Positions 1 to 64,000 of a stretch of 64,000 nt of DNA are shown one piece after another (positions within the stretch are counted from its first letter, which is position 1; every line of letters starts with the position of its first letter). The notes under the pieces are model-generated. The model ran no database searches. It was not told the origin of the DNA and saw only the letters and a list, made by a program, of their open reading frames with translations. The stretch spans positions 19,775 through 83,774 of the forward strand of contig JBAYKL010000004.1 in assembly GCA_041664585.1 (NCBI GenBank). The letters run 5' to 3'. The position numbers and the translations under genes were made by a program. This stretch comes from Minisyncoccota bacterium. Lineage in GTDB: Bacteria > Patescibacteriota > Minisyncoccia > Phycocordibacterales > GWA1-40-21.

Positions 1-12
1 TTTAAATAAAAA

Positions 13-43
13 AGAGGGCCTGTGATGCAGGCTCTCTTTTTTA
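13..43. terminator. Bidirectional rho-independent terminator. 10-bp stem (agagggcctg / caggctctct) flanked by A and T runs, immediately 3' of jag.
   Basis: Hairpin and T-run read directly from sequence. Confidence 0.6.
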
Positions 44-44
44 T

Positions 45-542
45 TTAACCTACGTATTTTATAACAACCCTTCTCTCCCTTCCTTCTCCAATAGACTCTG
101 TTTTAATGCCCTGTTGATCTGTAAGAGCCCCATGGACCACTAAACGCTCATAAGACGACATTGGTTCCATCTCCACATCACTCTTGAGATCACGCACCCT
201 ATTCGCAAGCATGGTAGCTTTTGTCTTAATCTTTTCAACCATACTACTTTGATAGTCATTTACATCTATTGCAAACTGAGATGATACGCCTTCATCACCT
301 TTGCAAACCATTCTTTTAATAAGATGAGTTAGTGCTTGAAAATTGTCTCCTCTGTCTCCGATAAGCAATCCTGACTCCGTGCTTTTTATTACAAAAACAG
401 TTCTGTTTGTTAAACCATCTTCAGTGATTTCAACAGAATCAAGTTTAACACCCATAAGCTTTACTAGAGATTCTATCATCTCTTTGGTCTTTGATTTATC
501 TATTGGCTTTGAAACTGTGTTGTTATTTATATTTGGTTCCAT
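45..542 (-). CDS. jag: Jag/KhpB-type RNA-binding protein (KH + R3H domains), the usual partner of YidC.
   Basis: 165 aa; conserved position downstream of yidC; G-rich R3H-like C-terminal region. Confidence 0.75.
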   Translation of the reverse strand: MEPNINNNTVSKPIDKSKTKEMIESLVKLMGVKLDSVEITEDGLTNRTVFVIKSTESGLLIGDRGDNFQALTHLIKRMVCKGDEGVSSQFAIDVNDYQSSMVEKIKTKATMLANRVRDLKSDVEMEPMSSYERLVVHGALTDQQGIKTESIGEGRERRVVIKYVG

Positions 543-601
543 TTTTTTATCTCCACTTTTATTTCTGATTACTCAGGTTTTTGTGAAAACTGGTTACATG
601 G

Positions 602-1351
602 TTAAATTACTGTTACTCCCGATTTTGCCTCTTTTCCTCTTCTCATATAAAACTCTTGACCGATAGCAAACACACTACCTGTTATTAAATATAAAGATAC
701 TACAACAGGGAAGCTTCTTGCAACTAGAAAAATGATTACAGGCATTACATACTTCATTTGCATGTTCATACTCTTAGCAAGTTCATCCTTAAAATCATCC
801 TTTTGCCCCTTAATCTTAGCCTTTTTAGGTGTCTTTGGTATCGTAAGCTGCATCTGGAAGAATTGTGCTAAAGCAGCAAAAACAGCAAATATTGTACTTG
901 TTTTTGTAATGTCTATACCAAAGAACATCATATTTACCATATCTGGTGCCTTAACAAAAGAATATAAAACATTATGATCGATGTTTGGTAAACCTCCTCT
1001 TAGAAATACGTAGTAAAGAGCTATAAGAACGGGGAGCTGAATGAACATAAGAGCGATACCAGAAAAAGGGTTTAGATTCTTTTCTTTATATAGTGCCATT
1101 ATCTTTTCTGCTTGTGCTTGTTTATTGTCCTTATACTTAGCCTTAATTTCATTCATTTCTGGCTCCATCTTCTTCATCTCAAGTTGAGTACGAATAGATT
1201 TTTTGGAAAGGGGGAATAGAGCCACTTTTACAATACAAGTGAATAGAATTACGGCTACGCCGACATTAATAAAAGGAATATAGGCTAATAAAAGGATTAG
1301 GCCGTTATAAAGCGGAGCATAGAAAAAGTTTTGAAATATATAATGGAACAT
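602..1351 (-). CDS. yidC: Membrane protein insertase YidC (short Gram-positive-like form).
   Basis: 249 aa multi-pass membrane protein in rnpA-yidC-jag synteny; YidC-like TM pattern. Confidence 0.85.
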   Translation of the reverse strand: MFHYIFQNFFYAPLYNGLILLLAYIPFINVGVAVILFTCIVKVALFPLSKKSIRTQLEMKKMEPEMNEIKAKYKDNKQAQAEKIMALYKEKNLNPFSGIALMFIQLPVLIALYYVFLRGGLPNIDHNVLYSFVKAPDMVNMMFFGIDITKTSTIFAVFAALAQFFQMQLTIPKTPKKAKIKGQKDDFKDELAKSMNMQMKYVMPVIIFLVARSFPVVVSLYLITGSVFAIGQEFYMRRGKEAKSGVTVI

Positions 1352-1395
1352 GTAGAGATTGTAGCAGATTTGGGGGAGTTAAGAAAGGACCGAAT

Positions 1396-1788
1396 TTAGT
1401 TGTTTTTAAAACTTTCTATCTGGAAAATACCCGTTACCTTTAGATTGAGTTCTTGGAAGTTTGTCCTATTTTTAACCAAGGTATTGCTATAAAAGGGTTC
1501 GGCGTCTTCTCTACATGATAATGTTATATGAGGAGCTTCATTTTCTGATAGGTTTGTCTTAACAACTGCCGCCTGACCCTTTTCATCAAAGCAAAAACCA
1601 ATAATTTCAAGCTCGATTCGTTTGCCTATATAACCTTCATATTTTTTATACACAACATCGTCAGGTTTATAAGCCACCGTCATATGGTGGTAATATATTT
1701 TATTATGTACTGATTTAATATTTTCCTTCAAAAAATCTATCGACTCATTATCCAAAGTAACTAACATGTAGCCGTTAAATTCATTCAT
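1396..1788 (-). CDS. Small 2H-phosphoesterase-like protein (LigT / 2',3'-cyclic phosphodiesterase-like).
   Basis: Two H-x-T-x motifs (HMTV and HITL) about 60 aa apart, the 2H superfamily signature; 130 aa. Confidence 0.4.
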   Translation of the reverse strand: MNEFNGYMLVTLDNESIDFLKENIKSVHNKIYYHHMTVAYKPDDVVYKKYEGYIGKRIELEIIGFCFDEKGQAAVVKTNLSENEAPHITLSCREDAEPFYSNTLVKNRTNFQELNLKVTGIFQIESFKNN

Positions 1789-1790
1789 AT

Positions 1791-2147
1791 TTATATAATT
1801 TTAGTGAGAATACTCTCTAAAACTTTTTTAATATCTGAGTAACTAGGTACTTTTTCTGATTTCTTAGCAAAAATAACAACCGTCTTTTTAAGATCTGGTT
1901 TTATTTTATCCAAATTTTTTTCAATTACATCACTCATCCTTCTTTTTATAAGATGTCTACCTGCTGAAGTTTTTTCAACTTTTTTTGATATAACTATAGC
2001 AAAGCCAGTCTTTTCTGGGGTCTTTCTAGAGACCTTCGCATATACAGTAGGGGAATCAAGGGTTATTCCTGTTCTAATAGTGTTCTCTATATCAACCCTC
2101 GTAGCTCTATATTTCCTTGGAATCATAATTAGTCTATATAATATCAC
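1791..2147 (-). CDS. rnpA: Ribonuclease P protein component.
   Basis: 118 aa basic protein; RHLIKRR motif; rpmH-rnpA-yidC synteny. Confidence 0.85.
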   Translation of the reverse strand: MILYRLIMIPRKYRATRVDIENTIRTGITLDSPTVYAKVSRKTPEKTGFAIVISKKVEKTSAGRHLIKRRMSDVIEKNLDKIKPDLKKTVVIFAKKSEKVPSYSDIKKVLESILTKII

Positions 2148-2183
2148 TATATATCAAAAAAGGGCACCAAGGCCCTTTTTTAT

Positions 2184-2321
2184 TTATACTGTTGTTAATC
2201 TCTTTCTGCCCTTTACTCTCCTTTTGCTCAAAACCCTCTTTCCATATGCTGTTTTGCTTCTTACCAAAAAACCATGGGTTTTTGCTCTCTTTCTTTTTTT
2301 AGGTTGATATGTTTCTGACAT
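2184..2321 (-). CDS. rpmH: 50S ribosomal protein L34. The start was trimmed to the internal Met ([12 protein letters not shown]...).
   Basis: 45-aa highly basic product matching the L34 consensus; the ATG complement is at 2319-2321. Confidence 0.85.
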
Positions 2322-2389
2322 AATGTAGGAGTATAAACCAAAAAAAACTTTTTGTAAAGTATTTTTAATATCAAAATATATTATTATTA

Positions 2390-2449
2390 GTATCCACGAG
2401 ATATACACAGCTTATGCACAAAAGTAAATTTTAATAAAAACTATCCACA
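2390..2449. promoter_or_regulatory. DnaA-box cluster upstream of dnaA: gTATCCACg at 2390-2398 and cTATCCACA at 2441-2449.
   Basis: 8/9 and 7/9 matches to TTATCCACA in the rpmH-dnaA intergenic region. Confidence 0.5.
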
Positions 2450-2473
2450 ATTTATAATAAGGTAAACAAAAAC

Positions 2474-3805
2474 ATGGTTGAAAATAAAACTCTTTGGACG
2501 AATGTGTTGGCTGAAATAGAACTTAGTTTATCTAAAGCTAATTTTAGTATGTGGTTTAAGGATACCTTTATTCTTAAACAAGATGATGGGGTAGTATATC
2601 TTGGTGTACCAAATGTCTTTGTAAAAGATTGGTTATTAAATAAATATCATAAAGATATATTGAAGAACCTCAGGACCTTTGGGGAAAACATTAGAAATGT
2701 TGAATATGTTGTTTCTAAAGAAGAACAAAAAAACATCCTTAAAACACCAACCTTCCATAATCAGCTGCCTCTGAACGATTTTTATATAAACAAGGAAGAC
2801 AATCTTAATCCAAAATATACTTTTGAAACCTTTGTCGTCGGTCCATTCAATGAATTAGCTCACGCAGCTTCTCAAGCGATTCTCAAAAAACAAGCTGCGT
2901 ACAATCCACTCTTTATTTTCGGTAGCACAGGTCACGGAAAGACCCATCTTATACAAGCACTAGGGAACCACTACAAATCGGCAGATCAAAATAAAAAGGT
3001 TTACTACATTACCTCAGAAAAATTTGTTAACGATTACTTAAATTCTCTTAACAATGGAACGGCGAATAATTTTAAAGAGAAATATAGAAAGTATGACATC
3101 CTTATAATAGACGACATACAATTTCTTTCTAAAAAGGATAAGTCTCAGGAGGAGTTTTTCCATTTGTTTAATACACTACACGAAAATAATAAACAACTTA
3201 TACTTTCTTCGGATAAACACCCAAACTTCATCCCTGATATCGAGGAAAGAATAAAATCTAGATTCAATGCCGGTATGATAGTAGAGATACAAAAGCCTGA
3301 TTTTGAGTCTAGAATTCAGATATTTAGTAAGAAATCTTCACTTATAGGACTTTCACTCTCAAACGATATAATAGAGTACCTGGCGGCTTCTGTAGACGGT
3401 AATATAAGGGAATTAGAGGGCATTCTAAACCTCATCCTTTGCCAATCTCAATTAAAAAATAAGGAGATGACACTTAACGAAATAAAAGATTTGGTTAAAA
3501 ATACAACCAAACTAAAGAAAAGTGTTTCTATTAAAGATGTTATTAAAATAATAGCAGAATACTACGGTATAGAAGAGGCTAATATCTATAAGAAAGGGAG
3601 AAAAAAAGAAGTAATTAAACCAAGACAGGTTATAATGTATATATTAAGAGACGATTTTGATATCTCATTCCCTTCAATAGGAGAAAAAGTAGGGAATAGA
3701 GATCACTCAACTGTAATACACTCATACGAAAAGATTAAAAGTGATTTAAAAACCGATCCCGATTTAGCACAAGAGATAAGTCAGATACGTTCGATGTTGA
3801 AATAG
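2474..3805 (+). CDS. dnaA: Chromosomal replication initiator DnaA.
   Basis: 443 aa; Walker A GSTGHGKTHL; AAA+ and C-terminal DNA-binding domain motifs. Confidence 0.95.
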   Translation: MVENKTLWTNVLAEIELSLSKANFSMWFKDTFILKQDDGVVYLGVPNVFVKDWLLNKYHKDILKNLRTFGENIRNVEYVVSKEEQKNILKTPTFHNQLPLNDFYINKEDNLNPKYTFETFVVGPFNELAHAASQAILKKQAAYNPLFIFGSTGHGKTHLIQALGNHYKSADQNKKVYYITSEKFVNDYLNSLNNGTANNFKEKYRKYDILIIDDIQFLSKKDKSQEEFFHLFNTLHENNKQLILSSDKHPNFIPDIEERIKSRFNAGMIVEIQKPDFESRIQIFSKKSSLIGLSLSNDIIEYLAASVDGNIRELEGILNLILCQSQLKNKEMTLNEIKDLVKNTTKLKKSVSIKDVIKIIAEYYGIEEANIYKKGRKKEVIKPRQVIMYILRDDFDISFPSIGEKVGNRDHSTVIHSYEKIKSDLKTDPDLAQEISQIRSMLK

Positions 3806-4023
3806 TTGTTTATAAGTTATTGATAACAAGTATGTAAGGTTGTTTATAAGAAATTGATAACTTTTAAGTAAAAATTATACACTTTGATACAACCAGCTAA
3901 TAAACAAAATAGGAAAGAAAATATTATAAAAATATGTTCATAAATAAAGACGAAAAAAGTTTTAAACAAGTAAACAGATATAATAATAAGTAAGGTATTT
4001 TATTAATTAAAAGAAACAAGAAT
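3806..4023. promoter_or_regulatory. AT-rich dnaA-dnaN intergenic region, a putative oriC/DUE. It carries two direct repeats, TTGTTTATAAG(TT/AA)ATTGATAAC, at 3806-3827 and 3840-3861.
   Basis: 218-bp, >80% AT spacer with a 22-bp direct repeat containing TTATCAAT-like degenerate DnaA boxes on the complementary strand. Confidence 0.45.
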
Positions 4024-5124
4024 ATGAAAATAGAATGTGTTAAAGATAAATTACATATAGCGGTGTCTAAAGCAGAGAAGATTGCTAGTAAAAATATTTC
4101 TCTACCAGTTCTTTCATGTTTATTGTTTGAAACAAGAAAAAATATTTTAGTTATCAGATCTACTAATCTTGATTTGGGTTTAGAAATATCTATTCCGGTA
4201 AAAGTTGAGGAAGAGGGAAGGGTTGCTGTTCCGGCTCAAGTTATAAGCAGTTTTTTGAACAATCTATCGGATGATAAAAATATTAAGCTAGAAACCATCG
4301 ATAATATCCTTAAGGTGTATTCTTCAAATAGCGAAGCTAATATTAAAACTCTCCCCGTAGATGATTTTCCTACAGTACCTATGATAGATGAAGGTAAGGT
4401 TTGCAAGATAAATATAAAAGATTTAGTTGGTGGTATAAAGTCTGTCATCTATAGTGCTTCAACTTCTTCTGTAAAACCAGAGCTTGCTAGCGTATATATG
4501 TATTCAGAGGATGATAATTTTGTTTTTGTTGCTACAGATTCGTTTAGACTCGCAGAAAAGAAAATTAAAAACAGAAAGCCTATAGATATAAATGGTATTC
4601 TCATCCCTTTCAAAAATGCAGCCGATATCTTAAAGATCGTCGATGGTAATGATGGAGAAATAGAAATAAATTGTACAAAAAATCAGATATCTTTTAGTTT
4701 TGATGGTATATATCTTGTTTCTAGAGTTATTGACGGAGTATTTCCTGATTACAAACAGATTTTACCAAAAGAAACAAAAACTAGTATTGTTGTTTTGAAA
4801 CAAGATTTAGTGAACGCACTAAAGCTATCAAATATCTTTTCTGACACGTTTAATCAAATGAATATTTTAGTTTCAGTAGAGAATAAAACTCTTACCGTAA
4901 AAACAAAGAATTCAAATATTGGTGAAAATGTAAATAAAATAGATTCAACTATAGAAGGGGAGAGTATAGACGTTAATTTTAATTATAAGTACATAGTTGA
5001 TTGTTTGCCATTAATTTCATCAGATAGTATTTCTCTTTCTTTTGCTGGTTTGAATAAGCCTATGGTTATAAAAGGAGTATCTGATAAGAGCTTCACATAT
5101 CTTGTGATGCCTATGAATAGGTAA
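4024..5124 (+). CDS. dnaN: DNA polymerase III beta sliding clamp.
   Basis: 366 aa, three-domain clamp architecture, immediately downstream of dnaA. Confidence 0.9.
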   Translation: MKIECVKDKLHIAVSKAEKIASKNISLPVLSCLLFETRKNILVIRSTNLDLGLEISIPVKVEEEGRVAVPAQVISSFLNNLSDDKNIKLETIDNILKVYSSNSEANIKTLPVDDFPTVPMIDEGKVCKINIKDLVGGIKSVIYSASTSSVKPELASVYMYSEDDNFVFVATDSFRLAEKKIKNRKPIDINGILIPFKNAADILKIVDGNDGEIEINCTKNQISFSFDGIYLVSRVIDGVFPDYKQILPKETKTSIVVLKQDLVNALKLSNIFSDTFNQMNILVSVENKTLTVKTKNSNIGENVNKIDSTIEGESIDVNFNYKYIVDCLPLISSDSISLSFAGLNKPMVIKGVSDKSFTYLVMPMNR

Positions 5125-5132
5125 AAATAATT

Positions 5133-5759
5133 ATGAATAAAAAAGAAATTTGGGATAACATTTCTAAACAGGTTGATAATCTAACTGATGCTTTGGGTAT
5201 GTCAGTTGATGAAAAAATTAAACCAGTTGTTATCTCCCTTAATGCTTTAGGTATATGTACGTCATCTTCTTGCGGAGGACATTTTGATGATGGGCGCTTT
5301 CTTTTTCCTGGTATCATTTGCGAAGCGTTTAATAAGCCAGAATACCGATGGACAGGGGAAGGGGAGATTATAGAATCAATTTTCGATAAATATAAAATTG
5401 AGCCGAGACAGAAAAACATGATTTTTTGGCCAGGGAATGAGGCTGCAGAAAATGAATATTATGAAAGGACGAGAAACGTTTTGGAAACATTAGAGTATTT
5501 TGAATGGGATAGGGGAAACTATTTTATTGCGAAAAAAGCATTCGAAATTATTAAAGCTTTTAACGAACAAGGTACACATCCTGAAGATATCAAGATCTCA
5601 TATGGAGGTATGTATCCAGGATGCTCGATAGACATAGCCGGAGATGATCTAATGTTGAAAACCCTGACCGAAGATATTCTAAAAGGAAAAATTATAAAAG
5701 CTCAAAAGGAGATGGATGCTTTTGGTGCTTTTCTGAAAGACACATTTTTTAATAACTAA
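5133..5759 (+). CDS. Hypothetical protein (208 aa) with a CTSSSCGGH cysteine pair. It occupies the slot where recF is normally found.
   Basis: Intact ORF, no Walker motif, no recognisable family. Confidence 0.4.
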   Translation: MNKKEIWDNISKQVDNLTDALGMSVDEKIKPVVISLNALGICTSSSCGGHFDDGRFLFPGIICEAFNKPEYRWTGEGEIIESIFDKYKIEPRQKNMIFWPGNEAAENEYYERTRNVLETLEYFEWDRGNYFIAKKAFEIIKAFNEQGTHPEDIKISYGGMYPGCSIDIAGDDLMLKTLTEDILKGKIIKAQKEMDAFGAFLKDTFFNN

Positions 5760-5763
5760 AGTC

Positions 5764-6018
5764 ATGTTCGATATAGCAAAATATCTAGAAAAGTTTACTG
5801 TACTGGCGAATTCTCGTCATTTTTTACGTGATTCTGTACAGGGAGCAATAAAAGAAATTTGTGGTATAGAAATAGATCCTAAAAAAATAGAAGTAAAAGA
5901 TTTTGTGGCAAGAATAAATGAAAGGCCAATTATAAAGAGTGAAATCTTTTTGAAAAAAAATAGAATTCTTTCATCTCTCAAAGACAAAACAGGGGGGAAG
6001 GTGATAGATATAATATAA
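5764..6018 (+). CDS. Small hypothetical protein (84 aa). The C-terminus weakly resembles DUF721/DciA-like proteins found after dnaN/recF in other bacteria.
   Basis: KSEIFLKKNRILSSL-type C-terminal motif and origin-proximal position; weak. Confidence 0.3.
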   Translation: MFDIAKYLEKFTVLANSRHFLRDSVQGAIKEICGIEIDPKKIEVKDFVARINERPIIKSEIFLKKNRILSSLKDKTGGKVIDII

Positions 6019-6040
6019 AAACCGCCTTTAGGCGGTTTTT
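6017..6040. terminator. Bidirectional terminator aaaaccgcctttaggcggttttt between the 84-aa gene (+) and the PBP gene (-).
   Basis: Perfect 6-bp GC stem flanked by A and T runs. Confidence 0.7.
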
Positions 6041-6043
6041 ATA

Positions 6044-8596
6044 TTATTTGATTTTCAAGTTTATCGTTTTTTCTGATTTATTATAAACCTTGTCTGTAAC
6101 GATTACCTTTAGCTGATTGTCTGTTCCTACAAAATCCTCTGATGACGGTATAAAATTTATTAAGTAAGGTTTATCAGAAGATGATCCTATAAATTGATTA
6201 TTCAGATAGTAGTCTACTTTTGAGATTTGATATGTAGATTGAATTACCGGGATAATATTTATCGTTTGGTCTTTGTTATATTCAGTATTTGTACTCGGTG
6301 ATATTATTTGTACTTTTGGTAAGGTATTCTCTGTGTGCACGTCGTCATAATTTGTTGGTTTTGTAGGAAATGCCATTGGGTTTTTTTCTAACCATTTTTG
6401 CAAACCATACTCCCAGTTTTCAAATTGGTAATCATTGTTTGGGTTTTCTGGAATCGGGCCTAATGGATCTTTTTTATCTACCCAATATAGTATTGAGTGT
6501 ATATTTGGTATTGCTCTTTCTTCTTGTGTTTCTGTTGGTGTCAATTCTGTTGCAAGTTTGCCAGATATTTTATCAATTAGATAGGTATCGTTACCCTGCC
6601 ATATGCCCCCGATTATCGGTTTAAGATCTATAACTGTCTGTTCCTGCGGTTGCTTAAATGATTCTTCGGGTACTGTCTTTAATACCTCGTTCATTACCTC
6701 ATGCCACATTGGCGCGACTATAAGTCCGGCGACTTTCTTCTCCATTGGTGTATTGTCATTATTTCCAGCCCACATGCCGTAAACAATACTTGGAGTATAA
6801 CCAATAATCCAAGCATCTTTGTAGTCGTTCGTTGTACCAGTTTTTGATGCAACAGTTCTGCCAGGGTAGTACATTACTGAGTGATATCCATATGCTGGTA
6901 CCTTAGCTTCGTCATCAGAAAGTATGCTGTTTATTTTTAGTGCACTATCCTCACTTAGTCCGAATCTTGGTTTGGACTCATATTTTTCCAAGACATTTCC
7001 TTTCTGATCTTCAATTGAAATTATTCCAGTATAGGGAAGTCTTGTACCGTTGTTTGCGAATACCCCGTACGCACTTACTTCTTCTAGAAGAGAAACCTCT
7101 CCGCCTCCGAGAACCAGCGTAAGCCCATATCTGTCTGGCTCGGCTAAACTTGTGATACCCATAGACTTTGCTGTTTCTATTGAGTCTTTTATTCCTGCCA
7201 AGTATAGCGTTTTTATTGCGATAATGTTTCTTGATTCAGCAAGGGCGGATCTCAATGTCATTGGACCCTTAAATATATTGTCATAATTGTCTGGCATATA
7301 ACAAGAATTTTCCGGAGTGATTTCTGCCGAAGGGTTTCTTGGTTTACCATCTGGTGTACAAGAGCTTTGAAATTCTGTTTGGGCATCAAACAGAACGGTT
7401 TCTGGTGTATACCCTTTATTGAAAGCTGTGGCGTATACGAATGGTTTAAAGGTTGAACCAGGTTGTCTCAGGGCCAAGGCGATATTATAATTTCCATCTA
7501 TTTCTTTATCAAAATAATCTCTAGAACCAACCATTACTAGTATTTGTCCTGTTTTTGGATCTATGGCTACACCGGCCGCGTTTTCGGCATTAAACTTTTC
7601 CTTGTTTTCTAATGCTCTTTTCTTAATTATCTCCTCCGCTTTTGATTGCAGATCATAATCAAGAGTGGTAATTACTTTATAGCCATTTTCCTGCATTGCA
7701 TTCTCTCCGTATTTTTGTACAAGATATTGTTTTATGAATTCGACAAAGTGCGGAGCTTTAATACCATATTGTTCTCTGGGTATAAAAGTTACATCCTCTT
7801 TTGTTGCAGAATCATACTCATCCTTTGTAATGAAATTATTTTCGAGCATTTTACTTAGAACAAGCTTTTGTCTAATTTTTAACTTTTCTAAGTTTTGCCC
7901 ATATGGAGAATAGAAGGTGGGAGCTTGGGGGATGGCGGCAAGGTATGCTGATTCTGCAAGGGTTACATCTGCAGCACTTTTATTAAAAAATCTTTGCGCT
8001 GCTTCTTCCACGCCATATAGGTTTCCTCCATATGGAGTCTCGTTCAAATAGATAGAGAGGATTTGTTCCTTGCTCATTATTTTTTCTATCTTTAGAGACA
8101 AAACCCACTCTTTGAGCTTTCTAGAAATCTTCTTTTCTGTTGTAAGGAGAGAGTTTTTAATAACCTGTTGGGTAATTGTAGACCCACCTTGTCCATATCC
8201 ACCACTAAGTACATTTGAAAGAACGGCTCTTATAATAGATTTTATTTTTATACCATGATGCTGATAGAATTCGGCGTCTTCTATGGCCACAGTAGCGTTT
8301 TTTACATTTCTGGAAATACTCTCAAAAGAGATTTGGGTTCTCTTCATTTCTTCATGAACATCATATAGAAGTATTTTCCCAGTACGATCGTATATCTTTG
8401 TGGATTGGGCAACTATTCTATTCTCAAAAGAATTTAAATCTGGTATTTGGAAAGTGGATATCCATATAAGTAAGGATCCAGAGACGACAAAAAATAAAGC
8501 GATTAGGAGTAAGAGAACTTTTTTCCAGTGTGTTGTTAAGGTACGAGAGTATTTTTTGGTATGCTTTTTAATATTATGAATGTGTTTTTTGTACAT
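6044..8596 (-). CDS. Class A penicillin-binding protein (bifunctional GT51 transglycosylase / transpeptidase) with a C-terminal extension.
   Basis: 850 aa; N-terminal TM; GT51 motifs (EDAEFYQHHG, GGSTITQQ); SxxK-type transpeptidase region. Confidence 0.85.
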   Translation of the reverse strand: MYKKHIHNIKKHTKKYSRTLTTHWKKVLLLLIALFFVVSGSLLIWISTFQIPDLNSFENRIVAQSTKIYDRTGKILLYDVHEEMKRTQISFESISRNVKNATVAIEDAEFYQHHGIKIKSIIRAVLSNVLSGGYGQGGSTITQQVIKNSLLTTEKKISRKLKEWVLSLKIEKIMSKEQILSIYLNETPYGGNLYGVEEAAQRFFNKSAADVTLAESAYLAAIPQAPTFYSPYGQNLEKLKIRQKLVLSKMLENNFITKDEYDSATKEDVTFIPREQYGIKAPHFVEFIKQYLVQKYGENAMQENGYKVITTLDYDLQSKAEEIIKKRALENKEKFNAENAAGVAIDPKTGQILVMVGSRDYFDKEIDGNYNIALALRQPGSTFKPFVYATAFNKGYTPETVLFDAQTEFQSSCTPDGKPRNPSAEITPENSCYMPDNYDNIFKGPMTLRSALAESRNIIAIKTLYLAGIKDSIETAKSMGITSLAEPDRYGLTLVLGGGEVSLLEEVSAYGVFANNGTRLPYTGIISIEDQKGNVLEKYESKPRFGLSEDSALKINSILSDDEAKVPAYGYHSVMYYPGRTVASKTGTTNDYKDAWIIGYTPSIVYGMWAGNNDNTPMEKKVAGLIVAPMWHEVMNEVLKTVPEESFKQPQEQTVIDLKPIIGGIWQGNDTYLIDKISGKLATELTPTETQEERAIPNIHSILYWVDKKDPLGPIPENPNNDYQFENWEYGLQKWLEKNPMAFPTKPTNYDDVHTENTLPKVQIISPSTNTEYNKDQTINIIPVIQSTYQISKVDYYLNNQFIGSSSDKPYLINFIPSSEDFVGTDNQLKVIVTDKVYNKSEKTINLKIK

Positions 8597-8692
8597 AGAT
8601 GTATATTATACCATAATATCGTGTTCACTTATTAATACGTCACAACTAAACATATTGGTGCAAAAAAGTCTTATTTATGATAAATTTAGAGG

Positions 8693-9895
8693 ATGAAAAT
8701 AGATACAGATCCTAAGAAAATAGAAGATTTTTTGACACGAGGTGTTGAAAATATTTTCCCTAATAAAGAGTTTGTTAAGAAACAGCTTTTGAGTGGTAAG
8801 AAACTAAAGATGTATCTAGGCATTGATCCTACAGGACCGACTCTTCATTTGGGGCATGCTGTTCCTCTAAAGAAGTTAAAAGAATTTCAAGCTTTAGGAC
8901 ACCAAGTTATTTTACTGATAGGTGATTTTACTGGAATGATTGGAGATCCTTCAGATAAAAATTCAACGAGAAAACAACTAACGAGAAAGGAGGTTTTGAA
9001 CAATTGTAAATTATATAAGAAACAAGCCTCTTTGTTTTTGAAATTTGGTTTTGGTGGTGCTAAGTTAAAATATAATTCAACATGGTTGGGTAAAATGAAA
9101 TTTGGAGACGTACTGTCTCTTGCTTCTAAGATGACAGTGGATCAAATGTTGAAGAGGGATATGTTTCAAAAAAGAATTGAGGCTAATAAACCCATTCATA
9201 TTCACGAGTTTATGTACCCGCTTATGCAAGGTTATGATTCTTTTGTCTTAAACGTTGAGGGTGAAATTGGTGGGAATGATCAAATGTTTAACATGCTCAC
9301 AGGAAGAGATCTGTTAAAAGAAATTTCTGGTAAAGAAAAGTTCGTTATAACAACTAAACTTCTCGAAGATGCAAACGGCAAGAAAATGGGTAAGACTGAT
9401 GGTAACGCTGTTTCTATGCTTGATGATGAATTTGAGATGTATGGAAAAGTAATGAGCTGGACAGATGGCATGATGTTGCCAGCTTTTGAAATCTCTACAG
9501 ATGTTTCAATGGAAAAGATGGCTGAAATAAAAGAACAATTAGAAAAAGGAATAAATCCAAGAGAAATAAAAGGAATTCTCGCTAGAGAAATTGTAAAGGT
9601 GTATTACGGAGAAAAAAGAGCCCAAAAAGCAGAAGAAAACTTTATAGCAACCTTTAAGAAAGGTGGAATTCCAGAAGATATACAAGAAATTAAAATAGAA
9701 AAGGGAAGCGGGCTATGTAATGCTGTTGTTTCAAATAAAATTGTTCCATCGAATACAGAATTCAGGAGATTGATTACTGCGGGGGCAATAAGTGATATGA
9801 AAACTGGAGAGAAAATCACCGATCCAAACTTTAAGATAGAATCTGAAATCGTTTTGAAAATCGGTAAAAAGACTTTTGTAAAAATTCTTGTATGA
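8693..9895 (+). CDS. tyrS: Tyrosyl-tRNA synthetase.
   Basis: HLGH class I motif (PTGPTLHLGHAV), KMGKT (KMSKS-like), C-terminal S4-like domain. Confidence 0.9.
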   Translation: MKIDTDPKKIEDFLTRGVENIFPNKEFVKKQLLSGKKLKMYLGIDPTGPTLHLGHAVPLKKLKEFQALGHQVILLIGDFTGMIGDPSDKNSTRKQLTRKEVLNNCKLYKKQASLFLKFGFGGAKLKYNSTWLGKMKFGDVLSLASKMTVDQMLKRDMFQKRIEANKPIHIHEFMYPLMQGYDSFVLNVEGEIGGNDQMFNMLTGRDLLKEISGKEKFVITTKLLEDANGKKMGKTDGNAVSMLDDEFEMYGKVMSWTDGMMLPAFEISTDVSMEKMAEIKEQLEKGINPREIKGILAREIVKVYYGEKRAQKAEENFIATFKKGGIPEDIQEIKIEKGSGLCNAVVSNKIVPSNTEFRRLITAGAISDMKTGEKITDPNFKIESEIVLKIGKKTFVKILV

Positions 9896-10365
9896 GAATC
9901 ATTTCAATAGACCCAGGATATGAAAGAATGGGCGTTGCTATAATAGATAAGGTTCAAGGAGGGAAGGAAACTCTAATCTTTTCTGAATGTTTTAAAACTA
10001 CCACAAAAATTTCTCATGATAAACGTCTCGGGCTTATTGGTTCTGAAGTAGAGAAGGTTATAAAAGAATTTGAACCGAAAGCTATGGCTATAGAAAACTT
10101 GTTTTTCAAAACAAATGCTAAAACAGCTATGCATGTAGCAGAAGCTAGGGGAGTGATGCTCTATGAAGCTGCGAAGAATGGATTAGGGGTAAGAGAGTTT
10201 ACACCGATGGAAATAAAAGTGGCTGTGACTGGATATGGTAAAAGCGAAAAGACTCAAGTGACAGAGATGGTGAAGAGATTAATTAAGATAGATAAGAAAA
10301 TAAAGTATGATGATGAGTTTGACGCGATAGCAGTGGGGCTTACATACTTTGCAATAGTAAAATAA
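9892..10365 (+). CDS. ruvC: Holliday junction resolvase RuvC. It overlaps the tyrS stop by 4 nt.
   Basis: 157 aa; MRIISIDPG start typical of RuvC; acidic catalytic residues. Confidence 0.85.
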   Translation: MRIISIDPGYERMGVAIIDKVQGGKETLIFSECFKTTTKISHDKRLGLIGSEVEKVIKEFEPKAMAIENLFFKTNAKTAMHVAEARGVMLYEAAKNGLGVREFTPMEIKVAVTGYGKSEKTQVTEMVKRLIKIDKKIKYDDEFDAIAVGLTYFAIVK

Positions 10366-10386
10366 AAACCGCCCAAAGGCGGTTTT
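10364..10386. terminator. Terminator aaaaccgcccaaaggcggtttt. It belongs to the same hairpin family as the one at 6017.
   Basis: GC stem plus T-run. Confidence 0.65.
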
Positions 10387-10389
10387 ACT

Positions 10390-10599
10390 TTACCATTCGT
10401 CGTTTGTTCTGAAGTCTAGTTCTTCTAGCTCATCATCTTCTCCAGCGAGAAGTTCTTCCTCCTCCAACCCTGTAGGAGAGGCATCATCAAAAGCTTCGAG
10501 AGCATCATCTGAAAGTAAGCCAGAAGATTTTTCTTCCGTTTCTTCTCCCTCTTCTTTTACATCACCTTTCTCTTCAACATCACCTTTCTTTTTTGCCAT
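10390..10599 (-). CDS. Extremely acidic 69-aa protein (Asp/Glu-rich, C-terminal ...NDEW).
   Basis: ORF with AT-rich upstream region; composition read directly. Confidence 0.4.
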   Translation of the reverse strand: MAKKKGDVEEKGDVKEEGEETEEKSSGLLSDDALEAFDDASPTGLEEEELLAGEDDELEELDFRTNDEW

Positions 10600-10689
10600 A
10601 TATTTAAAATATTTTTATCTTATTAATACTCATAAATGAGTAATTACGTATATTGTCTAAAGTTTTGGAAATTTTGCAAATATCAAAAC

Positions 10690-10698
10690 TGTGGATAA
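10690..10698. promoter_or_regulatory. Perfect DnaA box (TGTGGATAA) in the upstream region of the acidic-protein gene.
   Basis: Exact 9-mer. Confidence 0.3.
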
Positions 10699-10747
10699 CC
10701 AAAGGTAGCAGAAAGGTGGGGAAGTGTAAAGAGAAAATATACAAAAA

Positions 10748-10779
10748 GACCCCAATAATAAGGAGGGGTCAGAAAAAAG
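10748..10779 (-). terminator. Terminator hairpin gacccc-N11-ggggtc followed by a T-run on the minus strand, 3' of the membrane-protein gene.
   Basis: Read directly. Confidence 0.5.
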
Positions 10780-10783
10780 AATA

Positions 10784-11401
10784 TTATTTCTTCTTAAAGA
10801 ATGCGTATATCGGTATGGCTATTACGGGTATAAACATAAGTCCCACGATATTATTCTCCTTAATAGTTGGCGCATTGCCCCCATCATAAAAAAATACCAT
10901 CTGAAGAAATGCCCACAAAACCCATAACCCTGCAAACACGTAGATACTGTGCGCAATCCTTCCGAGTATGCTTAAGGGTTTGTATTTTTTAAGGACAACC
11001 TTCGGTGAAGTCGTAGGTGGTGCAGCAGCAACCTTGTTGTTTTGCAAAGAGATATTTTTTTTACTTGATTTTCTATTTAAAATCAATAGTAATGGAAGTA
11101 AGATTAACCACACTATCGCAACACCTATTTTTTCAAGAGACCCATAATCAGGGTTAGCTATTACATCTACAGTAAACATCGCTAGCCACATTAAAAGTAA
11201 GGATAAAAAAATTAAATTTGTACCGCCCGTTATCCCTTTTGAGATCTTACTCGAATTTTTAAGTTCAGCCGTTTTTTTAAAAGCCTCGTTTATATCAGCC
11301 TCAGTCCATCCACCAGTAGTTAGCTCACTAATTAAACTTTCTTTAGTCGCACCTTCAGAAACCTTTTTGTTTATGTATTCAAGTAGTTCTTGATTTATCA
11401 T
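10784..11401 (-). CDS. Hypothetical membrane protein (205 aa) with a soluble N-terminal domain followed by about 4 TM segments.
   Basis: Hydrophobicity pattern. Confidence 0.45.
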   Translation of the reverse strand: MINQELLEYINKKVSEGATKESLISELTTGGWTEADINEAFKKTAELKNSSKISKGITGGTNLIFLSLLLMWLAMFTVDVIANPDYGSLEKIGVAIVWLILLPLLLILNRKSSKKNISLQNNKVAAAPPTTSPKVVLKKYKPLSILGRIAHSIYVFAGLWVLWAFLQMVFFYDGGNAPTIKENNIVGLMFIPVIAIPIYAFFKKK

Positions 11402-11474
11402 ATATCAAATTATATCAAAGACATATATAAAGTATACTAAATAAAAAAGCCCGCAATTTATTGCAGGCTTTTTC

Positions 11475-12020
11475 TTATTCTTCTATCCCTTCCTCCACAT
11501 TCGTATAAACTTCCTGCACATCATCGTTATCTTCTAGTGCATCAAGTAGTTTTTCTAATTTCTCTGCATCTTCATCAGATATCGGCATCGTTGTTTTTGG
11601 AATCCATCCTTCGCGTGTTTTTTCAAATGCCCAAGAAGCACTTCCAGGAGTTGCTAGGGAAGAGCCGTTATTTGAAAGAATATGTTTAACTTCACCAGCT
11701 GCCCTATTTTTGTTGTCTGTAAGCACATCTATTATAACAGCAATACCTCCTGGACCGTATGATTCATAAGTGATTTCTTCCATATCGGCGCTATTATCAG
11801 TCGAAGCTTTTTTTACAGCTCTTTCAATGTTGTCACTAGGCATATTCGCTTCCTTGGCCTTTTCTATAACGGCTCGTACACCAGGAGCATTAATATCTCC
11901 TTTTGCTTTCTTAGCTTCAACTGTTAGAAGTCTAACAATCTTTGTAAAGACTTTGCTTTTTTGTGCATCGTTTTTTGCTTTGAGTCTTTTTATTTTTGAA
12001 AATTTATTGTGTCCGCTCAT
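11475..12020 (-). CDS. yebC: YebC/PmpR-family protein, a shortened 181-aa form.
   Basis: N-terminal MSGHNKFSKIKRLKAK... and the ESYGPGG / NKNRAA motifs align with YebC; roughly 60 aa shorter than typical. Confidence 0.7.
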   Translation of the reverse strand: MSGHNKFSKIKRLKAKNDAQKSKVFTKIVRLLTVEAKKAKGDINAPGVRAVIEKAKEANMPSDNIERAVKKASTDNSADMEEITYESYGPGGIAVIIDVLTDNKNRAAGEVKHILSNNGSSLATPGSASWAFEKTREGWIPKTTMPISDEDAEKLEKLLDALEDNDDVQEVYTNVEEGIEE

Positions 12021-12033
12021 AACTTTAATTTAA

Positions 12034-13077
12034 TTATTCCAAATCCAACCCTTTTAATTTCTTTCCTAAATGTTTCCTCGCTCTATCTGTAACCACTCTT
12101 CCTCTAGAAGTTCTTTCTATAAAACCGAGTTGTAATAGATATGGTTCGTATACGTCTTCTATTGTTGATTGCTCTTCTGAAAGGGAAGCGGCGAGAGTAT
12201 TGAGTCCTACTGGTCCGCCGTTAAATTTGTCTTCAATAACATTGAGCATCGCTCTGTCTACGGCATTCAGTCCCACATTATCTATCCCAAGCATCTCCAA
12301 AGATTCCTTTACGATATCATTTGTGAGCTTTTGTTCTCTTATTTGGGCCAAATCTCTACTTCTTTTCAATAAATAGTTAGCTGTTCTAGGAGTAGATCTG
12401 CTTCTCTTGGCTATTTCTTCTTTTGCTTCATTGTCTATCTCAACATTTAATATTTTTGCAGACCTTTCTATGATTTTTCCTATTTCTTCTTCAGTATAAA
12501 AATCCAATTTGAATACACCTCCAGAAAAACGAGAGCGAAGTGGTGCAGAAAGCATAGCAATACGAGTGGTCGCAGCTATAAGAGTGAAAGCAGGGAGCTC
12601 TAACTGTATTGTTCTAGCACTTGGACCCTTACCAATAATAATATCAAGCACACCAGACTCCATAGCAGGGTAGAGGACTTCTTCAATCGCCTTATTTAAT
12701 CTATGAATCTCATCTATAAAAAGAATATCACCAGGCGAAAGGTTTGTAAGTATAGAAGCGAGGTCTCCAACCTTTTCTATTGCAGGGCCTGAGGTAGCTT
12801 TAAGCTGCGCACGTGTTTCGTGTGCTATTAAGTGTGCCAGAGTTGTCTTTCCAAGGCCCGGAGGACCATAGAAAAGTAAGTGTTCAGGTGGGTGTTGTCT
12901 TTGTTTTGCAGCAGTGAGAAGTATTTTTAAGTTTTCTTTTATATTTTTTTGACCAATGTATTCATCCCAAGAATTTGGTCTTAGTGTCTGATCAAGAAAT
13001 TTTGTATCTGTAATTTTAGGGCTTATTTCTTGAGTATTTTCAGTATTTGTAATTTTATTGTCATTTTTGCTTGACAT
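12034..13077 (-). CDS. ruvB: Holliday junction branch-migration helicase RuvB.
   Basis: 347 aa; AAA+ Walker [12 protein letters not shown]; RuvB N- and C-terminal domains. No ruvA lies adjacent. Confidence 0.9.
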
Positions 13078-13098
13078 AATATTTATTTATGCTATACT
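13071..13098 (+). promoter_or_regulatory. Near-consensus sigma70 promoter TTGACA-16-TATACT, pointing into the ruvB-pilB intergenic region.
   Basis: -35 at 13071-13076, -10 at 13093-13098. Confidence 0.45.
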
Positions 13099-13104
13099 CT
13101 TACC

Positions 13105-13356
13105 AGAGCCTAAATGACGGGCTTTTTTGTTTCCTTAATAATTCGTTCAGGTTATAAATCTCTAAACAATTATATTCGCAAGAATTTACGAGTTTTTTTT
13201 CAAGGACACGTTGGTTTATTTCTTCGGAAATATTGCTGAAGTTATCCTTAAAGACTAATTTAACTTTTTACCGCCAGGTTTAAAGTATTGTTTAGAGATT
13301 TATGTTCTGAACTTCTCATTCAAGCATTGCCGAAGAGGTGATGCTTGTTTGTTTTT
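13105..13356 (+). ncRNA. Candidate ~250-nt structured small RNA (or MITE-like element). The promoter-to-terminator unit contains a 25-bp long-range inverted repeat (13146-13168 / 13285-13310) and an internal hairpin cttcGGAAATATTGCTgaag.
   Basis: Consensus promoter upstream, terminator aagcat-N13-atgctt + gtttgttttt at 13321-13356, a 17-bp perfect plus 5-bp extended inverted repeat, and no credible ORF. Confidence 0.3.
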
Positions 13357-13407
13357 ATATTATTCTCTTTTAAATTTTATGCAAGCACCAAAAAATTTAA
13401 AACACGA

Positions 13408-15108
13408 CTAGATTTTTATTTCAAGATCTATAACTCTACCAAGTTCATCGAATGTGCTTATACCTCTGAGGATTTTTAATACACCATCTTGCTTCATATC
13501 TAGAATATTTTGAGATCTCGATGCTTGTTTTACACTTTCTTCGCTTGGGTTGTTTGTGATAGCTTCCCCTACATCTTTTGTGGCAAGAACAGCTTCACAT
13601 ATAGCGACTCTACCTTTATATCCTGTGCCGTTACATTTATCACAACCTTTTGCTTCCCAGACTTTTTCTGACTGTGTTCCTTCCAAATATGTCTTATCAT
13701 CTATAGAAGCAACCGTTTCTTCAATAATTTTCTTCTCTTTTTCATTTGGAGGTCTTTCTTGTTTACAATTCAAACAAAGTTTTCTTATAAGTCTTTGCGC
13801 CATAACTACATTCACTGCGGAGGTAATAATCTGAGGATTTACTGATAGCTCAATGAGTCTTGGGAAAGCACCAACAGCACTGTTTGTGTGTAGGGTAGAG
13901 AATACCAAGTGTCCAGTAAGGGCTGCATTGATAGCAGTACTTGCTGTTTCGCTATCTCTGATTTCTCCAACCATTATCACATCTGGGTCTTGTCTAAGAG
14001 CGGCTCTAAGACCAGCTAAGAATGTATATCCTTTGTCTTCTTCAACTTGTGTCTGCACAACACCATTTAGGTGATATTCGATAGGGTCTTCAATTGTGAG
14101 TATTTTGATATCTTGAGAGTTTATTTTCTTCATGAATGCATACAGAGTAGTTGTTTTACCAGATCCAGTAGGACCAGTTATGAGGAGCATCCCGTTTGGT
14201 TTTTGAATTTGTTCCAATAGGATCGCTAGTGTTCTTGGTTCTATGCCCAAACTCTCTAATGGCACAGAAATTGATTTTGGATTCAAAAGTCTCATAACAA
14301 TGGATTCATTGTACGCGCCAGGAAGCACAGAGGTTCTTATTTGTATTTCACTATCTTGTATTTTTACAGCGAATCTTCCGTCTTGCGCTTCTGATTTTAT
14401 GTTTAACTTAAGACCAGAAAGTAATTTTATTCTAGAAAGGATTAAGGAATATGTAGGGAGATCGAATTTAATTATGTCTATAAGAACACCATCAAGTCTG
14501 AATCTCATTCTGACTTCTGTTTCTTCTGGCTCAATGTGAATATCGGAAGCCCCAAGAGCTAGAGACCCAGCAAGCATAATCTCCATTATCTTAGAAATTC
14601 TGTAAGCTTGTTTTATTCCGTTTAATTCTCCTGTAAGTCTTATAACATCCTGAACAACCTTTATTTGGTTTGTGAGTTCTACAACATGTTCATTAGAGAT
14701 ATCAAAGCTTCCAGCTTTGCTTTCAGATGCATATGACAAATCTTTATATCTGGACCAAGCTTTCTCTAAACTCTTTCTTGAAACCATGTGCATGGTAGGG
14801 AAGTAGCCATCTTCATCTAACTGCTTGATTATGGCCAAAGTCTTCTCGTTCTTAGGAGAGAGAACTGCAACTTGTACTCTTTTTGCAACAGCATCAAATA
14901 TGGCGAGATTGCCTAATTTAGCATTTTCTTCGTTTATTATTCTCAGTGCATCGGAGTTAATGGGTACTGGTCCAAGGTCTAAATAGTTTAATCCATACCT
15001 ATCAGCCAGAAGTTTTGCAACATCCTCCTCTTCTACTTTGCGCATTTCTTCCATGCGTTTGTTTTGTTTTTCTTCATCAAAGACTACCATATGACAATAT
15101 GATAACAT
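13408..15108 (-). CDS. pilB: Type IV pilus / T2SS assembly ATPase (PilB/GspE family), paralog 1.
   Basis: 566 aa; GspII_E N-terminal domain; Walker A GPTGSGKTTT; Asp and His boxes; tetracysteine motif CLNC...CDKCNGTG. Confidence 0.85.
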   Translation of the reverse strand: MLSYCHMVVFDEEKQNKRMEEMRKVEEEDVAKLLADRYGLNYLDLGPVPINSDALRIINEENAKLGNLAIFDAVAKRVQVAVLSPKNEKTLAIIKQLDEDGYFPTMHMVSRKSLEKAWSRYKDLSYASESKAGSFDISNEHVVELTNQIKVVQDVIRLTGELNGIKQAYRISKIMEIMLAGSLALGASDIHIEPEETEVRMRFRLDGVLIDIIKFDLPTYSLILSRIKLLSGLKLNIKSEAQDGRFAVKIQDSEIQIRTSVLPGAYNESIVMRLLNPKSISVPLESLGIEPRTLAILLEQIQKPNGMLLITGPTGSGKTTTLYAFMKKINSQDIKILTIEDPIEYHLNGVVQTQVEEDKGYTFLAGLRAALRQDPDVIMVGEIRDSETASTAINAALTGHLVFSTLHTNSAVGAFPRLIELSVNPQIITSAVNVVMAQRLIRKLCLNCKQERPPNEKEKKIIEETVASIDDKTYLEGTQSEKVWEAKGCDKCNGTGYKGRVAICEAVLATKDVGEAITNNPSEESVKQASRSQNILDMKQDGVLKILRGISTFDELGRVIDLEIKI

Positions 15109-15180
15109 TTTAAAAGAATTTTCTCCAAGGGTTTGATATTTTTAAAAAAAATAATTGAAATATTACACCATAAAAAGAGG

Positions 15181-15208
15181 TTGACACACAAGCTATCTGT
15201 AGTATAAT
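15181..15208 (+). promoter_or_regulatory. Consensus sigma70 promoter TTGACA-16-TATAAT.
   Basis: -35 at 15181-15186, -10 at 15203-15208. Confidence 0.6.
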
Positions 15209-15251
15209 ACTTGGGAAGGTGGGTTTTGATATCTTAACAAGAAAGGAGATT

Positions 15252-15566
15252 ATGAAAACTACCATTTTGATTGTTTTGTTCTTTGTCTGTGTGACGTTTA
15301 CAGCACAGCAGGCAACTGCTGCTGATGTTCGGTGGGGTGTGTCCATAAGTCCTGGTGTCATTGTTTACGACTCTCCTCAGTATGAGCGTAGGTTGGTCGT
15401 AACCAGAGATTATTACGGCAACGTAATTGAAAGTCATTACGAACTGGTACCTGTGTACATGCCACCTCCGCCCCCGCCGCGTTATTACCCAGTTGTTTAT
15501 CCTTGGTTTACAATTGGTAGTTCGCACCATCATGGTCACCATGGCCATCACGGGGGACATCGCTAA
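15252..15566 (+). CDS. Small secreted Pro/Tyr/His-rich protein A (104 aa precursor with Sec signal peptide, PPPPPP run, C-terminal HHHGHHGHHGGH).
   Basis: Strong RBS aaaggagat 5 nt before ATG 15252; signal peptide MKTTILIVLFFVCVTFTAQQATA. Confidence 0.6.
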   Translation: MKTTILIVLFFVCVTFTAQQATAADVRWGVSISPGVIVYDSPQYERRLVVTRDYYGNVIESHYELVPVYMPPPPPPRYYPVVYPWFTIGSSHHHGHHGHHGGHR

Positions 15567-15584
15567 TTAAGTCGGCTTAGGCCA

Positions 15585-15612
15585 AAAAGCGAGGAAATTC
15601 CTCGCTTTTTTT
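15585..15612 (+). terminator. Terminator gcgaggaaattcctcgc followed by T8.
   Basis: Perfect 6-bp stem and U-run. Confidence 0.7.
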
Positions 15613-15627
15613 ATATCTAAAATATGC

Positions 15628-15655
15628 TTGACAAACATTTCATTTAGTGTATAAT
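15628..15655 (+). promoter_or_regulatory. Consensus sigma70 promoter TTGACA-16-TATAAT for the second small secreted protein.
   Basis: -35 at 15628-15633, -10 at 15650-15655. Confidence 0.6.
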
Positions 15656-15707
15656 GGTATACAAAGGTATTGTTTTCAAGAATCTTAAACAAAAGGAAGG
15701 AGATCTC

Positions 15708-16091
15708 ATGAAAACTGTAAGTTTGTTCATTCTATGCGTGGTGTGCTTTGCTCAGGTGTCTGTCGCTGACGGCTGGAATCTTAATGTTAATTTTCCGCCT
15801 CCGCCGCAGCAACAGGTGATAGTGGTTCGTGAACCCGCACCCCCTCCGGTAGTTATATACCGCGAGGCGCCGCCGGTTGTTATTTACGAACAACCTCGGC
15901 GCTGGGGATATTCCTACGAATATGAATACCAGGCTGGTATATCAATTTCGATAGGGAGTGGCGGAGGTCATTACCCCAGTCATTACAACGACCGTAATCA
16001 TTACGAACGTCGTCGTGGTGGTGACCCGTGGGGATCACACAATGCACCAGTTGATACACCGCATCGTCCAGCTAACAACTGTGCTTGGTAA
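15708..16091 (+). CDS. Small secreted Pro/Tyr/His-rich protein B, a paralog of A (127 aa precursor with PPPP and VVIY repeats, His-rich tail).
   Basis: RBS aaggaaggag; signal peptide MKTVSLFILCVVCFAQVSVA; motifs shared with protein A. Confidence 0.6.
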   Translation: MKTVSLFILCVVCFAQVSVADGWNLNVNFPPPPQQQVIVVREPAPPPVVIYREAPPVVIYEQPRRWGYSYEYEYQAGISISIGSGGGHYPSHYNDRNHYERRRGGDPWGSHNAPVDTPHRPANNCAW

Positions 16092-16107
16092 AGACGAGTC
16101 GGTACGA

Positions 16108-16138
16108 ACGGCGAGGATTAAACCCCTCGCTGTTTTTT
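16108..16138 (+). terminator. Terminator gcgagg-attaaacc-cctcgc followed by a T-run.
   Basis: Read directly. Confidence 0.65.
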
Positions 16139-16174
16139 ATTTCCAAATTTTCTTTTTATGATAATATCTTATTT

Positions 16175-16609
16175 ATGAAGATATTAAGTAAATCTTTAGA
16201 AGATACAGAAAAAATAGCCAAAGATTTTTTGGAGAAACTTGCGCTATCTTCTTTTGAAGAGGCAACTATTGTAGGGCTTTATGGAGACCTTGGGTCAGGG
16301 AAGACCACTTTCACACAATCCATAGCAAAAATATTTGGTATTAAAGAGGATATTACAAGTCCGACTTTTGTTATTGAAAAAATATATTCCTTAGAGAATC
16401 CTTTTTATCATAATCTTATACACATAGACGCATATCGCCTAGAATATACAAAAGAAATGCATGCTCTTGGTTGGGAAAATATTTCTAAAAATCCACATAA
16501 TATTATATTTATAGAATGGCCAGAAAGAGTAATAGACGCTTTGCCAGAAAATCATTTGAAAATAAACTTTAAATTTGTTTCGGAGAATGAGAGGGAGATA
16601 GAGATTTAA
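16175..16609 (+). CDS. tsaE: tRNA threonylcarbamoyladenosine biosynthesis ATPase TsaE. The start was trimmed to MKILSKS.
   Basis: 144 aa; P-loop GDLGSGKTTF typical of TsaE/YjeE. Confidence 0.75.
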   Translation: MKILSKSLEDTEKIAKDFLEKLALSSFEEATIVGLYGDLGSGKTTFTQSIAKIFGIKEDITSPTFVIEKIYSLENPFYHNLIHIDAYRLEYTKEMHALGWENISKNPHNIIFIEWPERVIDALPENHLKINFKFVSENEREIEI

Positions 16610-16649
16610 TTATCCACATCTTGCCAAGGTGCTAGGGGGGGGCTATAAT
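16610..16649 (+). promoter_or_regulatory. Promoter TTGCCA-17-TATAAT for the 16657 gene. A G8 homopolymer (16635-16642) lies inside the spacer and a perfect DnaA box TTATCCACA (16610-16618) abuts the -35.
   Basis: -35 at 16621-16626, -10 at 16644-16649. The ATG is 7 nt downstream, so the mRNA is leaderless. Confidence 0.5.
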
Positions 16650-16656
16650 AGTAGAA

Positions 16657-18891
16657 ATGAAATTCAAACAATTTCTAATTTCTGCTGGTATTGTTCTAAT
16701 ATCCATTTTTGTCATTGTCGGTATTGTTTCTGCCACTCACAATCTATATTCTTCCAAACAAACATCAGAATCTACTTTCCACTCTCTAAATGATATATAC
16801 AATCTAATAATGTCAGGAACAGAGAAGGCAACTCCCGATAGCCTAACCTCCACATCTGTTTCTCCCACAGCAACCACCTCACATTCCATAGGAGAGATCT
16901 ACACCATATTAGCTAATATAAAGGTAAACAAAGCTACTTCTACATACAGCTCACTTACTCCAACATCTGCACCAGGAGGTACAGGTTATACCCTAGAAGA
17001 CATATGGAATTTAATAAACAACTCTACATATGCTGCAGAAGGTAATCATGATATTACAAAAGCAACTACTCCTTCTGCTTCTATGCATACTACCTCAGAC
17101 ATATATACATATTTAAATGATACATTTAAGGTAAATCTTGCATTGAATAAGGTAAGAAGTGGAGCATACTATTTTGGTAACTCAAACCCTGGTACCTTTG
17201 TCATAGCTAATCTCGGTGAATACTGTGAGGCTAATGATGAGTGTAATACAAACTACTGTGGGGATGATAGTTGGTATGGCTGGCAGACTGGGACTACGCA
17301 ATGTACTACAGGGGAAATCGGATCAGTTTGTAATAATGCGAATCAGTGTTCTACAAATATTTGTGGTTATGGGCAATGTTCTGATGGTGCTGTGGGGAGG
17401 GGGTGTGATAGTGATAGTCAGTGTACATTAGGGCATTGTGATACAGCGGTTACAGGTTCTTGCACAGATGGAAATATTGGTTCAGATTGTGACTCTAATG
17501 CAGATTGTTCTACAGGATTATATTGTGGGGATACACAATGGATGTATAGTTCACCAGCGTGTACCGACGGTTCCGCAGGTCAATACTGTGGAGGACCAGA
17601 TTCATGTGCTCCAGGGAATTATTGTAATTATAATGATTATACTTGTACTGCTACTGATGGGGAAATAGGGTCAGGGTGTGGACAGAATTCTGATTGCGGC
17701 TCTGGATATTGTGATCAGTATAATAGTTATACTTGTACTAACGGAGGAGTTGGAGTTGGTTGCAGTGCTGGTAATCAATGCTCCTCAGGGTATTGTAATA
17801 CTGATTTCAATGAATGTTCTACCGGACAAATAGGTGCACCTTGTGGAGCGACTGGAGACTGTATATCTACTTACTGTGGATATGATTTCAGTCAAGCTTC
17901 TTCTTTCTGTACTAACGGAGGTATTGGAGAAGGTTGTAGTTATAATGCAGCTTGTGTTTCTGGATATTGTGACGTCTTTAATTCCCAATGTTCTGATGGA
18001 AGTATAGGGTCTGGGTGTACGAATAATAATCAGTGCTCTTCAAACCTATGTAGTTCTGTGGTCAATGAATGTATTAGTGGAGATATTGGTTCTTCTTGTA
18101 CTGTTGGGCAGGAATGCGATTCAACCTATTGTGATACCTTTAATGGTATATGTAAGACTGATGGGGCTATTGGAAGTGCCTGCGGATTACATTCTGAATG
18201 TGATTCTGAATTCTGCTCAAGTAATGTTTGTACTGCAGCAACTCTAACATCTAGACTTTCCGCCTATTGGAATTTTAATGAAACTTCTGGAACAGCAGCT
18301 AGCGATTCTTCTGGGAATGGAAAGGTTGGAGTTCTTGTAAGCGGCGTATTAGTAAATCAAACTGGTAAGTTGGGGACAGGTTTCAGATTTGATGGGACAA
18401 ATGACGTCGTCACAGTAAACAACATTGACATTAAAGATTCCTCATTTACATTTTCTGTCTGGGTTGCGAATACAAAGGCTGGTAATAGCTCTCCATTTTC
18501 TATGGGCTCTTCTGGCACCACGAATGGTTATCTATGGATAAGAAAAGTTACTACTACTAATAAAGTGGGATTTGGTTTCCATAATTATGGAACTTATGTA
18601 AATAGTAATAATAGTATGAGTACTAATGGTACTTGGGAGCACTGGGTCTTTGTGTATAAGCTTGGAGTAGGTAAAAAAATATATAAGAACGGTGTTCTTG
18701 ATATAACTGATTCTAATACACAAGCATTCAAATACCCAAGTGGGCAATTAAGAATAGGACATTCTTTTGATGCTGGACAATATCTTGGTGGAACAATGGA
18801 CGAAATCGGATTATGGAACCGCGCACTTACTGCAGACGAAGTCACTCAACTCTATAATGGAGGTGCTGGACTTGGTTACTCATCTTTCTAA
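16657..18891 (+). CDS. Large secreted surface protein, paralog 1. Domain order: signal peptide, three S/T-rich approx 40-aa repeats, about 11 tandem 4-Cys repeats (C-x-DG-x-IGS-x-C...C-S-G-x-C), C-terminal LamG/ConA-like lectin domain.
   Basis: 744 aa; repeat periodicity read from the translation; LamG_3-like motifs (LSAYWNFNETSG...GLWNRALTADEV). Confidence 0.7.
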   Translation: MKFKQFLISAGIVLISIFVIVGIVSATHNLYSSKQTSESTFHSLNDIYNLIMSGTEKATPDSLTSTSVSPTATTSHSIGEIYTILANIKVNKATSTYSSLTPTSAPGGTGYTLEDIWNLINNSTYAAEGNHDITKATTPSASMHTTSDIYTYLNDTFKVNLALNKVRSGAYYFGNSNPGTFVIANLGEYCEANDECNTNYCGDDSWYGWQTGTTQCTTGEIGSVCNNANQCSTNICGYGQCSDGAVGRGCDSDSQCTLGHCDTAVTGSCTDGNIGSDCDSNADCSTGLYCGDTQWMYSSPACTDGSAGQYCGGPDSCAPGNYCNYNDYTCTATDGEIGSGCGQNSDCGSGYCDQYNSYTCTNGGVGVGCSAGNQCSSGYCNTDFNECSTGQIGAPCGATGDCISTYCGYDFSQASSFCTNGGIGEGCSYNAACVSGYCDVFNSQCSDGSIGSGCTNNNQCSSNLCSSVVNECISGDIGSSCTVGQECDSTYCDTFNGICKTDGAIGSACGLHSECDSEFCSSNVCTAATLTSRLSAYWNFNETSGTAASDSSGNGKVGVLVSGVLVNQTGKLGTGFRFDGTNDVVTVNNIDIKDSSFTFSVWVANTKAGNSSPFSMGSSGTTNGYLWIRKVTTTNKVGFGFHNYGTYVNSNNSMSTNGTWEHWVFVYKLGVGKKIYKNGVLDITDSNTQAFKYPSGQLRIGHSFDAGQYLGGTMDEIGLWNRALTADEVTQLYNGGAGLGYSSF

Positions 18892-18900
18892 AATAAACAA

Positions 18901-18928
18901 AAAACGGCCAGAAAATGGCCGTTTTTTC
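18901..18928 (+). terminator. Terminator aaaacggccagaaaatggccgtttttt.
   Basis: 7-bp stem plus T-run. Confidence 0.7.
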
Positions 18929-18954
18929 TTTGTAAAAAATGCTATAATTACTCC

Positions 18955-21330
18955 ATGGAAAAGAAAAAAACACTTGTACTGCTTGATGTTCATGCAATTG
19001 TTCATCGTGCATATCATGCACTTCCAGATTTTGCTACAAGTAGTGGAGAGCCAACAGGTGCACTATACGGACTTTCCACAATGCTATTAAAAATTATCTC
19101 TGATTTAAAACCGGATTATATTATTGCATGTTACGATTTACCAAAACCAACTTACAGACATGAAGCTTACAAAGAATATAAGGCGGGGAGAGCAAAGTCC
19201 GATGACGAACTTGTTTCTCAATTAAAAAAGTCTTACGAAATATTCAAGGCTTTTAATATTCCTGTATATTCCAAAGAAGGTTTTGAAGCAGATGATATGA
19301 TCGGAACTATAGTAGAGAATAATAAAAAAGAGAAAAATATAAATATAGTGATTGCTTCTGGAGACATGGATACTCTTCAGCTTGTAGAAGGGGACAAGGT
19401 GAGAGTATATACTTTGAAGAAGGGAATTAAAGATACAATTATTTATAACGAAGAAGCTGTAAAAGAAAGATTTGGTTTTGGTCCAGAACTCCTACCAGAT
19501 TACAAAGGCCTTCGTGGAGATCCGTCCGATAACATTATTGGTATAAAAGGGATTGGGGAAAAAACTGCCACAGATTTAATAATAAATTTTGGTTCCATAG
19601 AAAATATTTATAAAGCGATCAAGAAGGATAAGAATAAACTTTTAGAAGCCGGAATAAAAACAAGAATTATAGATTTACTTGTAGAAGGGGAGGAAGAAGC
19701 AAATTTTTCAAAAATGTTGGGGACAATAAGGCGTGATGCACCAATAGATTTTGCGCTACCAGAAAAAGAATGGAAAGAAGATATAAATATAGAAAACATA
19801 AGTAATTTGTGGTCATCTCTTGAATTCAGAACTCTTGGCGCAAGACTGAAAGATGTTTTGATAAATAAAATGAAAAAGGAAGGTGTAGTTGAAGAAGAAA
19901 AAATCAGTATAAAAGAAACCGATACTAACACTGAAGAAATAAAAGAACTTTCTATAATCCTTTGGCTTATAAATTCCAACATCACAACCCCTACGTTAGA
20001 AGATATTTTTAATTTCACTAGAACAAAATCTTTAGAAGACGCAAAAAAAGTTTTGTATGAAGAATTAGAAAAAAGAAATCTCGGAAAAGTATGGAACGAT
20101 ATAGAGAAACCTATTTTACCTATTGTTATCCAAATGCAAAATAAAGGCGTAAAGATTAATAAAGAAGAATTACAAAAACTTTCAGTAAAATATCATGAAA
20201 GCTTGGATAAATTGCAAAGCAAAATATGGGAATATGCCGGACAGGAGTTTAACGTAAACTCTCCTAAACAGCTTGGTGAAATTCTTTTTGTGAAGCTTGA
20301 ACTTAAGCCTAAGAATCAGAAAAAGACAGGCGCAGGGGCACTTTCTACGAAAGAATCAGAGCTTGAAAAGATGAGAGATATGCACCCCATAATCCCTTTA
20401 ATTTTTGAGTACAGAGAATTACAGAAGTTACTTTCTACCTACATAGATGTTATTCCTACACTTTTAGATGATAACAATAGACTTCATGCAAAATTCTTGC
20501 AGGCGGGAACCACCACAGGACGTATGGCTTCTTCAGAACCAAATTTGCAGAATATTCCAAATGGTAGTGAGCTTGGGAGGAATATAAGAAAAGCTTTTAT
20601 AACAGAGAAAGGTTATAAGCTAGTGGCTTTTGATTATTCTCAGGTTGAGCTTAGGATTGCAGCTTTTCTTTCAAAGGATAAAACACTGTTAGAAATCTTT
20701 AGAAAGGGAGAAGATGTACATACTGCTGTTGCAGCAAAAGTTTTTAATGTTTCTCTTGAAGATGTAGATAAAGAAATGAGAAGAAAAGCTAAGGTGATTA
20801 ACTTTGGAATCATATATGGTATGGGAGTGAATGCTTTGAAAACAAATCTTGGTACAAGTAGGGAAGAGGCTCAGCTTTTCTATAATGAATACTTTAGAAA
20901 TTTTGATGGTTTGGCTAAATATTTAGAGAATGTAAAGATTGATGCTGAGAGACTTGGATATACAGAAACTTTTTTTGGTAGAAGAAGATATTTTGAAGGA
21001 TTAAGATCTAAAGTTCCTTTTATTAAAGCGATGGCTGAAAGAATGGCGATAAATGCACCGATACAGGGAACAGAAGCAGATGTTGTGAAGATCGCTATGG
21101 CTAAAGTAAATGATTATTTAGAAAAGGAAAGGTTAAAAGAAAAAGTTTCTCTTATCCTCCAAGTACACGATGAACTTGTTTATGAAATAGAAGATAGTTT
21201 AGTAGAAAAAGTCGCACCGAAAATAAAAGAAATAATGGAGACGCTAGTTTCTCCAAAAGAAACAGAAGGCGTTGCTTTAAAGGTTGGCGTGTCAGTAGGG
21301 GATGATTGGAAGAGCATGAAGGGAATATAA
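18955..21330 (+). CDS. polA: DNA polymerase I (5'-3' exonuclease + polymerase; apparently lacking a functional 3'-5' exonuclease domain, Taq-like length).
   Basis: 791 aa; motif B RRKAKVINFGIIYG; motif C QVHDELVYE; extended -10 TGCTATAAT sits 6 nt before the ATG, so the mRNA is leaderless. Confidence 0.9.
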   Translation: MEKKKTLVLLDVHAIVHRAYHALPDFATSSGEPTGALYGLSTMLLKIISDLKPDYIIACYDLPKPTYRHEAYKEYKAGRAKSDDELVSQLKKSYEIFKAFNIPVYSKEGFEADDMIGTIVENNKKEKNINIVIASGDMDTLQLVEGDKVRVYTLKKGIKDTIIYNEEAVKERFGFGPELLPDYKGLRGDPSDNIIGIKGIGEKTATDLIINFGSIENIYKAIKKDKNKLLEAGIKTRIIDLLVEGEEEANFSKMLGTIRRDAPIDFALPEKEWKEDINIENISNLWSSLEFRTLGARLKDVLINKMKKEGVVEEEKISIKETDTNTEEIKELSIILWLINSNITTPTLEDIFNFTRTKSLEDAKKVLYEELEKRNLGKVWNDIEKPILPIVIQMQNKGVKINKEELQKLSVKYHESLDKLQSKIWEYAGQEFNVNSPKQLGEILFVKLELKPKNQKKTGAGALSTKESELEKMRDMHPIIPLIFEYRELQKLLSTYIDVIPTLLDDNNRLHAKFLQAGTTTGRMASSEPNLQNIPNGSELGRNIRKAFITEKGYKLVAFDYSQVELRIAAFLSKDKTLLEIFRKGEDVHTAVAAKVFNVSLEDVDKEMRRKAKVINFGIIYGMGVNALKTNLGTSREEAQLFYNEYFRNFDGLAKYLENVKIDAERLGYTETFFGRRRYFEGLRSKVPFIKAMAERMAINAPIQGTEADVVKIAMAKVNDYLEKERLKEKVSLILQVHDELVYEIEDSLVEKVAPKIKEIMETLVSPKETEGVALKVGVSVGDDWKSMKGI

Positions 21331-21359
21331 AAAGAGGTTCGCGAAGCGAACCTCTTTTT
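21330..21359. terminator. Bidirectional terminator aagaggttcgcgaagcgaacctcttttt between polA (+) and tig (-).
   Basis: 11-bp stem with A/T flanks; nearly identical to the hairpin at 62714. Confidence 0.75.
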
Positions 21360-21360
21360 G

Positions 21361-22419
21361 TTATTTCTGTTCTTCTAAAAATTTCCAAACTTTTTCATTA
21401 ACTAACTGCATTTCTACATATGCTCTTGTTCTCTCTGGGTCAGCGCCTTTGTAATATTCAATAAGTTTAGCTGTTTCTTTTTCTATTTCTTCTTTATCTG
21501 CTTCTAATTTTTCTTCAATAGCTATCTTTTGTAATATTATTTGAAGTTTTGCTCTCTTCTCTGCATCTGGAATCCATTCTTTCTTTAAATCCTCAATTGA
21601 TTTTTTAATGTGTTTTAAGTAGTCCTCTAATTTCAAACCCATTCTAGCTATATCATCTGCAAATTGAGCTTCCATTTTCATGATCTCATTTTCTACAAGA
21701 GTTTTTGGCATTTCAATCTTAGAATCTTCAATAATATTTTCTATTATTGTAAGTTTGTTTTTATCTTTTGCTTTGAATTCTTTTTCCTTAGAGATATTTT
21801 CTTTTAACTTTGTCTTGAAATCAGCTACATCTGTAAATTCACCAAGTTTCTTTACAAATTCATCACTTACTTCTGGTAGGGGAATCTCCTCACCTTCTTT
21901 ATGGGTTTCACCTGGAGCATGAGTATGGTTTTGTTGTGCATACATCTTTCTGATTTCTTCAATCGTGTCTTCTACTTGTTTATCAGAAACTTCTTCCACT
22001 TTTAATTCTTTAGAATTTTCTTTTTTAGCTATTTTTTTATAGTCGGCAAGTTTTACTTCTGGCATTGTTGTAATAACAATCTTAAATTCTATTGGAGCGC
22101 CAATAGCTATTTTAGATATAGATATATTTGGTCTACCCAAGAAGTTTATTTTAGCTTCTGCTATTATTTCTATAGCACAATCATTTATTGCAAGTTCAGA
22201 AGCATCCTCAATTAATCCAAGTTCACCAATTTTTTCTTTGAGCATATTTTCAGGAACTTTTCCTTTTCTAAAGCCTGGCATTTCAGCAACAGTCTGAAAA
22301 TCTTTTAAGGCTTTTACTTTATATGATTCAAGGTCTCCTTGTTCTATTTCCGCTGTAATTTCTACTTCGCAGTCAGGAAGCTTTTTTGTATCTTTTATCT
22401 TATATATTTTGTTTTTCAT
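21361..22419 (-). CDS. tig: Trigger factor (short form).
   Basis: 352 aa; ribosome-binding GFRKGKVP signature. Confidence 0.8.
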   Translation of the reverse strand: MKNKIYKIKDTKKLPDCEVEITAEIEQGDLESYKVKALKDFQTVAEMPGFRKGKVPENMLKEKIGELGLIEDASELAINDCAIEIIAEAKINFLGRPNISISKIAIGAPIEFKIVITTMPEVKLADYKKIAKKENSKELKVEEVSDKQVEDTIEEIRKMYAQQNHTHAPGETHKEGEEIPLPEVSDEFVKKLGEFTDVADFKTKLKENISKEKEFKAKDKNKLTIIENIIEDSKIEMPKTLVENEIMKMEAQFADDIARMGLKLEDYLKHIKKSIEDLKKEWIPDAEKRAKLQIILQKIAIEEKLEADKEEIEKETAKLIEYYKGADPERTRAYVEMQLVNEKVWKFLEEQK

Positions 22420-22488
22420 ATAAAATGCAGTTTATACGAAAAAGGGGAAAAATGCAAAAGGATGAACATTTCGTGTTCATCCTTTTGT

Positions 22489-22698
22489 TTATTGTATTGT
22501 TGATGTAGAAACTTCTTTTATAATCTCTCCTTCATTGACTGTTGCTGTCTGTCTTGCTGAATCTAACAAGGCCTGGAAACTTTTTTGTCTCTCGATACCT
22601 TTTTGATAGAAATAATAGGCTCCGGCTAAAAGAATAATAACAACTATAATTGCTCCAATCATCGTTCCTATGCTATTAGATCCTTTAGAGTTATCCAT
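22489..22698 (-). CDS. Small single-TM membrane protein (69 aa).
   Basis: Hydrophobic core GAIIVVIILLAGAYYFY; terminator downstream. Confidence 0.4.
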   Translation of the reverse strand: MDNSKGSNSIGTMIGAIIVVIILLAGAYYFYQKGIERQKSFQALLDSARQTATVNEGEIIKEVSTSTIQ

Positions 22699-22742
22699 AC
22701 TGAAATTGTATATTTTTTCTAAAAAAAAGCAAACAGAAATTA

Positions 22743-22768
22743 AAAAACCACCGAACGGTGGTTTTTTA
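22743..22768. terminator. Bidirectional terminator aaaaaaccaccgaacggtggtttttt, 3' of nusA.
   Basis: Read directly. Confidence 0.7.
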
Positions 22769-22770
22769 AT

Positions 22771-23976
22771 TTATTTTGTTTCCTTATCTTCCGTAGGTTC
22801 TTCTACGAATTCTCCCTCAACAGCTATTATATCTATCTTCCAACCAGTAAGTTTTGCTGCTAAGCGAACATTTTGTCCACCTTTACCAATAGCTAGTGAT
22901 TGTTGCTCTGCAGCCACTTCAACAACAGCCTTCTTTTCTGTTTCGTCTATTGTTACGCTAAGAGCTTGAGCAGGAGACAAGGCATCTTCTATGAATTTCT
23001 TAGGATCTGCTGACCATTCCATAAGGTCAATCTTTTCTCCACCGAGTTCTGACATAACTGTTGAAACTCTAACACCTCTTTGCCCAACAAGTGAACCAAC
23101 AGGATCAATATGATCGCTTTTTGATACAACGGCAATTTTTGATCTTGATCCAGCTTCTCTTGCGATAGCTTTTATTTCTACTGTTCCGTCATTTAATTCA
23201 GGAGCTTCTGTTTTGAATAATTCTTCCAAGAATTTTGGATGTGATCTTGAGAGTCTCAAGAATATTCCTTTTGGAGTTTCTTCTACTTTGTATAGATATC
23301 CTCTGATTCTTTCTCCAGGATTATATTTTTCTCCAGGGATCTGTTCTTCGAAAGGGAGTACCGCAGTAGCTTTACCCATATCTACGAATACATTTCCTCT
23401 TTCTGTTCTTTGTACTGTACCAGTAATTATTTTTCCTTCCTTTTCTCCGTATTCATTGAATACAGAAACTTTTTCTGCTTCTCTGATTTTTTGTATAATG
23501 ACTTGCTTTGCAGTTTGAGCAGCAATTCTTCCGAAATCACTCTTCTCTTCAAGAGGGAATATAAGCTCATCACCGATTTGTGAATCTCTTTTTATTTTCT
23601 TAGCATCTTCGATGAAGATATGGTGTTCAGGGTTGTAGTAAACTATCTTTTCGCCAGTCTCTTCGTTGATTTCAATTTTCTCTCCATCAAACTTATCGAA
23701 ACCTCTTTCTCTTTTGTAGTCTTTGTTGTCTTCTTTTGGAGCTTCTTCTTTTATAAGAACAGCATCCTTGTCTACGACAAGTTTAACCTGCAAGAATTCA
23801 GCCTTTCCGCTGTTAAGGTCTACTTTTGCTTTTATTATTTGTCCTTTTTTCCCATATTCTTTTTTATAGGCAGTAGCAAGAGACATTTCAATAGCTTCAA
23901 GCATTTTTTCTCTTGGTATTCCTCTTTCTGCTTCCATCTGTTCTATAACAGAATTTATTACTTTTAGGTCTAACAT
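22771..23976 (-). CDS. nusA: Transcription termination/antitermination factor NusA. The start was set at MLDLKV by alignment to NusA N-termini; the upstream extension to 24030 would encode the leader hairpin.
   Basis: NTD, S1, KH1 and KH2 domains; E. coli-like GIPREKM motif 16 aa from the chosen start. Confidence 0.85.
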   Translation of the reverse strand: MLDLKVINSVIEQMEAERGIPREKMLEAIEMSLATAYKKEYGKKGQIIKAKVDLNSGKAEFLQVKLVVDKDAVLIKEEAPKEDNKDYKRERGFDKFDGEKIEINEETGEKIVYYNPEHHIFIEDAKKIKRDSQIGDELIFPLEEKSDFGRIAAQTAKQVIIQKIREAEKVSVFNEYGEKEGKIITGTVQRTERGNVFVDMGKATAVLPFEEQIPGEKYNPGERIRGYLYKVEETPKGIFLRLSRSHPKFLEELFKTEAPELNDGTVEIKAIAREAGSRSKIAVVSKSDHIDPVGSLVGQRGVRVSTVMSELGGEKIDLMEWSADPKKFIEDALSPAQALSVTIDETEKKAVVEVAAEQQSLAIGKGGQNVRLAAKLTGWKIDIIAVEGEFVEEPTEDKETK

Positions 23977-23995
23977 ATTAGTGTTTATTAACTTT

Positions 23996-24030
23996 TCTAA
24001 AAAAACGGGTTCGCCTTTCGGGCGAACCAA
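23996..24030 (-). promoter_or_regulatory. Intrinsic terminator/attenuator hairpin (ggttcgcccgaaaggcgaacc + U7 on the minus strand) in the nusA 5' leader, 30 nt upstream of the nusA start.
   Basis: 9-bp GC-rich stem followed by a U-run oriented with nusA. Confidence 0.45.
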
Positions 24031-24051
24031 TTACTAAACAATAGTATCAAA

Positions 24052-24080
24052 TTGCTATTTTTTGTCAATCGTTTTATAAT
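24052..24080 (+). promoter_or_regulatory. Promoter TTGCTA-17-TATAAT; an ATG lies 6 nt downstream, so the mRNA is leaderless.
   Basis: -35 at 24052-24057, -10 at 24075-24080. Confidence 0.45.
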
Positions 24081-24086
24081 TTGTGC

Positions 24087-24551
24087 ATGAAAAACGCCAC
24101 CCATTTCGATTTTTATAAGAAAAAAAACTTTCTCGTATATTTTTCTTCTTTGATTGTTATATTAATTTTAATTACGATTGTTTATTTCTCCTATTTTCAT
24201 AAAAAGGCAGATGTTGCCCCTGTGTCGCAAATTCAGAGATCTCTTATAGATACAAGGTTCCTCGTTTTATATGGAGAAGTCTCTAAGATAGGAAAAGCTT
24301 TTGTAAATATTGAAATCAGAAAAGATTCTAAACTAACAGACTATGTATTTGATGATGCCGGTAATATTAAAGTAGTAGTAGGACCTAGTTTAATTATAAA
24401 AGGATTCGATGTTGATAAAAAAGTTTATAGAGATTTAAAGATCTCTGATATTAAAATAGGCGATTTTATTACTGTTTATATAGATAATGCAACTTCTTCT
24501 GGATATAAGGCGATGGGCATAAAAGTTTTTAGTGAAAATATTATCAAATAA
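24087..24551 (+). CDS. Hypothetical membrane-anchored protein (N-terminal TM, approx 110-aa extracytoplasmic domain) immediately upstream of the giant surface protein.
   Basis: ORF; TM helix LVYFSSLIVILILITIVYFSYF. Confidence 0.45.
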   Translation: MKNATHFDFYKKKNFLVYFSSLIVILILITIVYFSYFHKKADVAPVSQIQRSLIDTRFLVLYGEVSKIGKAFVNIEIRKDSKLTDYVFDDAGNIKVVVGPSLIIKGFDVDKKVYRDLKISDIKIGDFITVYIDNATSSGYKAMGIKVFSENIIK

Positions 24552-24553
24552 AT

Positions 24554-27500
24554 ATGAAATTAAGATCAAAATTAATTTTAATATCTCTTGTTTCGTTGTC
24601 TTTTTGTTTTGTTTCTTCTGTTTTTGCTGCCGGTTGTGGAAAGGAATATTCATCAGAAGGGGATTACTATTATCAGTGTGATGGAACTCAGGTTACACAA
24701 ACGGCTGTTGTAATGTTCGGAGATATTATAGATAATTTTACGAATTCATCGACTACGGCTTCTTGGAGGTTTTATGATGGTGTAAACAAAAGAGAAGCTT
24801 TTTATACAACGGTTTTACCGCCGTTAAACGTTAGTTTAGTCATCTCCTCTAGTAGAACCGACTATGATATATTTACCGCTGCTGGCTCGCCCACATTTCC
24901 TGTAAACATTACTTTAACTATTGCTTCTGGAACGGTGGTATCTTCTACTAGAAGTGATAGGGGAGCAATTTATGGTAGTCAAAATCTACCAGCGGGATCT
25001 ATTGTTTCTATAATAAATAACGGAGCTATTATTGGAAGAGGAGGAGACGGAGGTGGAGCTGCTGGTCCAAATTGGCTTACAAATGGTGTTGGTTCACAAA
25101 ACGGTGGATCTGCTATTTCGTTAGTTGCTAATTCTAGTATTGTCACAAATAATGGGAAAATTTATGGCGGAGGAGGCGGAGGTGGCTATTGTCCTAAGGG
25201 AGGTCCAATTGGTGTGTATTATCCTGGTGATCCTGTTTATGTTTGGGGAGGTGCTGGAGGCGGAGCAGGAGGTAGCTCTGGTGGTCACGGATCATGCGGT
25301 TATGCACAAGGTGGTACTTCTGGAATAAACGGTACTCCAGGTAATGGTATTACGTGTAGCGGTAAGGGTGGCGGTGCCGGAGGTTCTTATGGTTCTCCTG
25401 GGGTTGTAGCTACTTGTACGGCCGGTCAAGATTACTGGATGGGCCCAGCTGCCGGAGGTAACTCTATATTAACTAGTAATTTTGATTTATGTATTGATGG
25501 AAACTCTTCTAGTACTGTAAAAGGGGATATTAGTAGTGCTTATAATGTAAGTTGTCCTTTTACTAAAGCACCGCTTCCTACCGTTACAATTTCAGCTACT
25601 CCTAACCCAGTAGTTTATGGTAACTCTAGCGTCGTAACATGGTCTTCGACAAACACTGTGTCGTGCTCTGCGGTGGATGGATGGGCTACCTCTAGCTCAA
25701 TAAGCGGATCTGCAAATATTAATATCTTGAGATTGAATAAAAGTTTTACGATATCTTGTGTAACAAATAATGGAACTATTACTTATGCAACTACTACGGT
25801 ACAGGTAAGCCCCGCTCCACCTACGTCCCAGAGGATGATAAATTCTGGTCTTATCGGATACTGGCCCTTTGATGAAGCGTCTGGATCAAAAGCAGTAGAT
25901 TATTCTGTTAATGGTAATGATGGAAATATTCTCAATGGGGTTTCAATAAATCAGCCTGGTAAAATTGGAAGAGCTTATGGTTTTGATGGTGTTGATGATA
26001 TTGTTAACCTTGGCAATTTTGATTCATATCTTGTTGGTAAAGAAAATTTATCTTTTTCTGCTTGGATAAAAGGAGATACTTTTAATACTAATAAAACTAT
26101 TTTATCAAACACACTTGATGGTGCTGCACAGTTAGAATTTTATATTAACCCAACAAGTATATCTTTTTGTGACTATACCAATGGGGTGCCAAATGGTTGG
26201 TGTCCAGGTGTTTTTAATCAAAGTCTTAGTTTAAGTAGTTGGCATCTTCTAGTTGCTGTATTTCGTCCTGGCACGGTTGAACTTTTTGTTGATGGTGTGT
26301 CTGTCGGTAGTAAATCTGTATCTGGTGCAACAGCGAGACAGTCTGGTTCAAATGCCAAGAATCTTATAATTGGTGGGAGGTCTGTTGCTAGTTATATGAA
26401 TAAGTGGGACGGCATGATAGATGAGGTGGCTATTTGGGATAGGCCTCTTTCAAGCCAGGATGTTTTTGATTTGTATAATGGTGGTCAAGGTATGAGCTTA
26501 ATCAATTCTTGTCCTTCTGGGGAAGAATATATTTATACTGGTAGCTATGATGTTCCACCTTCAACATATGATATTCCTGATACTATGAATTGTGGATGTG
26601 GAGATGATTCAAATTCTTGTGGTTGTGGTGATTCTTACTCTTGCCCATGTGGTGATTCAAATAGTTGCCCTTGCGGGGATGATTCAATGTCTTGTGAGTG
26701 TGGAGACGATTCTTATTCTTGCAGTTGTGGAGATTATGGATGTGAAATCTGGGAAGGTTCATATGATTGTGCGTGTGGTAATGAAATTTATCTTCCAGAA
26801 GAATGGGGTTATTGTTGTGAAGACTTGGTGCCAGACACAATGTCTTGTGAGTGTGGGGACGATTCTTATTCTTGTGGATATTGGGGAGACGAGCCTTGCG
26901 GCGATGATTCCTATTCTTGTGCCTGTGGCGATGAATACTGGGAGCCATACGAATGTTTATGTAGTATGGAATATTATGAGCCTGATACTATGGATTGTTA
27001 TTGTGGAGATCAGGAGGTTTGTGTCGTTGATAACAATAATTGTTCTTGTGGAGACTCTTACTCTTGCGCGTGTGGTAACGATTCTAATTCTTGTCCGTGT
27101 GGCGGAGACCTAAATTCTTGTTTTTGTGGAGATGATCCTTACACTTGCGGTTGCGGAGATGAAACGATGTCTTGTCTTTGTGATAACGCTTATAGTACAT
27201 ATGTTCCAGGATGGACTGAATACACTGGACGTTGTGTCCCGACAGATACTTTAGAAACCTTTATTGTGTCCCCAAGTGAAGTTCTTCCTGACAATAAATT
27301 TAATTTAAGTTATCGTACAAGCAACTTCAACCCTGGGGATACTTGCGTTGCTTCTGGTGGTTATGGTTGGTCTGGAACCCTCAATACAAATCCGACTATA
27401 CAGATAGAGGTTGGACCAATACCGACAAGCAAGACTTTTAATTTGATTTGTACTAGGGCCTCAGATAGCAAAACCGCTTCCGATTCAAAAACTATTAATC

Positions 27501-27847
27501 TAATTACACAACAACCAAATCATCTTACTTATACGGAAGAGGATGGTGTGGTGTGTAGTGTTGAGCAAGCAGGTAGAAATGGAAAGATATATGTAAACAA
27601 AAATACCATTTGGACATTAAATTCCCCAGTGGATTTATTAAACTATTCTATATCTACAGAATGGTTTGGTGATGGTATTAATACAATAACGAACTCTACG
27701 AGTACGTCTAAAATTTATACAACCGTTGGTCTTAAAAAAATAGCAGCCACTACAACTGCGACTAAGATTGGAGGAACCACCTACTATCTTATTTGTTCTA
27801 CCTCTACAAATGTTATTTTAGGTAACGATCTTATAAAGGAGATTTAG
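24554..27847 (+). CDS. Giant secreted surface protein (1097 aa). Domain order: signal peptide, Gly-rich low-complexity region, LamG/ConA-like domain, array of Cys-rich C-x-C-G-D-(D/S)-S-x-S mini-repeats, Ig-like C-terminal region.
   Basis: Signal peptide MKLRSKLILISLVSLSFCFVSSVFA; LamG motifs (GYWPFDEASG...AIWDRPLSSQDV) shared with the 16657 and 35864 proteins. Confidence 0.7.
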   Translation: MKLRSKLILISLVSLSFCFVSSVFAAGCGKEYSSEGDYYYQCDGTQVTQTAVVMFGDIIDNFTNSSTTASWRFYDGVNKREAFYTTVLPPLNVSLVISSSRTDYDIFTAAGSPTFPVNITLTIASGTVVSSTRSDRGAIYGSQNLPAGSIVSIINNGAIIGRGGDGGGAAGPNWLTNGVGSQNGGSAISLVANSSIVTNNGKIYGGGGGGGYCPKGGPIGVYYPGDPVYVWGGAGGGAGGSSGGHGSCGYAQGGTSGINGTPGNGITCSGKGGGAGGSYGSPGVVATCTAGQDYWMGPAAGGNSILTSNFDLCIDGNSSSTVKGDISSAYNVSCPFTKAPLPTVTISATPNPVVYGNSSVVTWSSTNTVSCSAVDGWATSSSISGSANINILRLNKSFTISCVTNNGTITYATTTVQVSPAPPTSQRMINSGLIGYWPFDEASGSKAVDYSVNGNDGNILNGVSINQPGKIGRAYGFDGVDDIVNLGNFDSYLVGKENLSFSAWIKGDTFNTNKTILSNTLDGAAQLEFYINPTSISFCDYTNGVPNGWCPGVFNQSLSLSSWHLLVAVFRPGTVELFVDGVSVGSKSVSGATARQSGSNAKNLIIGGRSVASYMNKWDGMIDEVAIWDRPLSSQDVFDLYNGGQGMSLINSCPSGEEYIYTGSYDVPPSTYDIPDTMNCGCGDDSNSCGCGDSYSCPCGDSNSCPCGDDSMSCECGDDSYSCSCGDYGCEIWEGSYDCACGNEIYLPEEWGYCCEDLVPDTMSCECGDDSYSCGYWGDEPCGDDSYSCACGDEYWEPYECLCSMEYYEPDTMDCYCGDQEVCVVDNNNCSCGDSYSCACGNDSNSCPCGGDLNSCFCGDDPYTCGCGDETMSCLCDNAYSTYVPGWTEYTGRCVPTDTLETFIVSPSEVLPDNKFNLSYRTSNFNPGDTCVASGGYGWSGTLNTNPTIQIEVGPIPTSKTFNLICTRASDSKTASDSKTINLITQQPNHLTYTEEDGVVCSVEQAGRNGKIYVNKNTIWTLNSPVDLLNYSISTEWFGDGINTITNSTSTSKIYTTVGLKKIAATTTATKIGGTTYYLICSTSTNVILGNDLIKEI
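26583..27180 (+). repeat. Imperfect tandem DNA repeats with a 24/27-bp period (TGYnnnTGYGGnGAYkmnwmyTCT) encoding about 20 CxCGDDSxS units. They include a nested ~35-bp duplicate (26687-26722 and 26837-26876).
   Basis: Periodicity visible in both the nucleotide sequence and the translation. Confidence 0.7.
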
Positions 27848-27865
27848 TATGAATTATACAAAGGG

Positions 27866-27905
27866 TGGGTATAAGGAGTTTATCTTTTTATTATACTCCT
27901 AAATT
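27866..27905 (+). terminator. Hairpin aggagt-N14-actcct plus a T-rich tract after the giant gene.
   Basis: Read directly; weaker U-run. Confidence 0.4.
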
Positions 27906-27948
27906 CCTATTTCTTTATATTACGATAATGATATAATTATTTGTAATT

Positions 27949-29730
27949 ATGCAACTTGATAATAAACAAATCAAAGAATTTATTATAGATGCGGGGCTTG
28001 TGAGCCGAACAGAATATGATGAAATGGAAAAAGAGGCAGATGCTTTAGTCCATGGTTCTGGTCAATTCAACAAAAAGGATACAGTAGAAAAGCTCCTTGT
28101 TAGCAAGGGAAAGATTTCAGAGGATGATTTACGCAGAGCCCAAGCATATGTTTACGGTATTCCATTTGTAGATCTAAAAGGGCAGAAGATAGATTTTATG
28201 GTTCTTTCTCTTATACCAGAACCTATTGCTAGAAAAAACAATATTGTTGCATTTAGAAGAAATATTGATTCTCTTGAGGTTGCAATGTTAGATACAGATG
28301 ATCTTGCTTCAATTGAATTTATAAAGAAGAAAGTTGGGCTAAAGATTTCACCTCGTCTTACTGACACCGACTCTATTAAGAGTGCAATTCTACAATATCA
28401 AAAAAGTCTAAAAGCTGAATTTGGTGACTTAATACAAAAAGATGTTGCCGCTTTAAAGACTACTGACACGTCTGTGGTGGCGGGTGATTCTCCAAATGAC
28501 TCTCTCAAAAAACTTGCAGAAGATTTACCCGTTGTTCGTATTGTAGATACTCTTCTTAAACATGCTGTATTACAGAATGCTTCTGATATTCATATGGAAT
28601 GTATGGAGAATGAAATGCTTGTGAGATATAGGATTGATGGACTTTTGCATGATGCAATGATTCTTCCAAAAAATGCTTCAATGAGTATTACGGCTAGAAT
28701 AAAAGTTCTTGCTAGCTTAAAGCTGGATGAAAAGAGATTGCCACAAGATGGTAGATTCAAAATCGATGTAAATGGTGAGCCAGTTTCTTTCAGGGTCTCA
28801 ATTATTCCTACATATTTTGGAGAGAAAACGGTTATGAGGCTTTTGAGAGAGGGAGGCGGGGGCTACACTCTTGAGTCTATGGGTTTCCATGGAGAAACAT
28901 TAGAGAGAATATATGAAGCTACAAAACAGGCAAATGGCATGATCCTTACGACTGGTCCTACTGGATCTGGTAAAACAACAACCTTGTATTCCATACTAGA
29001 AATCCTCAATACTCCAGATGTAAATATTTCTACTATCGAAGACCCTATCGAATATCAAATGCCTAGAGTAAATCAAACCCAAGTAAAACCAGAGATTGGT
29101 TTTACATTCGCTAATGGTTTAAGATCTTTAGTTAGGCAAGATCCAGATATCATAATGGTTGGAGAAATCAGAGACACCGAAACGGCATCTCTTGCTGTAA
29201 ATGCAGCTCTTACTGGACACTTGGTTCTTTCAACTTTACACACCAATAGCGCTGCTGGTGCAGTACCTAGGCTTATAGATATGAAGATAGAGCCTTTTCT
29301 ACTTGTTTCTACAATAAATATAATAATGGCGCAAAGACTTGTAAGAAGACTAGGAAAAGTAAAGGAAAAATATTTGCTTTCTAAAACAGAACTTCAGGAA
29401 CTATCTAAAGTAGTAGATATGAATAGAGTCTTAGAATTTTTAAAAGCAGAAAAAGTTGTTGGAGAAAAGGATGATTGGAGTAAAATTCATTTCTATAAAC
29501 CAAAAGAATCAGAGGATGCAAAAGATGGTTTCTCTGGCAGAGTCGGAATACATGAAGCGCTTAGGATGACGGGGACTATAAAAGACTCGATTATGAAAGG
29601 AGCTACATCAGACGAAATAGACGCACAAGCTAAAAAAGAAGGCATGATCTCAATGTTTGAAGACGGTGTCTTCAAAGCTGCTTCTGGACTTACCACTCTT
29701 GAGGAAGTTTTGAGAGTGGTTTCTGAGTAA
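27949..29730 (+). CDS. pilB: Type IV pilus assembly ATPase PilB/GspE, paralog 2.
   Basis: 593 aa; Walker A GPTGSGKTTTLY; Asp/His boxes; upstream of pilC. Confidence 0.85.
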   Translation: MQLDNKQIKEFIIDAGLVSRTEYDEMEKEADALVHGSGQFNKKDTVEKLLVSKGKISEDDLRRAQAYVYGIPFVDLKGQKIDFMVLSLIPEPIARKNNIVAFRRNIDSLEVAMLDTDDLASIEFIKKKVGLKISPRLTDTDSIKSAILQYQKSLKAEFGDLIQKDVAALKTTDTSVVAGDSPNDSLKKLAEDLPVVRIVDTLLKHAVLQNASDIHMECMENEMLVRYRIDGLLHDAMILPKNASMSITARIKVLASLKLDEKRLPQDGRFKIDVNGEPVSFRVSIIPTYFGEKTVMRLLREGGGGYTLESMGFHGETLERIYEATKQANGMILTTGPTGSGKTTTLYSILEILNTPDVNISTIEDPIEYQMPRVNQTQVKPEIGFTFANGLRSLVRQDPDIIMVGEIRDTETASLAVNAALTGHLVLSTLHTNSAAGAVPRLIDMKIEPFLLVSTINIIMAQRLVRRLGKVKEKYLLSKTELQELSKVVDMNRVLEFLKAEKVVGEKDDWSKIHFYKPKESEDAKDGFSGRVGIHEALRMTGTIKDSIMKGATSDEIDAQAKKEGMISMFEDGVFKAASGLTTLEEVLRVVSE

Positions 29731-29741
29731 AATAAATTAAA

Positions 29742-30953
29742 ATGCATTTTAAATTTAAAGCGGTAAAAAGTAGCGGAGAGAAATATGAAGGAGTGAGAGA
29801 ATCTCGCGATAAGTTTTCTTTATATGCAGAGATAAAAGCAGAAGGGGATACTTTAATTACAGCAAAAGAGATTTTTAAAAAAACTTCTAGTTTTTCAAAA
29901 ATTGATGGTTTTATAAATAGAGTTCCAATGCATCAGAGAATAATCTTTGCTAAGAATTTAGGCTCTATGTTAGATGCAGGTCTTTCTTTGGCCCGTGCTT
30001 TAGCTGTTCTCGAGAAGCAGGTAAAGAATGGAAAGCTAAAAAGTATAATTACTTCAATTTCTATTGATATCAAAACCGGTAGAACTCTAAGTGAAGCACT
30101 AAGACCTTATCCAGACACTTTTTCCCAACTTTTTATTTCCATGGTAAAAGCAGGAGAAGAAAGCGGAAAGCTTTCCGAATCTCTTATTATAGTAGCCGCA
30201 CAAATGGATGGTAATTATAAACTTAAGCAGAAGATAAAGGGAGCAATGATATATCCGGCTGTTATTATCTCCATCATGATTATTATTGGTGTTCTTATGC
30301 TCATCTTTGTCGTACCTAGCGTTACGGCTACATTTAAGGATTTAAAAATTCAACTTCCTTTTCTAACTAGAATTCTTATTGGCGCTAGTGACTTTTTGAA
30401 AAATAATATATTTATTTCTTTTATTGCCGTCATTGCCGTTTCGGTTGGTACATATTTATTATCAATTTCATCTAAGGGCAAAAGATTTTTGGATGGACTG
30501 TTTCTAAAAATGCCAGTGGTAGGGGATTTGGTAAGGGAAACTAATTCGGCTAGAACAGCCAGAACAATTTCATCTCTTCTTTCTTCTGGTGTGGCTTTTG
30601 CAGAGGCGATCTCTATAACTCAGGATGTTGTACAGAATTCTTTTTTCAAAGATATTCTTAAGGAAGCTCGTATAAAGGTTGAAAAAGGAGAAACGATTTC
30701 GAGTGTGTTTTTAAGTAAAACAAATATTTGCCCTATTTTTATAGGAGAAATGATGAGTGTTGGGGAAGAGACAGGAAGACTTCCGTCTATGCTTATGGAG
30801 GTTGCACTTTTTTATGAAAATTCAGTAGATCAAAAGACGAAAGATCTTTCTACTATAGTGGAGCCAGTACTTATGGTTATTATAGGCGTAGCCGTTGGAT
30901 TCTTTGCTCTTGCTATGATCACTCCAATATATTCTTTGATGGATACAATTTAG
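29742..30953 (+). CDS. pilC: Type IV pilus inner-membrane platform protein PilC (GspF family).
   Basis: 403 aa; duplicated GspF domains; 3 TM segments. Confidence 0.85.
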   Translation: MHFKFKAVKSSGEKYEGVRESRDKFSLYAEIKAEGDTLITAKEIFKKTSSFSKIDGFINRVPMHQRIIFAKNLGSMLDAGLSLARALAVLEKQVKNGKLKSIITSISIDIKTGRTLSEALRPYPDTFSQLFISMVKAGEESGKLSESLIIVAAQMDGNYKLKQKIKGAMIYPAVIISIMIIIGVLMLIFVVPSVTATFKDLKIQLPFLTRILIGASDFLKNNIFISFIAVIAVSVGTYLLSISSKGKRFLDGLFLKMPVVGDLVRETNSARTARTISSLLSSGVAFAEAISITQDVVQNSFFKDILKEARIKVEKGETISSVFLSKTNICPIFIGEMMSVGEETGRLPSMLMEVALFYENSVDQKTKDLSTIVEPVLMVIIGVAVGFFALAMITPIYSLMDTI

Positions 30954-30971
30954 AAGTGGCAAATTAATTTA

Positions 30972-31463
30972 ATGCAAAAGAAAAATCTTAAAAGAGGAAT
31001 ATTACTTGTTGAGGTTATCATATCTGTTTTTATTATTTCTGTTGTTGTGAGCGTGCTTATAACAGCAAGTAATTTGTATTTAACAGCTTCCTCTTCTGGT
31101 TTGAAATCTACAAAGGCAATGTACTTTGCTCAGGAGGGGATGGAGGCCGTTAGAATTATAAGAGACAAGTCTTGGCAGGACTTTCAGAGCCTTAATGAAG
31201 GAGAAGATTATTACTTGTATTTTTCAATATCTGCTTCAAGTACCTGGAATGCAACGACATCGGTTTTCTATAAAACTACAGGTGGTATAGATAGATGGTT
31301 TGTGATAAGCCCTGTGCGTCGTGCGTATACTAGAATTACAGAAGGTGAAGGAGAGGTTGATCTATATACAAAGAAAGTTGATGTTTTTGTTTCCTGGCAA
31401 GATAGGGAAAGGGTGATTACAAAAACATTATCAACCTATTTAACAAAAATAATTCCAGATTAA
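30972..31463 (+). CDS. Prepilin-type protein (class III signal: KRG / ILLVE with Glu+5).
   Basis: N-terminal motif KRGILLVEVIISVFII. Confidence 0.65.
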   Translation: MQKKNLKRGILLVEVIISVFIISVVVSVLITASNLYLTASSSGLKSTKAMYFAQEGMEAVRIIRDKSWQDFQSLNEGEDYYLYFSISASSTWNATTSVFYKTTGGIDRWFVISPVRRAYTRITEGEGEVDLYTKKVDVFVSWQDRERVITKTLSTYLTKIIPD

Positions 31464-31978
31464 TGAATAAAACATCATTTAAAAAAGGGTTTTCTTTTCC
31501 AGAAATATTGGTTTATATAGCCATCATGACCACTATCTTACTTATTGTCGTTAATATAGTTTTTTTTGTTTCAAAATCCATAAGACAATCATCCTCATAT
31601 AATAATATAAGAAACTCAGCAGTATTTGGTTTAGAGAAAATTAAAAAAGAGGTAATGTCTTCATATGGGATTGATTTAAATCAGAGCGTGTTCGATTCTT
31701 CAAATGGGGTTCTTGTTTTAAATTCAAAAGATGAGAATGATATTTCTAAAACGATCAAATTTTATTTAGACGACGGTTTGGTGAAGATGGACATTGACGG
31801 AGATTTTGCGAGCACAGTTACTTACAGTGACACGAGAGTTTTGAAACTATTTTTTGTACCAATAGACACTGTAAATTCCAAGGGTGTAAAAATAGAGATG
31901 GGTATTAGCGGGGAGGGTACCAATTTTTTGGTTGCCGAAGATTTCTATAGTACTGTTGTCCTAAGAAACTCATATTAA
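31463..31978 (+). CDS. Prepilin-type protein (KKG / FSFPE with Glu+5).
   Basis: N-terminal motif KKGFSFPEILVYIAIM; 1-nt overlap with the upstream gene. Confidence 0.65.
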   Translation: MNKTSFKKGFSFPEILVYIAIMTTILLIVVNIVFFVSKSIRQSSSYNNIRNSAVFGLEKIKKEVMSSYGIDLNQSVFDSSNGVLVLNSKDENDISKTIKFYLDDGLVKMDIDGDFASTVTYSDTRVLKLFFVPIDTVNSKGVKIEMGISGEGTNFLVAEDFYSTVVLRNSY

Positions 31979-31980
31979 TT

Positions 31981-32379
31981 ATGAATACTGTTATCAAAAG
32001 ACAAAATAATTTAAAGAGTGGACAGGTAATGATTTTGACCGCTATCTTTTTTGTTGTTTTTACATCTGGTATCTGTTTGGGTTTGATAGACCCAGTAGTA
32101 GAACAAATAAAAAATTCCAATTATTATTGGAATTTAAATGAAAGTTATTATTTAGTAGAAGCTGGAGTTGAGGATGTTGCTTATAGATTTAAAGGTAACG
32201 TAAATATGAATGGAGAAGAGACAACCTTGATAAATCAATCCGGAATTGTTACCGACATATCAGAGCAGGACGGTAATGGTATCACAGTTTCTGCATTGGG
32301 TGATGAAAGAGTAAGGACTGAACTAAAAAAGGGCATCGATGAACAACCCTTTGAGATATTAAATTGGAGAGAAATATAG
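31981..32379 (+). CDS. Minor pilin-like protein lacking Glu+5 (PilX-like N-terminus KSGQVMILTAIFFVV).
   Basis: Hydrophobic N-terminal helix after a G; operon context. Confidence 0.45.
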   Translation: MNTVIKRQNNLKSGQVMILTAIFFVVFTSGICLGLIDPVVEQIKNSNYYWNLNESYYLVEAGVEDVAYRFKGNVNMNGEETTLINQSGIVTDISEQDGNGITVSALGDERVRTELKKGIDEQPFEILNWREI

Positions 32380-32440
32380 TTATTTGAGAATAAGGCTATT
32401 TCTTCCAAAAAACACCATTTGGTGATAATATGTTTATTAT

Positions 32441-33610
32441 ATGAATAGTGATAAAAACTCTAAATTAGTTATAAATATTACAGCAGGGTCTTTCTTTAAG
32501 GCCGTATTAATTGTCTTGGGTCTATGGTTTTTGTTTTTTATTAAGGATTTAGTCTTGGTTGTTTTGACAGCCGTTGTTATTGCATCAAGTATCGAACCTT
32601 TAGTAACCTGGTTTAAGAAATTTAAAATAGCTCGTTTACCAAGTGTTATTATTACTTACCTTACTCTTCTCGCTATGTTCGTCGGACTATTTTATTTCTT
32701 TGTGCCATCAGTTTTAAATGAGGCATCAAGTTTTCTTTCTTCCGTCCCTAAGTATTTAGAAACAACTCCTCTCTGGAACCCTTTGAATGTTAATAAAGAA
32801 GATGTTACAAAAACCCAAAAGATTGCGCAAACTCTTTCTGCAGGCATAAGTGATCCTGAGCAGCTTGCCGCTAATCTTACCAGTCAGGGGCTAAGTACTA
32901 TAAAAGCTTCAGGCTTAGGTCTTAAGGACATCATATCTGGTATTCAAAGTGTTACATCAAATGTGTCGGATGGTTTTATTAAAATAGTTTCAGCTGTATT
33001 CGGTGGACTTCTATCTTTTATTCTTATTGTGGTTATTTCTTTCTATCTCGCAGTACAAGAAGATGGTGTGGCGAAATTCCTTGGACTTATTACTCCAGTA
33101 AAACATGAAAAGTATATTGTTGATTTATGGAAGAGATCACAGAGAAAAATAGGGCAGTGGATGCAGGGTCAGCTTTTGCTTATGATTCTCATAGGAGTTT
33201 TAACATATCTTGGCCTTATGATCTTAGGTGTAAAAAATGCGATTCTTCTCGCTGTCCTTGCTGGTCTCCTTGAGATCATTCCTTTGTTTGGTCCAGTTAT
33301 AGCTGCTATTCCAGCAATACTTGTCTCTTTTGTAGATGGGGGGATCACTGCTGGTTTGTTGGTTACAGGCCTTTACGTTATTGTTCAACAATTTGAGAAT
33401 CACCTCATTTATCCGCTTGTTGTAAAGAAGATTGTTGGAGTTTCTCCAATTTTTGTCATTCTCTCTATTATTATCGGTGCAAAATTAGCTGGTTTCTTGG
33501 GCGTTGTACTTTCAGTTCCAATAATTTCTGCAATCATGGAATTTGTTGATGATATAGATAGAAGAAAAACTCTTTTTTGGCGAAAGGCAGAAGAATCAAA
33601 AGAATCCTAA
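32441..33610 (+). CDS. AI-2E family transporter (PerM/YhhT-like, UPF0118).
   Basis: 389 aa; 8 TM; conserved EPLV and PLFGP regions. Confidence 0.75.
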   Translation: MNSDKNSKLVINITAGSFFKAVLIVLGLWFLFFIKDLVLVVLTAVVIASSIEPLVTWFKKFKIARLPSVIITYLTLLAMFVGLFYFFVPSVLNEASSFLSSVPKYLETTPLWNPLNVNKEDVTKTQKIAQTLSAGISDPEQLAANLTSQGLSTIKASGLGLKDIISGIQSVTSNVSDGFIKIVSAVFGGLLSFILIVVISFYLAVQEDGVAKFLGLITPVKHEKYIVDLWKRSQRKIGQWMQGQLLLMILIGVLTYLGLMILGVKNAILLAVLAGLLEIIPLFGPVIAAIPAILVSFVDGGITAGLLVTGLYVIVQQFENHLIYPLVVKKIVGVSPIFVILSIIIGAKLAGFLGVVLSVPIISAIMEFVDDIDRRKTLFWRKAEESKES

Positions 33611-35052
33611 TGAAAAAACCATTTTATATTACAACTACTCTTCCATATGTGAACGCTAAGGCCCATATAGGACACGCTTTAGAATTTACACGTGCGGATA
33701 TTATAGCTCGTTACAAAAAACTCGCTGGGTATGAAGTGTTTTTTAATACAGGATCAGATGAGCATGGAATAAAGATTTATAATAAAGCTCAAGAAGAAGG
33801 AAAGGATGTACAGACCTATGTGGATGAATATGCTCAAAAGCTAAAAGACGTTTTGAAGATGCTTGGGATATCAGAAGATATAAATTTCATCAGAACGACT
33901 GATGAAAGCCACATAAAAGCAGCACAAGAGTTTTGGAGAAGGTGTGATAAAAATGGATTTATATATAAAAAGAATTACAAAATAAAATATTGTGTCGGTT
34001 GTGAATTACAGAAATCAGATTCTGAGCTTGTAAATGGAAAATGTCCTGATCACCCAAATAGAGAGTTAGAGCTTATAGATGAAGAAAATTATTTTTTCAA
34101 ATTTTCTGCACTTGGTGAAAGACTCTTGAAATTCTATGAAGAAAATACAAAGTTTGTTATCCCTGATTTTAGATTTAATGAAATAAAAGCTTTTGTAAAA
34201 AGAGGACTGTCTGATTTTAGTATTTCAAGATTAAAATCTAAGATGCCGTGGGGGATAGAAGTACCAGGAGATGAAAACCAAGTGATGTATGTTTGGTTTG
34301 ATGCTCTTGTAAACTATATTTCTGCTATTGGTTGGCCAGATGATTTAGAAAAATTTAACAAATGGCATGTAGAGACTGGTGGAGTGGTGCAGTATTGTGG
34401 GAAGGATAATCTTCGTCAGCAGTCAGCGATGTGGCAAGCAATGCTTATGGCTGCAGATTTACCAAATTCAAAAACTATTGTAATAGACGGCTTTATTACA
34501 GGTGCCGGAGGTATAAAGATGAGTAAAAGCTTGGGTAATGTTGTTGATCCAATAGACCTTATAAATGAATACGGAACAGATGCTTTGAGATATTACCTTG
34601 CAAGAGAAGTTTCTTCTTTCGAAGATACACCTTTTACAAAGGAGATGTTTAAGGAATCATATAATGCAAATCTTGCAAATGGATTGGGGAATCTTGTGAG
34701 TAGAATAATGAAGATGGCAGAAAGTAATTTATCTGAACCGGTTTCAATTACAGAAATATTTAGTTCAGAAGAATATGTAAAATACATAGAGTCATACGAT
34801 ATTCAAAAAGCTACAGATTTAATTTGGAAAAAGATTGCTGAAATGGATTCTAAAATACAAAGTACTCAACCATTTAAATTAGTAAAGACTGATAAAGAAA
34901 AAGGGTGTGAGATTATAAAAGAATTAGTAAAAGACCTATCTGCTATTAGTGATTTACTTTTACCAATTCTTCCAGAAACTTCTGAGAAAATTAAAGCTTT
35001 GATTGTTTCAAACAAATCTCCAGAAAAGCCTCTCTTCCTAAGAAAAGAATAG
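33610..35052 (+). CDS. metG: Methionyl-tRNA synthetase (short form). The start was trimmed to MKKPFYITT.
   Basis: HIGH (AHIGHALEF), KMSKS (IKMSKSLGN), zinc knuckle CVGC...CPDH. Confidence 0.9.
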   Translation: MKKPFYITTTLPYVNAKAHIGHALEFTRADIIARYKKLAGYEVFFNTGSDEHGIKIYNKAQEEGKDVQTYVDEYAQKLKDVLKMLGISEDINFIRTTDESHIKAAQEFWRRCDKNGFIYKKNYKIKYCVGCELQKSDSELVNGKCPDHPNRELELIDEENYFFKFSALGERLLKFYEENTKFVIPDFRFNEIKAFVKRGLSDFSISRLKSKMPWGIEVPGDENQVMYVWFDALVNYISAIGWPDDLEKFNKWHVETGGVVQYCGKDNLRQQSAMWQAMLMAADLPNSKTIVIDGFITGAGGIKMSKSLGNVVDPIDLINEYGTDALRYYLAREVSSFEDTPFTKEMFKESYNANLANGLGNLVSRIMKMAESNLSEPVSITEIFSSEEYVKYIESYDIQKATDLIWKKIAEMDSKIQSTQPFKLVKTDKEKGCEIIKELVKDLSAISDLLLPILPETSEKIKALIVSNKSPEKPLFLRKE

Positions 35053-35053
35053 T

Positions 35054-35824
35054 ATGGAAATTAAATATATAGACATTCACTCCCACCTCGGTTTTGAAGA
35101 CTATGGTAATGATATAGGAGAAGTAATAAAAAGAATGCACGAGAATGGTGTAGCTACTATTACGATAGGTACTGGTTTAGAAAGCTCTAAGGAAGCCGTA
35201 AGAATCGCAGAAGAGAATGAAAATATTTGGGCATGTATTGGTGCTCATCCAGATGATAATTCAGACGAAAGTTTTGATGAGAACGAATATGAGAAGCTTG
35301 TAAAAAGTTCCAAAGTTGTAGCCATAGGGGAATGCGGTTTAGATTATTTTAGAATTAAACCAGAAGATGTAGAAATAAAAGAAAAACAGAAAGCAGAATT
35401 CATAAAACAAATAGAGTTTGCTATTAAATACAATAAACCTTTAATGTTACACATTAGAAATGCACATGATGATGCATATGAAATATTAAAGAAATATGAA
35501 GGAAGAGTAAGAGGAGACTTACATTTCTTCACTTCAAATATTACAAACGCGAAAAGATTTACAGATCTAGGTTTTACAATTTCTTTTCCAGGACTCATTA
35601 CCTACATGAGAGATTTTGATAAAATAATAAAAAGTATTTCGCTTGATAAGATCCACGCAGAGACAGATGCTCCTTTTGTTGCACCTGTTCCACACAGGGG
35701 AGAGAGGAACGAGCCTTCATATGTTATAGAAATGTATAAGAAAATAGCGGAAATTAGAGGAGAAGATTTTGATACAGTTAGGATTCATTTAATTGAAAAT
35801 GCTAAGAAATTGTTTGGGATATAA
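35054..35824 (+). CDS. tatD: TatD-family metal-dependent hydrolase (DNase).
   Basis: 256 aa; HSHLGF N-terminal His motif, conserved ECGLDY. Confidence 0.85.
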   Translation: MEIKYIDIHSHLGFEDYGNDIGEVIKRMHENGVATITIGTGLESSKEAVRIAEENENIWACIGAHPDDNSDESFDENEYEKLVKSSKVVAIGECGLDYFRIKPEDVEIKEKQKAEFIKQIEFAIKYNKPLMLHIRNAHDDAYEILKKYEGRVRGDLHFFTSNITNAKRFTDLGFTISFPGLITYMRDFDKIIKSISLDKIHAETDAPFVAPVPHRGERNEPSYVIEMYKKIAEIRGEDFDTVRIHLIENAKKLFGI

Positions 35825-35863
35825 GCATTGCTCCCATCTCTTCAGTACGCTATAATATCCCTA

Positions 35864-38005
35864 ATGACCAAGAAACTAACAACTCTTTCTATACTTTTAG
35901 TTACTCTAGTCTTAATAACCGGAATCACAGCTGCTACTCATGTTCTTATACCAAATAAACAAACTTCAGAATCTACCTTTCACTCCCTAAACGATATCTA
36001 CAATCTAATAATGTCAGGTACAACAAAAGATGTACCAAACTCTCCTGTATTTACAACAAATACTCCCACAGCAACCACCTCACACTCCATAGGAGAGATC
36101 TACACCATATTAGCTAATATAAAAGTAGACAAAGCTTCAAGCACTACAGGTTCACTTATTCCAACTGCTTCTGCATCAACAGACTACACTTTAGAAGATA
36201 TATGGAATTTAATAAATAACGGTACATATGCTACCAAAGGAGCACACCTCAGAGCTACTACTTCTAGTCCCGTTCCTACTATGCATACCACTTCAGAGAT
36301 CTATGACCACTTAAACACAACATTCAGAAACAATCTTTCATTAAGTAAAGTCAGAAGTGGCGCATACTATTTCGGGAACTCAAATCCTGGTACTTTTGTT
36401 ATGGCTAATCTTGATGAATACTGCGATGCTAATGATGAGTGTTCGACTGGGTGGTGTGGGGATGATAGTTGGTATGGCTGGCAGACTGGGACTACACAAT
36501 GTACTACAGGAGAAATCGGATCAGTTTGTAATAACGTAAATCAATGTTCTACAGGGTACTGTGGTTACGGACGATGTACCGATGGCTCTATAGGTAGTAT
36601 GTGTGATTCAAACAGTCAGTGCTCGACAGGGTTCTGTGATGTAAATGTCACTAGTACTTGTACTGATGGAAGTATAGGTTCAGGTTGTGGTTCCAACGCC
36701 GACTGCGCTACAGGATTGTATTGTGGAGACGTATACGGAAATTATGGTTACCCAACATGTACTGATGGTTCTGTAGGCCAATATTGTGGGCCAGATTCAT
36801 GTGCCCCAGGTAATTATTGTAACTATAACGATTATACTTGCGCTGCTACTGATGGAAACTTAGGTTCAAGCTGTGGACGACAATCCGATTGCGATGCTGG
36901 GTTGTATTGTAGTGAAGTAAGTTATACATGTACTGATGGCTCTGTTGGCGCAGCTTGTTACCAGGGTAATCAATGCTCTTCAGGGTATTGTAATACTGAC
37001 TTTAGTGAATGTACTACTGGTGCACTAGGAGATGCTTGTGGAGCTAATGGAGATTGTATCTCTGCTTATTGTGGATATGACGGAGTACAGAGTTTCTGTA
37101 CTGACGGAAGTATTGGTTCAGATTGTAATACTAATATTGCTTGCTCATCAAACCTTTGTAGTACAGTAACTGGCCAATGTATTAGTGGTGAGGTTGGTTC
37201 TACTTGTACTGTATCTCAAGAATGTACTTCTACTTATTGTGATACTTCAATTGGTGAGTGTAAGTTGAACGGAGAAGATGGGACTTCTTGTGGAGGAGCT
37301 TCTGAGTGTGACTCATATCTCTGCTCAAGTAATATTTGTACCATATATCCTTTGTTAGATTTTCTTGTAGCTTATTATCCTCTAGACGAGATATATAATA
37401 CTAACAAGACCCGCGATTTGTACGAAAGCTCATTAGATGGAACATTATATGGTAATACTTCAGTGTATAGTCCTGGTAAGGTTAATGGAGCGTTTACGTT
37501 TGATGGTAACGGAGATTACATAAATGTCCCAGGCGCTCAATTCAATTTAGATGATCAATTTACGATCTCTCTTTGGTACAATTCTTCAAAAGATACAACC
37601 GCTGCAAATACTTGGACTGGTATTGCTAGTAAGGGCGGTTACAGTAATAGCTGGAGACTTTTGGATCTCGGCAAACATTTCCAGTTACAATTGACCTTTG
37701 GTACAGACACAACTCCATCCAGAACAATTAATTCTCCATCTTGGACGATTGGTACCTGGCATCATTTGGTGGTTACTTATGATAGGTCTAATATTTACAC
37801 ATATTTTGATGGGGCTCTTGTTGGTAGTCCAATAGCAGAAACAAGGACTTTAAAAACTAGCGTCCAGTCTTTGCAAATTGGTTTTGCTCAATTCTCTAAC
37901 AAAGGAAACATAGATGAATTTGCTATATGGAAACGTGCACTTACCGTAAACGAAGTTGCCCAGCTTTATAATAATGGTAATGGCATGAGTATTATTACTC
38001 CATAG
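35864..38005 (+). CDS. Large secreted surface protein, paralog 2 of the 16657 gene (same S/T repeats, 4-Cys repeats and LamG domain). An alternative TTG start is at 35828.
   Basis: Long identical peptide stretches with paralog 1 (TSESTFHSLNDIYNLIMSGT, CGDDSWYGWQTGTTQCTTGEIGSVCNN); promoter TTGCTC-17-TATAAT at 35828-35856 lies 7 nt before ATG 35864. Confidence 0.7.
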   Translation: MTKKLTTLSILLVTLVLITGITAATHVLIPNKQTSESTFHSLNDIYNLIMSGTTKDVPNSPVFTTNTPTATTSHSIGEIYTILANIKVDKASSTTGSLIPTASASTDYTLEDIWNLINNGTYATKGAHLRATTSSPVPTMHTTSEIYDHLNTTFRNNLSLSKVRSGAYYFGNSNPGTFVMANLDEYCDANDECSTGWCGDDSWYGWQTGTTQCTTGEIGSVCNNVNQCSTGYCGYGRCTDGSIGSMCDSNSQCSTGFCDVNVTSTCTDGSIGSGCGSNADCATGLYCGDVYGNYGYPTCTDGSVGQYCGPDSCAPGNYCNYNDYTCAATDGNLGSSCGRQSDCDAGLYCSEVSYTCTDGSVGAACYQGNQCSSGYCNTDFSECTTGALGDACGANGDCISAYCGYDGVQSFCTDGSIGSDCNTNIACSSNLCSTVTGQCISGEVGSTCTVSQECTSTYCDTSIGECKLNGEDGTSCGGASECDSYLCSSNICTIYPLLDFLVAYYPLDEIYNTNKTRDLYESSLDGTLYGNTSVYSPGKVNGAFTFDGNGDYINVPGAQFNLDDQFTISLWYNSSKDTTAANTWTGIASKGGYSNSWRLLDLGKHFQLQLTFGTDTTPSRTINSPSWTIGTWHHLVVTYDRSNIYTYFDGALVGSPIAETRTLKTSVQSLQIGFAQFSNKGNIDEFAIWKRALTVNEVAQLYNNGNGMSIITP

Positions 38006-38018
38006 TAAAATAAACAGA

Positions 38019-38053
38019 AAAGGCGGGCCCTTCGTGCCCGCCTTTTGCATTTC
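38019..38053 (+). terminator. Terminator ggcgggcccttcgtgcccgcc followed by a T-run.
   Basis: 8-bp GC stem. Confidence 0.75.
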
Positions 38054-38080
38054 TCTCTCTGTTAAGATATCATTTGCCTA

Positions 38081-38953
38081 ATGGAAACAAAAACCTTAAT
38101 AACAAAACCAAGCGCCGATTACGAGCTCTTAGATTCTGGTAATGAAGAAAAACTTGAGAGATATGGTAAATATATTTTGAGAAGACCAGACCCACAAGCT
38201 TTGTGGAGGAAGCTTTTACCAGAAAGTGATTGGAAAAATGCCAATGCGTATTTCTTTCGTGATAGCGATAGACAGGGTTGGAAGAAGAATTCAGAAATGC
38301 CAGATGAGTGGCAGATTTCTTTTGGTGATTTGAAATTCAACATTAAACCAACAGCTTTTAAACATACCGGAGTATTTCCAGAACAAGAACCAAATTGGAA
38401 TTGGATAAAAGAAAAAGTTAAAAATGCAAATAGACCTATAAAAGTTTTAAATCTTTTCGGATATACTGGTGGTGCTACTATTGCTGGTCTTTCTGCTGGA
38501 GCAGAAGTGACACATATAGATAGTTCAAAGACATCTTTAGCTTGGGCAAAAGAAAATGCAGAGATTTCTGGATTGAAAGACAAGCCAGCAAGATGGCTAC
38601 TTGATGATGCTAGAAAATTTGTGATGAGAGAAATAAAGAGAGAGGTTAAGTATGATGGAATAATAATGGACCCACCTTCTTTTGGTAGAGGGGGGAAGAA
38701 TGAACTCTGGAAGATAGAAGAAGACTTTTTAGATCTTTTAGATTCTTGTGCAAAAATACTTTCTGATAAACCGATTTTCTTTTTGGTAAATGGCTATGCT
38801 GCAGGATATTCTGCTCATGCCTATAAAAACGCACTTGCTCCGATAGTAGAAAAATACGGTGGAGAAATAGAGATAGGGGAACTAACAATAGAAGAATCAA
38901 AATCTGGCAGACTTCTACCTTGTGGTATATTTGCCCGTTGGTCTTCTAAGTAA
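38081..38953 (+). CDS. Class I SAM-dependent methyltransferase, RlmI/YccW-like (rRNA m5C methyltransferase family) without a PUA domain.
   Basis: 290 aa; Rossmann region LNLFGYTGGATIAG; DPPSFGRG motif. Confidence 0.6.
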   Translation: METKTLITKPSADYELLDSGNEEKLERYGKYILRRPDPQALWRKLLPESDWKNANAYFFRDSDRQGWKKNSEMPDEWQISFGDLKFNIKPTAFKHTGVFPEQEPNWNWIKEKVKNANRPIKVLNLFGYTGGATIAGLSAGAEVTHIDSSKTSLAWAKENAEISGLKDKPARWLLDDARKFVMREIKREVKYDGIIMDPPSFGRGGKNELWKIEEDFLDLLDSCAKILSDKPIFFLVNGYAAGYSAHAYKNALAPIVEKYGGEIEIGELTIEESKSGRLLPCGIFARWSSK

Positions 38954-38965
38954 TTTAAACTCAAT

Positions 38966-39799
38966 ATGATATTAGATGGCAAAAAAGTCCGTGATTTTTT
39001 AGCGGAAAATATAAAAAAAGAATTAAATAAGATTGGGCAAAAACCCAAGCTTGTTATTTTACAAGTCGGAAATGACGAGAGATCTTCCGCATATGTAAAA
39101 CAAAAGAAAATTTTTGGAGAAAAACTAGGATTTGAAGTTGAGTATGTGCAGTTTGATAAAAAAGTTTTGGAGAAGGAATTAATTTCCAGAATTAATAAAT
39201 ATAATGAGGATAAAAATACTAATGGAATAATTATTCAACTTCCTCTCCCTAAGAATCTGGACACCTTAAAGATTATTGAATCAGTTTCTTCAGAAAAAGA
39301 TGTAGATGGATTAAATTCTAAAAATTTGAGATTGGTACTTGAGGGTAGAAGCGGGGGATTTATTCCAGCGACCACAAAAGGTATTTTTTCTCTACTAGAT
39401 TTTTATAAAATAAATATAGAAGGTAAAAAAGTTGTAGTAGTAGGGAGGTCTCTGCTAGTGGGTAGACCAACAGCCTTAATGTTTTTGAATAGAAATGCTA
39501 CAGTGACGGTTTGCCATACAAAGACAAAGAACTTAAAACAAGAAATCCTAAGGGCTGACATAGTTGTTTCGGCTGTTGGGCACCCAAATCTAATTAAAAA
39601 GAGTTTTGTTAGAAGTGGGCAGATAATAATAGATGTCGGTATTACAAAAGTTGGAGATATTCTAGTCGGCGATGTGGATTATAGGGCTGTAAATAGGCTT
39701 GTGAAGGCCATAACTCCTGTTCCCGGTGGTATTGGTCCAATGACTGTTATTTCTCTCTTCGAAAACCTTTTGTTAGCCCATAGAAGACAGAATAGTTAG
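38966..39799 (+). CDS. folD: Bifunctional methylene-THF dehydrogenase/cyclohydrolase.
   Basis: 277 aa; FolD N-terminal and NAD-binding GRS..VGRP motifs. Confidence 0.9.
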   Translation: MILDGKKVRDFLAENIKKELNKIGQKPKLVILQVGNDERSSAYVKQKKIFGEKLGFEVEYVQFDKKVLEKELISRINKYNEDKNTNGIIIQLPLPKNLDTLKIIESVSSEKDVDGLNSKNLRLVLEGRSGGFIPATTKGIFSLLDFYKINIEGKKVVVVGRSLLVGRPTALMFLNRNATVTVCHTKTKNLKQEILRADIVVSAVGHPNLIKKSFVRSGQIIIDVGITKVGDILVGDVDYRAVNRLVKAITPVPGGIGPMTVISLFENLLLAHRRQNS

Positions 39800-39839
39800 T
39801 GTGATATAATAGTGAGGTTACTAGTTAATTATAAAAAAT

Positions 39840-40631
39840 ATGGATAATAAAATTGATATGTTGTTAAGCAACAAATGTTTAAAGAAAATACTAATAGCTC
39901 TAGCTGTTATTATTTCTCTTTTTGTTGTTGTGAAAATAGCAAAGGATATGAAGGAGTTTAAGTATATAGGTGATAACGCAGTAAGAAATTCTATTACTGT
40001 CGCTGGAAAAGGTGAGCTTATGGTAAAACCAGATATCGCTAATATTTCTTTTTCTATAACAGCTGAAGATATGGATGTGTCTAAAGCAAGTGACGTGGTA
40101 AATAAGAATATGGCGGAAGTTATAGCAAGCCTTAAGGCGAATGGTGTGTCTGAAAAAGATATAAAGACTACTGATTATAATATCTATCCTAGATATGATT
40201 ATGTAAAAGATGTCAGCATGTATTATTCTGGTAAACAAGTACTTGCAGGGTATAGCGTAACTCAAAGTATTGATTTGAAGATCAGAGATCTATCAAAGAC
40301 AGGTAAGATAATTACAGATCTTGGTAGTTTGAAAGTTACAAATATGAGTGGTCTCACTTTCACAAATGATAAGTATGATGATTTGGTAAAGCAAGCAAGA
40401 GAAGATGCTATAAAGCAAGCAAGAGCAGAAGCTAAGAAGCTTGCTAAATCTCTCGATGTAGATCTTGGGGATATTATTTCTTTCTCAGACAACAATAATT
40501 CTCCAATATACTATGCTAGAGATATGATGAAGTCATCTACTCTAGGAATGGGTGTTCCAGAAGCTGCTGTAGTTCCAACAGGGGAGAATAAGATTGTTTC
40601 AAATGTAAGCATTACTTACGAAATTAAGTAA
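39840..40631 (+). CDS. SIMPL-domain (DUF541, YggE-like) secreted/membrane-anchored protein.
   Basis: TM then ITVAGKGELMVKPDIANISFSI signature. Confidence 0.7.
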   Translation: MDNKIDMLLSNKCLKKILIALAVIISLFVVVKIAKDMKEFKYIGDNAVRNSITVAGKGELMVKPDIANISFSITAEDMDVSKASDVVNKNMAEVIASLKANGVSEKDIKTTDYNIYPRYDYVKDVSMYYSGKQVLAGYSVTQSIDLKIRDLSKTGKIITDLGSLKVTNMSGLTFTNDKYDDLVKQAREDAIKQARAEAKKLAKSLDVDLGDIISFSDNNNSPIYYARDMMKSSTLGMGVPEAAVVPTGENKIVSNVSITYEIK

Positions 40632-40652
40632 ATAAAGGCTATAAATTAATAG

Positions 40653-40694
40653 AAAAGAGGGCTGGATGCAAAGCATCTAGCCCTCTTGCATTTT
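40653..40694 (+). terminator. Terminator agagggctggatgc-aaa-gcatctagccctct followed by a T-run.
   Basis: 14-bp stem. Confidence 0.75.
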
Positions 40695-40763
40695 ATACCT
40701 ACTATGTGGTATTGTATTAATAAGCCCGCAAGGGCGGTTTTTTAAAGATTAATAAATTTCAAT

Positions 40764-40944
40764 CATGTCAAAACTATCAAATTACATTTTGGAAACAAAA
40801 GGAGAATTAAAGCACGTAAGTTGGCCTACAAAAAAACAGACGCTTATATTTACTTCACTTGTAATAATTATCTCAATCGGAGTTGCTATTTCTCTTGGTC
40901 TTTTTGACTATCTTTTTACAAGCATTTTAAAGATGTTTATATAA
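40764..40944 (+). CDS. secE: Preprotein translocase subunit SecE, interrupted by an apparent 1-nt frameshift at the aaaaggg homopolymer (~40797-40803). N-terminus MSKLSNYILETKG is in frame 0; ELKHVSWPTKKQTLIFTSLVIIISIGVAISLGLFDYLFTSILKMFI is in frame +1. It is absent from the ORF track.
   Basis: Manual translation of both frames; a SecE-like KxVxWP motif plus TM helix directly upstream of nusG; removing one A or one G restores a 59-aa SecE. Confidence 0.6.
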
Positions 40945-40945
40945 T

Positions 40946-41491
40946 ATGGCGAAACAAACTATAGAGGAAGGAAGACACTGGTACGCTATTCACACCTATG
41001 CTGGGTATGAAAATGCTGTTGCTAGAAATTTGAAACAGAGAATCGATTCTTTAAATATGAATGGAAAGATTTTTGATGTGGTTGTTCCTGTAGAAAAGAA
41101 AATTAAAATAAAAGGAAATAAAAGAGTTGAAGAAGAAGAGAAGATATATCCCGGATACATTTTAGTAGATATGTTGGTAGACGATGAATCTTGGTTCGTT
41201 GTCAGAAACACTCCTAGAGTTACTGGTTTCGTTGGTGCTGGAGTATATCCTGTACCACTTACTCCAAAAGAAGTAGAATTCTTCTTAGGAAAGATGGGTG
41301 ATCAGAAAGTTACTCACGACGTTGCTTTCGCAAAAGGGGAGGATGTAAAGATAGTAGACGGTCCTTTCAAAGATTTAGAGGGAAAGATAAGTGAGATAGA
41401 TAGCGAGAAGGGTAAGGCGAGAGTTATGGTCCTTATGTTCGGTAGAGAAACTTCAGTCGAGCTTGATCTTCTACAGATAAGAAAAGCTTAG
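40946..41491 (+). CDS. nusG: Transcription antiterminator NusG.
   Basis: 181 aa; NGN domain WYAIHTYAGYE; KOW motif. Confidence 0.9.
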   Translation: MAKQTIEEGRHWYAIHTYAGYENAVARNLKQRIDSLNMNGKIFDVVVPVEKKIKIKGNKRVEEEEKIYPGYILVDMLVDDESWFVVRNTPRVTGFVGAGVYPVPLTPKEVEFFLGKMGDQKVTHDVAFAKGEDVKIVDGPFKDLEGKISEIDSEKGKARVMVLMFGRETSVELDLLQIRKA

Positions 41492-41554
41492 CTTTACTTT
41501 CAGTCCAATTTCTGATACTTTATTCAAGCCTCTCAATAACTAATTAAAAAACAA

Positions 41555-41980
41555 ATGGCCAAGAAAATAACAAAAAAATTAAAACTTCAAATAGCTGCGG
41601 GTAAAGCTACCCCAGCTCCACCTATCGGTCCGGCTTTGGGTCAAGCAGGTATAAACATTGGTGACTTCGTCAACAAGTTCAATACAGCAACCAAAGACAA
41701 GATCGGAGACGTATTACCAGTAGTCATTACAGTTTATGAAGACAGATCTTATGATTTCATTCTTAAGACTCCTCCAACAGCCAGTATGATACTTAAGGCC
41801 CTTGGACAAGAAAAAGGTTCAGGTAAGCCAAATACAAAGAAAATAGGCTCAATCACAAAGGCTCAAGTAAAAGAAATTGCAGAAAAGAAGCTTGTAGATA
41901 TGAACGCAAACGATATAGCAGGTGCTATGAAAATGGTAGAAGGTGCGGCAAATTCTATGGGGGTTGAAGTAAAAGGATAA
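41555..41980 (+). CDS. rplK: 50S ribosomal protein L11. It is not followed by rplA.
   Basis: 141 aa; [14 protein letters not shown] motif. Confidence 0.9.
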
Positions 41981-41989
41981 TAAATTAAA

Positions 41990-42027
41990 TAAAAAGGCGG
42001 AATGCGAGAGCATTCCGCCTTTTGCAT
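41990..42027 (+). terminator. Terminator ggcggaatgc-gagag-cattccgcc followed by a T-run.
   Basis: 10-bp stem. Confidence 0.75.
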
Positions 42028-42085
42028 TATTTTTTTCTCCTTGTCTACTCTTTGCAAGAGCTACTAAAAGAGTAAAATTATATGT

Positions 42086-42580
42086 ATGGAAAATACTAAA
42101 CATGTGAGACCAAGTTGGGATGAATATTTTATTCAATTAACAGAGCTTGTTGGTTCACGTGGTACTTGTGATCGCGGTCGTGCCGGATCTGTCATTGTAA
42201 AAAACAAAAGAATTATTGCTACGGGATATGTAGGAGCACCAGCTGGTTTACCAAGTTGTGATGAAGTGGGGCATGAGATGCATACCGTCACTCACGAAGA
42301 TGGAACTGTTTCTAAACACTGTATTAGAACTGGTCACGCAGAACAAAATGCGATAAATAATGCAGCACGTATTGGTGTTGCTACAGAAGGTGCCACCTTA
42401 TATTGCAAAATGACCCCTTGTTATAAGTGTGCTCAAAGTATTATCAATGCGGGTATTGTTAGAGTAGTGGCCGCTCAGGATTATCATAGTGGAGCAAGGA
42501 GCAAAGAAATTTTTAAAGAAACTGGTGTTGAGTTCGAGCTGTTGAAAGAGGAAATGACAACTTACGAAAATATGAAATAA
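42086..42580 (+). CDS. dCMP deaminase (ComEB-type CMP/dCMP deaminase zinc-binding).
   Basis: HAEQNAI and PCYKCAQ zinc-ligand motifs. Confidence 0.85.
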   Translation: MENTKHVRPSWDEYFIQLTELVGSRGTCDRGRAGSVIVKNKRIIATGYVGAPAGLPSCDEVGHEMHTVTHEDGTVSKHCIRTGHAEQNAINNAARIGVATEGATLYCKMTPCYKCAQSIINAGIVRVVAAQDYHSGARSKEIFKETGVEFELLKEEMTTYENMK

Positions 42581-42587
42581 AATATTT

Positions 42588-43139
42588 ATGAATAGAATCA
42601 TCTTAGCTGTAGTTGGTTTGCCTGGGTCTGGAAAAACAGAAGCAATAAATTATCTCATGGAGAAATATAAATGGCCGAAAGTTTATTTCGGCGATGTTAC
42701 TTTTGATGAAATGAAATTACGTGGTTTAGATATAAATGAAAAAAATGAAAGATTTGTGAGAGAAGATTTGAGGGCAAAATATGGCCAGCTTGTATATGCT
42801 CAAAAAGTTATTGAGAAAATAAAAAATATAAAAGAAGATACTAATATTTTAGTTGAGAGTTTGTATAGTTGGGATGAATATTTGGAATTCAAAAAAGAAT
42901 TCGGAGATTCTTTTAAGGTACTGGCGATTTATTCTTCACCAGAAACTCGCATCAAAAGACTTTCTGGCAGACCAATTCGTCCGCTTTCTAGAGAAGAAGT
43001 TGAATCTAGAGATTATTCCCAGATAGAGAATCTTAAACAAGCTGGCCCTATAGCAAGGGCGAATTTTACAATAGTAAATGAGGGTGAAATGGGGGAATTG
43101 TGCAGTGGAATTGATAAAATTGTTAGCAATATTTTATAA
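42588..43139 (+). CDS. P-loop nucleoside/nucleotide kinase-like protein of unknown specificity. A (d)NMP kinase is inferred from context.
   Basis: Walker A GLPGSGKTEA at the N-terminus; 183 aa; embedded in the dTMP-synthesis cluster. Confidence 0.45.
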   Translation: MNRIILAVVGLPGSGKTEAINYLMEKYKWPKVYFGDVTFDEMKLRGLDINEKNERFVREDLRAKYGQLVYAQKVIEKIKNIKEDTNILVESLYSWDEYLEFKKEFGDSFKVLAIYSSPETRIKRLSGRPIRPLSREEVESRDYSQIENLKQAGPIARANFTIVNEGEMGELCSGIDKIVSNIL

Positions 43140-43209
43140 TTGCTATTAGTTTATTTTTTGCTATTGTTTTAATAGATTTGTAATTTTAAACCTAAAATAA
43201 GGAGACTAT

Positions 43210-43836
43210 ATGAAAAAGGGATTATTTATAGTAATTGATAGCGGCGAAGGAGCTGGAAAGACTTCACAATTAAACCGTGCCAAGGAGATTTACGGTGACT
43301 CGCTGGTTTTAACTAGAGAACCAGGTGGTTCACCTTATGCTGAAGAGATTCGTCATATAATATTAAAATCTCCTTATGCAGCACAGGCAGATGCAAAAAC
43401 TTTGTTTGCTTTGTTTTGGGCAGCAAGAGCTGATCATTTAAAAAATACCGTTATCCCAGCATTAGAATCTGGGAAGACAGTAATATCTGATCGGTTTGAT
43501 TCGTCAACTTTTGCTTATCAAATTATTGCTCAGGGCGCCAAAGAATTGAAAGATTTTTTTTGGCAGATGCGAGATTTCTATCTCGGCGATCTCAAACCAG
43601 ATCTCTATATATACTTTGATATTGATCCAGTTATAGGGTTATCTCGCAAAAATAATCAGGGGGCAGATGAACGTAATCATTTCGAAGATCGAGAGATCGA
43701 ATTTCACAAAAAACTTCGGGAGGGTTACAAAGAGTTTATTACCCATGTTCCCCATGCTGTGATTGATGCTAGTCAACCAATCGATAAGGTCTGGGATGAT
43801 TTTAGATTAGTTTTAGAAAAATCTTTTGGGAACTAG
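43210..43836 (+). CDS. tmk: Thymidylate kinase.
   Basis: P-loop DSGEGAGKTSQ; TREPGG motif. Confidence 0.9.
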   Translation: MKKGLFIVIDSGEGAGKTSQLNRAKEIYGDSLVLTREPGGSPYAEEIRHIILKSPYAAQADAKTLFALFWAARADHLKNTVIPALESGKTVISDRFDSSTFAYQIIAQGAKELKDFFWQMRDFYLGDLKPDLYIYFDIDPVIGLSRKNNQGADERNHFEDREIEFHKKLREGYKEFITHVPHAVIDASQPIDKVWDDFRLVLEKSFGN

Positions 43837-43846
43837 CAACTCAAAA

Positions 43847-43877
43847 GAAAAAGGCATCCGAACGGATGCCTTTTTTG
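43847..43877. terminator. Bidirectional terminator aaaaaggcatccgaacggatgcctttttt between tmk (+) and folA (-).
   Basis: 9-bp stem with A/T flanks. Confidence 0.75.
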
Positions 43878-43881
43878 TTTT

Positions 43882-44382
43882 CTACTGTTTCCTTATGAAT
43901 TCCTGAAAGACGAAGTCGTAAGAATTTCTTTCGTCCTTCTCGTGTAGTTCGGATGAAACCATTTTCCAACCCTCTCCTAGGTTAGCATGGAAGTAAGCAT
44001 CGCCCTCACAATCAGCAGATACTTCAGTTATGTACAGTTTACTCGTTTTTGGTAGAAGCTGTTTGTAGATTTCAGCTCCACCAATAATAAACACCTCCTC
44101 TTCGTTGTTTGAGAACTTTTTAATAATTTCGTCTACAGACTTGGCTACTGTACAACCAGGAGCATCAAAATTACCTTGAGAGGTAATGACAATGTTTTCT
44201 CTATCCGGTAGTCCATGCCCGAGTCTTTTGACTATCGATTCATAGGTTTTTCGGCCCATGATTACTTTGTGGCCTCTGGTAATCTTGGCGAAATGTTTCA
44301 GATCATCAGAAAGCTTCCACGGGAGATCTCCTCCCTTACCGATCACTCCATTTTTTGCGATAGCTACAATGATTGATATCAT
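43882..44382 (-). CDS. folA: Dihydrofolate reductase.
   Basis: 166 aa; IVAIAKNGVIGKGGDLPW N-terminus. Confidence 0.9.
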   Translation of the reverse strand: MISIIVAIAKNGVIGKGGDLPWKLSDDLKHFAKITRGHKVIMGRKTYESIVKRLGHGLPDRENIVITSQGNFDAPGCTVAKSVDEIIKKFSNNEEEVFIIGGAEIYKQLLPKTSKLYITEVSADCEGDAYFHANLGEGWKMVSSELHEKDERNSYDFVFQEFIRKQ

Positions 44383-44398
44383 ATTTTTTTCTTTCTAC

Positions 44399-45226
44399 TT
44401 ACACGATCATTTTGGCTGCGATTGAGGGATGGAACTCGTAATCAACAAGTTTGATATCATCCATCGTGAACTTATCAAGCTCTTTTATTTCTGGATTCAA
44501 CCAGAGTTTAGGTAACTTTTTCGGTTCACGAGAAAGTTGTTCCTTCACCGCATCGAAATGCTCATGATAAATATGGGCATCGTTTAGTGTGAGAACACAT
44601 TCATGAGGTTCCATTCCAACCACTTGCGCGACCATTGCTAGTAGTAATGCATAAGAAGCAATATTGAAAGGAACTCCCAGAAACATATCACAGCTTCGTT
44701 GTGTCATATGTAATGATAATTTTCCGTTAGCGACAAAAAACTGGAAGATCATATGACAAGGCGGCAACGCCATCTGGTCAAGTTCTCCAGGATTCCATGC
44801 TGATACGACGAGGCGTCTGTCGCTCGGATCTGTTTTGAGTTTGTTGATTATATTTGCTATTTGATCAACTTCAGATCCATCTGGCTTTTTCCAATGTCTC
44901 CATTGGACACCATAAACTCGGCCGAGATCGCCAGGGAATTTTGCTTTTGGTTTCCAGTATGGAGCCTCAGCGTTGTCTGTCCAGATTGTATGGTCTTTGC
45001 CCATTATTTCTTTAAGACGTTCATCGCTGTCGCTACCTTCCAAAAACCATAGAAGTTCACCTTTGACTGCATTAAATGCGAGTTTTTTTGTTGTAACAGC
45101 CGGAAAGCCATCCGCCAAATTAAAACGCATTTGAATAGCAAAACAAGCCCTTGTCACTGCATTTCTGCCCTGACGATCGACACCTTTTTCTAGAATCTGT
45201 CGCAATACATCATTATATGTTTTCAT
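44399..45226 (-). CDS. thyA: Thymidylate synthase ThyA.
   Basis: 275 aa; catalytic Cys region LPPCHMIFQF. Confidence 0.9.
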   Translation of the reverse strand: MKTYNDVLRQILEKGVDRQGRNAVTRACFAIQMRFNLADGFPAVTTKKLAFNAVKGELLWFLEGSDSDERLKEIMGKDHTIWTDNAEAPYWKPKAKFPGDLGRVYGVQWRHWKKPDGSEVDQIANIINKLKTDPSDRRLVVSAWNPGELDQMALPPCHMIFQFFVANGKLSLHMTQRSCDMFLGVPFNIASYALLLAMVAQVVGMEPHECVLTLNDAHIYHEHFDAVKEQLSREPKKLPKLWLNPEIKELDKFTMDDIKLVDYEFHPSIAAKMIV

Positions 45227-45365
45227 GTTTTTTCTTTTATTATTAAAAAACCGACTTTGATTCTTTTCTATAATATCTCTTATCTATTAAAAAACAAGCT
45301 TGTTATTAACCATAATTTAACTTAATATTATTAATATAAATACATTATTATTAAATACAAAATCT

Positions 45366-46538
45366 ATGAAAGATAAACAAATAGAAAAGCTAATAAAAGC
45401 AGAGGAAGTAAGACAGAAAAAAACTATTTCTCTCATTGCTTCTGAAAATTATGTTTCTGAAGACGTTTTGAAAGCTCTTGGTTCAAAATTTACAAATAAA
45501 TATTCCGAAGGATATCCGGGCAAAAGATATTACAAAGGGCAAACTTTTACGGATAAAGTAGAAATACTTTGTAAAGAAAGAGCCCTTAAGCTTTTTGGTC
45601 TTTCGAAAAATAATTGGGCTGTAAATGTCCAAGCGCTTTCTGGATCACCCGCGAATCTCGCTGTATATCTTGCACTTGTAACTGTTGGAGGGAAGGTGAT
45701 GGGTATGACCCTAAGTCACGGTGGACATCTTACACATGGACACAAAGTTTCTGCTACAGGAAAGATTTGGAATCAAATACCATACGGAGTAAATAAAGAT
45801 ACAGAAGTTATTGATTATGAAGAATTGAAAAAGATTGCGGTGGAAAATAAACCAAATATGATAATTGCTGGTTTTACTGCATATCCAAGAGTCGTAGATT
45901 TTAAAAAGTTTAGAGAAATTGCAGATATTTGCGGAGCAATACTTATGGTAGACATGTCTCACTTTGCTGGGCTTGTTGCTGGTAAGGCATATCCTTCACC
46001 ATTTCCATATGCAGATGTTGTAACAACTACAGTACATAAAACTTTACGTGGTCCAAGAAGTGCTCTTATCTTTTCTAAAATAGACGAGAGAGAATTTGAT
46101 AAGAAGATAGACAAAGCTGTATTTCCAGGACTTCAGGGTGGCCCACACATGAATCAAGTGGCTGCTGTTGCTGTAGCTTTGAAAGAAGCGAGTACCCCTG
46201 CTTTTAAATCATATGCAAAACAAGTAATTAAAAATGCAAAAGTTCTTGCGGAAGAATTAAAAAAGCTTGGTTGGAAAATCGTTTCGGGGGGTACTGATAG
46301 TCATCTTATTTTGGTGGATACTTGGATGGAAGGTAAGGGAATAAGTGGAGAAGAGGCGAGTAACAGACTTGAGAAAGATGGAATTATTGTAAATAAAAAT
46401 ACTATTCCAAATGAAACTAGAAGTCCTATGGATCCATCTGGAATTCGCTTGGGTACTGCTGGGGAAACTACTCGTGGAGCGAAAGAGAAAGATATGATAA
46501 AGCTTGCGAAGAGAATTGGTAAAATACTTAAAAAATAA
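45366..46538 (+). CDS. glyA: Serine hydroxymethyltransferase.
   Basis: 390 aa; PLP-lysine motif TTTVHKTLRGPR. Confidence 0.9.
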   Translation: MKDKQIEKLIKAEEVRQKKTISLIASENYVSEDVLKALGSKFTNKYSEGYPGKRYYKGQTFTDKVEILCKERALKLFGLSKNNWAVNVQALSGSPANLAVYLALVTVGGKVMGMTLSHGGHLTHGHKVSATGKIWNQIPYGVNKDTEVIDYEELKKIAVENKPNMIIAGFTAYPRVVDFKKFREIADICGAILMVDMSHFAGLVAGKAYPSPFPYADVVTTTVHKTLRGPRSALIFSKIDEREFDKKIDKAVFPGLQGGPHMNQVAAVAVALKEASTPAFKSYAKQVIKNAKVLAEELKKLGWKIVSGGTDSHLILVDTWMEGKGISGEEASNRLEKDGIIVNKNTIPNETRSPMDPSGIRLGTAGETTRGAKEKDMIKLAKRIGKILKK

Positions 46539-46539
46539 A

Positions 46540-46962
46540 ATGCAGTTGAAAATCAAAAAACTTATTGAAGACGCAATAATTCCAAAATATGCAACAAAAG
46601 ATGACGCAGGAATGGATCTTTTTGCTATAGAAAATGTTGAATTAGAACCAATGCAGAGAGCTCAAATTGGTACAGGTATTGCTATGGAAATTCCAGAAGG
46701 ACACGTTGGACTTATTTGGGATAAAAGTGGTTTGTCACATAAATTTGGGATTAAGACTTTGGGTGGGGTAGTAGACTCTGGATATAGAGGAGAAATAAAA
46801 ATTGGTGTGATAAATCTTGGAAAAGAAAAATATGTTTTTGAAAAAGGACACAAAGTCGCTCAGATGATAATTCAGAAAAAAGAAACCCCAGAAATAGTCG
46901 AAGCAACAGAACTTAATAATTCAGAAAGAGGGGAAGGAGGTTTTGGTTCCACAGGTAAATAA
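46540..46962 (+). CDS. dut: dUTP diphosphatase. The start was trimmed to MQLKIKK.
   Basis: 140 aa; dUTPase motifs AGMDL, GLIWDKSGL, VDSGYRGE. Confidence 0.85.
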   Translation: MQLKIKKLIEDAIIPKYATKDDAGMDLFAIENVELEPMQRAQIGTGIAMEIPEGHVGLIWDKSGLSHKFGIKTLGGVVDSGYRGEIKIGVINLGKEKYVFEKGHKVAQMIIQKKETPEIVEATELNNSERGEGGFGSTGK

Positions 46963-46997
46963 AGGACATTATTTTCTTTTTGTGCTAATCTTTTTCT

Positions 46998-48305
46998 ATG
47001 ATTAAAAAGGTAGTTAAAAAAACAGTATCTACAAAAGCAAAACCTAAGGCTTCTAAGCTAGAAGTCGTTAGTTATGATGTGGTTGTTGTTGGAGGTGGCC
47101 CTGCTGGGCTCATGGCTGCTGGTGTAGCCGCTAAGGATGGTGCAAAGGTACTTGTTATAGAAAAGAATGAAGAACTCGGTAAGAAGCTCCTTATTTCAGG
47201 CGGAGGCAGATGTAATATTACAAACGCTAATCCAAATCATAGAGATTTTGTTTCTAAATATGGAAAGAAAGGGAATTTTCTTTTTACACCTTTCTCTATT
47301 TTTAGTGTAAACGATTCAATTAAATTTTTTAATGATCTTGGGCTTAAAACAAAAGTTGAGCCAGGATTCAGAGTTTTCCCAGAAAGTAATAATTCAATAG
47401 ATGTTTTAGAGACTCTTGTAAGATATGCAAAAAATAATGGAGTTGAATTTAAGCTTTCCGCTGAAGTAGATAAGTTTAAGAAAGTCGGGGAGAAAATTTC
47501 TTCTATTGTTCTCAAAAATAGAGAAGAGATAAAAGCAAAAAGTTTTGTTTTAGCTACTGGAGGCAAATCTCATCCAGAAACTGGTTCTACTGGGGATGGT
47601 TTTAAATGGCTTAAGGAACTAGGACACAAGGTAGCGGATTCCAATCCATCACTTGTGCCAATAAAAATAAAAGAACTTTGGATAGGGGATTTTGCCGGTA
47701 TTACACTGGAAAATGTGGGTATTTCTGTATGGCAAGATTCAAAAAAGATTATAAATAAAAAAGGCAGAATACTTTTTACTCATGAAGGTGCTTCTGGGCC
47801 GACGATATTAAATATGAGTAAGGACATTGGAGATTTACTTCAATACGGGGAAACAAAAGTTGCAGTAGACTTTTTCCCTGGTATTGGATTAGACGAATTA
47901 CATGAAAAGTTTAAAAAGCTTTTTGAATTACATAGTAGTAAAAAGATTAAGAATCTTATTATAAATGAAGTTCCAGCTAAAATATTCTTGAAAATCTTAG
48001 GTCTACTTAAAATAGATGGAGATATCGAAATGCATTCAATTATGAGAGAGGAGAGAATCGCTATTATAGATAAATTAAAAAAGTTTGAGCTAAGAGTTAG
48101 CGGACTTCTTGGATATGACAAGGCTATTATCTCAAGTGGGGGATTAGATTTGAAAGAAGTGGATTTTAGAACAATGAAATCGAAACTTTTTGATAATCTT
48201 TTCTTTGTTGGAGATCTACTAGATTTCGATAGACCCTCCGGAGGTTTTTCGTTACAGCTCTGTTGGACCACGGGATATGTTGCAGGTAAAAATTCAGCAA
48301 ATTAA
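46998..48305 (+). CDS. HI0933-like FAD-dependent flavoprotein (BaiN/aminoacetone-oxidase family).
   Basis: GGGPAGLMAAG dinucleotide-binding motif and GGGRCNITN family signature. Confidence 0.75.
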   Translation: MIKKVVKKTVSTKAKPKASKLEVVSYDVVVVGGGPAGLMAAGVAAKDGAKVLVIEKNEELGKKLLISGGGRCNITNANPNHRDFVSKYGKKGNFLFTPFSIFSVNDSIKFFNDLGLKTKVEPGFRVFPESNNSIDVLETLVRYAKNNGVEFKLSAEVDKFKKVGEKISSIVLKNREEIKAKSFVLATGGKSHPETGSTGDGFKWLKELGHKVADSNPSLVPIKIKELWIGDFAGITLENVGISVWQDSKKIINKKGRILFTHEGASGPTILNMSKDIGDLLQYGETKVAVDFFPGIGLDELHEKFKKLFELHSSKKIKNLIINEVPAKIFLKILGLLKIDGDIEMHSIMREERIAIIDKLKKFELRVSGLLGYDKAIISSGGLDLKEVDFRTMKSKLFDNLFFVGDLLDFDRPSGGFSLQLCWTTGYVAGKNSAN

Positions 48306-48316
48306 TTATTGATAAT

Positions 48317-48356
48317 AAAAACACACATCTACGCTATGGCGTAGATGTGTGTTTTT
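48317..48356. terminator. Bidirectional terminator aacacacatctacgc-tatg-gcgtagatgtgtgtt with A/T flanks.
   Basis: 15-bp stem. Confidence 0.8.
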
Positions 48357-48360
48357 AAAT

Positions 48361-49296
48361 TTAATCCAAAAACTTTGTAGGCATCCCTCTTTGTACAGGA
48401 TAAGTATCTTTATCTATAGGCCTTTGGAAACAAAATCTTCCCATGCCATGTTTCCAGTTTTCATTTTCTGCCCCATATTTATAAGCTATGTTCATATCTT
48501 GCTCGGTAGTACTTTCTGTTTTAAAAGTGGCACAAAGTTCAAAACTATTTGCTGACAATCTTCTGTATTCATAATTTTGTTTTGTTTCGGGGTCTGTAGG
48601 AATTATGAAACTGCTAATAGGATCTTTTAGAGCATCTAGGCTTGCTGGTACTTCACCTTTGATTTGCCATTGTGTATAAACGATTTGGCTCTGTATATTC
48701 ATGAGGTCGCTTATTCTTTGCTTATCCATTCTCACAGCTCTTTGTTTCGCTGGTGAGCCAATAGTCATCATCCCACCTACTGCCGCTATTATTACAATCA
48801 CTGATATCGCATATATAGATATTTTTGTTTTTTTGGAAATTATTGCCGGGTCTCTCTTTAGATCGCTTAAACAATATCTAAATATCGTAACAGCAACGGC
48901 GAGAACTACCAAAACTTTTAATATAAATCTTGTCGTTAGATCTTCTGCTCCGAGAAATCTATAAACTAAAGTTACGAGGTCTACCGCAATAGCTAAACCA
49001 GAAACAAAGAGCGTAAGAAAAATTAACCATCTTCTTACCCAGATATCTTTTTTCTCTGGGAAAGCTTTTAAATCTTTATTCACTATAAAGGTTATATATA
49101 TAAAAGCGGGGAAGAAGATTATAAGAGCAGCAAGGGAGCTTCTTATTGTGCCCTCAAGTCCATACATCATATCTCCTGGTAGGGAGAAATATTTATTTAT
49201 TATTTGGAATAGGAGAACTATGAAGCTTATGGAGCTCACATAAAGTCCTATAAGAATACCTAAATATAAAAAGAAGTCTTTTGCTGTGGTTTTCAT
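48361..49296 (-). CDS. Hypothetical multi-pass membrane protein (311 aa) with a approx 110-aa C-terminal soluble domain.
   Basis: ORF plus hydrophobicity. Confidence 0.45.
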   Translation of the reverse strand: MKTTAKDFFLYLGILIGLYVSSISFIVLLFQIINKYFSLPGDMMYGLEGTIRSSLAALIIFFPAFIYITFIVNKDLKAFPEKKDIWVRRWLIFLTLFVSGLAIAVDLVTLVYRFLGAEDLTTRFILKVLVVLAVAVTIFRYCLSDLKRDPAIISKKTKISIYAISVIVIIAAVGGMMTIGSPAKQRAVRMDKQRISDLMNIQSQIVYTQWQIKGEVPASLDALKDPISSFIIPTDPETKQNYEYRRLSANSFELCATFKTESTTEQDMNIAYKYGAENENWKHGMGRFCFQRPIDKDTYPVQRGMPTKFLD

Positions 49297-49368
49297 AAAA
49301 TTATTAAATTAATTAGTAATATGTAAATTATACACTTTTTCCTTATAATAGGGTATTATAAAGGCAAG

Positions 49369-51096
49369 ATGATTAAAGAAGCATTAGAAAATTCAATAAA
49401 AATAGCCCTTTGGGAGCTTAAAATAGAAGAAAGCAAAATCCCTAAGATAAACCTAGAACATCCGGAAGATTCTTCTCGTGGGGATTATTCTACAAATATT
49501 GCCATGGTGCTTGCTAAGGCAGTAGCTCAAAATCCTAGAGAACTAGCAGAAAAAATAGTTGCTGAAATAAATGATAATAAACCGAAAGAAATTAAAAATG
49601 TTGAAATGGCAGGTCCTGGTTTCATAAATTTCTTTTTGTCTGATTCTTTTTTTGCCGAACAAATAAAAAGTATTTTAAAATCTGAAAAAACTTTTGGGAA
49701 TAATAAAAAGTTAAAAGGTCAGAAGACGGTTATTGAATACACAGATCCAAATCCTTTCAAAGAATTTCATATTGGGCATTTGATGAACAATACGATAGGA
49801 GAGTCTGTTTCTAGAATTATTGAGGCTAATGGAGCAAAGATTATCCGTGCTTGTTATCAGGGTGATGTGGGTCTTCATGTAGCAAAAACAATTTGGGGTG
49901 TACAAAAGATGATTTCTGAAGATCCAAAAAACAAAAAAAAGTTTTTTGATATAAAACAAGGTTCTGCTTTATGGGGTAAAGCGTATGCAGTAGGTGCGAA
50001 AGCATATAATGATGAGGAAGCCAAGAAAGTTATTACAGAGATTAATAAAAAAGTTTATACTAAGTCTGATAAAGAAGTAAATAAAATTTATTCAGCTGGT
50101 AGGAAGGCTTCACTCAAGGCTTTTGAAAGAGTTTATAAATTATTAGATACAAAATTTAACAATTTCTTTTTTGAGAGTCAGTCTACAAAATTTGGTACAG
50201 ATACCGTCTTAAAAAATATTGACAATGGAATTTTTGAAAGAAGTAACGGCGCAGTAATTTTTAAAGGAGAGAATTATGGTTTACATACTAGAGTTTTTAT
50301 AAACAGCGAAGGTCTCCCTACATATGAAGCAAAAGATCTTGGGCTAGCGAAACTCAAAGACAATACTTTACATTATGATAAGTCCATTATTGTTACAGCT
50401 AATGAACAGAGCGCATATTTTACCGTACTTTTAAAAGCAATGAGCTTGATTTTTCCAGATTTAGCAGAAAAGACTAGTCATATATCTCATGGTATGCTTC
50501 GTATGCCTTCAGGGAAAATGTCTTCGAGAACAGGAGACGTAGTTTCTGCTACCTCTTTACTCAAAGACATAGAAGAAAGGGTGATGGAAAAGATGGTGGA
50601 TAGAAAAATGACTAAAAAAGAAAAAGCAAAAGTTGCTGAATGGATTTCTGTCGCGTCTCTCAGATATTCAATTCTTAAGCAAATGACTGGTAAAGATATT
50701 ATTTTTGATTTTGATAAATCACTTTCCTTTGAAGGGGATTCGGGTCCATACTTACAATATTCATACGCAAGAGCGAAATCTGTTTTGAGAAAAGCTGTGA
50801 AAGAAAGAGTTAAGATTAAAGCTATTAAAATAGATGGTGAAGTTTCAGAGATAGAAAAAATACTGTATAGATTCCCAGAGATAGTAGAAAGAGCGGGGGA
50901 GGAGTATGCACCAAACTATATTGCCACATATTTAATACAACTTTCCTCCGTCTTTAACGGATATTATGCAAATAATAAAATTGTAGATAAAGAAGACAAG
51001 AATTCTGCATATAGATTAGCTATTACAAAAGCATTTAGTATTGTCTTAAAAAATGGTCTGAAACTTTTAGGTATCTCCGCACCAGAAAAGATGTAA
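49369..51096 (+). CDS. argS: Arginyl-tRNA synthetase.
   Basis: 575 aa; HIGH motif FHIGHLMN; anticodon-binding DALR-like C-terminus. Confidence 0.9.
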   Translation: MIKEALENSIKIALWELKIEESKIPKINLEHPEDSSRGDYSTNIAMVLAKAVAQNPRELAEKIVAEINDNKPKEIKNVEMAGPGFINFFLSDSFFAEQIKSILKSEKTFGNNKKLKGQKTVIEYTDPNPFKEFHIGHLMNNTIGESVSRIIEANGAKIIRACYQGDVGLHVAKTIWGVQKMISEDPKNKKKFFDIKQGSALWGKAYAVGAKAYNDEEAKKVITEINKKVYTKSDKEVNKIYSAGRKASLKAFERVYKLLDTKFNNFFFESQSTKFGTDTVLKNIDNGIFERSNGAVIFKGENYGLHTRVFINSEGLPTYEAKDLGLAKLKDNTLHYDKSIIVTANEQSAYFTVLLKAMSLIFPDLAEKTSHISHGMLRMPSGKMSSRTGDVVSATSLLKDIEERVMEKMVDRKMTKKEKAKVAEWISVASLRYSILKQMTGKDIIFDFDKSLSFEGDSGPYLQYSYARAKSVLRKAVKERVKIKAIKIDGEVSEIEKILYRFPEIVERAGEEYAPNYIATYLIQLSSVFNGYYANNKIVDKEDKNSAYRLAITKAFSIVLKNGLKLLGISAPEKM

Positions 51097-51139
51097 ACTT
51101 TTTTGTTTTGACAAAAAATATAAAAGGTATTTAATACCA

Positions 51140-51495
51140 TATAGATTTAGTTGTACGAGTTATGGTGATTCGTGCACTCAAAACAGGAAGGTAGGTTAGG
51201 AATGTGTAGGACCCATAAGATTAGAGACAGACACATGTTGATTGGGAATCGCCACGCGACACACCGAGGCGAATTAAAGCCTCAATCAAGGAGTAAGCGT
51301 GTTCTCAAAAAGATTTTTCGGCGTATCCAAAGGGAGTGTCACGCTGCCACAGACCAAAGAAGGGAGCTGGAGGTCAGAGAGCACTCTTGTAATTACGGAG
51401 GGCTAAATAAACTTTTAAGGAAGGCGTGTGCGGTTTCTGTGCGTGATGATGGGGAACTACTAATTATAAGTATTCCATAGTTTTAAGTCATGGAA
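51140..51495 (+). ncRNA. GC-rich (~48% vs ~33% local background) approx 360-nt non-coding island between argS and ileS, ending in a strong terminator. It is a candidate structured ncRNA (RNase P RNA-sized; identity unresolved) or a long cis-regulatory leader.
   Basis: Compositional island; the only ORF (51172-51480) has an Arg/His/Cys-rich nonsense composition; multiple local helices (gaggcgaauuaaagccuc, aaaaagauuuuu); possible -35 TTGACA at 51108. Confidence 0.35.
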
Positions 51496-51527
51496 TAAAA
51501 ACCCGGTTCAGGTTAACCGGGTTTTTC
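51496..51527. terminator. Hairpin aacccggtt-caggttaa-ccgggtt with A5/T5 flanks (bidirectional).
   Basis: Read directly. Confidence 0.75.
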
Positions 51528-51586
51528 TTTGCCTCTTTTTCTATTTCACTAAATTTGCTACAATAAGTTTCTAAAGATAAAATTAT

Positions 51587-54500
51587 ATGGATACACCAAA
51601 AAAGAGTAAAAATGCTGAAAAAGAAGAAGAATTATTAAAATTTTGGCAGGAGAATAAAATTTTTGAAAAGACTTTAACAAAAGATTCACCAAAAGGTGAG
51701 TACGTCTTTTACGATGGACCTCCTTTTGCTACTGGTATACCCCATTTTGGTCACATTCTCGCTGGGACAATGAAAGATTTTGTGGGGAGGTATAAAACAA
51801 TGAGAGGATATCATGTTCCAAGAAAATGGGGATGGGATTGTCATGGCTTACCGGTAGAAAATATTGTTCAAGATGAGATGGGTTTGAAATCAAAAAAAGA
51901 TATCGAAGATTTTGGTTTAGAAAAATTCAATGATACCGCTAGAAGTAAAGTTTTTACATACGCAGATGTTTGGAAAAAGGTTGTTCCAAGAATGGGACGT
52001 TTTGTAGATATGGAAGATGACTACAAGACATTGAATCCAAGTTACTCAGAAAGTGTTTGGTGGGCCTTCAAAAAATTACAGGATAAAGGATTAATCTATG
52101 AAGGTTTCAAATCAATGCATCTTTGTCCGCATTGTGGGACAACCCTTTCAAACTTTGAGGTAGGGCAGGGGTATAAAGATATCACTGATATTTCAGTCAC
52201 AGCTAAATTTGAATTGGTGGATGAGCTAGGTACTTTTTTCCTTGCATGGACGACAACCCCGTGGACTCTTCCTGGTAACGTTGCTTTGGCTATAAATGCT
52301 GAAATTGATTATGTGAAAATAAAAGTGGGAGAAGAGAAATTTATCCTTGCTGAATCAAGACTGTCTGCGATAAAAGAATCTTATGAAATCTTAGAGAAAT
52401 TCAGTGGAGAAAAAATAGTCGGTAAATCATACAAACCACTTTTTGATTATTACAATAATGAAAAACTTATAAACAAAGAGAATGGCTTTAAGGTTTGTTC
52501 TGCTGGCTTTGTAACTACTGAAGATGGTACTGGTATTGTACATATCGCTCCAGCTTTTGGAGAAGATGATATGAATCTTGGAAAAGAAAAGAAACTTCCT
52601 TTTATCCAACATGTAAATATGGCGGGAGAATTTACTCCTGAAGTTATAGATTTCGTAGGACAAAAAGTAAAACCAAAAGATGATCACCAAAAAGCAGATA
52701 TTGATGTTATTAAATTCTTAGCCGGCAAAAACTCCTTATATGCAAAAGAAAAATTTACTCACTCATATCCTCACTGTTGGAGATGTGATACACCACTTCT
52801 AAATTACGCGACAAGTTCTTGGTTTGTTGAGGTTACAAAAATTAAGAATGAGCTTATAGAAGCAAATAATAAAATTGGTTGGATACCAAAAGAAATAGGA
52901 GAGGGAAGATTTGGTAAATGGCTTGAAAATGTTCGTGACTGGTCTATTTCTCGTTCTAGATTCTGGGGTGCTCCTTTGCCTGTATGGAGATGTGGAAAAT
53001 GTAAGGATAATCATTTTATTGGTTCAATAGAAGATATCAAAAAACAAACAACAAGAAACAACAAATTCTTGGTTGTTCGCCATGGTGAAGCAGAGAGCAA
53101 CGTTTTGGGCATTTTAAGTTCAAATCCAAAAGTAAATCACTCTCTTACACAAAATGGTAAAGACCAAGCCGTAGAGGCAGGAGAAAAACTTAAGGATTCA
53201 AAAGTAGATGTTATTTATTGTTCACCTTTTGTAAGGACAAAAGAAACAGCAGAGCTTATCGCAAAACAAATTGGATATCCTGTAGAAAAAATAGTTTTTG
53301 ACGAAAGGCTTCATGAAATATATGTAGGTGTTCTTGATGGTAAGCCGGATGCAGAATATCAAGCGTTCTTTGAGTCAAGAGGAGCCAAATTCTGGAAGAC
53401 TCCAGAGGGAGGGGAGAATTATACTACTGTAAAAAACAGAATGACTGATTTCCTTTATGACATAAATTCGAAAAATGAAGGCAAAAATATTTTAATCGTT
53501 TCTCATAACACCCCAATCTGGCTTATGTTCGGCGGTGCCTCTGGTATGACACCAGAACAACTTATGGACATGAGAGAGAATGGTAAACCTTTTATTTACA
53601 ATTCAGAAATAAAGGAGTTAGAGTTTGCACCAATTCCGCATAATAGAAATTATGAATTAGATTTACACAGACCATTTATTGATGAGCTTATTCTCCCATG
53701 CAAGTGCGGAGGAGAAAAGGAGCGTATCCCAGAAGTTTTTGATTGTTGGTTTGAATCTGGATCCATGCCTTTTGCTCAGTCTCATTATCCATTTGAGAAT
53801 TTAGATAAATTTAATCCAGAAAAAGGTATTGGTTTCCCAGCAGACTTTATTGCTGAAGGAGTAGATCAAACTAGAGGATGGTTCTATTCTATGCTTGTGC
53901 TTTCTGTTGCTTTGTTCGGGCAGTCTTCATATAAAAATGTTGTTGTTAACGGAATTGTTCTTGCCGAAGATGGGCAGAAGATGGCCAAGAGATTGAAAAA
54001 TTACACAGATCCGATGGAATTGGCAGATAAATTTAGTGCAGATGCAATGAGATATTACTTATTGTCTTCAAGTGTTATGAAAGCAGAAGATTTGAAATTC
54101 TCAGATGAAGGAGTTGATGAAGTTGTAAAGAAAGTAATCATGAGACTTCAAAATGTTCATTCTTTCTATGAAATGTATGGTGGTAAAGATTTGAAAGACA
54201 AAGTTGGAATTTCTGAAAATGTTTTGGATAGATGGATTCTTGCTCGTTTGAAAGAGACAGCGACACAGATGACAAAATCTACAGAAAAATATGAGCTTGA
54301 TAGAGCAACTTGGCCTATAGCTGATTTCATTGAAGATCTTTCCGTATGGTATTTAAGAAGATCAAGAGATAGATTTAAATCAGAAAATATTTCTGATAGA
54401 AATTTTGCTATAAATACAACAAAAGAAATTATTCTAAATGTTTCTAAGTTAATCGCACCATCAATGCCATTTTTGGCTGAAGATTTGTACAAGAAAATTG

Positions 54501-55036
54501 GGGGAGAAAAAGAAAGTGTACATTTAGAAACTTGGCCAGAGGAATTTGTAGGAGAACTTACAAAGGAAGAGACAGAGACTATCGAAAATATGAAAGATGT
54601 TAGAAATGCTGTTTCTCTTGGGTTAGAATCTAGAGCAAAATCTGGAATTAAGGTTAGACAACCTTTAGCTAAGATACAAATTCAGAGTGAAAAACTAAAA
54701 GGTAAGCAAGAATATTTGGACTTGGTTAAAGATGAAGTAAATGTGAAAGAAGTAATTACAGATAAAAATATTTCTGAATTAGTAGTACTTGATACAAATA
54801 TTACACCAGATTTAAAAGACGAAGGTGATGTGAGAGATTTGATCAGAAGTATTCAAGAAGAAAGAAAGAACAGAAAACTAAGCCCAAATGATCTGATTGG
54901 ACTTACTGTAGATACTAACAATAGTAGTTTGGTAGAAAAATTTAAAGATGAAATAGTTAGGGTTACTAATGTTAAGGATATTTCATATGGTGAAAATTCT
55001 AATCAAGAAAATATCTTCGTTAAATTCCTAAAATAG
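51587..55036 (+). CDS. ileS: Isoleucyl-tRNA synthetase (type 2-like) carrying an internal approx 200-aa inserted domain.
   Basis: HIGH (PHFGHILAG), KMSKS (KMAKRLKN), CP1 editing region, C-terminal anticodon-binding domain; continuous 1149-aa ORF. Confidence 0.9.
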   Translation: MDTPKKSKNAEKEEELLKFWQENKIFEKTLTKDSPKGEYVFYDGPPFATGIPHFGHILAGTMKDFVGRYKTMRGYHVPRKWGWDCHGLPVENIVQDEMGLKSKKDIEDFGLEKFNDTARSKVFTYADVWKKVVPRMGRFVDMEDDYKTLNPSYSESVWWAFKKLQDKGLIYEGFKSMHLCPHCGTTLSNFEVGQGYKDITDISVTAKFELVDELGTFFLAWTTTPWTLPGNVALAINAEIDYVKIKVGEEKFILAESRLSAIKESYEILEKFSGEKIVGKSYKPLFDYYNNEKLINKENGFKVCSAGFVTTEDGTGIVHIAPAFGEDDMNLGKEKKLPFIQHVNMAGEFTPEVIDFVGQKVKPKDDHQKADIDVIKFLAGKNSLYAKEKFTHSYPHCWRCDTPLLNYATSSWFVEVTKIKNELIEANNKIGWIPKEIGEGRFGKWLENVRDWSISRSRFWGAPLPVWRCGKCKDNHFIGSIEDIKKQTTRNNKFLVVRHGEAESNVLGILSSNPKVNHSLTQNGKDQAVEAGEKLKDSKVDVIYCSPFVRTKETAELIAKQIGYPVEKIVFDERLHEIYVGVLDGKPDAEYQAFFESRGAKFWKTPEGGENYTTVKNRMTDFLYDINSKNEGKNILIVSHNTPIWLMFGGASGMTPEQLMDMRENGKPFIYNSEIKELEFAPIPHNRNYELDLHRPFIDELILPCKCGGEKERIPEVFDCWFESGSMPFAQSHYPFENLDKFNPEKGIGFPADFIAEGVDQTRGWFYSMLVLSVALFGQSSYKNVVVNGIVLAEDGQKMAKRLKNYTDPMELADKFSADAMRYYLLSSSVMKAEDLKFSDEGVDEVVKKVIMRLQNVHSFYEMYGGKDLKDKVGISENVLDRWILARLKETATQMTKSTEKYELDRATWPIADFIEDLSVWYLRRSRDRFKSENISDRNFAINTTKEIILNVSKLIAPSMPFLAEDLYKKIGGEKESVHLETWPEEFVGELTKEETETIENMKDVRNAVSLGLESRAKSGIKVRQPLAKIQIQSEKLKGKQEYLDLVKDEVNVKEVITDKNISELVVLDTNITPDLKDEGDVRDLIRSIQEERKNRKLSPNDLIGLTVDTNNSSLVEKFKDEIVRVTNVKDISYGENSNQENIFVKFLK
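53060..53560 (+). other. Histidine-phosphatase (phosphoglycerate-mutase superfamily) domain inserted in-frame within ileS, between the two halves of the zinc-knuckle (WRCGKC ... PCKCGG).
   Basis: Perfect PGAM phosphohistidine signature [LIVM]-x-RHG-[EQ]-x-x-x-N (LVVRHGEAESN at codons ~495-505), SPFVRTKETA and ILIVSHNTPI downstream motifs. The flanking IleRS motifs (ISRSRFWGAPLPVW / EVFDCWFESGSMPF) are normally about 55 aa apart but are about 255 aa apart here. Confidence 0.6.
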
Positions 55037-55057
55037 TTAGTTTGTAAAAAGTTTGCC

Positions 55058-55642
55058 GTGCATCACATATATACAACTGAAGCGATTCTTATAAAAAGTG
55101 TCCCAATAGGGGAGGCTAATCGTCTTTACTTTTTGCTCACTAAAGATCTTGGTCTTATTAAGGCTACTGCTCAGAGCGTTAGGTCTCCAAAATCAAAACT
55201 AAATGGACACCTCCAGGTTTTTTGTCTAGTAAAAATATCCGTTGTAAAAGGTAAAGATATTTGGCGTATTACTAGTGTTGAATCCATATTACAAAATGGT
55301 CTTATCCGACACGCTGGCAAACTTTCTGTTTTACACAACATATCGAAGCTTTTTTTGAGGCTTGTTCATGGAGAAGAAAAAAACGAAGAGCTTTTTGAGT
55401 GTATCAAGTCTGCATATATCATCTGTCGTGATGCCGACCTGTCTCACGAGGAGCTTAGATTGGCTGAAGTACTCACTGTTCTTAGGATGATGCATTTCCT
55501 TGGATATATAAAAAAAACTGAAGGACTTTCTGCTTTCTCGGAGAAAGTAAATCTTACACCAGAAATATTAGAAAACTTTAGCAAAAATAAAAAACAAGCA
55601 ATTTTAGAAATAAACAACGCGCTTAAGGAAACCCATCTGTAA
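55058..55642 (+). CDS. recO: DNA repair protein RecO (short form without the zinc finger).
   Basis: 194 aa; N-terminal OB-fold pattern aligned with RecO (ILIKSVPIGEANRLYFLLTKDLGLIKATAQSVRSPKSKL). Confidence 0.55.
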   Translation: MHHIYTTEAILIKSVPIGEANRLYFLLTKDLGLIKATAQSVRSPKSKLNGHLQVFCLVKISVVKGKDIWRITSVESILQNGLIRHAGKLSVLHNISKLFLRLVHGEEKNEELFECIKSAYIICRDADLSHEELRLAEVLTVLRMMHFLGYIKKTEGLSAFSEKVNLTPEILENFSKNKKQAILEINNALKETHL

Positions 55643-55665
55643 TTATGGTATAATGTTTTAACATT

Positions 55666-57588
55666 ATGTTTTATCCAAACGAAGAAGAAAAAAGAAATAA
55701 GCTCGAAGATATTAAAAAGGGTCTTTATTCTCGTGAAAACAAAACCTTTTCTCAAAAGAAAAGACATCTATTGAGTTCTAGAGTGGTTGAGGCCAACACA
55801 GACTGGTCAGGAGAAGATCTTAAAAAAGAATCTGATTTTAAGGTGCCATACAAGAAGATTTTTTTAATAGCGATAGCCTTTTTTGTCTTTGCGATCGGAT
55901 TCGCTTCGTATAAGTTTTTTATTTCTGGGAATATGATTTCTGGAGATAATGTAGATATATTAATACGTGGACCTGTTTCTATCGCCGGAGGGGAAGAATT
56001 ACCTCTTGATGTTGAGGTGAAGAACAAAAACAACGTTGATTTAAAGGTTGTCGATCTTAAAATACAATACCCAGATGGTACCAGAAATACATCTGACCTT
56101 TCCGTTCCTCTTATAAGATATAGTGAGTTGCTGGGGGATATAAATACTGGTAAGAGCGTCAAACGTCTTTTGAAGTCGGTTTTGTTTGGAGAAGAGAATG
56201 TAAAAAAAGATATTAAATTTACTGTGGAATATAGGGTTCCCGGGTCTAATGCCATCTTCTACAAGGAAAAAATATATTCTGTTCTAATAAATTCCTCACC
56301 TATTAATTTGAAGGTTTTAGGTGTCGGTGAAATCAGTGCCAACCAACAGACAGAATTTGTTCTAGAAATTGAATCAAATTCGCTTTCTATGATTAAGAAT
56401 TTGATTTTAAAAGTTGATTATCCTTTCGGTTTCGATTACATTTCTGCTAGCCCAAAACCCTTTTCTGTTGATAATAGCGTTTGGAATATAGGGGATCTCG
56501 AGCCTGGGGCTAAGAGAACGATAAAAATTTCTGGTTCCGTAAATGGTCAGGATGGGGAAGAGAGGGTATTCAGATTTACTGTGGGCACTCCTGATAAGCT
56601 AGACGAAAAAACCATCAATACTGCATTCTCTGTTTACACAGCGAATGTCTTAATTAAGAAGCCTTTTCTCGGTGTTAATTTATTTATTAATGGAGATTCT
56701 GCAAAAGAAGTGGTTGTGACTAGTGGAAGTAAAATCAATGCTGGTGTTGTTTGGCAGAATAATCTTGTAAGTAATATTTACGATGTAGCAATAAAGGTTA
56801 AGCTTAGTGGTCCAGTTTTAAACAAGAGTAGTATTAGGGTTGAAAATGGTTTTTATAATTCCGTTGATAACACGATAACTTTTGATAAACAAAAAGATAA
56901 AACATTTGCTTCAGTAAGTCCTGGTTATGAAGGCGAAAATGGTTTTACTTTTTCTATTTTTGGTCCAGAATCTCAGGTTGGTTCATCGATTAATAATCCA
57001 GAAATCTTGATGGATATAAGTGTCATGGGGAATCGTGTTCAGGGAGGTGGTGTTTCTCAAGATCTACTTTATTCAAGCTCTAAGAAGATAAAAGTTGCTT
57101 CAGTCTTAAAGCTTTATTCTCGTGGTTTTAGAACGATTGGCCCGTTTGAAAATAGCGGTCCAATGCCACCGAAAGCAGAACAAGAAAGCACTTATACCAT
57201 CACATGGTCTGCAACTAATTTACTGAATGATGTTAACAATGCTAAGGTTTCAGCAATATTACCATCGTATATAAAGTGGAACAATCTCACGAGTCCTTCT
57301 ATAGAAAAAATTGAGTTTAATCCTTCAAATAGTGAAGTAACTTGGAATATTGGTGGCATAAAGGCAGGTACTGGCTCGATCTACTACCCAAGAGATGTAT
57401 CTTTCAGTATTTCGTTTACACCAAGCTTGAGTCAAGTCGGAACGTCTCCAGAAATCGTTGGACAAGCGACTATAACTGGCACAGATTCTTTTACTGGTGT
57501 TGAGGTTGGAGAGGTGAGAACTTTTGTAAACACTCAACTTACTAGTGACCCAGCATACAGCAATGGTTATGGTACAGTAGGTAATTAG
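55666..57588 (+). CDS. Large membrane-anchored hypothetical protein (640 aa; single N-terminal TM, long beta-rich extracytoplasmic region, possible repeated Ig-like/CARDB-like domains).
   Basis: TM IFLIAIAFFVFAIGFASYKFFI; no recognisable catalytic motifs. Confidence 0.4.
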   Translation: MFYPNEEEKRNKLEDIKKGLYSRENKTFSQKKRHLLSSRVVEANTDWSGEDLKKESDFKVPYKKIFLIAIAFFVFAIGFASYKFFISGNMISGDNVDILIRGPVSIAGGEELPLDVEVKNKNNVDLKVVDLKIQYPDGTRNTSDLSVPLIRYSELLGDINTGKSVKRLLKSVLFGEENVKKDIKFTVEYRVPGSNAIFYKEKIYSVLINSSPINLKVLGVGEISANQQTEFVLEIESNSLSMIKNLILKVDYPFGFDYISASPKPFSVDNSVWNIGDLEPGAKRTIKISGSVNGQDGEERVFRFTVGTPDKLDEKTINTAFSVYTANVLIKKPFLGVNLFINGDSAKEVVVTSGSKINAGVVWQNNLVSNIYDVAIKVKLSGPVLNKSSIRVENGFYNSVDNTITFDKQKDKTFASVSPGYEGENGFTFSIFGPESQVGSSINNPEILMDISVMGNRVQGGGVSQDLLYSSSKKIKVASVLKLYSRGFRTIGPFENSGPMPPKAEQESTYTITWSATNLLNDVNNAKVSAILPSYIKWNNLTSPSIEKIEFNPSNSEVTWNIGGIKAGTGSIYYPRDVSFSISFTPSLSQVGTSPEIVGQATITGTDSFTGVEVGEVRTFVNTQLTSDPAYSNGYGTVGN

Positions 57589-57648
57589 GTTTGCTAAAAA
57601 TCAATTTTTAGTTATTATTTGGTTTATTACAATTTATAATTAAACACA

Positions 57649-58980
57649 ATGGCGAAACCAGAAAAAACAGTAGAACAGTTAAAAATGGAAAACATCATTT
57701 CTCTTTGTAAGAGAAGGGGTTTTATTTTCCAAGGATCCGAAATATACGGAGGGCTTGCCGGTACTTGGGATTATGGCCCATATGGTGTTACTTTAAAAAA
57801 TAATGTAAAAGACTATTGGTGGAAGAAGTTTGTTACTGACAGAGAAGATATGTATGGAATGGATGCTGCTATTCTCATGAATCAAAATGTTTGGAAAGCC
57901 ACAGGGCATGTTGGTGGTTTTTCTGATCCGCTTTCCGAATGTAAAAAATGTAAAAAGAGATTTCGTACAGATCAGCTTCCAGACAAAAAGAAATGTCCAG
58001 AGTGTGGTGGGGAGATGGGGGAAGAGAGACAATTTAATATGCTTTTTAAAACAAATGTCGGTGCGATAGCAGATGACACATCTGTATCATACTTGAGACC
58101 TGAGACTGCACAGGGTATGTTTGTAAACTACAAAAATATTATTGATTCATTCCATCCAAAACTTCCTTTTGGTATGGCTCAGATAGGGAAGGCATTTAGA
58201 AATGAAATTGCTCCTAGAGATTTTACATTTAGATCAAGAGAGTTTGAGCAAATGGAAATTGAGTATCTTATAAAGCCAGATACTTGGAAAGAGCTTTTTG
58301 AACACTTTAGGACAGAAATGCTTGATTGGATAAAAGAAATTGGTCTTAAACAAGAAAATGTTTATGAGCATGAGATTTCCGATGAAGACAGAGCTTTCTA
58401 CTCAAAGAGGACAATAGATTTTGAATTTGATTTTCCTTTTGGAAGAAGCGAATTATATGGTTTAGCATACAGAACAGATTACGATCTAAGTAGACACTCA
58501 AAGTCTTCTGGTATTGATTTAATATATGTAGATGAAGAGACAAGAGAAAAGATAACACCACACTGTATTGAGCCTTCTTTGGGGGTTGATAGAACAGTGC
58601 TGGCTATTCTCACATCAGCATATACTGAGGATGAACTTGGTGGAGAGAAGAGAACATATTTAAAATTTGTTCCAAAGATGGCCCCAGTAAAGATTGCTGT
58701 ATTTCCACTTTTGAAAAATAAACCACAGCTTGTAGAAAAGGCTAGAGAAGTATACAAAGATCTTAAGAAAGAATTTGGTCTAGTAGAATTTGATGATAAT
58801 GGAAATATAGGTAAGAGATATAGAAGACAAGATGAAATAGGCACACCATATTGTGTAACTGTAGATTTTGATACAGTAGAGAAAGATAGTTCTGTGACGG
58901 TGAGAGATAGAGATACTGGTAAGCAGGAGAGAATAGAAATATCTAAACTCGTGGGTTATTTGAAAGAAAAACTAAATTAA
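57649..58980 (+). CDS. glyQS: Glycyl-tRNA synthetase (alpha2 dimeric type).
   Basis: 443 aa; class II motifs; C-terminal anticodon-binding domain. Confidence 0.85.
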   Translation: MAKPEKTVEQLKMENIISLCKRRGFIFQGSEIYGGLAGTWDYGPYGVTLKNNVKDYWWKKFVTDREDMYGMDAAILMNQNVWKATGHVGGFSDPLSECKKCKKRFRTDQLPDKKKCPECGGEMGEERQFNMLFKTNVGAIADDTSVSYLRPETAQGMFVNYKNIIDSFHPKLPFGMAQIGKAFRNEIAPRDFTFRSREFEQMEIEYLIKPDTWKELFEHFRTEMLDWIKEIGLKQENVYEHEISDEDRAFYSKRTIDFEFDFPFGRSELYGLAYRTDYDLSRHSKSSGIDLIYVDEETREKITPHCIEPSLGVDRTVLAILTSAYTEDELGGEKRTYLKFVPKMAPVKIAVFPLLKNKPQLVEKAREVYKDLKKEFGLVEFDDNGNIGKRYRRQDEIGTPYCVTVDFDTVEKDSSVTVRDRDTGKQERIEISKLVGYLKEKLN

Positions 58981-58982
58981 AC

Positions 58983-59009
58983 AAAAAGTCGCCCTCGGGC
59001 GACTTTTTG
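58983..59009 (+). terminator. Terminator aagtcgccctcgggcgactt followed by a T-run.
   Basis: 8-bp stem. Confidence 0.75.
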
Positions 59010-59091
59010 TTTGACAGCAGCCTATTCTTTGATAGTGTTAGTTTTGAATAGGGTTGTTCGTTTTAGGAAATTATAAATAGGAGGGACTTGT

Positions 59092-59511
59092 ATGCAGGCT
59101 AGGATTGCTAAGTTTAGTGCTTATTGGGATACAGAGGGGTTCAGACCAGATTTGGCCGTCACGAATGTCACTAGATTCTTGGTCGGCTGTGAAATTGTCG
59201 TCTTACCTTGCGGAGCTTTGTTTTTAAGCAAGGGAGTTGGTAATAAATATCCGACTTCGATTTTCCAGATAGACCTTAGCATCGAGACAAACGAGACTTT
59301 CTTTACGAGGTTTAGCGATATCGTCACTTTTGACGATGGCGGTTTTTTTACCTCATGCAAATCTTACAGCATCGGTGGTGTGGAGGCTGTAATTTATGGA
59401 GTGGATGGGGATTATCGTATGTTCGCAAATCGCTACGGCCATTTGTGTATCAAGAAAGTCCCAGGGGATCCAGGGGAGATAATGTTCAAACCAGATTTCC
59501 CAGTCACTTAA
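59092..59511 (+). CDS. Hypothetical protein (139 aa) with GC content higher than its neighbours (~45%).
   Basis: RBS aggaggg 7 nt upstream; own terminator at 59523-59549. Confidence 0.45.
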   Translation: MQARIAKFSAYWDTEGFRPDLAVTNVTRFLVGCEIVVLPCGALFLSKGVGNKYPTSIFQIDLSIETNETFFTRFSDIVTFDDGGFFTSCKSYSIGGVEAVIYGVDGDYRMFANRYGHLCIKKVPGDPGEIMFKPDFPVT

Positions 59512-59522
59512 TTTTGTAAGGC

Positions 59523-59549
59523 GGCCGTGAATTTCACGGCTGTTTTTTT
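59523..59549 (+). terminator. Terminator ggccgtgaa-ttt-cacggc followed by T7.
   Basis: Read directly. Confidence 0.7.
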
Positions 59550-59575
59550 ATGCCATTTTTTGCTATATTGAGTAT

Positions 59576-60844
59576 ATGAATTATAAAAGAAAAGTTTTAA
59601 AAAATGGTTTAAGAATTATCACTGTTCCGATGAGAGAAAATCCTACAGCGACTGTGCTTGTGCTTGTAGAGGCTGGATCTAAGTATGAGAACAAAGAGAA
59701 TAATGGGCTTTCTCATTTCTTGGAGCACATGTGTTTTAAGGGTACTGTAAAAAGACCTTCATCAGCCACAATAACAAAAGAATTAGACGGTATCGGGGCG
59801 CATTACAATGCTTTTACTTCACAAGAATTTACTGGATATTTTGCGAAAGCAGATTATAAGAATTTAGACAAAATACTAGATGTTGTTTCGGATATGTATT
59901 TGAACCCGGTTTTTGATGAGAAAGAGATAGAAAAAGAGAAGGGGGTTATTATTGAGGAGATAAATATGTACAAAGATTTACCCCAAGCAACCGTTCAAGA
60001 AGAGTTTGCTAAACTATTGTATGGGGATGTTCCAGCTGGTTGGACTATTGCAGGGCCTAAGGAAAACATCCTTAAGATGAGACGTACAGATTTTATTGAT
60101 TATAGAAATAAACACTATGTTGCAAGTGCTACTACAGTGATAGTCGCAGGAAAATTTGATGATAAAACAATTACTAAGAAAATATCGAAGGCTTTTGCTG
60201 ATATAGGTAAGTGGAAGAAAGGGGAGAAAAAGAAAGTCGTAGAGTCACAAAAAGAACCACAAGCATCTTTATACTATAAAGATACAGATCAAACACACAT
60301 GGTTATTGGGGTTCGTGCCTTTGACACATATAGTAAATACAATTCAGTACTGAATATCATTCAAGGAATTTTGTCTGGAGGATTAAGTTCTCGTCTTTTC
60401 CAGAAAATGAGAGATGAGATGGGTATTTGCTATTATGTCAGAGCAGAGAAAGATGCATCTACAGATCATGGAAATTTTTCTGTTTCAGCTGGAGTTGACA
60501 GCAAAAGAGTGAAGGACGCTATAACTGCGATAATAGATGAGTTTAAGAAGCTAAAGACAGAATTAGTAGGGGAAGAAGAGCTTAATAAAGTAAAACAATA
60601 TTTAATTGGTAGCATGCGTCTAGGATTAGAATCCTCAGATGATATTGCAGGATTCTTTGGTCACCAGGAAATTCTTAGGAAACCTATTAAAAATACAGAG
60701 GATATTATAAAAGAGATAAAAGCAGTAAAAGCAGAGGATATCAAATATTTGGCTGAGAAAATCTTTAGAAATGAAAGTTTAAATCTTTCTATTGTAGGTA
60801 AATTTAAGGAAAAACAGGAATTTATTAACATTCTCAAATTTTAG
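59576..60844 (+). CDS. M16-family zinc metallopeptidase (insulinase-like).
   Basis: Inverted zinc motif HFLEH (HxxEH) at the N-terminus; 422 aa. Confidence 0.8.
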   Translation: MNYKRKVLKNGLRIITVPMRENPTATVLVLVEAGSKYENKENNGLSHFLEHMCFKGTVKRPSSATITKELDGIGAHYNAFTSQEFTGYFAKADYKNLDKILDVVSDMYLNPVFDEKEIEKEKGVIIEEINMYKDLPQATVQEEFAKLLYGDVPAGWTIAGPKENILKMRRTDFIDYRNKHYVASATTVIVAGKFDDKTITKKISKAFADIGKWKKGEKKKVVESQKEPQASLYYKDTDQTHMVIGVRAFDTYSKYNSVLNIIQGILSGGLSSRLFQKMRDEMGICYYVRAEKDASTDHGNFSVSAGVDSKRVKDAITAIIDEFKKLKTELVGEEELNKVKQYLIGSMRLGLESSDDIAGFFGHQEILRKPIKNTEDIIKEIKAVKAEDIKYLAEKIFRNESLNLSIVGKFKEKQEFINILKF

Positions 60845-60891
60845 TCAAATCGGGATTGCAATTTATAAAATCTTGTGCTAATCTTACGCCC

Positions 60892-61407
60892 ATGAGTAAA
60901 AAGTCAATAAATCCAAAAATAGAAGGAGAAAAGGTATATGAAGTAGGATATCATATCATTTCTACTGTAGCGGAAGAGGGTATATCAGCTGAAGTTGATA
61001 AGATCAAAGCTATTCTTAGCAAAGAAAAGGCCGTTGTTATATCTGAAGAAACTCCTAAATTAAGACCTTTAGCATATAAAATCAAAAAAGCTTTCGGTGG
61101 ACAATACAAAACCTTCGAAAAAGCTTATTTCGGTTGGGTAAAGTTTGCTTTAAATGAAGGTGCAGATATTGCAAATATTGATAGCGCGTTGAAGGCAAGT
61201 GATACGGTTCTTAGATATATTTTGGTAAAAACTACTAAAGAAAACACCATGTACTCTCCAAAGATTACTGTTTTCTCAGATAAGGAGAGCAAGATTAAAG
61301 TTCTTACACACAAAGAACCAAAAGAAGCTAAGTCTGCTTCTATTGAAGAAATTGATAAATCTATAGACGAACTCGTCTCAGATTCAGAAGAAGAAGTTAA
61401 AATTTAA
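60892..61407 (+). CDS. rpsF: 30S ribosomal protein S6 with an acidic C-terminal tail. The start was trimmed to MSKKSINPK.
   Basis: S6 fold pattern (YEVGYHIIS...RPLAYKIKK...YFGWVKF); rpsF-ssb-rpsR synteny. Confidence 0.75.
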   Translation: MSKKSINPKIEGEKVYEVGYHIISTVAEEGISAEVDKIKAILSKEKAVVISEETPKLRPLAYKIKKAFGGQYKTFEKAYFGWVKFALNEGADIANIDSALKASDTVLRYILVKTTKENTMYSPKITVFSDKESKIKVLTHKEPKEAKSASIEEIDKSIDELVSDSEEEVKI

Positions 61408-61419
61408 TTAATATAAAAT

Positions 61420-61875
61420 ATGAATTTAAACAGAGCTCTGATTTTTGGTAATTTAACAAAAGATCCGGAATTGAAATCACTTCCTTCTGGAACAAAAGTT
61501 ACTTCTTTTGGTGTTGCCACAAATAGAACCTGGAAAGATAAAAATGGTGCGAAGCAAGAAGAGGTTACATTTCACAACGTAGTTGCGTTTGGAAAACAAG
61601 CTGAAGTTCTCGCTCAGTACATGAAGAAAGGGAAGAGTATCTTCGTAGAAGGAAGAATTACCAACAGATCTTGGGATGACAAGGATGGAACAAAGAAATA
61701 CAGATCAGAAATAACTCTTGAGAATTTCCAATTTGGTCCTAGTGCTCCTGGTGCTGGAGGATATCAGGCAGATGGTGGAAGTAAAGAAGCCTCACCTTCA
61801 AAAAGCAAAGCTCCAGAGATGGACACAATAGAGTACCCAACAGAAGAGATAAACCCAGAAGATATACCTTTTTAA
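61420..61875 (+). CDS. ssb: Single-stranded DNA-binding protein.
   Basis: OB fold; C-terminal acidic tail ending DIPF. Confidence 0.9.
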   Translation: MNLNRALIFGNLTKDPELKSLPSGTKVTSFGVATNRTWKDKNGAKQEEVTFHNVVAFGKQAEVLAQYMKKGKSIFVEGRITNRSWDDKDGTKKYRSEITLENFQFGPSAPGAGGYQADGGSKEASPSKSKAPEMDTIEYPTEEINPEDIPF

Positions 61876-61894
61876 AAAATAAAATATAAATCAA

Positions 61895-62095
61895 ATGAAA
61901 CAGTGTTTTTTTTCACAAAATAATATAGAACAAATAGACTACAAAGATGTAGAGCTTCTTAAGAAGTTCCTTAATCCTCACGCAAGAGTACAAGGAAAGA
62001 AGAAGACTTACGTTTGTGCTAAGAGCCAAAGACAGCTTTCTCAAGCTGTTAAGAGAGCAAGATATATGGCCCTTTTGCCTTATATCGCTAGATAG
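61895..62095 (+). CDS. rpsR: 30S ribosomal protein S18.
   Basis: 66 aa; conserved S18 core. Confidence 0.85.
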   Translation: MKQCFFSQNNIEQIDYKDVELLKKFLNPHARVQGKKKTYVCAKSQRQLSQAVKRARYMALLPYIAR

Positions 62096-62128
62096 TTTTA
62101 AGTGGGGTTAATTTAATTATAGAAATCT

Positions 62129-62701
62129 ATGGGAATGCTAGAATACAGTGATATTGTAGAGAGAAAGGTTATTGTATATGAGGGACAACCTCTAGAAGTT
62201 TTGAGTTCCCATGTTTTCAGAAAACAACAGAGAAAACCAGTAAATGCTACTAAATTAAGAAATATGATGACTGGTAAGATTACAGAAATCTCTTTCCACC
62301 AATCAGAAAAAGTAGAGGAAGCTGATATTCAATACAAAGATGCAAAGTTTATGTATAAGAATAAGGGTGAATTTTGGTTCTGTGATCCTACAAACCCAGC
62401 GAACAGATTTGAATTAGATGAAGATCTTATCGGTACTCCAGCCAAATTTATGAAAGTGAATTCTTTGGTTGAGACAATGATTTTTGATGAAAAAGTTATC
62501 GGCGTGAAGCTTCCTATAAAGGTTGAGCTCAAAGTTACAGAAGCTCCTCCTGCAGTAAAAGGGGATACATCAACAGGCGGTAACAAACAGATTACTCTAG
62601 AAAGCGGTGCTGTTATAAACGCTCCATTGTTTATAAAAGAAGGTGAACTTATTTCAGTAAATACAACAACAGGGGAATATTGCGGAAGAGTAAATAACTA
62701 A
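62129..62701 (+). CDS. efp: Elongation factor P.
   Basis: 190 aa; three-domain EF-P pattern; KPVNATKLRNMMTG loop. Confidence 0.85.
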   Translation: MGMLEYSDIVERKVIVYEGQPLEVLSSHVFRKQQRKPVNATKLRNMMTGKITEISFHQSEKVEEADIQYKDAKFMYKNKGEFWFCDPTNPANRFELDEDLIGTPAKFMKVNSLVETMIFDEKVIGVKLPIKVELKVTEAPPAVKGDTSTGGNKQITLESGAVINAPLFIKEGELISVNTTTGEYCGRVNN

Positions 62702-62713
62702 ATTTATATAACA

Positions 62714-62747
62714 AAAAAGAGGTTCGCAATGCGAACCTCTTTTTTGT
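62714..62747. terminator. Bidirectional terminator aagaggttcgcaatgcgaacctctttttt between efp (+) and recA (-). It is a near-copy of the hairpin at 21330.
   Basis: 11-bp stem. Confidence 0.8.
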
Positions 62748-62752
62748 TATAT

Positions 62753-63835
62753 TTATATTTCTTTCAACTTCTCTCTAATCACTTTAAGTATCTCATCAGA
62801 TACTTTTGTATTTTCTTTCAAGAATGTCCTCGCTGAATCATATCCTCTCCCTATTTTTTCTCCGTTATATTCATATGAAGATCCAGATTTTTTGACTATA
62901 CCCATTTTCTCTCCAAGAGCGAGCATTTCTCCTTCTCTTGAGATACCTTCATTGTACATGAGGTCAAATTCTGTTTGTTTGAAAGGCGCTGCAACTTTAT
63001 TTTTAACCACTTTTACTCTTACACGTCCTCCCATTATTTCTTCGCCTTTTTTAATTTGAGCAATTCTTCTTATATCAAGTCTTACAGATGTATAGAATTT
63101 CAAAGCTTTTCCTCCTGGAGTTGTTTCTGGGTTACCAAACATTACACCAATCTGCATTCTGATTTGGTTTATGAAAATTACAACGGTTTTAGACTTCGCG
63201 ACGATGGCGGTAAGTTTCCTAAGAGCTTGAGACATAAGTCTGGCTTGTTTACCTACATGATATGCTCCCATATCTCCTTCAATTTCATCTTTTGGTGTAA
63301 GTGCCGCTACAGAGTCTATGACAATAACATCCATTTTTCCAGAGCGTACAAGGCTGTCTACGATGTCTAAAGCTTGCTCACCTGTATCAGGCTGTGAGAT
63401 TAAAAGCTCTTCAATTTTGACTCCAAGCTTTCTTGCATATTCAGGGTCCATGGCATGTTCTGCGTCAATGTAGGCGCAAATACCATCTAATTTTTGGGCT
63501 TCTGCTACTGCGTGGAGTGCGAGGGTTGTTTTACCAGAAGATTCTGGTCCAAATATTTCGATGATCCTTCCACGAGGGAAGCCACCTACTCCGAGAGCGG
63601 CATCTAAACCAAGAGAACCAGTAGAAATTGAATTTATATTTACTTTTGGTTTGTCTCCAAGCATCATAATAGCTTCATCACCAAATTTGGTTTTGATAGC
63701 TTGCATGGCATCTTCTAGCTTGTTCATGCTTGTTTTGTGAGATTTTGCCTTTGCGGAATCTGTTTCCTCGACAGACATTTCTGTGTCTAATTCGGTATCT
63801 TCCACAACTTTTTTACCCTTTGTTTTTTTAGCCAT
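62753..63835 (-). CDS. recA: Recombinase RecA.
   Basis: 360 aa; Walker [13 protein letters not shown]; L1/L2 loops. Confidence 0.95.
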
Positions 63836-64000
63836 TTTATTAATAATTAAACTTTTAATATATACGGATTATATCATTTTTATTTATAAATCACCTCAAG
63901 CGTTTTTTGTGTGTTTCTTCCAAATTTATCATTTGCCTTTAGTGTGAGGACATTATATCCATAGGAGAGAAGCATTTCTTCACTGAAATTTCCTTTTTCG

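Follow-up and report, generated by a model that had tools for sequence, protein, structure and literature searches.

It is clear from the features described below that two neighbouring genes, g1 and g2, are real and, judged by their sequence signals, independently transcribed, since each forms a separate single-gene cassette with its own promoter, strong Shine-Dalgarno (SD) sequence, export signal and terminator. The two cassettes lie in an islet flanked by pilB and tsaE in an ultra-small Candidatus Paceibacterota (CPR) bacterium, and this pilB-tsaE islet is hypervariable between conserved housekeeping genes. The families to which g1 and g2 belong are new and of a familiar general kind, and on the alignments and searches given here they are lineage-restricted and very fast-evolving. 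A large part of bacterial diversity falls within the CPR/Patescibacteria, whose envelope and partner-interaction biology rests mostly on unannotated small proteins; the two families and the modular four-cassette islet defined here offer concrete targets for work on abundance, metal binding and surface variation.

Expression and export signals of the two cassettes

All features with coordinates are on the forward strand of the window, that is, the whole 64-kb stretch of DNA that was analysed. The g1 coding sequence (15252..15566) encodes a 104-residue precursor, identical as a protein to P0001, and that of g2 (15708..16091) a 127-residue precursor with orthologs in relatives. Upstream of each lies a sigma-70-type TTGACA-16-TATAAT promoter agreeing with the consensus at 12 of 12 positions (15181..15208 for g1 and 15628..15655 for g2). 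These are the only two perfect promoters on both strands of the 64 kb, against a chance expectation of 0.11, and two or more such matches occurred in none of 100 shuffles. The g1 promoter is kept in the orthologous cassettes of L002, L162, L163 and L169, and the A-rich UTR of g1 (TTAACAAGAAAGGAGA..ATGAAAACTAC) recurs in members as distant as L166 and L167.

An AAGGAG SD sequence is found 3 nt before the ATG of g1 (15243..15248) and 5 nt before that of g2 (15697..15702). An SD of at least 6 nt is present in only about 4 of the 58 window ORFs, while 25 of the 58 have leaderless-looking starts, and the host genome looks largely leaderless from these start regions. Downstream, both genes end in a predicted intrinsic terminator with the same GCGAGG/CCTCGC stem and a T run, at 15584..15617 for g1 (hairpin 15584-15610, -16.6 kcal/mol, z = -3.9) and at 16106..16143 for g2 (hairpin 16106-16135, -17.6 kcal/mol, z = -3.2). 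The dedicated consensus promoter, strong SD and terminator that the initial annotation had proposed for each gene are thereby confirmed, and the same design, a 12/12 promoter plus a terminator, recurs in nearly every cassette of L002, L163 and L169. Since these are the strongest transcription and translation signals in the 64 kb, g1 and g2 are probably very highly expressed, and few extracytoplasmic proteins of so small a cell are likely to be more abundant than their products.

A Sec-type signal peptide had also been proposed for both proteins, and in each the second residue is indeed a Lys, a hydrophobic core follows, and the residues at -3 and -1 are small. That of g1 covers residues 1-23 (15252..15320) and reads MKTTILIVLFFVCVTFTAQQATA followed by AD, with K2, a hydrophobic core from I5 to F16 and predicted cleavage after ATA (A-T-A before A); it was delimited by sequence inspection, by the family alignment, in which the Ala at -1 and the following Trp are invariant among 7 members, and by the AF2 model, in which residues 2-22 form a helix. 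That of g2, delimited by sequence inspection, covers residues 1-20 (15708..15767) and reads MKTVSLFILCVVCFAQVSVA followed by DG, with K2, a core from L6 to F14 and predicted cleavage after SVA (S-V-A before D). Both proteins look like Sec/signal peptidase I substrates, which are expected to have a basic n-region, an h-region of 10-17 residues and small -3/-1 residues. A lipobox ([LVI][ASTVI][GAS]C) is absent from g1 (FFVC) and from g2 (FILC, CVVC), where V or L precedes the Cys, and neither N-terminus carries a prepilin/class III signal (G-F/M-T-L-x-E).

The Pro/Tyr/His-rich composition reported earlier was borne out by comparison with the other 56 ORFs of the window: Pro reaches 14-15% in g1/g2 versus 3.4%, Tyr 8-11% versus 3.6%, and His 11% in g1 and 4.7% in g2 versus 1.3%. 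The mature proteins are near neutral (pI 7.3 for g1, of 81 residues, and 6.6 for g2), and M70 of g1 is the only Met in the two. The DNA coding for the His tail and for the VVIY repeats contains no tandem repeats, so that slippage-driven variation is not supported. All the features that the initial annotation listed, from promoters, SDs and signal peptides to terminators and composition, are present where it placed them.

Two protein families in the pilB-tsaE islet

The window neighbours of g1 and g2 are RuvC, YebC, RuvB, PilB, TsaE and PolA. The pair had been described as lying between pilB and a surface-protein gene, of which the pilB side holds: pilB adjoins the cassettes and is transcribed divergently from them in the window, L002, L162, L163 and L169. 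Direct adjacency to the Cys-rich LamG gene does not hold, because tsaE (16175-16609) separates it from g2. The pilB-tsaE gap of the relatives contains four single-gene cassettes, labelled [a] to [d], which encode a tiny lipoprotein with a Tyr/His tail [a], a g1-type protein [b], a lipoprotein of about 140 residues [c] and a membrane-anchored g2-type protein [d]; the [a] and [c] cassettes of the relatives carry the lipobox VSGC or ASGC. From 2 to 4 genes are present per islet; that of the window has retained g1 as [b] and g2 as [d].

A word-indexed search of 5.8e9 proteins retrieved for the g1 query and the g2 query only themselves. Relatives surfaced via a two-sequence profile followed by an exhaustive profile search of 1.84e9 proteins, which gave 12 hits; about 8 small g1-type proteins belong to the family, five of them new (P0005, P0006, P0007, P0009 and P0010), and the g1-type hits P0003-P0007, P0009 and P0010 (P0008 excluded) had E values from 4e-55 to 2e-6. 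A metagenome scan with PilB found no further close relatives, its best match being 66% identical and on a short contig. The contig of the window also occurs in Logan run SRR6484324 and in JGI records, and the relatives were drawn from SRR24319184 and from JGI 3300010355, 3300025855 and 3300042261. On this evidence from alignments, the g1-type proteins are a small, previously undescribed family with a common layout: a signal peptide, a Trp at most 5 residues from the cleavage site, a beta-hairpin of the pattern PQYExRxVxVxDxxGN...VxVxY that is acidic to neutral in most members, a Tyr/Pro-rich stretch, WF[ST][IF]G and a tail. All of these elements are found in g1, and W28, P42, G56, V66, Y69, Y78 and F86 are invariant in alignment A4 of 7 family [b] members.

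The hairpin of g1 (residues 43-68, QYERRLVVTRDYYGNVIESHYELVPV, 15378..15455) is the best-conserved block of the family and the sole element of g1 that is modelled with confidence, with two AF2 runs in agreement (pLDDT 80-96). The pLDDT is below 50 at residues 22-39 and 76-104 (49 of the 104 residues in all), and the model suggests that g1 is mostly disordered apart from the hairpin. Foldseek matched this model to nothing in the PDB at E <= 0.001, as is expected for a one-hairpin model with a mean pLDDT of 62. The hexaproline run at residues 71-76 (15462..15479) is peculiar to the g1 allele of this genome, other members having Y/P-rich sequence there. The His/Gly tail of g1, SSHHHGHHGHHGGHR (15519..15563), is 53% His; a His-rich tail (17-53% His) is present in 8 of 8 g1-type proteins, although the tail sequences, which are His/Arg/Asp/Tyr/Gly-rich and appear disordered, hardly align.

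Family [d] is defined by an export/anchor segment, P-A-P-x-V-I-V, a Tyr/Gly-rich stretch and a C-terminal GGxWGSxNAPVxTP, and its genes sit just upstream of tsaE. By this definition g2 is a member, if a divergent one: in tblastn it matches L002 at the syntenic position (E = 2e-5), and G105, W108, S110, N112, A113 and V115 are invariant in alignment A5 of the family. Where g2 has a short cleavable signal peptide, its counterparts in L002, L163 and L169 carry a longer signal anchor that looks uncleaved, and g2 is without the terminal PPGCGxNTQGC of other [d] members. The Pro-rich/VVIY repeat region of g2 (residues 29-63, 15792..15896) shows a motif-level likeness to the [a] lipoproteins of the relatives (50% identity over 30 residues, E = 0.005). 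It is followed by a Gly/His/Tyr/Arg-rich tail (15957..16088, 11% His), within which the [d]-family motif lies at 16017-16061.

The two genes had been taken for a tandem pair of paralogs. They are not recent tandem duplicates, since g1 in [b] and g2 in [d] each have their own syntenic orthologs and their mature parts show no significant similarity by BLASTP or profile-profile comparison. Paralogy itself is weakly supported: BLASTP of g1 against g2 aligns the signal peptides alone (E = 0.002), hhalign of the two family profiles gives a probability of 14% over 11 columns, and the 18.2 bits that the g1-family HMM scores on g2 are equalled in only 2 of 1000 composition-preserving shuffles with an intact signal peptide (p ~0.002). 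It is quite unlikely that one ancestral gene was duplicated in tandem to leave divergent paralogs with one shared function. The cassettes do have a common design (an MKT... start, the identical terminator stem and similar A-rich UTRs), and the alignment of the g1 HMM with g2 is collinear, pairing the W after the cleavage site, the VVIY strands, ISISIGSGGGH with WFTIGSSGxHH, and the H/Y/D/R tail. However, the [d] proteins of L002, L163 and L169, to which g2 is clearly orthologous, have a signal anchor, a different conserved C-terminal motif and no [b]-HMM match at E <= 1. The g2 promoter, moreover, resembles in sequence and upstream context that of the relatives' [c] cassettes and the g2 UTR resembles the [d] type, neither being closest to that of g1.

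Divergence of the islet and possible roles of its proteins

Between genomes whose flanking proteins are 88-98% identical, the cassette proteins are only 35-61% identical, and dN in the cassettes exceeds that in the flanking genes by a factor of 7-40. In the closest pair, pilB has a dS of 0.31 and the cassettes 0.95-1.09, or about threefold, which fits imported or long-maintained alleles. Such extreme divergence, the low complexity, the tiny taxonomic range (the 12 hits noted above) and an apparent frameshift before the tail of the L162 ortholog would all be expected of functionless or selfish young ORFs drifting behind strong promoters. We nevertheless regard this explanation as extremely unlikely: at least 6 genomes preserve the ORFs, the signal peptides and the motifs, with frames open at dN 0.3-0.9; the within-cassette dN/dS is 0.2-0.3 (saturated estimates over 54-170 codons); promoter, SD, signal peptide and terminator are about 76-79% identical at the nucleotide level, at or above pilB coding DNA; and family [b] has its invariant residues.

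The explanation that we favour, tentatively and at somewhat less than an even chance, is suggested by composition: g1 and g2 may be abundant, mostly disordered exported envelope or surface proteins with metal- or pH-responsive His tails. The cell would produce them in very large quantities, Sec would export them and signal peptidase I would remove the signal peptide, after which they would function on the outer side of the membrane as abundant, mostly disordered proteins associated with the envelope or surface. The hairpin and the aromatic/Pro-rich segments could mediate self-association or wall association, while the His-rich tails could serve as reversible ligands for divalent transition metals (Zn, Ni, Cu) or act as a pH charge switch, leading to metal buffering or capture, or to cross-linking of a surface layer. 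Overall composition and a few motifs would be the chief targets of selection, which may be the reason for the very fast sequence turnover.

The conservation of the His-rich tail as a compositional trait in all eight g1-type proteins makes a metal- or pH-related role plausible. An envelope context is provided by the neighbouring cassettes of the relatives, which encode lipoproteins or a signal-anchored protein, and by the LamG surface protein that follows tsaE in the window. No recognisable anchor (lipobox, TM segment or LPXTG-like signal) is found in g1 itself, which could therefore simply diffuse away from a single-membrane cell. No metal transporter, sensor or efflux genes lie near g1/g2, where the neighbours are housekeeping genes, and the consensus promoters, with no obvious operator, are unlike those of typical metal-induced genes. 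The tail of g2 has just 11% His, which also speaks against this explanation. Tails rich in Arg, Asp and Tyr would suit polyanion binding or self-association as well as metal binding. If they are merely metal-buffering or structural filler, the proteins would be just another entry among the orphan secreted proteins on record.

The earlier remark that the family was not recognised stands: searches of Pfam, NCBIfam, PDB sequences, Rfam and, by tblastn, phages with the g1/g2 families gave nothing meaningful and no characterised family, the PDB sequence matches being His-tagged nanobodies (His-tag artefacts). Several kinds of protein are nevertheless comparable. His-rich tails or loops occur in the Ni/Zn-handling proteins HypB, UreE, SlyD and Hpn, and runs such as HHHGHHGHHGGH are typical in composition of Ni/Zn sites with low affinity and high capacity, which are disordered in the apo form. 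Disordered His-rich loops are also found in the periplasmic Zn protein PA4063 (PMC8561739). In such proteins the tails are carried by folded, functionally defined domains that are mostly cytoplasmic, whereas g1 is predicted to be exported and has only one folded hairpin. The periplasmic metal 'sponges' of the SilE/PcoE type are small, Sec-exported, intrinsically disordered and rich in metal ligands (SilE: PMC5008109, PMC10407283). They are like g1/g2 in being small, Sec-exported, supplied with metal-ligand residues and, as the AF2 model suggests for g1, largely disordered, and also in that their presumed stoichiometric action requires high abundance. In contrast to g1/g2, which lack Met motifs and have housekeeping neighbours and consensus promoters, SilE has His/Met motifs, a metal-efflux operon and metal control. 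There is no sequence relationship in Pfam or NCBIfam at E <= 1 to 10 or in the PDB, and the g1/g2 host, unlike the setting of SilE/PcoE, lacks an outer membrane.

Plant extensins, Bacillus CotG/CotC/CotU and the His/Tyr-rich adhesives of mussels and worms are Pro/Tyr/His/Gly-rich extracellular structural proteins. Their likeness to g1/g2 is by analogy, through low-complexity Pro/Tyr/His/Arg sequence, rapid evolution and, as predicted for g1/g2, an extracytoplasmic location and very high expression, and they function by composition-driven self-assembly or cross-linking. They are not homologous to g1/g2, which are much smaller and have no cross-linking enzymes nearby. The g1-family hairpin, in the form R-x-V-P-V-Y-D-x-C-G-N-F-x-G-Y...Q-x-V-x-V, matches the last hairpin (TRTYxVTDxCGNFxxVxQxIxV) of HYR_4C (PF23237), an Ig-like repeat of giant adhesins, and this likeness brought P0008, P0011 and P0012 into the profile search. 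Membership of HYR_4C was rejected, however, since none of the 7 members of A4 matches it at E <= 10 and only about 25-35 residues are shared with a domain of about 73 residues, whose four-Cys pattern and remaining Ig-like part are absent from the g1 family. A 'Y-D-x-x-G-N/R' likeness to RHS/YD repeats was likewise dropped, with no Pfam match at E <= 10 and a single hairpin per protein.

The main rival to the favoured explanation, which we consider unlikely but clearly worth weighing, is that the islet encodes a set of abundant, exposed surface coat proteins, adhesins or effectors that face phages or a host cell and evolve by diversifying or frequency-dependent selection, with alleles exchanged by recombination and His/Tyr/Pro serving adhesion or coacervate-like self-assembly and not metal homeostasis. 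The contrast in identity between cassettes and flanks, the raised dN, the threefold dS of the closest pair and the variable cassette content fit such a coat, as does the nearby LamG/Cys-rich surface protein gene, which has a G8 tract in its promoter; CPR bacteria are, besides, commonly episymbionts. On the other side, the within-cassette dN/dS does not exceed 1, low-complexity disordered proteins evolve fast without positive selection too, and the conserved His-richness is left in need of explanation. A stronger version, which we hold to be quite improbable, would make the islet the main coat locus of an episymbiont, with its 2-4 maximally expressed cassettes building a condensate-like coat whose alleles set partner or phage specificity. 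The proteins would then assemble on the cell surface via hairpin stacking and metal-His or Tyr interactions, and strains would shuffle or replace the alleles as hosts or phages drove diversifying selection. The His/Ala-rich small secreted effectors of the DELD family of the eukaryotic symbiont Piriformospora indica (PMC3192844) are similarly lineage-specific, small, secreted, His-rich and fast-evolving, and belong to a partner-dependent organism, although they come from a different domain of life and show no homology.

It is very unlikely that g1 and g2 are secreted membrane-active or antimicrobial peptides, like histatins or proline-rich AMPs, directed against competitors or causing host nutrient leakage. 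Small size, Sec export, strong expression signals and fast turnover would agree with this, and so would the His/Arg/Tyr/Gly-rich tails, which are basic in several members (pI 8.6-10.6). Nevertheless, neither mature protein departs far from neutrality, most members have a conserved hairpin core of acidic to neutral character, no amphipathic helix or adjoining immunity gene is found, and housekeeping genes surround the pair.

The association with pilB or the Cys-repeat protein that had been suggested does not go beyond synteny at the clade level, since the distant g1-type genes P0007 and P0009 sit between rpsR and efp with no pilB nearby, and the link to pilB is thus not obligatory. This bears on the idea, which we consider scarcely credible, that the tails bind nucleic acid outside the cell, as partners of the neighbouring PilB ATPase in pilus-mediated DNA uptake. 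The divergent pilB beside the cassettes in five loci (the window, L002, L162, L163 and L169) and the Arg/His/Tyr-rich tails of some members speak for it, but there is no prepilin signal and the g1 tail has a net charge of only +1, His excluded. Around 80 pilB loci, small P/Y/H/G/W-rich secreted ORFs were found 6 times upstream and once downstream; the enrichment is small and these ORFs are not detectably homologous to g1/g2, so that a general functional tie of such ORFs to pilB was rejected.

Gene models and database records

The best gene models are those of 104 residues for g1 and 127 residues for g2. A 145-residue start for g2 was rejected, because its ATG at 15654 precedes the point, near 15662, where transcription is predicted to begin, as was the 89-residue NCBI call (P0002), in which the signal peptide is missing. 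Alternative longer or shorter starts of both genes disagree with where promoter and SD lie and with MKTT, the start conserved in the family, and an antisense ORF of 108 residues (15234-15560) was set aside on the same grounds. The database records also contain annotation errors, with g2 shortened in the NCBI record and g1 present only under the JGI and Logan sources.

Expression signals and gene models

The two small exported-protein genes lying between pilB and tsaE, g1 (15252–15566, + strand, 104 aa) and g2 (15708–16091, + strand, 127 aa), are each preceded by a TTGACA-16-TATAAT promoter that matches the consensus at all 12 positions (15181–15208 and 15628–15655, respectively, both on the + strand). 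A pattern search of both strands found these two as the only 12/12 sites in the window, for which 0.11 sites are expected by chance; two sites occurred in none of 100 shuffles. An AAGGAG Shine-Dalgarno (SD) sequence is spaced 3 nt (g1) or 5 nt (g2) from the ATG, and downstream of each gene lie a G+C hairpin and a T run (+ strand; g1, 15584–15610, −16.6 kcal/mol, z = −3.9; g2, 16106–16135, −17.6 kcal/mol, z = −3.2), with the stem core GCGAGG/CCTCGC common to both terminators. SD sequences of at least 6 nt were found for about 4 of the 58 ORFs in the window, namely g1, g2, thymidylate kinase at 43210 and an orphan at 59092. The near-perfect promoters, strong SD sequences unlike those of the neighbours and dedicated GC-hairpin terminators claimed in the initial annotation are thus all present. 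As read from the DNA, these putative signals show g1 and g2 to be independent transcription units, each with signals of maximal strength, and high expression and secretion of both products are well-founded predictions.

The annotated precursors of 104 and 127 aa also proved to be the correct gene models. For g2, a 145-aa model from another gene caller (ATG at 15654) was rejected because it starts upstream of the predicted transcription start, and the 89-aa NCBI model (P0002) because its internal GTG start loses the signal peptide. The exact 104-aa g1 protein is listed from JGI and Logan sources only, and is absent from NCBI.

A TATAAT-like hexamer (5 or 6 of the 6 positions matching) ends 4–14 nt before the start codon at 25 of the 58 starts in the window (7 exact), versus 5 of 58 (1 exact) at a control offset 60 nt upstream. 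Since the two counts differ in this way, leaderless mRNAs are apparently common, and much of the genome appears to be leaderless and mostly devoid of SD sequences. A literature search returned nothing combining Patescibacteria, leaderless and Shine-Dalgarno.

Protein features and the g1 family

Both proteins carry the claimed Sec signal peptide, which is of the SPase I type (MKTTILIVLFFVCVTFTAQQATA/AD in g1 and MKTVSLFILCVVCFAQVSVA/DG in g2, slash marking cleavage); lipobox and prepilin motifs are absent from both. Compared with the 56 other ORFs of the window, the mature parts of g1 and g2 are rich in His (11% and 4.7%, versus 1.3%), Pro (14% and 15%, versus 3.4%) and Tyr (11% and 8%, versus 3.6%), a composition that locally raises the G+C content to 49–53%. 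The polyproline runs, VV(I/Y)Y motifs and His-rich ends are found as originally described. AlphaFold2 gave the same answer for g1 with alignments of 3 and of 7 sequences: a single long β-hairpin (residues 43–68, pLDDT up to 96), with pLDDT below 50 outside it and the signal-peptide helix. The models show a predicted architecture of one hairpin plus disordered regions; a lone hairpin is not a stable fold, which suggests self-association or β-augmentation onto a partner.

The pair had been described as tandem paralogs. When the cassette DNAs are aligned, the promoter hexamers, the SD with the start codon and the terminator are conserved, and the mature coding parts are not. BLASTP aligns the two proteins only in their signal peptides (E = 0.002, single comparison), and comparison of the two family profiles gives 14% probability over 11 columns. 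The g1-family HMM does align collinearly with g2 at 18.2 bits, a score reached by 2 of 1,000 shuffles of the mature part in which the signal peptide was kept. Thus, g1 and g2 share a design, and an ancient common origin is possible; paralogy is weakly indicated, and a recent tandem paralog pair is the less likely explanation, the two genes probably not being recent duplicates.

A profile of g1 and two orthologs, searched against 1.84 billion representative proteins (E ≤ 0.001), gave 12 matches: the three query sequences, five small proteins of 105–133 aa (P0005, P0006, P0007, P0009 and P0010) and four giant repeat proteins. All small proteins have in common a signal peptide beginning MKTT..., a Trp motif W-x-I-S-I immediately past the cleavage site, a core block P-Q-Y-E-x-R-x-V-P-V-Y-D-x-x-G-N-...-V-x-V-G-Y-x-Y-P, and then a Tyr-rich stretch, WF[ST][IF]G and a C-terminal tail in which His, Arg, Asp, Tyr and Gly abound. 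There is little alignment between the tails, yet every one of them is 17–53% His, an enrichment maintained across the family. Similarity to the giants (P0008, P0011, P0012 and P0013) is confined to one hairpin. Three of these are HYR-type repeat proteins, P0011 and P0012 being assigned by Pfam to HYR_4C (PF23237), an Ig-like repeat model of giant adhesins, and P0008 being placed with them by the same repeated hairpin motif, not by Pfam scan; P0013 has no HYR_4C match. Their last hairpin, TRTYxVTDxCGNFxxVxQxIxV, resembles that of the g1 family; however, no g1-family member matches PF23237 even at E ≤ 10, and what is shared is therefore a hairpin motif, not membership. In agreement with the initial annotation, profile and Pfam-type searches gave no characterised family; the g1 and g2 families are new and tiny, but belong to a well-known type, that of exported low-complexity proteins which are abundant and specific to a lineage.

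The cassette islet in relatives and its turnover

By the NCBI name given to P0002, the organism belongs to Candidatus Paceibacterota (CPR). Using the neighbouring PilB as a handle, we found one close relative among the GTDB species genomes (L002; PilB 88% and TsaE 97% identical), and none closer in the JGI metagenomes. Its pilB–tsaE gap contains four small genes: [a], a lipoprotein of 56 aa whose lipobox is VSGC and which has PVVI repeats and a YHYHNQYHYYRYY tail; [b], the g1 ortholog (114 aa, 40% identical); [c], a 148-aa lipoprotein; and [d], the g2 ortholog (170 aa, 35% identical), with a signal anchor and a GGxWGSxNAPVxTP motif in common with g2. The same arrangement of four is present in L163/L164 and L169 (cassettes at 1391–3427 in L002, 1500–3553 in L163 and 4657–6401 in L169), the short contig L162 holding the [a]+[b] part, and nearly every one of the relatives' cassettes has its own 12/12 TTGACA-16/17-TATAAT promoter, SD and terminator. 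Across relatives, [a] is a lipoprotein of 56–62 aa that combines PxPVVI repeats with a tail of extreme Tyr/His content (YYYHQYHYYYWE is one such tail), and [c] one of 131–148 aa with a conserved GHPPPNY motif and no relatives in Pfam, NCBIfam or the PDB. In L162 (1082–1507, Logan SRR24319184), the g1 ortholog switches frame just past the WF motif, and in the other frame a His-rich tail returns (GSSGHSSHHDYDRDDHRDYPRGRNDDRHHK, then stop), ending immediately ahead of a terminator. Either the assembly is wrong here or the frameshift or pseudogene is real.

The window genome has only [b] and [d]. Since the promoter context just 5′ of g2 (tatatctaaaatatgcTTGACAAACA...GTGTATAAT) matches the [c] type, and g2 is like the [d] type in its UTR and start, [c] was probably lost by recombination between near-identical promoters.

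Between the window and L002, dN and dS are 0.08 and 1.23 for pilB and 0.018 and 0.55 for tsaE, while dN reaches 0.58 for g1 and 0.72 for g2 with dS saturated. For the closest available pair, L002 and L162, the values are 0.014 and 0.31 for pilB, 0.30 and 0.95 for [a], and 0.32 and 1.09 for [b]. From these values, cassette dN is 7–40 times that of the flanks and close to the flanks' synonymous rate; cassette dS is also above that of the flanks. Within cassettes dN/dS is 0.2–0.3; the estimates come from few codons and are partly saturated, and positive selection is therefore not claimed. Reading frames and signal peptides are kept, as are the invariant W28, P42, G56, V66, Y69, Y78 and F86 of the g1 family, and the non-coding promoter, UTR and terminator DNA is 76–79% identical, versus 75% for pilB coding DNA. 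Because of this ratio, the kept frames and motifs, and regulatory DNA as conserved as pilB, the cassettes are probably functional genes, constrained weakly or in composition and possibly subject to allele exchange, and not decaying ORFs, a functionless ORF being the less likely reading.

Possible function and genomic setting

The g1 and g2 proteins would be very abundant beyond the membrane, either within the wall or on its surface. Their His-rich tails may be ligands for divalent transition metals or be titrated as pH changes, and could provide high-capacity buffering, capture or cross-linking; association would be mediated by the hairpin together with the aromatic and Pro-rich parts. Taken as a whole, this proposal is a tentative one. 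The main rival, an exposed coat that is adhesive or faces a host or phages and is subject to diversifying selection, accounts better for the sequence turnover but gives no specific account of the His enrichment, and we regard it as rather unlikely; the coat and the metal or pH reading are compatible, not mutually exclusive. An antimicrobial peptide is a less likely reading of these proteins. The observation behind the initial annotation is confirmed and its interpretation partly supported, a metal or matrix function being plausible from composition.

Pro/Tyr/His-rich extracellular structural proteins are similar to g1 and g2 in composition, by analogy only. Among the nearest functional analogues are SilE, a disordered periplasmic metal sponge (PMC5008109, PMC10407283), and the His-rich loops and tails of Zn/Ni-handling proteins (PA4063, PMC8561739). 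Sequence comparison places g1 and g2 in none of these families (metal sponges, Zn/Ni His-rich or structural proteins), and a literature search gave no report of secreted proteins rich in His from CPR bacteria.

The genes sit among housekeeping genes (TyrRS, RuvC, YebC, RuvB, PilB, g1, g2, TsaE, LamG/Cys-rich surface protein, PolA, trigger factor, NusA), with synteny kept in L169. The two most distant g1-type genes, those of P0007 and P0009, lie between rpsR and efp; both have a terminator of their own, and one has an 11/12 promoter. Because of this location, the g1-type cassette is autonomous, tied to neither pilB, tsaE nor the Cys-repeat protein, and the suggested link to pilB or the Cys-repeat protein is one of synteny within the clade. 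eDNA binding coupled to PilB is a less likely reading.

The LamG/Cys-rich gene (16657–18891) has a TTGCCA-17-TATAAT promoter (16621–16659) with a G8 tract (16635–16642) in its spacer and a −10 hexamer ending 7 nt before the ATG, making it a candidate for a leaderless promoter, phase-variable via spacer length. A second large LamG-domain protein (24554–27847, 1097 aa) resembles the phage tail-fibre adhesin Gp38 region in Pfam, but below threshold, at 22.7 bits where the cut-off is 25 (E = 1e-4). Since DnaA (2474–3805) and a class A penicillin-binding protein with transglycosylase and transpeptidase (6044–8596) are encoded near the window start, the region lies near the origin of replication and the organism makes peptidoglycan.

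Other small lipoproteins or secreted proteins with Y/P/W-rich cores (PPPVVYY, GVWFPWG, YWEWRGPYYPGW) and H/R/D-rich tails occur in Moranbacteria and other Paceibacteria (L068 4225–4476, L069 4006–4242, L078 4005–4367, L075 3236–3658, L074 11379–11792 and L076 1715–2302), none detectably homologous to g1 or g2; small envelope proteins defined by composition seem to be common in these lineages.

Follow-up and report, generated by a model that had tools for sequence, protein, structure and literature searches.

Repeats within promoter spacers have been described for surface-protein genes of several bacteria. In Neisseria meningitidis, the length of the spacer tract of porA (poly-G) and opc (poly-C) sets promoter strength in a graded way; these tracts measure about G9-G11 and C10-C15, differ from isolate to isolate as well as within a culture, and belong to genomes that have dozens of them. 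The vlp genes of Mycoplasma hyorhinis (poly-A) and hifA/hifB of Haemophilus influenzae (TA-repeat) also carry repeats in their promoter spacers, and in these two systems all family members do so. Well-studied DnaA-regulated promoters typically have clusters of two or more boxes. Leaderless promoters are known from Actinobacteria and Deinococcus (compare Cortes et al. 2013). Switching has been measured in Campylobacter jejuni: in this species, which is without mismatch repair, the mutation rates of G8-G11 tracts range from 1e-4 to 1.6e-3 per division (PMC8355987).

We analysed a 64-kb stretch of DNA (hereafter the window) from an uncultured ultrasmall bacterium of the Paceibacteria/CPR, in which the promoter of a gene for a Cys-repeat/LamG protein contains eight consecutive G residues in its spacer (Table 1). 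The initial annotation had described a TTGCCA-17-TATAAT promoter at 16621-16649, a G8 tract in its spacer and a perfect DnaA box 2 bp upstream of the -35 hexamer; we recovered all three with exactly these coordinates, and the promoter scored 11/12 in a promoter scan. As in porA and opc, the -35 and -10 of a surface-protein gene promoter are separated by a spacer that contains a G/C homopolymer. In contrast to those loci, the tract is only G8, is invariant in the available assemblies, stands alone in 64 kb and is missing from most orthologs. The vlp and hifA/hifB systems share with it a simple repeat in the spacer and the setting of variable surface-protein families in small-genome, host-associated bacteria, but the repeat type differs, and only one of the two paralogs and 3/8 lineages carry the repeat here. 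The consensus 9-mer adjoins the core promoter as in promoters under DnaA-box control (autoregulated dnaA, the DnaA regulon of B. subtilis, genes activated by DnaA in Caulobacter); unlike those, the locus has one box rather than a cluster, and its target is a surface-protein gene. The -10 hexamer 6-8 nt before the start codon and the lack of a Shine-Dalgarno sequence are features of the leaderless promoters of Actinobacteria and Deinococcus, although the putative leaderless start here is argued from conservation. The C. jejuni poly-G loci (PMC8355987) resemble the present locus in their low-GC genome, in a measured switching range that includes G8 and possibly in having no mismatch repair, whereas most tracts of C. 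jejuni are G9-G10 and most lie within ORFs, with about 20-30 of them in a genome, and it is in C. jejuni that the switching was measured.

Table 1. Positions of the features discussed in the text (window coordinates)
Feature	Position	Strand	Remarks
dnaA, candidate trans-factor for the 9-mer	2474..3805	+	Pfam Bac_DnaA, Bac_DnaA_C, DnaA_N
tsaE, 144 aa	16175..16609	+	Pfam TsaE, E=1e-32; gene call of the source contig also 144 aa
9-mer TTATCCACA, consensus DnaA box, candidate operator	16610..16618	+	perfect consensus match
-35 hexamer TTGCCA	16621..16626	+	5/6 consensus match
17-nt spacer	16627..16643	+	AGGTGCTAGGGGGGGGC; ortholog spacers 15-18 nt
G8 homopolymer	16635..16642	+	-22 to -15 relative to the A of ATG; inside the spacer
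-10 hexamer TATAAT, G two nt upstream	16644..16649	+	TATAAT in 12/12, G in 11/12 family promoters
LamG-gene CDS, 744-aa protein	16657..18891	+	start probably leaderless
Bidirectional hairpin terminator	18899..18927	.	closes the monocistronic unit
Paralog promoter TTGCTC-17-TATAAT, then 7 nt, ATG 35864	35828..35856	+	without G run, without box
Paralog, 713-aa Cys-repeat/LamG protein	35864..38005	+	56% identity

The gene occupies the slot between tsaE and polA. The tsaE stop codon (TAA, 16607-16609) directly abuts the 9-mer, and the sequence holds no terminator between tsaE and the LamG gene; as a scan revealed no terminator-like site at 16600-16660, a role of the region as tsaE terminator was rejected. 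An RNA element at the promoter region was also rejected, there being no Rfam or tRNA matches in the window. On the downstream side, the hairpin is followed by the polA promoter (TGcTATAAT-6 nt-ATG). A hydrophobic anchor is present at the N-terminus of the 744-aa protein and a Laminin_G_3 domain (Pfam match, residues 579-729) in its C-terminal part. The protein also contains four S/T-x-x-D/E-I-Y/W repeats and about 12 four-Cys repeats (residues 190-525) with 48 Cys. Its homologs carry the name 'LamG domain-containing protein' in Candidatus Paceibacterota, and a PDB match to the S-layer domain protein 4qvs covers the LamG part. The N-terminus showed no G/FTLxE-type motif of a type IV pilin signal. 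The earlier view of the product as a surface protein was supported; at 744 aa it is not 'giant', as it had been called, and the surrounding GC content, put at about 33%, is 35.4% for the window.

The LamG/Cys-repeat gene is encoded near pilB, and paralogs lie beside a type IV pilus cluster. The paralog at 35864 had been said to possess an equivalent promoter with no G tract, and this was confirmed by the arrangement TTGCTC-17-TATAAT-7 nt-ATG. Gene and paralog have a 38-nt exact repeat in common (16885-16922 = 36086-36123). Two Logan contigs end at 16914, and a polymorphic or mosaic breakpoint at that position was rejected because the exact repeat accounts for a break in k-mer assembly. At related loci the LamG gene is variable and mosaic, and at the tsaE-polA slot it is sometimes absent or frameshifted; the slot is a fast-evolving hotspot where surface-protein genes get swapped, lost or broken. 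The gene map around TsaE P0159 contained no LamG gene.

The promoter itself was assessed by its recurrence. In all 12 family promoters, from about 10 genomes, TATAAT is followed by exactly 7 nt and ATG; in the window these 7 nt are AGTAGAA, ahead of the ATG at 16657. The TT of the -35 hexamer is invariant in orthologs, which retain TTGCCA, TTGACA or TTGCTA, and the promoter is kept even at some related loci in which it is set apart from tsaE by a terminator plus unrelated DNA of 150-330 nt. Within the window, sites scoring at least 11/12 were found 8 times (3.0 +/- 2.0 in Markov-1 simulations), low-stringency matches were at chance level (16 versus 15.5 expected), and about 10 other genes, including polA, have TATAAT 6-8 nt before the start codon. 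Because the elements recur at related Paceibacteria loci, we consider the promoter genuine; on this comparative evidence, positions 16610-16657 are a conserved promoter of the sigma-70 type. Inspection of the upstream sequence revealed no Shine-Dalgarno sequence before the ATG at 16657. This absence and the fixed 7-nt gap, which fits a leaderless mRNA, support the leaderless start proposed in the initial annotation. Transcription would begin at the ATG or 1 nt before it, and the resulting mRNA would be leaderless and monocistronic and would encode a Cys-repeat/LamG protein that is secreted or anchored.

The 9-mer is separated from the -35 hexamer by 2 nt (TC). Perfect DnaA boxes occur twice in the window, compared with 0.77 expected, and 18/100 shuffles reach two; taken alone, the 9-mer is statistically unremarkable. 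At the orthologous promoter, TTATCCACA is perfect in L009/L021/L022, L010, L011 and L017, matches at 8/9 positions in L012, is degenerate in L007 and is absent in L006. It is conserved in five lineages including that of the window and, with one mismatch, in a sixth, while the sequence to its left differs, and in the 23 fetched loci it was found only at these promoters. The distance from box to -35 is 2 nt in four lineages and 11 and 22 nt in two others. Helical phasing was rejected, as the box-to-(-10) distances of 24, 25, 26, 32 and 45 nt show no consistent phase. Loss of the L012 gene through a break inside the box was likewise rejected, since the gene, a second 8/9 box and a promoter were located about 150 nt further on. 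We found no second box beside 16610-16618 that would make a cluster of at least two; the nearest site with one mismatch is at 16416, inside tsaE. A cis-regulatory role is plausible because the 9-mer is conserved upstream of the promoter despite the differing left flank, and the 9-mer probably serves as a genuine operator to which a DNA-binding protein attaches. DnaA would be the obvious candidate binder: the window encodes its DNA-binding domain (Bac_DnaA_C), and, as in dnaA autoregulation, similar box-like sites (2392-2449) stand just upstream of dnaA, which lies 13 kb from the 9-mer.

The G8 tract is a simple repeat placed between promoter elements, and its length therefore sets their spacing. 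No other G or C run in the 64-kb window reaches a length of 7; four G6 runs are present, at 5992, 33338, 38690 and 46286, as well as A8/T8 runs. Under a first-order Markov model, runs of at least 8 are expected 0.30 times for G and 0.04 times for C in the window (total about 0.34; P ~0.29), and the G7 pattern was matched in 52/100 dinucleotide shuffles, and G8 taken alone is not statistically significant. An enrichment of G/C tracts of the kind seen in contingency-locus genomes was not found within the 64 kb, which are part of the genome. Across the window and 23 related loci, the only G runs of at least 7 are those at these promoters. What exceeds chance is the recurrence of the G tract and the 9-mer at the orthologous promoter, not either motif alone. 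An assembly or sequencing artefact was rejected for G8, as independent assemblies, made from different runs, contain it.

Among eight orthologous or related lineages, the G run is present in three and missing in five. G7 was found in L010 with a 16-nt spacer and in L009/L021/L022 with TTGACA and a 15-nt spacer. In place of the run, L007 has GGGGAG and L011 has AAGGAAG, each in an 18-nt spacer, and L006 has GGAGAGA in a 17-nt spacer; L012 has no G run and a spacer of 18 nt. Paralog-type promoters have no G run and are A- or T-rich at this place (AAAAAGC, TAATACGC). The 3' part of the spacer is purine- and G-rich even where the homopolymer is lacking (GGGGAGC, GGAAGC, GGAGAGA), and only the last one or two G's of the run are conserved across the family. 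From this comparison, we take the 3' part of the spacer to have been G-rich ancestrally (TAGGGGAGC or TAAGGAAGC in relatives) and G8 to be an expansion of it that is specific to this lineage. This G-richness could arise because G is favoured upstream of the -10: strong E. coli promoters favour a G-rich stretch just upstream of the -10 and are enriched for G in the extended -10 (Ex), according to saturation mutagenesis of E. coli spacers, data that may not transfer to the CPR RNA polymerase (PMC12641261).

We also compared tract length within lineages. All four assemblies of the window lineage have G8, with 0 mismatches over 3.6-6.4 kb, and all three assemblies of a sister lineage have G7, with 0 mismatches over 2.6-3.1 kb. 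Because sister species have G7, tract length appears to have changed by slippage over evolutionary time. Length heterogeneity was thus seen between species (8 versus 7) but not within lineages, where the 4 + 3 assemblies showed no length polymorphism; these are clonal consensus sequences in which minority length variants are invisible, so that the comparison is a weak test of low power. The lack of within-lineage variation does not refute phase variation, because a clonal consensus hides minority alleles. An exact 21-mer from the -10/start region matched one locus, L011, in the genome contig collection and gave 0 matches in the metagenome contig collection, although JGI contigs carry it; the latter collection is evidently without these samples. 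A protein-profile scan of the metagenome contig collection returned only five loci, mostly paralog-type genes from one sample.

In our preferred reading, the G8 run would set the spacer to the optimal 17 nt in this strain, and tract length would shift by slippage on an evolutionary time scale. The run would then serve as a slow tuning knob or be a neutral by-product, not a dedicated high-frequency ON/OFF switch; the step from tract length to promoter strength is one that we infer. We give roughly even chances to the whole of this account, in which a genuine leaderless promoter is combined with a lineage-specific G8, slowly tuning or neutral, and a probable operator. Phase variation is less likely than slow evolutionary tuning or a neutral run. 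The G run at a conserved promoter is nevertheless a plausible candidate for a slippage switch, although the compared assemblies show no switching.

A true contingency locus is the leading alternative and, in our assessment, a tentative possibility: as proposed in the initial annotation, slipped-strand mispairing at G8 would frequently toggle the spacer among 16, 17 and 18 nt, and cells of one population would pass on, and could also revert from, states of high and low expression of the surface protein. The whole tract is contained in the spacer, where it gives the optimal 17 nt, and this is the geometry of known transcriptional phase-variation loci; however, with near-consensus hexamers any spacer of 16-18 nt is functional, and the effect of length would therefore be graded at best. 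Sister species have tracts of different length (8 versus 7 and 7), and in the G7 lineages the spacers are sub-optimal, at 16 and 15 nt. In L009, a perfect TTGACA stands at the sub-optimal 15 nt; a tract of G8 or G9 would extend this to 16 or 17 nt, a hint that L009 has, or until recently had, a longer tract. The confinement of G runs of at least 7 to these promoters also speaks for a switch, but the run is missing in 5/8 lineages and is therefore not a conserved regulatory device, and a single tract in 64 kb with no enrichment is unlike genomes that use this strategy. The product is variable, mosaic and surface-exposed, and its gene is sometimes absent or frameshifted, a type that is usually switch-controlled; on the other hand, read-through transcripts may exist because no terminator follows tsaE. 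In C. jejuni, the tracts for which switching was measured start at G8, with rates of 1e-4 to 1e-3 per division (PMC8355987), and sister lineages of the present one have G7, yet G7-G8 is at the lower edge of the tract lengths known to switch. MutS/MutL are missing in at least one CPR phylum (PMC8406219), and neither mutS nor mutL was found among the window ORFs of sufficient length, each of which is annotated as some other protein. The two clonal lineages show no length difference among their four and three assemblies, a count in which, for the reason given above, minority variants would stay hidden. The fuller claim, that G8 is a working slippage switch and the first promoter-spacer homopolymer contingency locus in CPR/Patescibacteria, with a cell-cycle input through the DnaA box, appears doubtful. 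Our literature search found no paper combining Patescibacteria with phase-variable; the sole related match concerned hypervariation of a coding 9-mer repeat in Gracilibacterium (PMC6851277).

Selection of the G run for its sequence rather than its length, as a G-rich, extended -10-like element that would enhance open-complex formation at a leaderless promoter or as the site of a G-tract-binding regulator, seems unlikely to us. It would account for the G two nt upstream of TATAAT in 11/12 family promoters and for the purine- and G-rich 3' spacers that have no homopolymer, and it would parallel the guanine enrichment in the extended -10 (Ex) of strong E. coli promoters (PMC12641261), with the reservation that those data may not apply to the CPR enzyme. 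However, the last one or two G's alone are conserved across the family, paralog-type promoters are A- or T-rich at the same place, and no candidate G-tract-binding protein is known. That everything is coincidence, with an AT-rich genome yielding the hexamers, the G run and the 9-mer and the gene being transcribed elsewhere, for example by tsaE read-through, would suit the chance-level count of low-stringency matches, the unremarkable statistics of G8 and of the 9-mer and the missing terminator after tsaE, but is highly improbable in view of the invariant TATAAT-7 nt-ATG, kept even across an intervening terminator and unrelated DNA, and of the ATG without a Shine-Dalgarno sequence.

CPR/Patescibacteria are mostly uncultured episymbionts, and the regulation of their host-contact proteins is almost unknown. 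The comparison yields a well-supported family of conserved, leaderless promoters of the sigma-70 type in Paceibacteria and a conserved, DnaA-box-like candidate operator upstream of a gene for a surface protein. Should the run not switch, the locus would be an ordinary strong promoter with an incidental homopolymer. If it does, a variable LamG/Cys-repeat protein of an episymbiont would be turned up and down within clonal populations, and environmental ultrasmall bacteria would share with animal pathogens, from which it has been known so far, the use of stochastic surface variation.

The LamG gene between tsaE and polA, whose product the initial annotation had called giant, encoded a protein of only 744 aa, and the GC content of the window was 35.4% rather than about 33%; the coordinates of the promoter elements were exact on re-reading of the sequence. 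The protein had a hydrophobic anchor at its N-terminus, four S/T-x-x-D/E-I-Y/W repeats, 48 cysteines in about twelve four-Cys repeats (residues 190-525) and a C-terminal Laminin_G_3 domain (E=4e-21). Its homologs were named LamG domain-containing protein, Candidatus Paceibacterota, and the source is therefore a CPR bacterium. The TTGCCA-17-TATAAT site scored 11/12 in a consensus scan. Downstream of the terminator, polA had a separate TGcTATAAT-6 nt-ATG.

Coordinates of features in the window (minus strand where marked)
Feature	Position	Remark
rnpA, rpmH (minus), dnaA, dnaN	1396-5124	classical origin neighbourhood
DnaA-box-like sites	2392-2449	immediately upstream of dnaA
dnaA	2474-3805	DNA-binding domain present
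dnaN	4024-5124
Acidic ORF (minus)	~10397-10600	small, very acidic
Second perfect TTATCCACA (minus)	10690-10698	intergenic, ~90 nt upstream of the acidic ORF
TTGACA-16-TATAAT promoters	15181-15208; 15628-15655	perfect consensus
Pro-/His-rich ORFs	15219-15566; 15654-16091	small, secreted
tsaE stop TAA	16607-16609	directly abuts 9-mer box
9-mer box TTATCCACA	16610-16618	2 nt (TC) to -35
-35 hexamer TTGCCA	16621-16626
Spacer AGGTGCTAGGGGGGGGC		17 nt
G8	16635-16642	within spacer
-10 hexamer TATAAT	16644-16649	then AGTAGAA
LamG gene ATG	16657	744 aa
38-nt exact repeat	16885-16922 = 36086-36123	shared by paralogs
41-nt exact repeat	17257-17297 = 36455-36495	shared by paralogs
Hairpin terminator	18899-18927	ends LamG transcription unit
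Third LamG-domain protein	24554-27847	1097 aa
PilB-like ATPase	27949-29730	type IV pilus cluster
PilC-like	29742-30953	type IV pilus cluster
Pilin-like ORFs	30972-32379	small; one with a weak ComGE-like match
Class I tRNA synthetase	51587-55036	isoleucyl-type, 1149 aa

Neither the G8 nor the 9-mer exceeded chance when taken singly. No G or C run of at least 7 other than the G8 occurred in the 64-kb window, where a first-order Markov model predicted 0.30 G and 0.04 C runs of at least 8, and the G7 pattern count was equalled in half of the dinucleotide shuffles. Two perfect 9-mer boxes were present against 0.77 expected. Promoter-like sites were at chance level under a loose threshold (16 observed, 15.5 expected) and modestly enriched at 11/12 or better (8 observed, 3.0 +/- 2.0 expected). 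The argument therefore depends on the relatives' loci. The window also held two perfect consensus promoters, which drive the Pro-/His-rich proteins; these ORFs lie between pilB and tsaE, are syntenic in relatives and showed no Pfam or NCBIfam match.

Exact-protein look-ups (LamG protein, TsaE and homologs) identified the orthologous tsaE-[LamG]-polA slot in about ten related genomes, whose housekeeping genes were 77-91% identical to those of the window at the nucleotide level.

LamG promoters of the window and of related loci from other genomes or assemblies (L handles); all continue as TATAAT-7 nt-ATG
Locus	Box and gap	-35	Spacer (nt)	G run or 3' spacer
Window	TTATCCACA + tc	TTGCCA	17	G8
L010	TTATCCACA + cc	TTGCCA	16	G7
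L009, L021, L022	TTATCCACA + 11 nt	TTGACA	15	G7
L011	TTATCCACA + cc	TTGCCA	18	AAGGAAGC
L012	TTATCCACG + cc	TTGCAT	18	no run
L007, L008	degenerate box	TTGCCA	18	GGGGAGC
L006	no box	TTGCTA	17	GGAGAGAT

An alignment of family promoters revealed that the TT of the -35, TATAAT and the exact 7 nt to the ATG were invariant (12/12), and a G was located two nt 5' of TATAAT in 11/12. This layout was kept both where tsaE abutted the promoter and where the two were separated by a terminator plus 150-330 nt of unrelated DNA. No Shine-Dalgarno sequence was found before the ATG at 16657. Judged by this conservation, the LamG promoter is real and its mRNA is probably leaderless, with a TSS whose position we infer; both proposals of the initial annotation were supported. 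That promoter, G run and box coincide by accident is highly improbable given this invariance, even with the G8 and the 9-mer each near chance expectation.

The slot (window 16610-18950; L006-L015, L023) was a variable locus, containing an MK(S/F)K-type gene, a paralog-type gene, a frameshifted copy or no LamG gene. A paralog-type gene (N-terminus MTKK or MPKK) followed tsaE in L013 and L023, the latter copy being frameshifted, and others were found at window 35864 (713 aa) and in L017, L019 and L020. All paralog-type promoters had TATAAT-7 nt-ATG and none had a G run, in agreement with what had been proposed for 35864. The LamG gene was absent from the slot in L014, L015 and the contig of P0159, a TsaE homolog. 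The L007 slot had an additional 225-aa coiled-coil-like ORF, and whole-repeat indels changed the Cys-repeat number among slot genes. The window paralogs (otherwise ~74% identical) shared two exact repeats, which suggests gene conversion; two Logan contigs stopped at window 16914 because of the 38-nt repeat.

The perfect DnaA box 2 bp upstream of the -35 was confirmed. Five lineages had this 9-mer without a mismatch and another matched it at 8/9 positions, and its distance to the -35 was 2 nt in four lineages, 11 nt in L009 and 22 nt in L017. Its left flank was wholly different among loci (the tsaE stop codon for the window and L009; for L010, L011 and L012, unrelated inserts), and the 9-mer did not recur elsewhere in the 23 loci. 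The 9-mer is thus likely a conserved operator by its pattern of conservation, and DnaA can reasonably be regarded as its candidate binder. The window dnaA had near-consensus boxes just upstream. The box at the LamG promoter was single, not clustered. The box spans about -47 to -39, and a bound protein would therefore touch the -35. The cumulative GC skew minimum was at ~2-4 kb, and the LamG promoter was ~13 kb from the probable oriC. The only other perfect box in the window had no clear adjoining promoter. In L012, a truncated copy (TTATCC) with the usual left flank was found at 868-876, and the functional-looking promoter GTTATCCACGcc-TTGCAT (1011-1022) was ~150 nt downstream; it looks like an insertion split or duplicated the box region.

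Of the eight lineages with an MK(S/F)K-type gene, three had the G run. In run-less relatives the same spacer position was still G- or purine-rich (TAGGGGAGC, TAAGGAAGC), and the homopolymer therefore appears to be a G-rich 3' spacer that expanded in particular lineages. We favor, with roughly even confidence, a real promoter whose G run evolves slowly or is neutral. A true phase-variation switch at the G8 is possible but doubtful. The tract length differed between species (8 vs 7 and 7), as expected from slippage. The G7 promoters had spacers of 16 and 15 nt, below the optimum, and L009, with its perfect TTGACA, would reach 16-17 nt only with G8-G9, mild evidence that its tract was once, or is at times, longer. 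Within lineages, however, the heterogeneity anticipated by the initial annotation was not found: this strain had G8 in 4/4 assemblies (JGI source, ERZ27249449, SRR6484324, SRR18595301) and the L009 strain G7 in 3/3 (JGI 3300042261, SRR27007106, SRR35144456), although these were clonal consensus sequences, 100% identical over 2.6-6.4 kb, in which minority alleles are invisible, and the test is therefore weak. G runs of at least 7 in the window and 23 loci were solely these promoter tracts; the site is special, yet there is no sign in the available DNA that tracts of this kind are used genome-wide. Furthermore, one G gained or lost would give a spacer of 18 or 16 nt, which with near-consensus hexamers predicts graded expression, not ON/OFF.

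Neisseria porA and opc, Mycoplasma vlp and H. influenzae hif have promoter-spacer tracts of the same geometry. In contrast to those systems, neither tract-length variation between close strains nor a set of several tracts in one genome was observed here, in tests of low power, and the locus is therefore a candidate, not an established, phase-variation locus. The interpretation of the initial annotation was partly supported overall. The G8-G11 tracts of C. jejuni, a species without mismatch repair, have mutation rates of 1e-4 to 1.6e-3 per division (PMC8355987). MutS/MutL are missing from Saccharibacteria (PMC8406219), and neither was found among window ORFs long enough to encode them. The literature searched contained no paper linking Patescibacteria with phase-variable loci, the nearest report being hypervariation of a coding 9-mer repeat in Gracilibacterium (PMC6851277). 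A sequence-specific G element is a still less probable reading; in E. coli spacer saturation mutagenesis, strong promoters favored G just upstream of the -10 (PMC12641261), a preference that could explain G-rich spacers by their sequence, with no need for switching.

Elsewhere in the window, the tRNA synthetase contained His_Phos_1 (residues 495-662, E=1e-36) between its catalytic and anticodon-binding parts, an unusual fusion or insertion. The third LamG-domain protein was directly upstream of the type IV pilus cluster, and LamG domains gave weak sub-threshold matches to the TafC fimbrial protein family, which hints that LamG proteins may be pilus-associated. Finally, a -10 hexamer was located 6-8 nt ahead of the start codon at about ten further window genes; TATAAT-like examples lacking a Shine-Dalgarno sequence were 1351-, 8596-, 11401-, 18955+, 24087+, 38081+, 42086+, 57649+ and 59576+. 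From this arrangement, leaderless transcription looks widespread in this Paceibacteria genome.

Follow-up and report, generated by a model that had tools for sequence, protein, structure and literature searches.

Candidate hypervariable lectin-tipped adhesins, one of them possibly pilus-associated, in a Candidatus Paceibacterota bacterium

Three genes lying among type IV pilus (T4P) genes in the 64,000-nucleotide stretch of DNA analysed here (the window) raise the question of whether their products act together as one surface adhesin system, as a sequence-only reading had proposed, and how closely each is tied to the pilus. Gene A (16657..18891, + strand; 744 aa) and gene C (35864..38005, + strand; 713 aa; the mechanical ORF start is TTG 35828) align end to end at 52% identity and are true paralogs. 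Gene B (24554..27847, + strand; 1097 aa), which encodes a multidomain protein with an export signal and stands first in a string of pil genes, aligns with them at 29-30% identity over the LamG domain only (E 9e-20 and 3e-16). The proposed trio of paralogs therefore shrinks to A and C, with B related to both through LamG alone, and the label "giant" does not suit proteins of these sizes. Their interleaving with T4P genes is literally correct, but the intervening genes are mostly housekeeping (polA, tig, nusA, metG, tatD). The closest homologs are Paceibacterota MAG proteins, and housekeeping genes including dnaA-dnaN surround A, B, and C; the window is an origin-proximal chromosome piece from a Candidatus Paceibacterota (CPR) bacterium, and this group has reduced genomes, in line with the earlier guess.

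The domain common to all three proteins is, as first suggested, a LamG/ConA-like lectin domain, with each passing the Pfam Laminin_G_3 model (PF13385) at 74-86 bits (E 1e-20 to 4e-24; Pfam cutoff 27.6 bits). Its claimed C-terminal position holds for A (18241..18888, + strand, aa 529-744) and C (aa 496-713), but in B the domain, also recovered by alignment to A and C, is central (25841..26503, + strand, aa 430-650). Searched against the PDB, A as modelled by AlphaFold2 finds ConA-like jelly rolls (E 4e-11), and the Foldseek matches of the LamG region are carbohydrate- or ganglioside-binding ConA-like domains, namely AbnA domain 4, the trans-sialidase lectin domain, and BoNT Hc. The LamG_3 fold is generic, being found also in enzymes and toxins, which limits a lectin or adhesin reading.

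In A and C, the LamG domain is preceded by an array of four-Cys units, spanning 17212..18240 in A (+ strand, aa 186-528; 12 units, 48 Cys) and 36410-37348 in C (+ strand, aa 183-495; 11 units, 44 Cys). All 48 Cys of A fall within aa 190-525, and both proteins keep a strict four-Cys register. What had been described as ~11 repeats of ~29 aa is thus indeed a four-Cys array, with unit numbers corrected to 12 and 11, lengths to 25-33 aa, and the pattern to C-[TS]-[DTN]-G-x-x-G-x-x-C-x5-C-x-S-G-x-C. Cys totals are even in every allele, ranging from 38 to 54. AlphaFold2 modelled the stalk at pLDDT 80-88 in full-length A and returned a very confident module for four Cys units (pLDDT 94.9, pTM 0.80), each modelled unit of A comprising a beta-bridge, a 3-10 turn, and a beta-hairpin. 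The stalk model has no significant match among solved structures; the best, weak matches of the repeat are colipase (Dkk-type fold) and the Dkk4 N-terminal region. The repeats of A and C likewise miss all Pfam thresholds, in keeping with the initial impression of a family without a name, but an exhaustive repeat-profile search recovered at least 1150 protein cluster representatives at E<=1e-3 (333 at E<=1e-10), and some family members pass Dickkopf_N or DUF7107 on those same repeats. Judged by profile comparison, the A/C repeat is a divergent branch of the Dickkopf_N/DUF7107 cysteine-rich repeats. About 8% of the top matches have signal peptides of the type IV pilin or archaeal class III kind; they include true type IV pilins (P0016, with GFTLLE and N_methyl; P0060, P0084, P0110, P0113, P0131, and P0185) and archaeal class III signal proteins (P0020, P0152, and P0097), so the module has been used repeatedly on surface filaments.

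At the N-terminus, A and C alike have a signal or anchor helix (in A hydrophobic, aa 1-27, + strand) followed by four S/T/P-rich repeats of ~34 aa (in A at 16738..17154, + strand, aa 28-166), rather than the three of ~40 aa first counted. In A, their motif, [ST]-x-[HY]-[ST]-[LIT]-x-[DE]-I-[YW]-x-[LIY]-[LI], recurs at aa 40, 74, 109, and 142, with one short predicted helix per repeat (aa 44-53, 78-86, 113-122, and 146-157). Beyond the N-terminal helix, no wall or membrane anchor is recognisable in A or C. A promoter-like site before A (TTGCCA-17-TATAAT, 16621..16649, + strand; consensus scan and direct reading) leaves only 7 nt between the -10 box and the ATG, so the transcript may be leaderless. 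With a terminator-like palindromic hairpin carrying T-runs on both strands directly 3' of the gene (18899..18927), A looks monocistronic. By direct reading, a TATAAT box with the same 7-nt spacing to the ATG precedes C (35851..35856, + strand), and a strong bidirectional terminator-like hairpin (38018..38046; 11 pairs, 7 GC) follows it, the first strong site of this kind downstream of a promoter-like site at 24052-24080.

B is assembled from other parts. Its signal peptide, read from the sequence (24554..24637, + strand), ends in A-A-G-C, an equivalent of which (A-[AV]-[GS]-C) is kept in P0030 and P0031; this end would be a lipobox or, alternatively, an AxA site in which a Cys is conserved. 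A glycine-rich domain resembling the phage tail-fibre adhesin Gp38 (24908..25471, + strand, aa 119-306) scores 26.5 bits against Pfam GP38 (cutoff 25) on the isolated fragment and 22.7 bits on full-length B, and matches the PHROG "tail fiber protein; host specificity" at E 1.8e-7. The Cys-rich array of B, rightly recognised as different from the A/C one, consists of a repeated 9-aa C-x-C-G-D-D-S-x-S unit (26510..27181, + strand, aa 653-876; 17 CxC motifs, 18% Cys, 14% Asp), its coding DNA being in part a degenerate 27-bp tandem repeat; in the ortholog P0030, a different Cys-rich array takes its place. Comparison further revealed a PKD-like C-terminal domain (27521..27844, + strand, aa 990-1097) ending in ILGNDLIKEI, which is common to otherwise unrelated large proteins in the slot upstream of pilB and elsewhere. 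Because it is also present away from pilB (L007, L009, and L011), it is not a pilus-specific docking domain.

The genomic link to the pilus differs among the three genes. B does lie directly upstream of a pil operon, as noted from the outset, followed on the + strand by pilB (assembly ATPase, 27949..29730; T2SSE at 392 bits, MshEN), pilC (platform protein, 29742..30953; T2SSF), and three prepilin-like ORFs read as minor pilins (30972..32379; KRG/ILLVE, KKG/FSFPE, and KSG/QVMIL). No terminator-like site was found between B and pilB. A gene for a small single-pass membrane protein (24081..24551, + strand) ends 3 nt upstream of B, and a 71% identical homolog lies upstream of the B ortholog in L015. 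The order nusA (minus strand), variable protein(s), pilB-pilC-minor pilins recurs in six loci (the window, L002, L005, L006, L010, and L015), and B is probably co-transcribed as part of this unit. The additional pilB reported earlier is a second pilB-type ATPase gene (13408..15108, minus strand), 36% identical to the first in product and running divergently from the A region; 1.5 kb separates it from A in the window, L001, L002, and L018. The more distant A-like genes P0015 and P0012 are not near T4P genes, and between C and the pilins stand an AI-2E transporter gene, metG, and tatD. Since distant A-like genes are unlinked to T4P and A is seemingly monocistronic, A and C may lie close to pilus genes by chance, the genome being compact. 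A, B, and C all lack a class III (prepilin) signal peptide, and hence none is a pilin.

Comparison across genomes revealed pronounced variability at these loci. Alleles in the A slot are 50-58% identical, against 92-98% for the flanking TsaE, PolA, Tig, RuvB, and NusA proteins. A and C share 71% identity in the base, 71% in the stalk, and 29% in LamG, and the five A-slot alleles compared (the window's A, P0002, P0004, P0005, and P0006, with the N-terminally truncated P0005 contributing whole-protein identity only) repeat this pattern, with the LamG tip least conserved. Nucleotide alignment to L002 gives 85-92% along the backbone, with sharp breaks at 17847-18853 and 24094-27911. Protein bodies in the slot upstream of pilB are unrelated to one another, while the adjoining PilB is 66-95% identical (90-95% in four of the five loci). 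The minor pilins also evolve fast, at 35-62% identity compared with 91-95% for PilB (62%, 61%, and 35% against L005, where PilB is 93%). Given that A, B, and C change much faster than their neighbours, a role in attachment is likely for all three. Hypervariability could equally stem from phages or predators acting on any exposed protein.

The interpretation we favour, at somewhat better than even confidence, is that A, B, and C are hypervariable lectin-tipped adhesins, with B pilus-associated. A and C would be exported via Sec and either held by the N-terminal helix or freed by AxA-type cleavage, each presenting a conserved base of four short helices in S/T/P-rich linkers, a rigid stalk of 11-12 small two-disulfide modules of the divergent Dickkopf_N-like repeat, and, displayed at the distal end, a variable LamG/ConA-like lectin tip. 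Their targets may be glycans or other ligands at the surface of a host or partner cell, with specificity altered by allelic replacement or diversifying selection acting most strongly on the LamG tip; A and C would be transcribed alone rather than serve as pilus subunits. B would be a distinct mosaic exported protein, possibly a lipoprotein, combining the Gp38-like adhesin module, Ig-like domains, LamG, the CxC array, and the PKD-like C-terminus; filling the hypervariable slot that immediately precedes pilB-pilC-minor pilins, and probably co-transcribed with them, it may work with the adjoining pilus, for instance as a tip adhesin or a non-pilin accessory protein. The interaction-facing surface role suggested by the sequence-only reading thus agrees with the export signals, lectin-type fold, predicted disulfide-rich stalk, and variability of both slots, but its single adhesin system does not fit an A gene with its own transcription signals and distant A-like genes away from T4P.

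That all three proteins are physical pilus parts, PilY1-like tip adhesins docked on minor pilins and forming one system with both pilB genes, seems to us quite unlikely. The recurrent placement of B in six loci, the nearness of A to the divergent pilB, the position of C as the last gene before a strong terminator first appears downstream of the pil genes, and the fusion of Cys-repeat and LamG modules to genuine pilins elsewhere (PMC9934059) would all suit it. Against these stand the missing class III signals, a Pfam scan of A, B, and C without any PilY1/PilC-type domain, the promoter-like site and terminator of A, the three genes parting C from the pilins, and the T4P-unlinked A-like genes. 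We also consider it unlikely that A and C serve envelope or nutrient-capture functions, as glycan-binding polysaccharide holders or parts of an S-layer-like coat, their variability arising from receptor-using phages. The closest LamG structural matches do include an arabinanase carbohydrate-binding domain (5hon, E 1e-10), S_layer_C occurs in 2 of 100 repeat-family members scanned, and phage-pressed surface proteins share the pattern of a variable island in a conserved backbone; A and C, however, have no catalytic, transporter, or S-layer domain, and a stalk-plus-tip build with tip-focused divergence better suits a variable external ligand than bulk polymer capture.

Very improbable, in our judgment, is a metal-binding rather than disulfide-bonded state of the Cys arrays, with a role in extracellular metal sequestration or redox. 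The Asp- and Ser-rich composition of the B array invites this idea above all, its spacing resembles metallothionein-like spacing, and many CPR bacteria are anoxic, a setting in which extracytoplasmic disulfides are harder to form. Yet the invariance of four Cys in each unit, even totals, and pLDDT of 95 in A/C suit structural disulfides, related loci come from activated-sludge samples, and the exchange of the B array for other Cys-rich sequences in orthologs points to a spacer function and away from a specific metal site.

Among known systems, the A/C repeat shares the spacing G-x-x-C-x5-C-x4-5-C-x(n)-C with Dickkopf_N (PF04706) and DUF7107 (PF23416). Two units of A, taken as a fragment, reach 20 bits (E 9e-4), below the Pfam thresholds, while the profile members P0068 (30 bits) and P0058 (45.9 bits) pass these models on equivalent residues, and one cluster mate, from a fungus, bears the name Dickkopf N-terminal cysteine-rich domain protein. 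Unlike the animal Dickkopf_N domain with its 10 Cys, A/C have 4 per ~28-aa unit (8 per pair), in long tandem arrays of 9-13 units, and the likeness implies nothing about Wnt signalling. The Haloarcula hispanica protein TafC, its Tat-fimbria subunit (NCBIfam NF052521; PMC11821415), weakly matches the LamG region (E 3e-12 for A) at 46 bits against a cutoff of 410, and its twin-arginine signal is absent here, so the similarity is at the domain level only.

In Saccharibacteria, T4P and a large minor pilin serve host binding (PMC11623550), and in Streptococcus sanguinis PilC bears a lectin module of the ConA-like type at the tip of the pilus (PMC9934059). PilC offers a parallel in its distal ConA-like/LamG domain on an extracellular appendage of a monoderm-type bacterium, beside T4P genes, and, as in such modular pilins, the A/C repeat is elsewhere fused to genuine pilin N-termini (P0016 and others). 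The lectin of PilC, however, sits on a pilin plus Ig module, whereas the A/C stalk is a Cys-repeat array, and A, B, and C bear Sec-type (or lipoprotein-type) signals rather than class III ones and so cannot polymerise as pilins. The diderm non-pilin tip adhesins PilY1/PilC1 resemble B in being large, Sec-exported (predicted for B), and encoded with minor pilins, an analogy that may apply to B, but B lacks the PilY1 beta-propeller domain, and its gene stands ahead of pilB and not within the cluster of minor pilins. Giant CPR/DPANN surface proteins with Gly_rich_2/Gp38-like and LamG domains share the domain combination of B, with PF21722 and PF13385 co-occurring in P0036, P0039-P0041, and P0045-P0047 among the Patescibacteria and archaeal MAG matches. 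Named "LamG domain-containing protein" or "DUF2341 domain-containing protein", they have, like B, a ConA-like domain, predicted export, and no assigned role; beyond these relatives, B adds the CxC-G-D-D-S array, the PKD-like C-terminus, and a hypervariable slot heading a pil operon.

Three plus-strand genes, which we call A (16657-18891; 744 aa), B (24554-27847; 1097 aa) and C (35864-38005; 713 aa), were found by ORF listing and translation to encode predicted exported proteins with a LamG domain. For C, the mechanical ORF starts at a TTG at 35828, and the ATG at 35864 yields a normal signal sequence. All three match Laminin_G_3 (PF13385) above its gathering score of 27.6 bits (A, 76; C, 86; B, 74.3), confirming the LamG assignment of the sequence-only reading, and an AF2 model of A folds aa 530-740 into an all-beta jelly roll that matches ConA-like PDB domains (Foldseek E 4e-11 to 1e-9, probability 1.00). 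The best of these matches, AbnA domain 4, the trans-sialidase lectin domain and botulinum/tetanus Hc-N, are ConA-like domains that bind carbohydrate or ganglioside. The sequence-only reading had also described three giant paralogs. A and C are indeed paralogous, with 52% identity across their whole length and LamG forming the C-terminal ~215 aa of each, but B aligns with them over LamG only (29-30% identity, E 9e-20 and 3e-16), so "three paralogs" is too strong, as is "giant" for proteins of these lengths. We rejected recent gene conversion between the paralogs A and C, whose first 1.3 kb share just ~74% nucleotide identity and lack long identical DNA stretches. Membership of the TafC Tat-fimbrial family (NF052521) was also rejected because the scores of A (46), C (42) and B (22 bits), confined to the LamG region, fall far under the equivalog cutoff of 410.

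The reading we favor for A and C is of exported proteins in three parts: a base that is conserved, a rigid disulfide stalk whose length varies, and a lectin-type tip that changes fast. Their first 27 residues form a hydrophobic helix ending V-S-A|T in A and T-A-A|T in C, which may be a long Sec signal peptide or may instead act as a signal anchor. In place of the three ~40-aa S/T-rich repeats first proposed, the base of each contains four, spaced 33-35 aa apart (at aa 40, 74, 109 and 142), with the motif [ST]-x-[HY]-[ST]-[LIT]-x-[DE]-I-[YW]-x-[LIY]-[LI]. In the AF2 model of A, each motif is a predicted short helix flanked by low-confidence S/T/P-rich linkers; searches of Pfam, PHROGs and PDB recovered no relatives of this base. 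The 48 cysteines of A, every one within aa 190-525, make up 12 four-Cys units, and the 44 of C make up 11. The unit reads C-[TS]-[DTN]-G-x-x-G-x-x-C-x5-C-x-S-G-x-C followed by 4-14 variable residues, for a total of 25-33 aa. AF2 gave pLDDT 80-88 over the Cys array of full-length A and a mean pLDDT of 94.9 (pTM 0.80) for a four-unit segment of its stalk, predicting that each unit has a beta-bridge, that a 3-10 turn separates its first two Cys, and that its last two sit on a beta-hairpin. Compared with the PDB, the long tandem array of repeats in A and C is without a solved structural counterpart, and this high-confidence model is one of the most useful leads. Stalk length varies, as alleles at the chromosomal position of A carry 38 to 54 Cys, an even number in every case.

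Full-length A and C gave no repeat-family match in Pfam and NCBIfam, and Dickkopf_N (PF04706) and DUF7107 (PF23416) were absent at E<=0.1 in Pfam. To that extent the suggestion that the Cys repeat matches no recognised named family holds; it gives way once intermediate sequences that pass Dickkopf_N or DUF7107 are considered. A two-unit fragment of A scored 20 bits against Dickkopf_N (E 9e-4), under the cutoff of 25. For homologue search, an alignment of one unit (A1) proved too short, and the repeat profile (A2) was built from 43 two-unit segments. Its word-indexed search, with one match out of 37 candidates, was superseded by an exhaustive search of 1.84 billion cluster representatives, which returned at least 1150 matches at E<=1e-3, 333 at E<=1e-10 and 27 at E<=1e-30. 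Against PDB sequences, the profile met just Dkk1 and Dkk2 at a non-significant E~3. When 100 profile matches were scanned with Pfam, the majority had no annotated domain across the repeats; Dickkopf_N was found in seven (best E 3e-10), DUF7107 in two and LamG_3 in four. The profile also reached P0068 (E 5e-32), which passes Dickkopf_N (30.1 bits), and P0058 (E 4e-39), which passes DUF7107 (45.9 bits), in both cases over residues overlapping the CPR-derived profile match, and one top match shares its cluster with a fungal protein named 'Dickkopf N-terminal cysteine-rich domain-containing protein'. Sequence intermediates of this kind support homology between the four-Cys repeat and Dickkopf_N/DUF7107, and we place the repeat among small disulfide modules of this type, as a prokaryotic branch that has diverged and for the most part lacks annotation. 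A large un-annotated prokaryotic set of Cys-rich repeats is thereby tied to named families.

The module is also reused on pilins. At least 12 of the top 150 family matches (~8%) carry class III signal peptides, among them the bacterial prepilins P0016 (GFTLLE, Pfam N_methyl), P0017, P0060, P0084, P0110, P0113, P0131 and P0185, and the archaeal-type P0020 and P0152 (AQGTIEYLVI) and P0097; the module has therefore been placed repeatedly on subunits of type IV filaments, which A and C are not. Genuine type IV pilins of another CPR genome and of an Elusimicrobia MAG have the four-Cys repeat as their entire extracellular part. The gene for P0016 (10001-11860 of locus L003) is surrounded by housekeeping genes, outside any pil operon.

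The window is a stretch of CPR chromosome near its origin, with Candidatus Paceibacterota MAGs as its nearest database relatives, and the rest of its content is housekeeping (among others yidC, dnaA, dnaN, PBP, ruvC/B, tsaE, polA, tig, nusA, metG, tatD, tRNA synthetases and recA). With yidC (minus strand), dnaA and dnaN together at 602-5124 and cumulative GC skew climbing steadily from about 4 kb, its start is probably the replication origin. The isoleucyl-tRNA synthetase-like protein encoded at 51587-55036 (1149 aa) has a His_Phos_1 (histidine phosphatase) domain at aa 495-662, inserted within the class I synthetase core, and 55666-57588 encodes another possible surface protein (640 aa), which contains a DUF11 repeat (E 2e-7).

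Comparison between genomes proved the most informative line of analysis. The order tsaE-A-polA, hereafter the A slot, is kept in the related loci L002, L018 and L019, and partly in L001. Compared with the window, TsaE, PolA, Tig, RuvB and NusA of these genomes are 92-98% identical and the second pilB-type ATPase, PilB2, 84-90%, whereas identity drops to 50-58% for the A-slot protein. In nucleotides, L002 and the window share 85-92% identity in the backbone and 73-76% over the 5' half of A; alignment is absent at 17847-18853, covering the distal stalk and LamG, and returns 40 nt before the A stop. By domain, A and C are 71% identical in the base, 71% in the stalk and 29% in LamG, and in nine of the ten pairs formed by the window's A, its homologues P0002, P0004 and P0006, and C, conservation is lowest in LamG.

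B is a mosaic protein. Its signal peptide ends A-A-G-C28, and the Cys is conserved in the homologues P0030 and P0031, so the site is a lipobox or an AxA site; relative to the lipobox pattern [LVI][ASTVI][GAS]C following a signal peptide, the -3 residue is atypical (F-A-A-G-C28 in B, Y-A-V-S-C in P0030, A-A-A-S-C in P0031). The protein has a conserved GDYYYQCDG motif and a glycine-rich region (aa 119-306) resembling the phage tail-fibre adhesin Gp38 (PF05268), which scores 26.5 bits with the isolated N-terminal fragment and 22.7 bits with full-length B (cutoff 25); B also matches PHROG 2056 ('tail fiber protein; host specificity') at E 1.8e-7. An Ig-like domain, LamG (aa 430-650), an array of 17 CxC motifs at aa 653-876 (consensus C-x-C-G-D-D-S-x-S, in part a 27-bp DNA tandem repeat) and two C-terminal Ig/PKD-like domains follow. 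A prophage origin, considered in view of the Gp38 and PHROG matches, was rejected, since B has only housekeeping and pil genes for neighbours and six genomes have the slot on the chromosome. A second B-like gene lies at 7593-9681 of L007, on a contig shared with L001; it shares the N-terminal GxYxYxCDG motif and has a C-x-C-G-D-D-S array with 62% identity to B's own, does not adjoin pilB and extends past the contig end.

As the sequence-only reading proposed, B lies directly upstream of pilB (27949-29730), pilC (29742-30953) and three small ORFs with prepilin-type N-termini (KRG|ILLVE, KKG|FSFPE and KSG|QVMIL), and another pilB-type ATPase, PilB2, is encoded on the minus strand at 13408-15108. 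The arrangement of nusA (minus strand), one or more large exported proteins, and pilB-pilC-minor pilins-AI-2E transporter, hereafter the B slot, is kept in L002, L005, L006, L010 and L015, where L005 starts within the large protein and leaves nusA itself outside. Identity to the window is 79-97% for NusA, 66-95% for PilB and 82-92% for PilC; the bodies of the B-slot proteins are mutually unrelated across loci, a variability more extreme than that of the A slot. LamG, Gly-rich and CxC domains are found in the window and in P0030 of L015 (41% identity), Kelch and FN3 in L005, another Cys-rich array with FN3 in L006, and internal membrane helices in two proteins of L010 and one of L002. The latter proteins (L010 1199-3448 and 3574-7524; L002 12386-15868) each have a signal peptide and an internal pair of hydrophobic helices, which, in contrast to B, points to a membrane hairpin linking two extracellular parts. 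The three minor pilins also evolve fast, with 62%, 61% and 35% identity in L005 versus 93% for PilB.

The sole feature common to the B-slot proteins is a ~100-aa PKD-like C-terminal domain (27521-27844 in the window) ending ILG(N/G)D-I-x-EI, and a domain with the ending (V/M)ILG(N/G)D-I-x-EI closes many large exported proteins, unrelated in their other parts, across L002 and L005-L012, beside pilB as well as away from it. A pilus-docking role was rejected, as the domain also ends large proteins away from pilB in L007, L009 and L011; it is therefore a general trait of the surface proteins of this lineage, not a pilus-specific tag, and may serve as a lineage-specific sorting or anchoring domain. 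Separately, the tract at 15275-16118 shows no alignment at all with L002, elsewhere 85-92% identical, and is therefore a third hypervariable island. Two small ORFs within 15181-16135 (likely starts near 15252 and 15708) encode predicted secreted Pro/His-rich proteins, each with a perfect TTGACA-16-TATAAT promoter consensus ahead of it (15181-15208 and 15628-15655) and a terminator-like hairpin after it (15584-15610 and 16106-16135).

Whether the three genes form one T4P-linked system, as had been suggested, bears on pilin signals and on hints of transcription, the latter from consensus scans and direct reading only. The class III signal peptide (G at -1, hydrophobic +1, E at +5, N_methyl motif) is absent from the N-termini of A, B and C; across all six frames the pattern scan found it only in the ORF at 31463-31978, and the ORF at 30972 has it by eye. 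Pfam searches of B, whole and in pieces, gave no match to the PilY1 beta-propeller domain. For B the suggestion is plausible: it heads the pilB-pilC-three-pilin string in six loci, the scan placed no terminator-like site between B and pilB, and the best promoter-like site on its strand (24052-24080) precedes a small membrane-protein ORF upstream of B. It is weaker for A, which has its own promoter-like TTGCCA-17-TATAAT (16621-16649) with the ATG 7 nt past the -10 box and a palindromic terminator-like site at 18899-18927, and whose more distant relatives P0015 and P0012 have no T4P genes nearby. A thus looks monocistronic and is possibly leaderless. C similarly has TATAAT at 35851-35856, 7 nt before its ATG, and a strong terminator-like site at 38018-38046. 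The perfect TATAAT exactly 7 nt upstream of the ATG in both genes (16644-16659 and 35851-35866), with no visible Shine-Dalgarno sequence, suggests leaderless transcripts.

The pattern in the window is real and well beyond chance. The likeliest role of A and C is to adhere to, or recognize, the surface of a partner cell; the adhesin reading is reasonable and gains support from the hypervariability of the A and B slots. The claims of a novel repeat and of a joint T4P system are to be softened. The link of A and C themselves to pili, resting on neighbourhood in close relatives only, is unproven. For B, action with the adjoining pilus is plausible, as it occupies a hypervariable slot heading a pil operon whose minor pilins are hypervariable too. 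That all three are true pilus-tip components would agree with this position of B, but sits poorly with the separate transcription signals of A, and we hold it to be distinctly improbable. The carbohydrate-binding relatives of the tip would also suit proteins that bind nutrients or envelope glycans, their variability arising from phage pressure; we think this unlikely. It is very doubtful that the Cys arrays, modeled in A as a disulfide stalk, bind metal.

Beyond the adhesin reading, we tentatively entertain, as a possibility that falls well short of probable, a broader joint proposal. The A and B slots would be Paceibacteria host-range cassettes, in which lectin-tipped adhesins exist as alleles that recombination drives and that can replace one another; at the pilus tip, the B-slot protein and the minor pilins, which evolve as fast, would make up a recognition complex deciding to which host cell the episymbiont can attach; and the Dickkopf_N-like four-Cys array would be a stalk module widespread in prokaryotes, as yet without a name, that has been fused time and again to type IV pilins of CPR bacteria, Elusimicrobia and DPANN-type archaea. 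To our knowledge, little is known outside Saccharibacteria of how uncultivated CPR bacteria recognize and hold their hosts. A, B and C are concrete, testable candidates for this role, on the grounds of a lectin tip, a confidently predicted stalk, allelic diversity concentrated in the tip and one member at a pil operon, and the sharply bounded hypervariable slots are among the most useful leads.

Among known systems, the pilus tip of S. sanguinis displays a ConA-like lectin module, which is part of PilC (PMC9934059), and Saccharibacteria, which have two T4P systems, bind their hosts with one of them and with a large minor pilin (PMC11623550). A, B and C differ from type IV pilins in their defining feature, the class III signal, and B differs from PilY1/PilC-type tip adhesins in the PilY1 beta-propeller; for these reasons we file them under neither. 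Gly_rich_2 and LamG are combined in many CPR and archaeal MAG proteins, a loose class to which B belongs, and the known kind represented here is that of the lectin-domain surface proteins of CPR bacteria.
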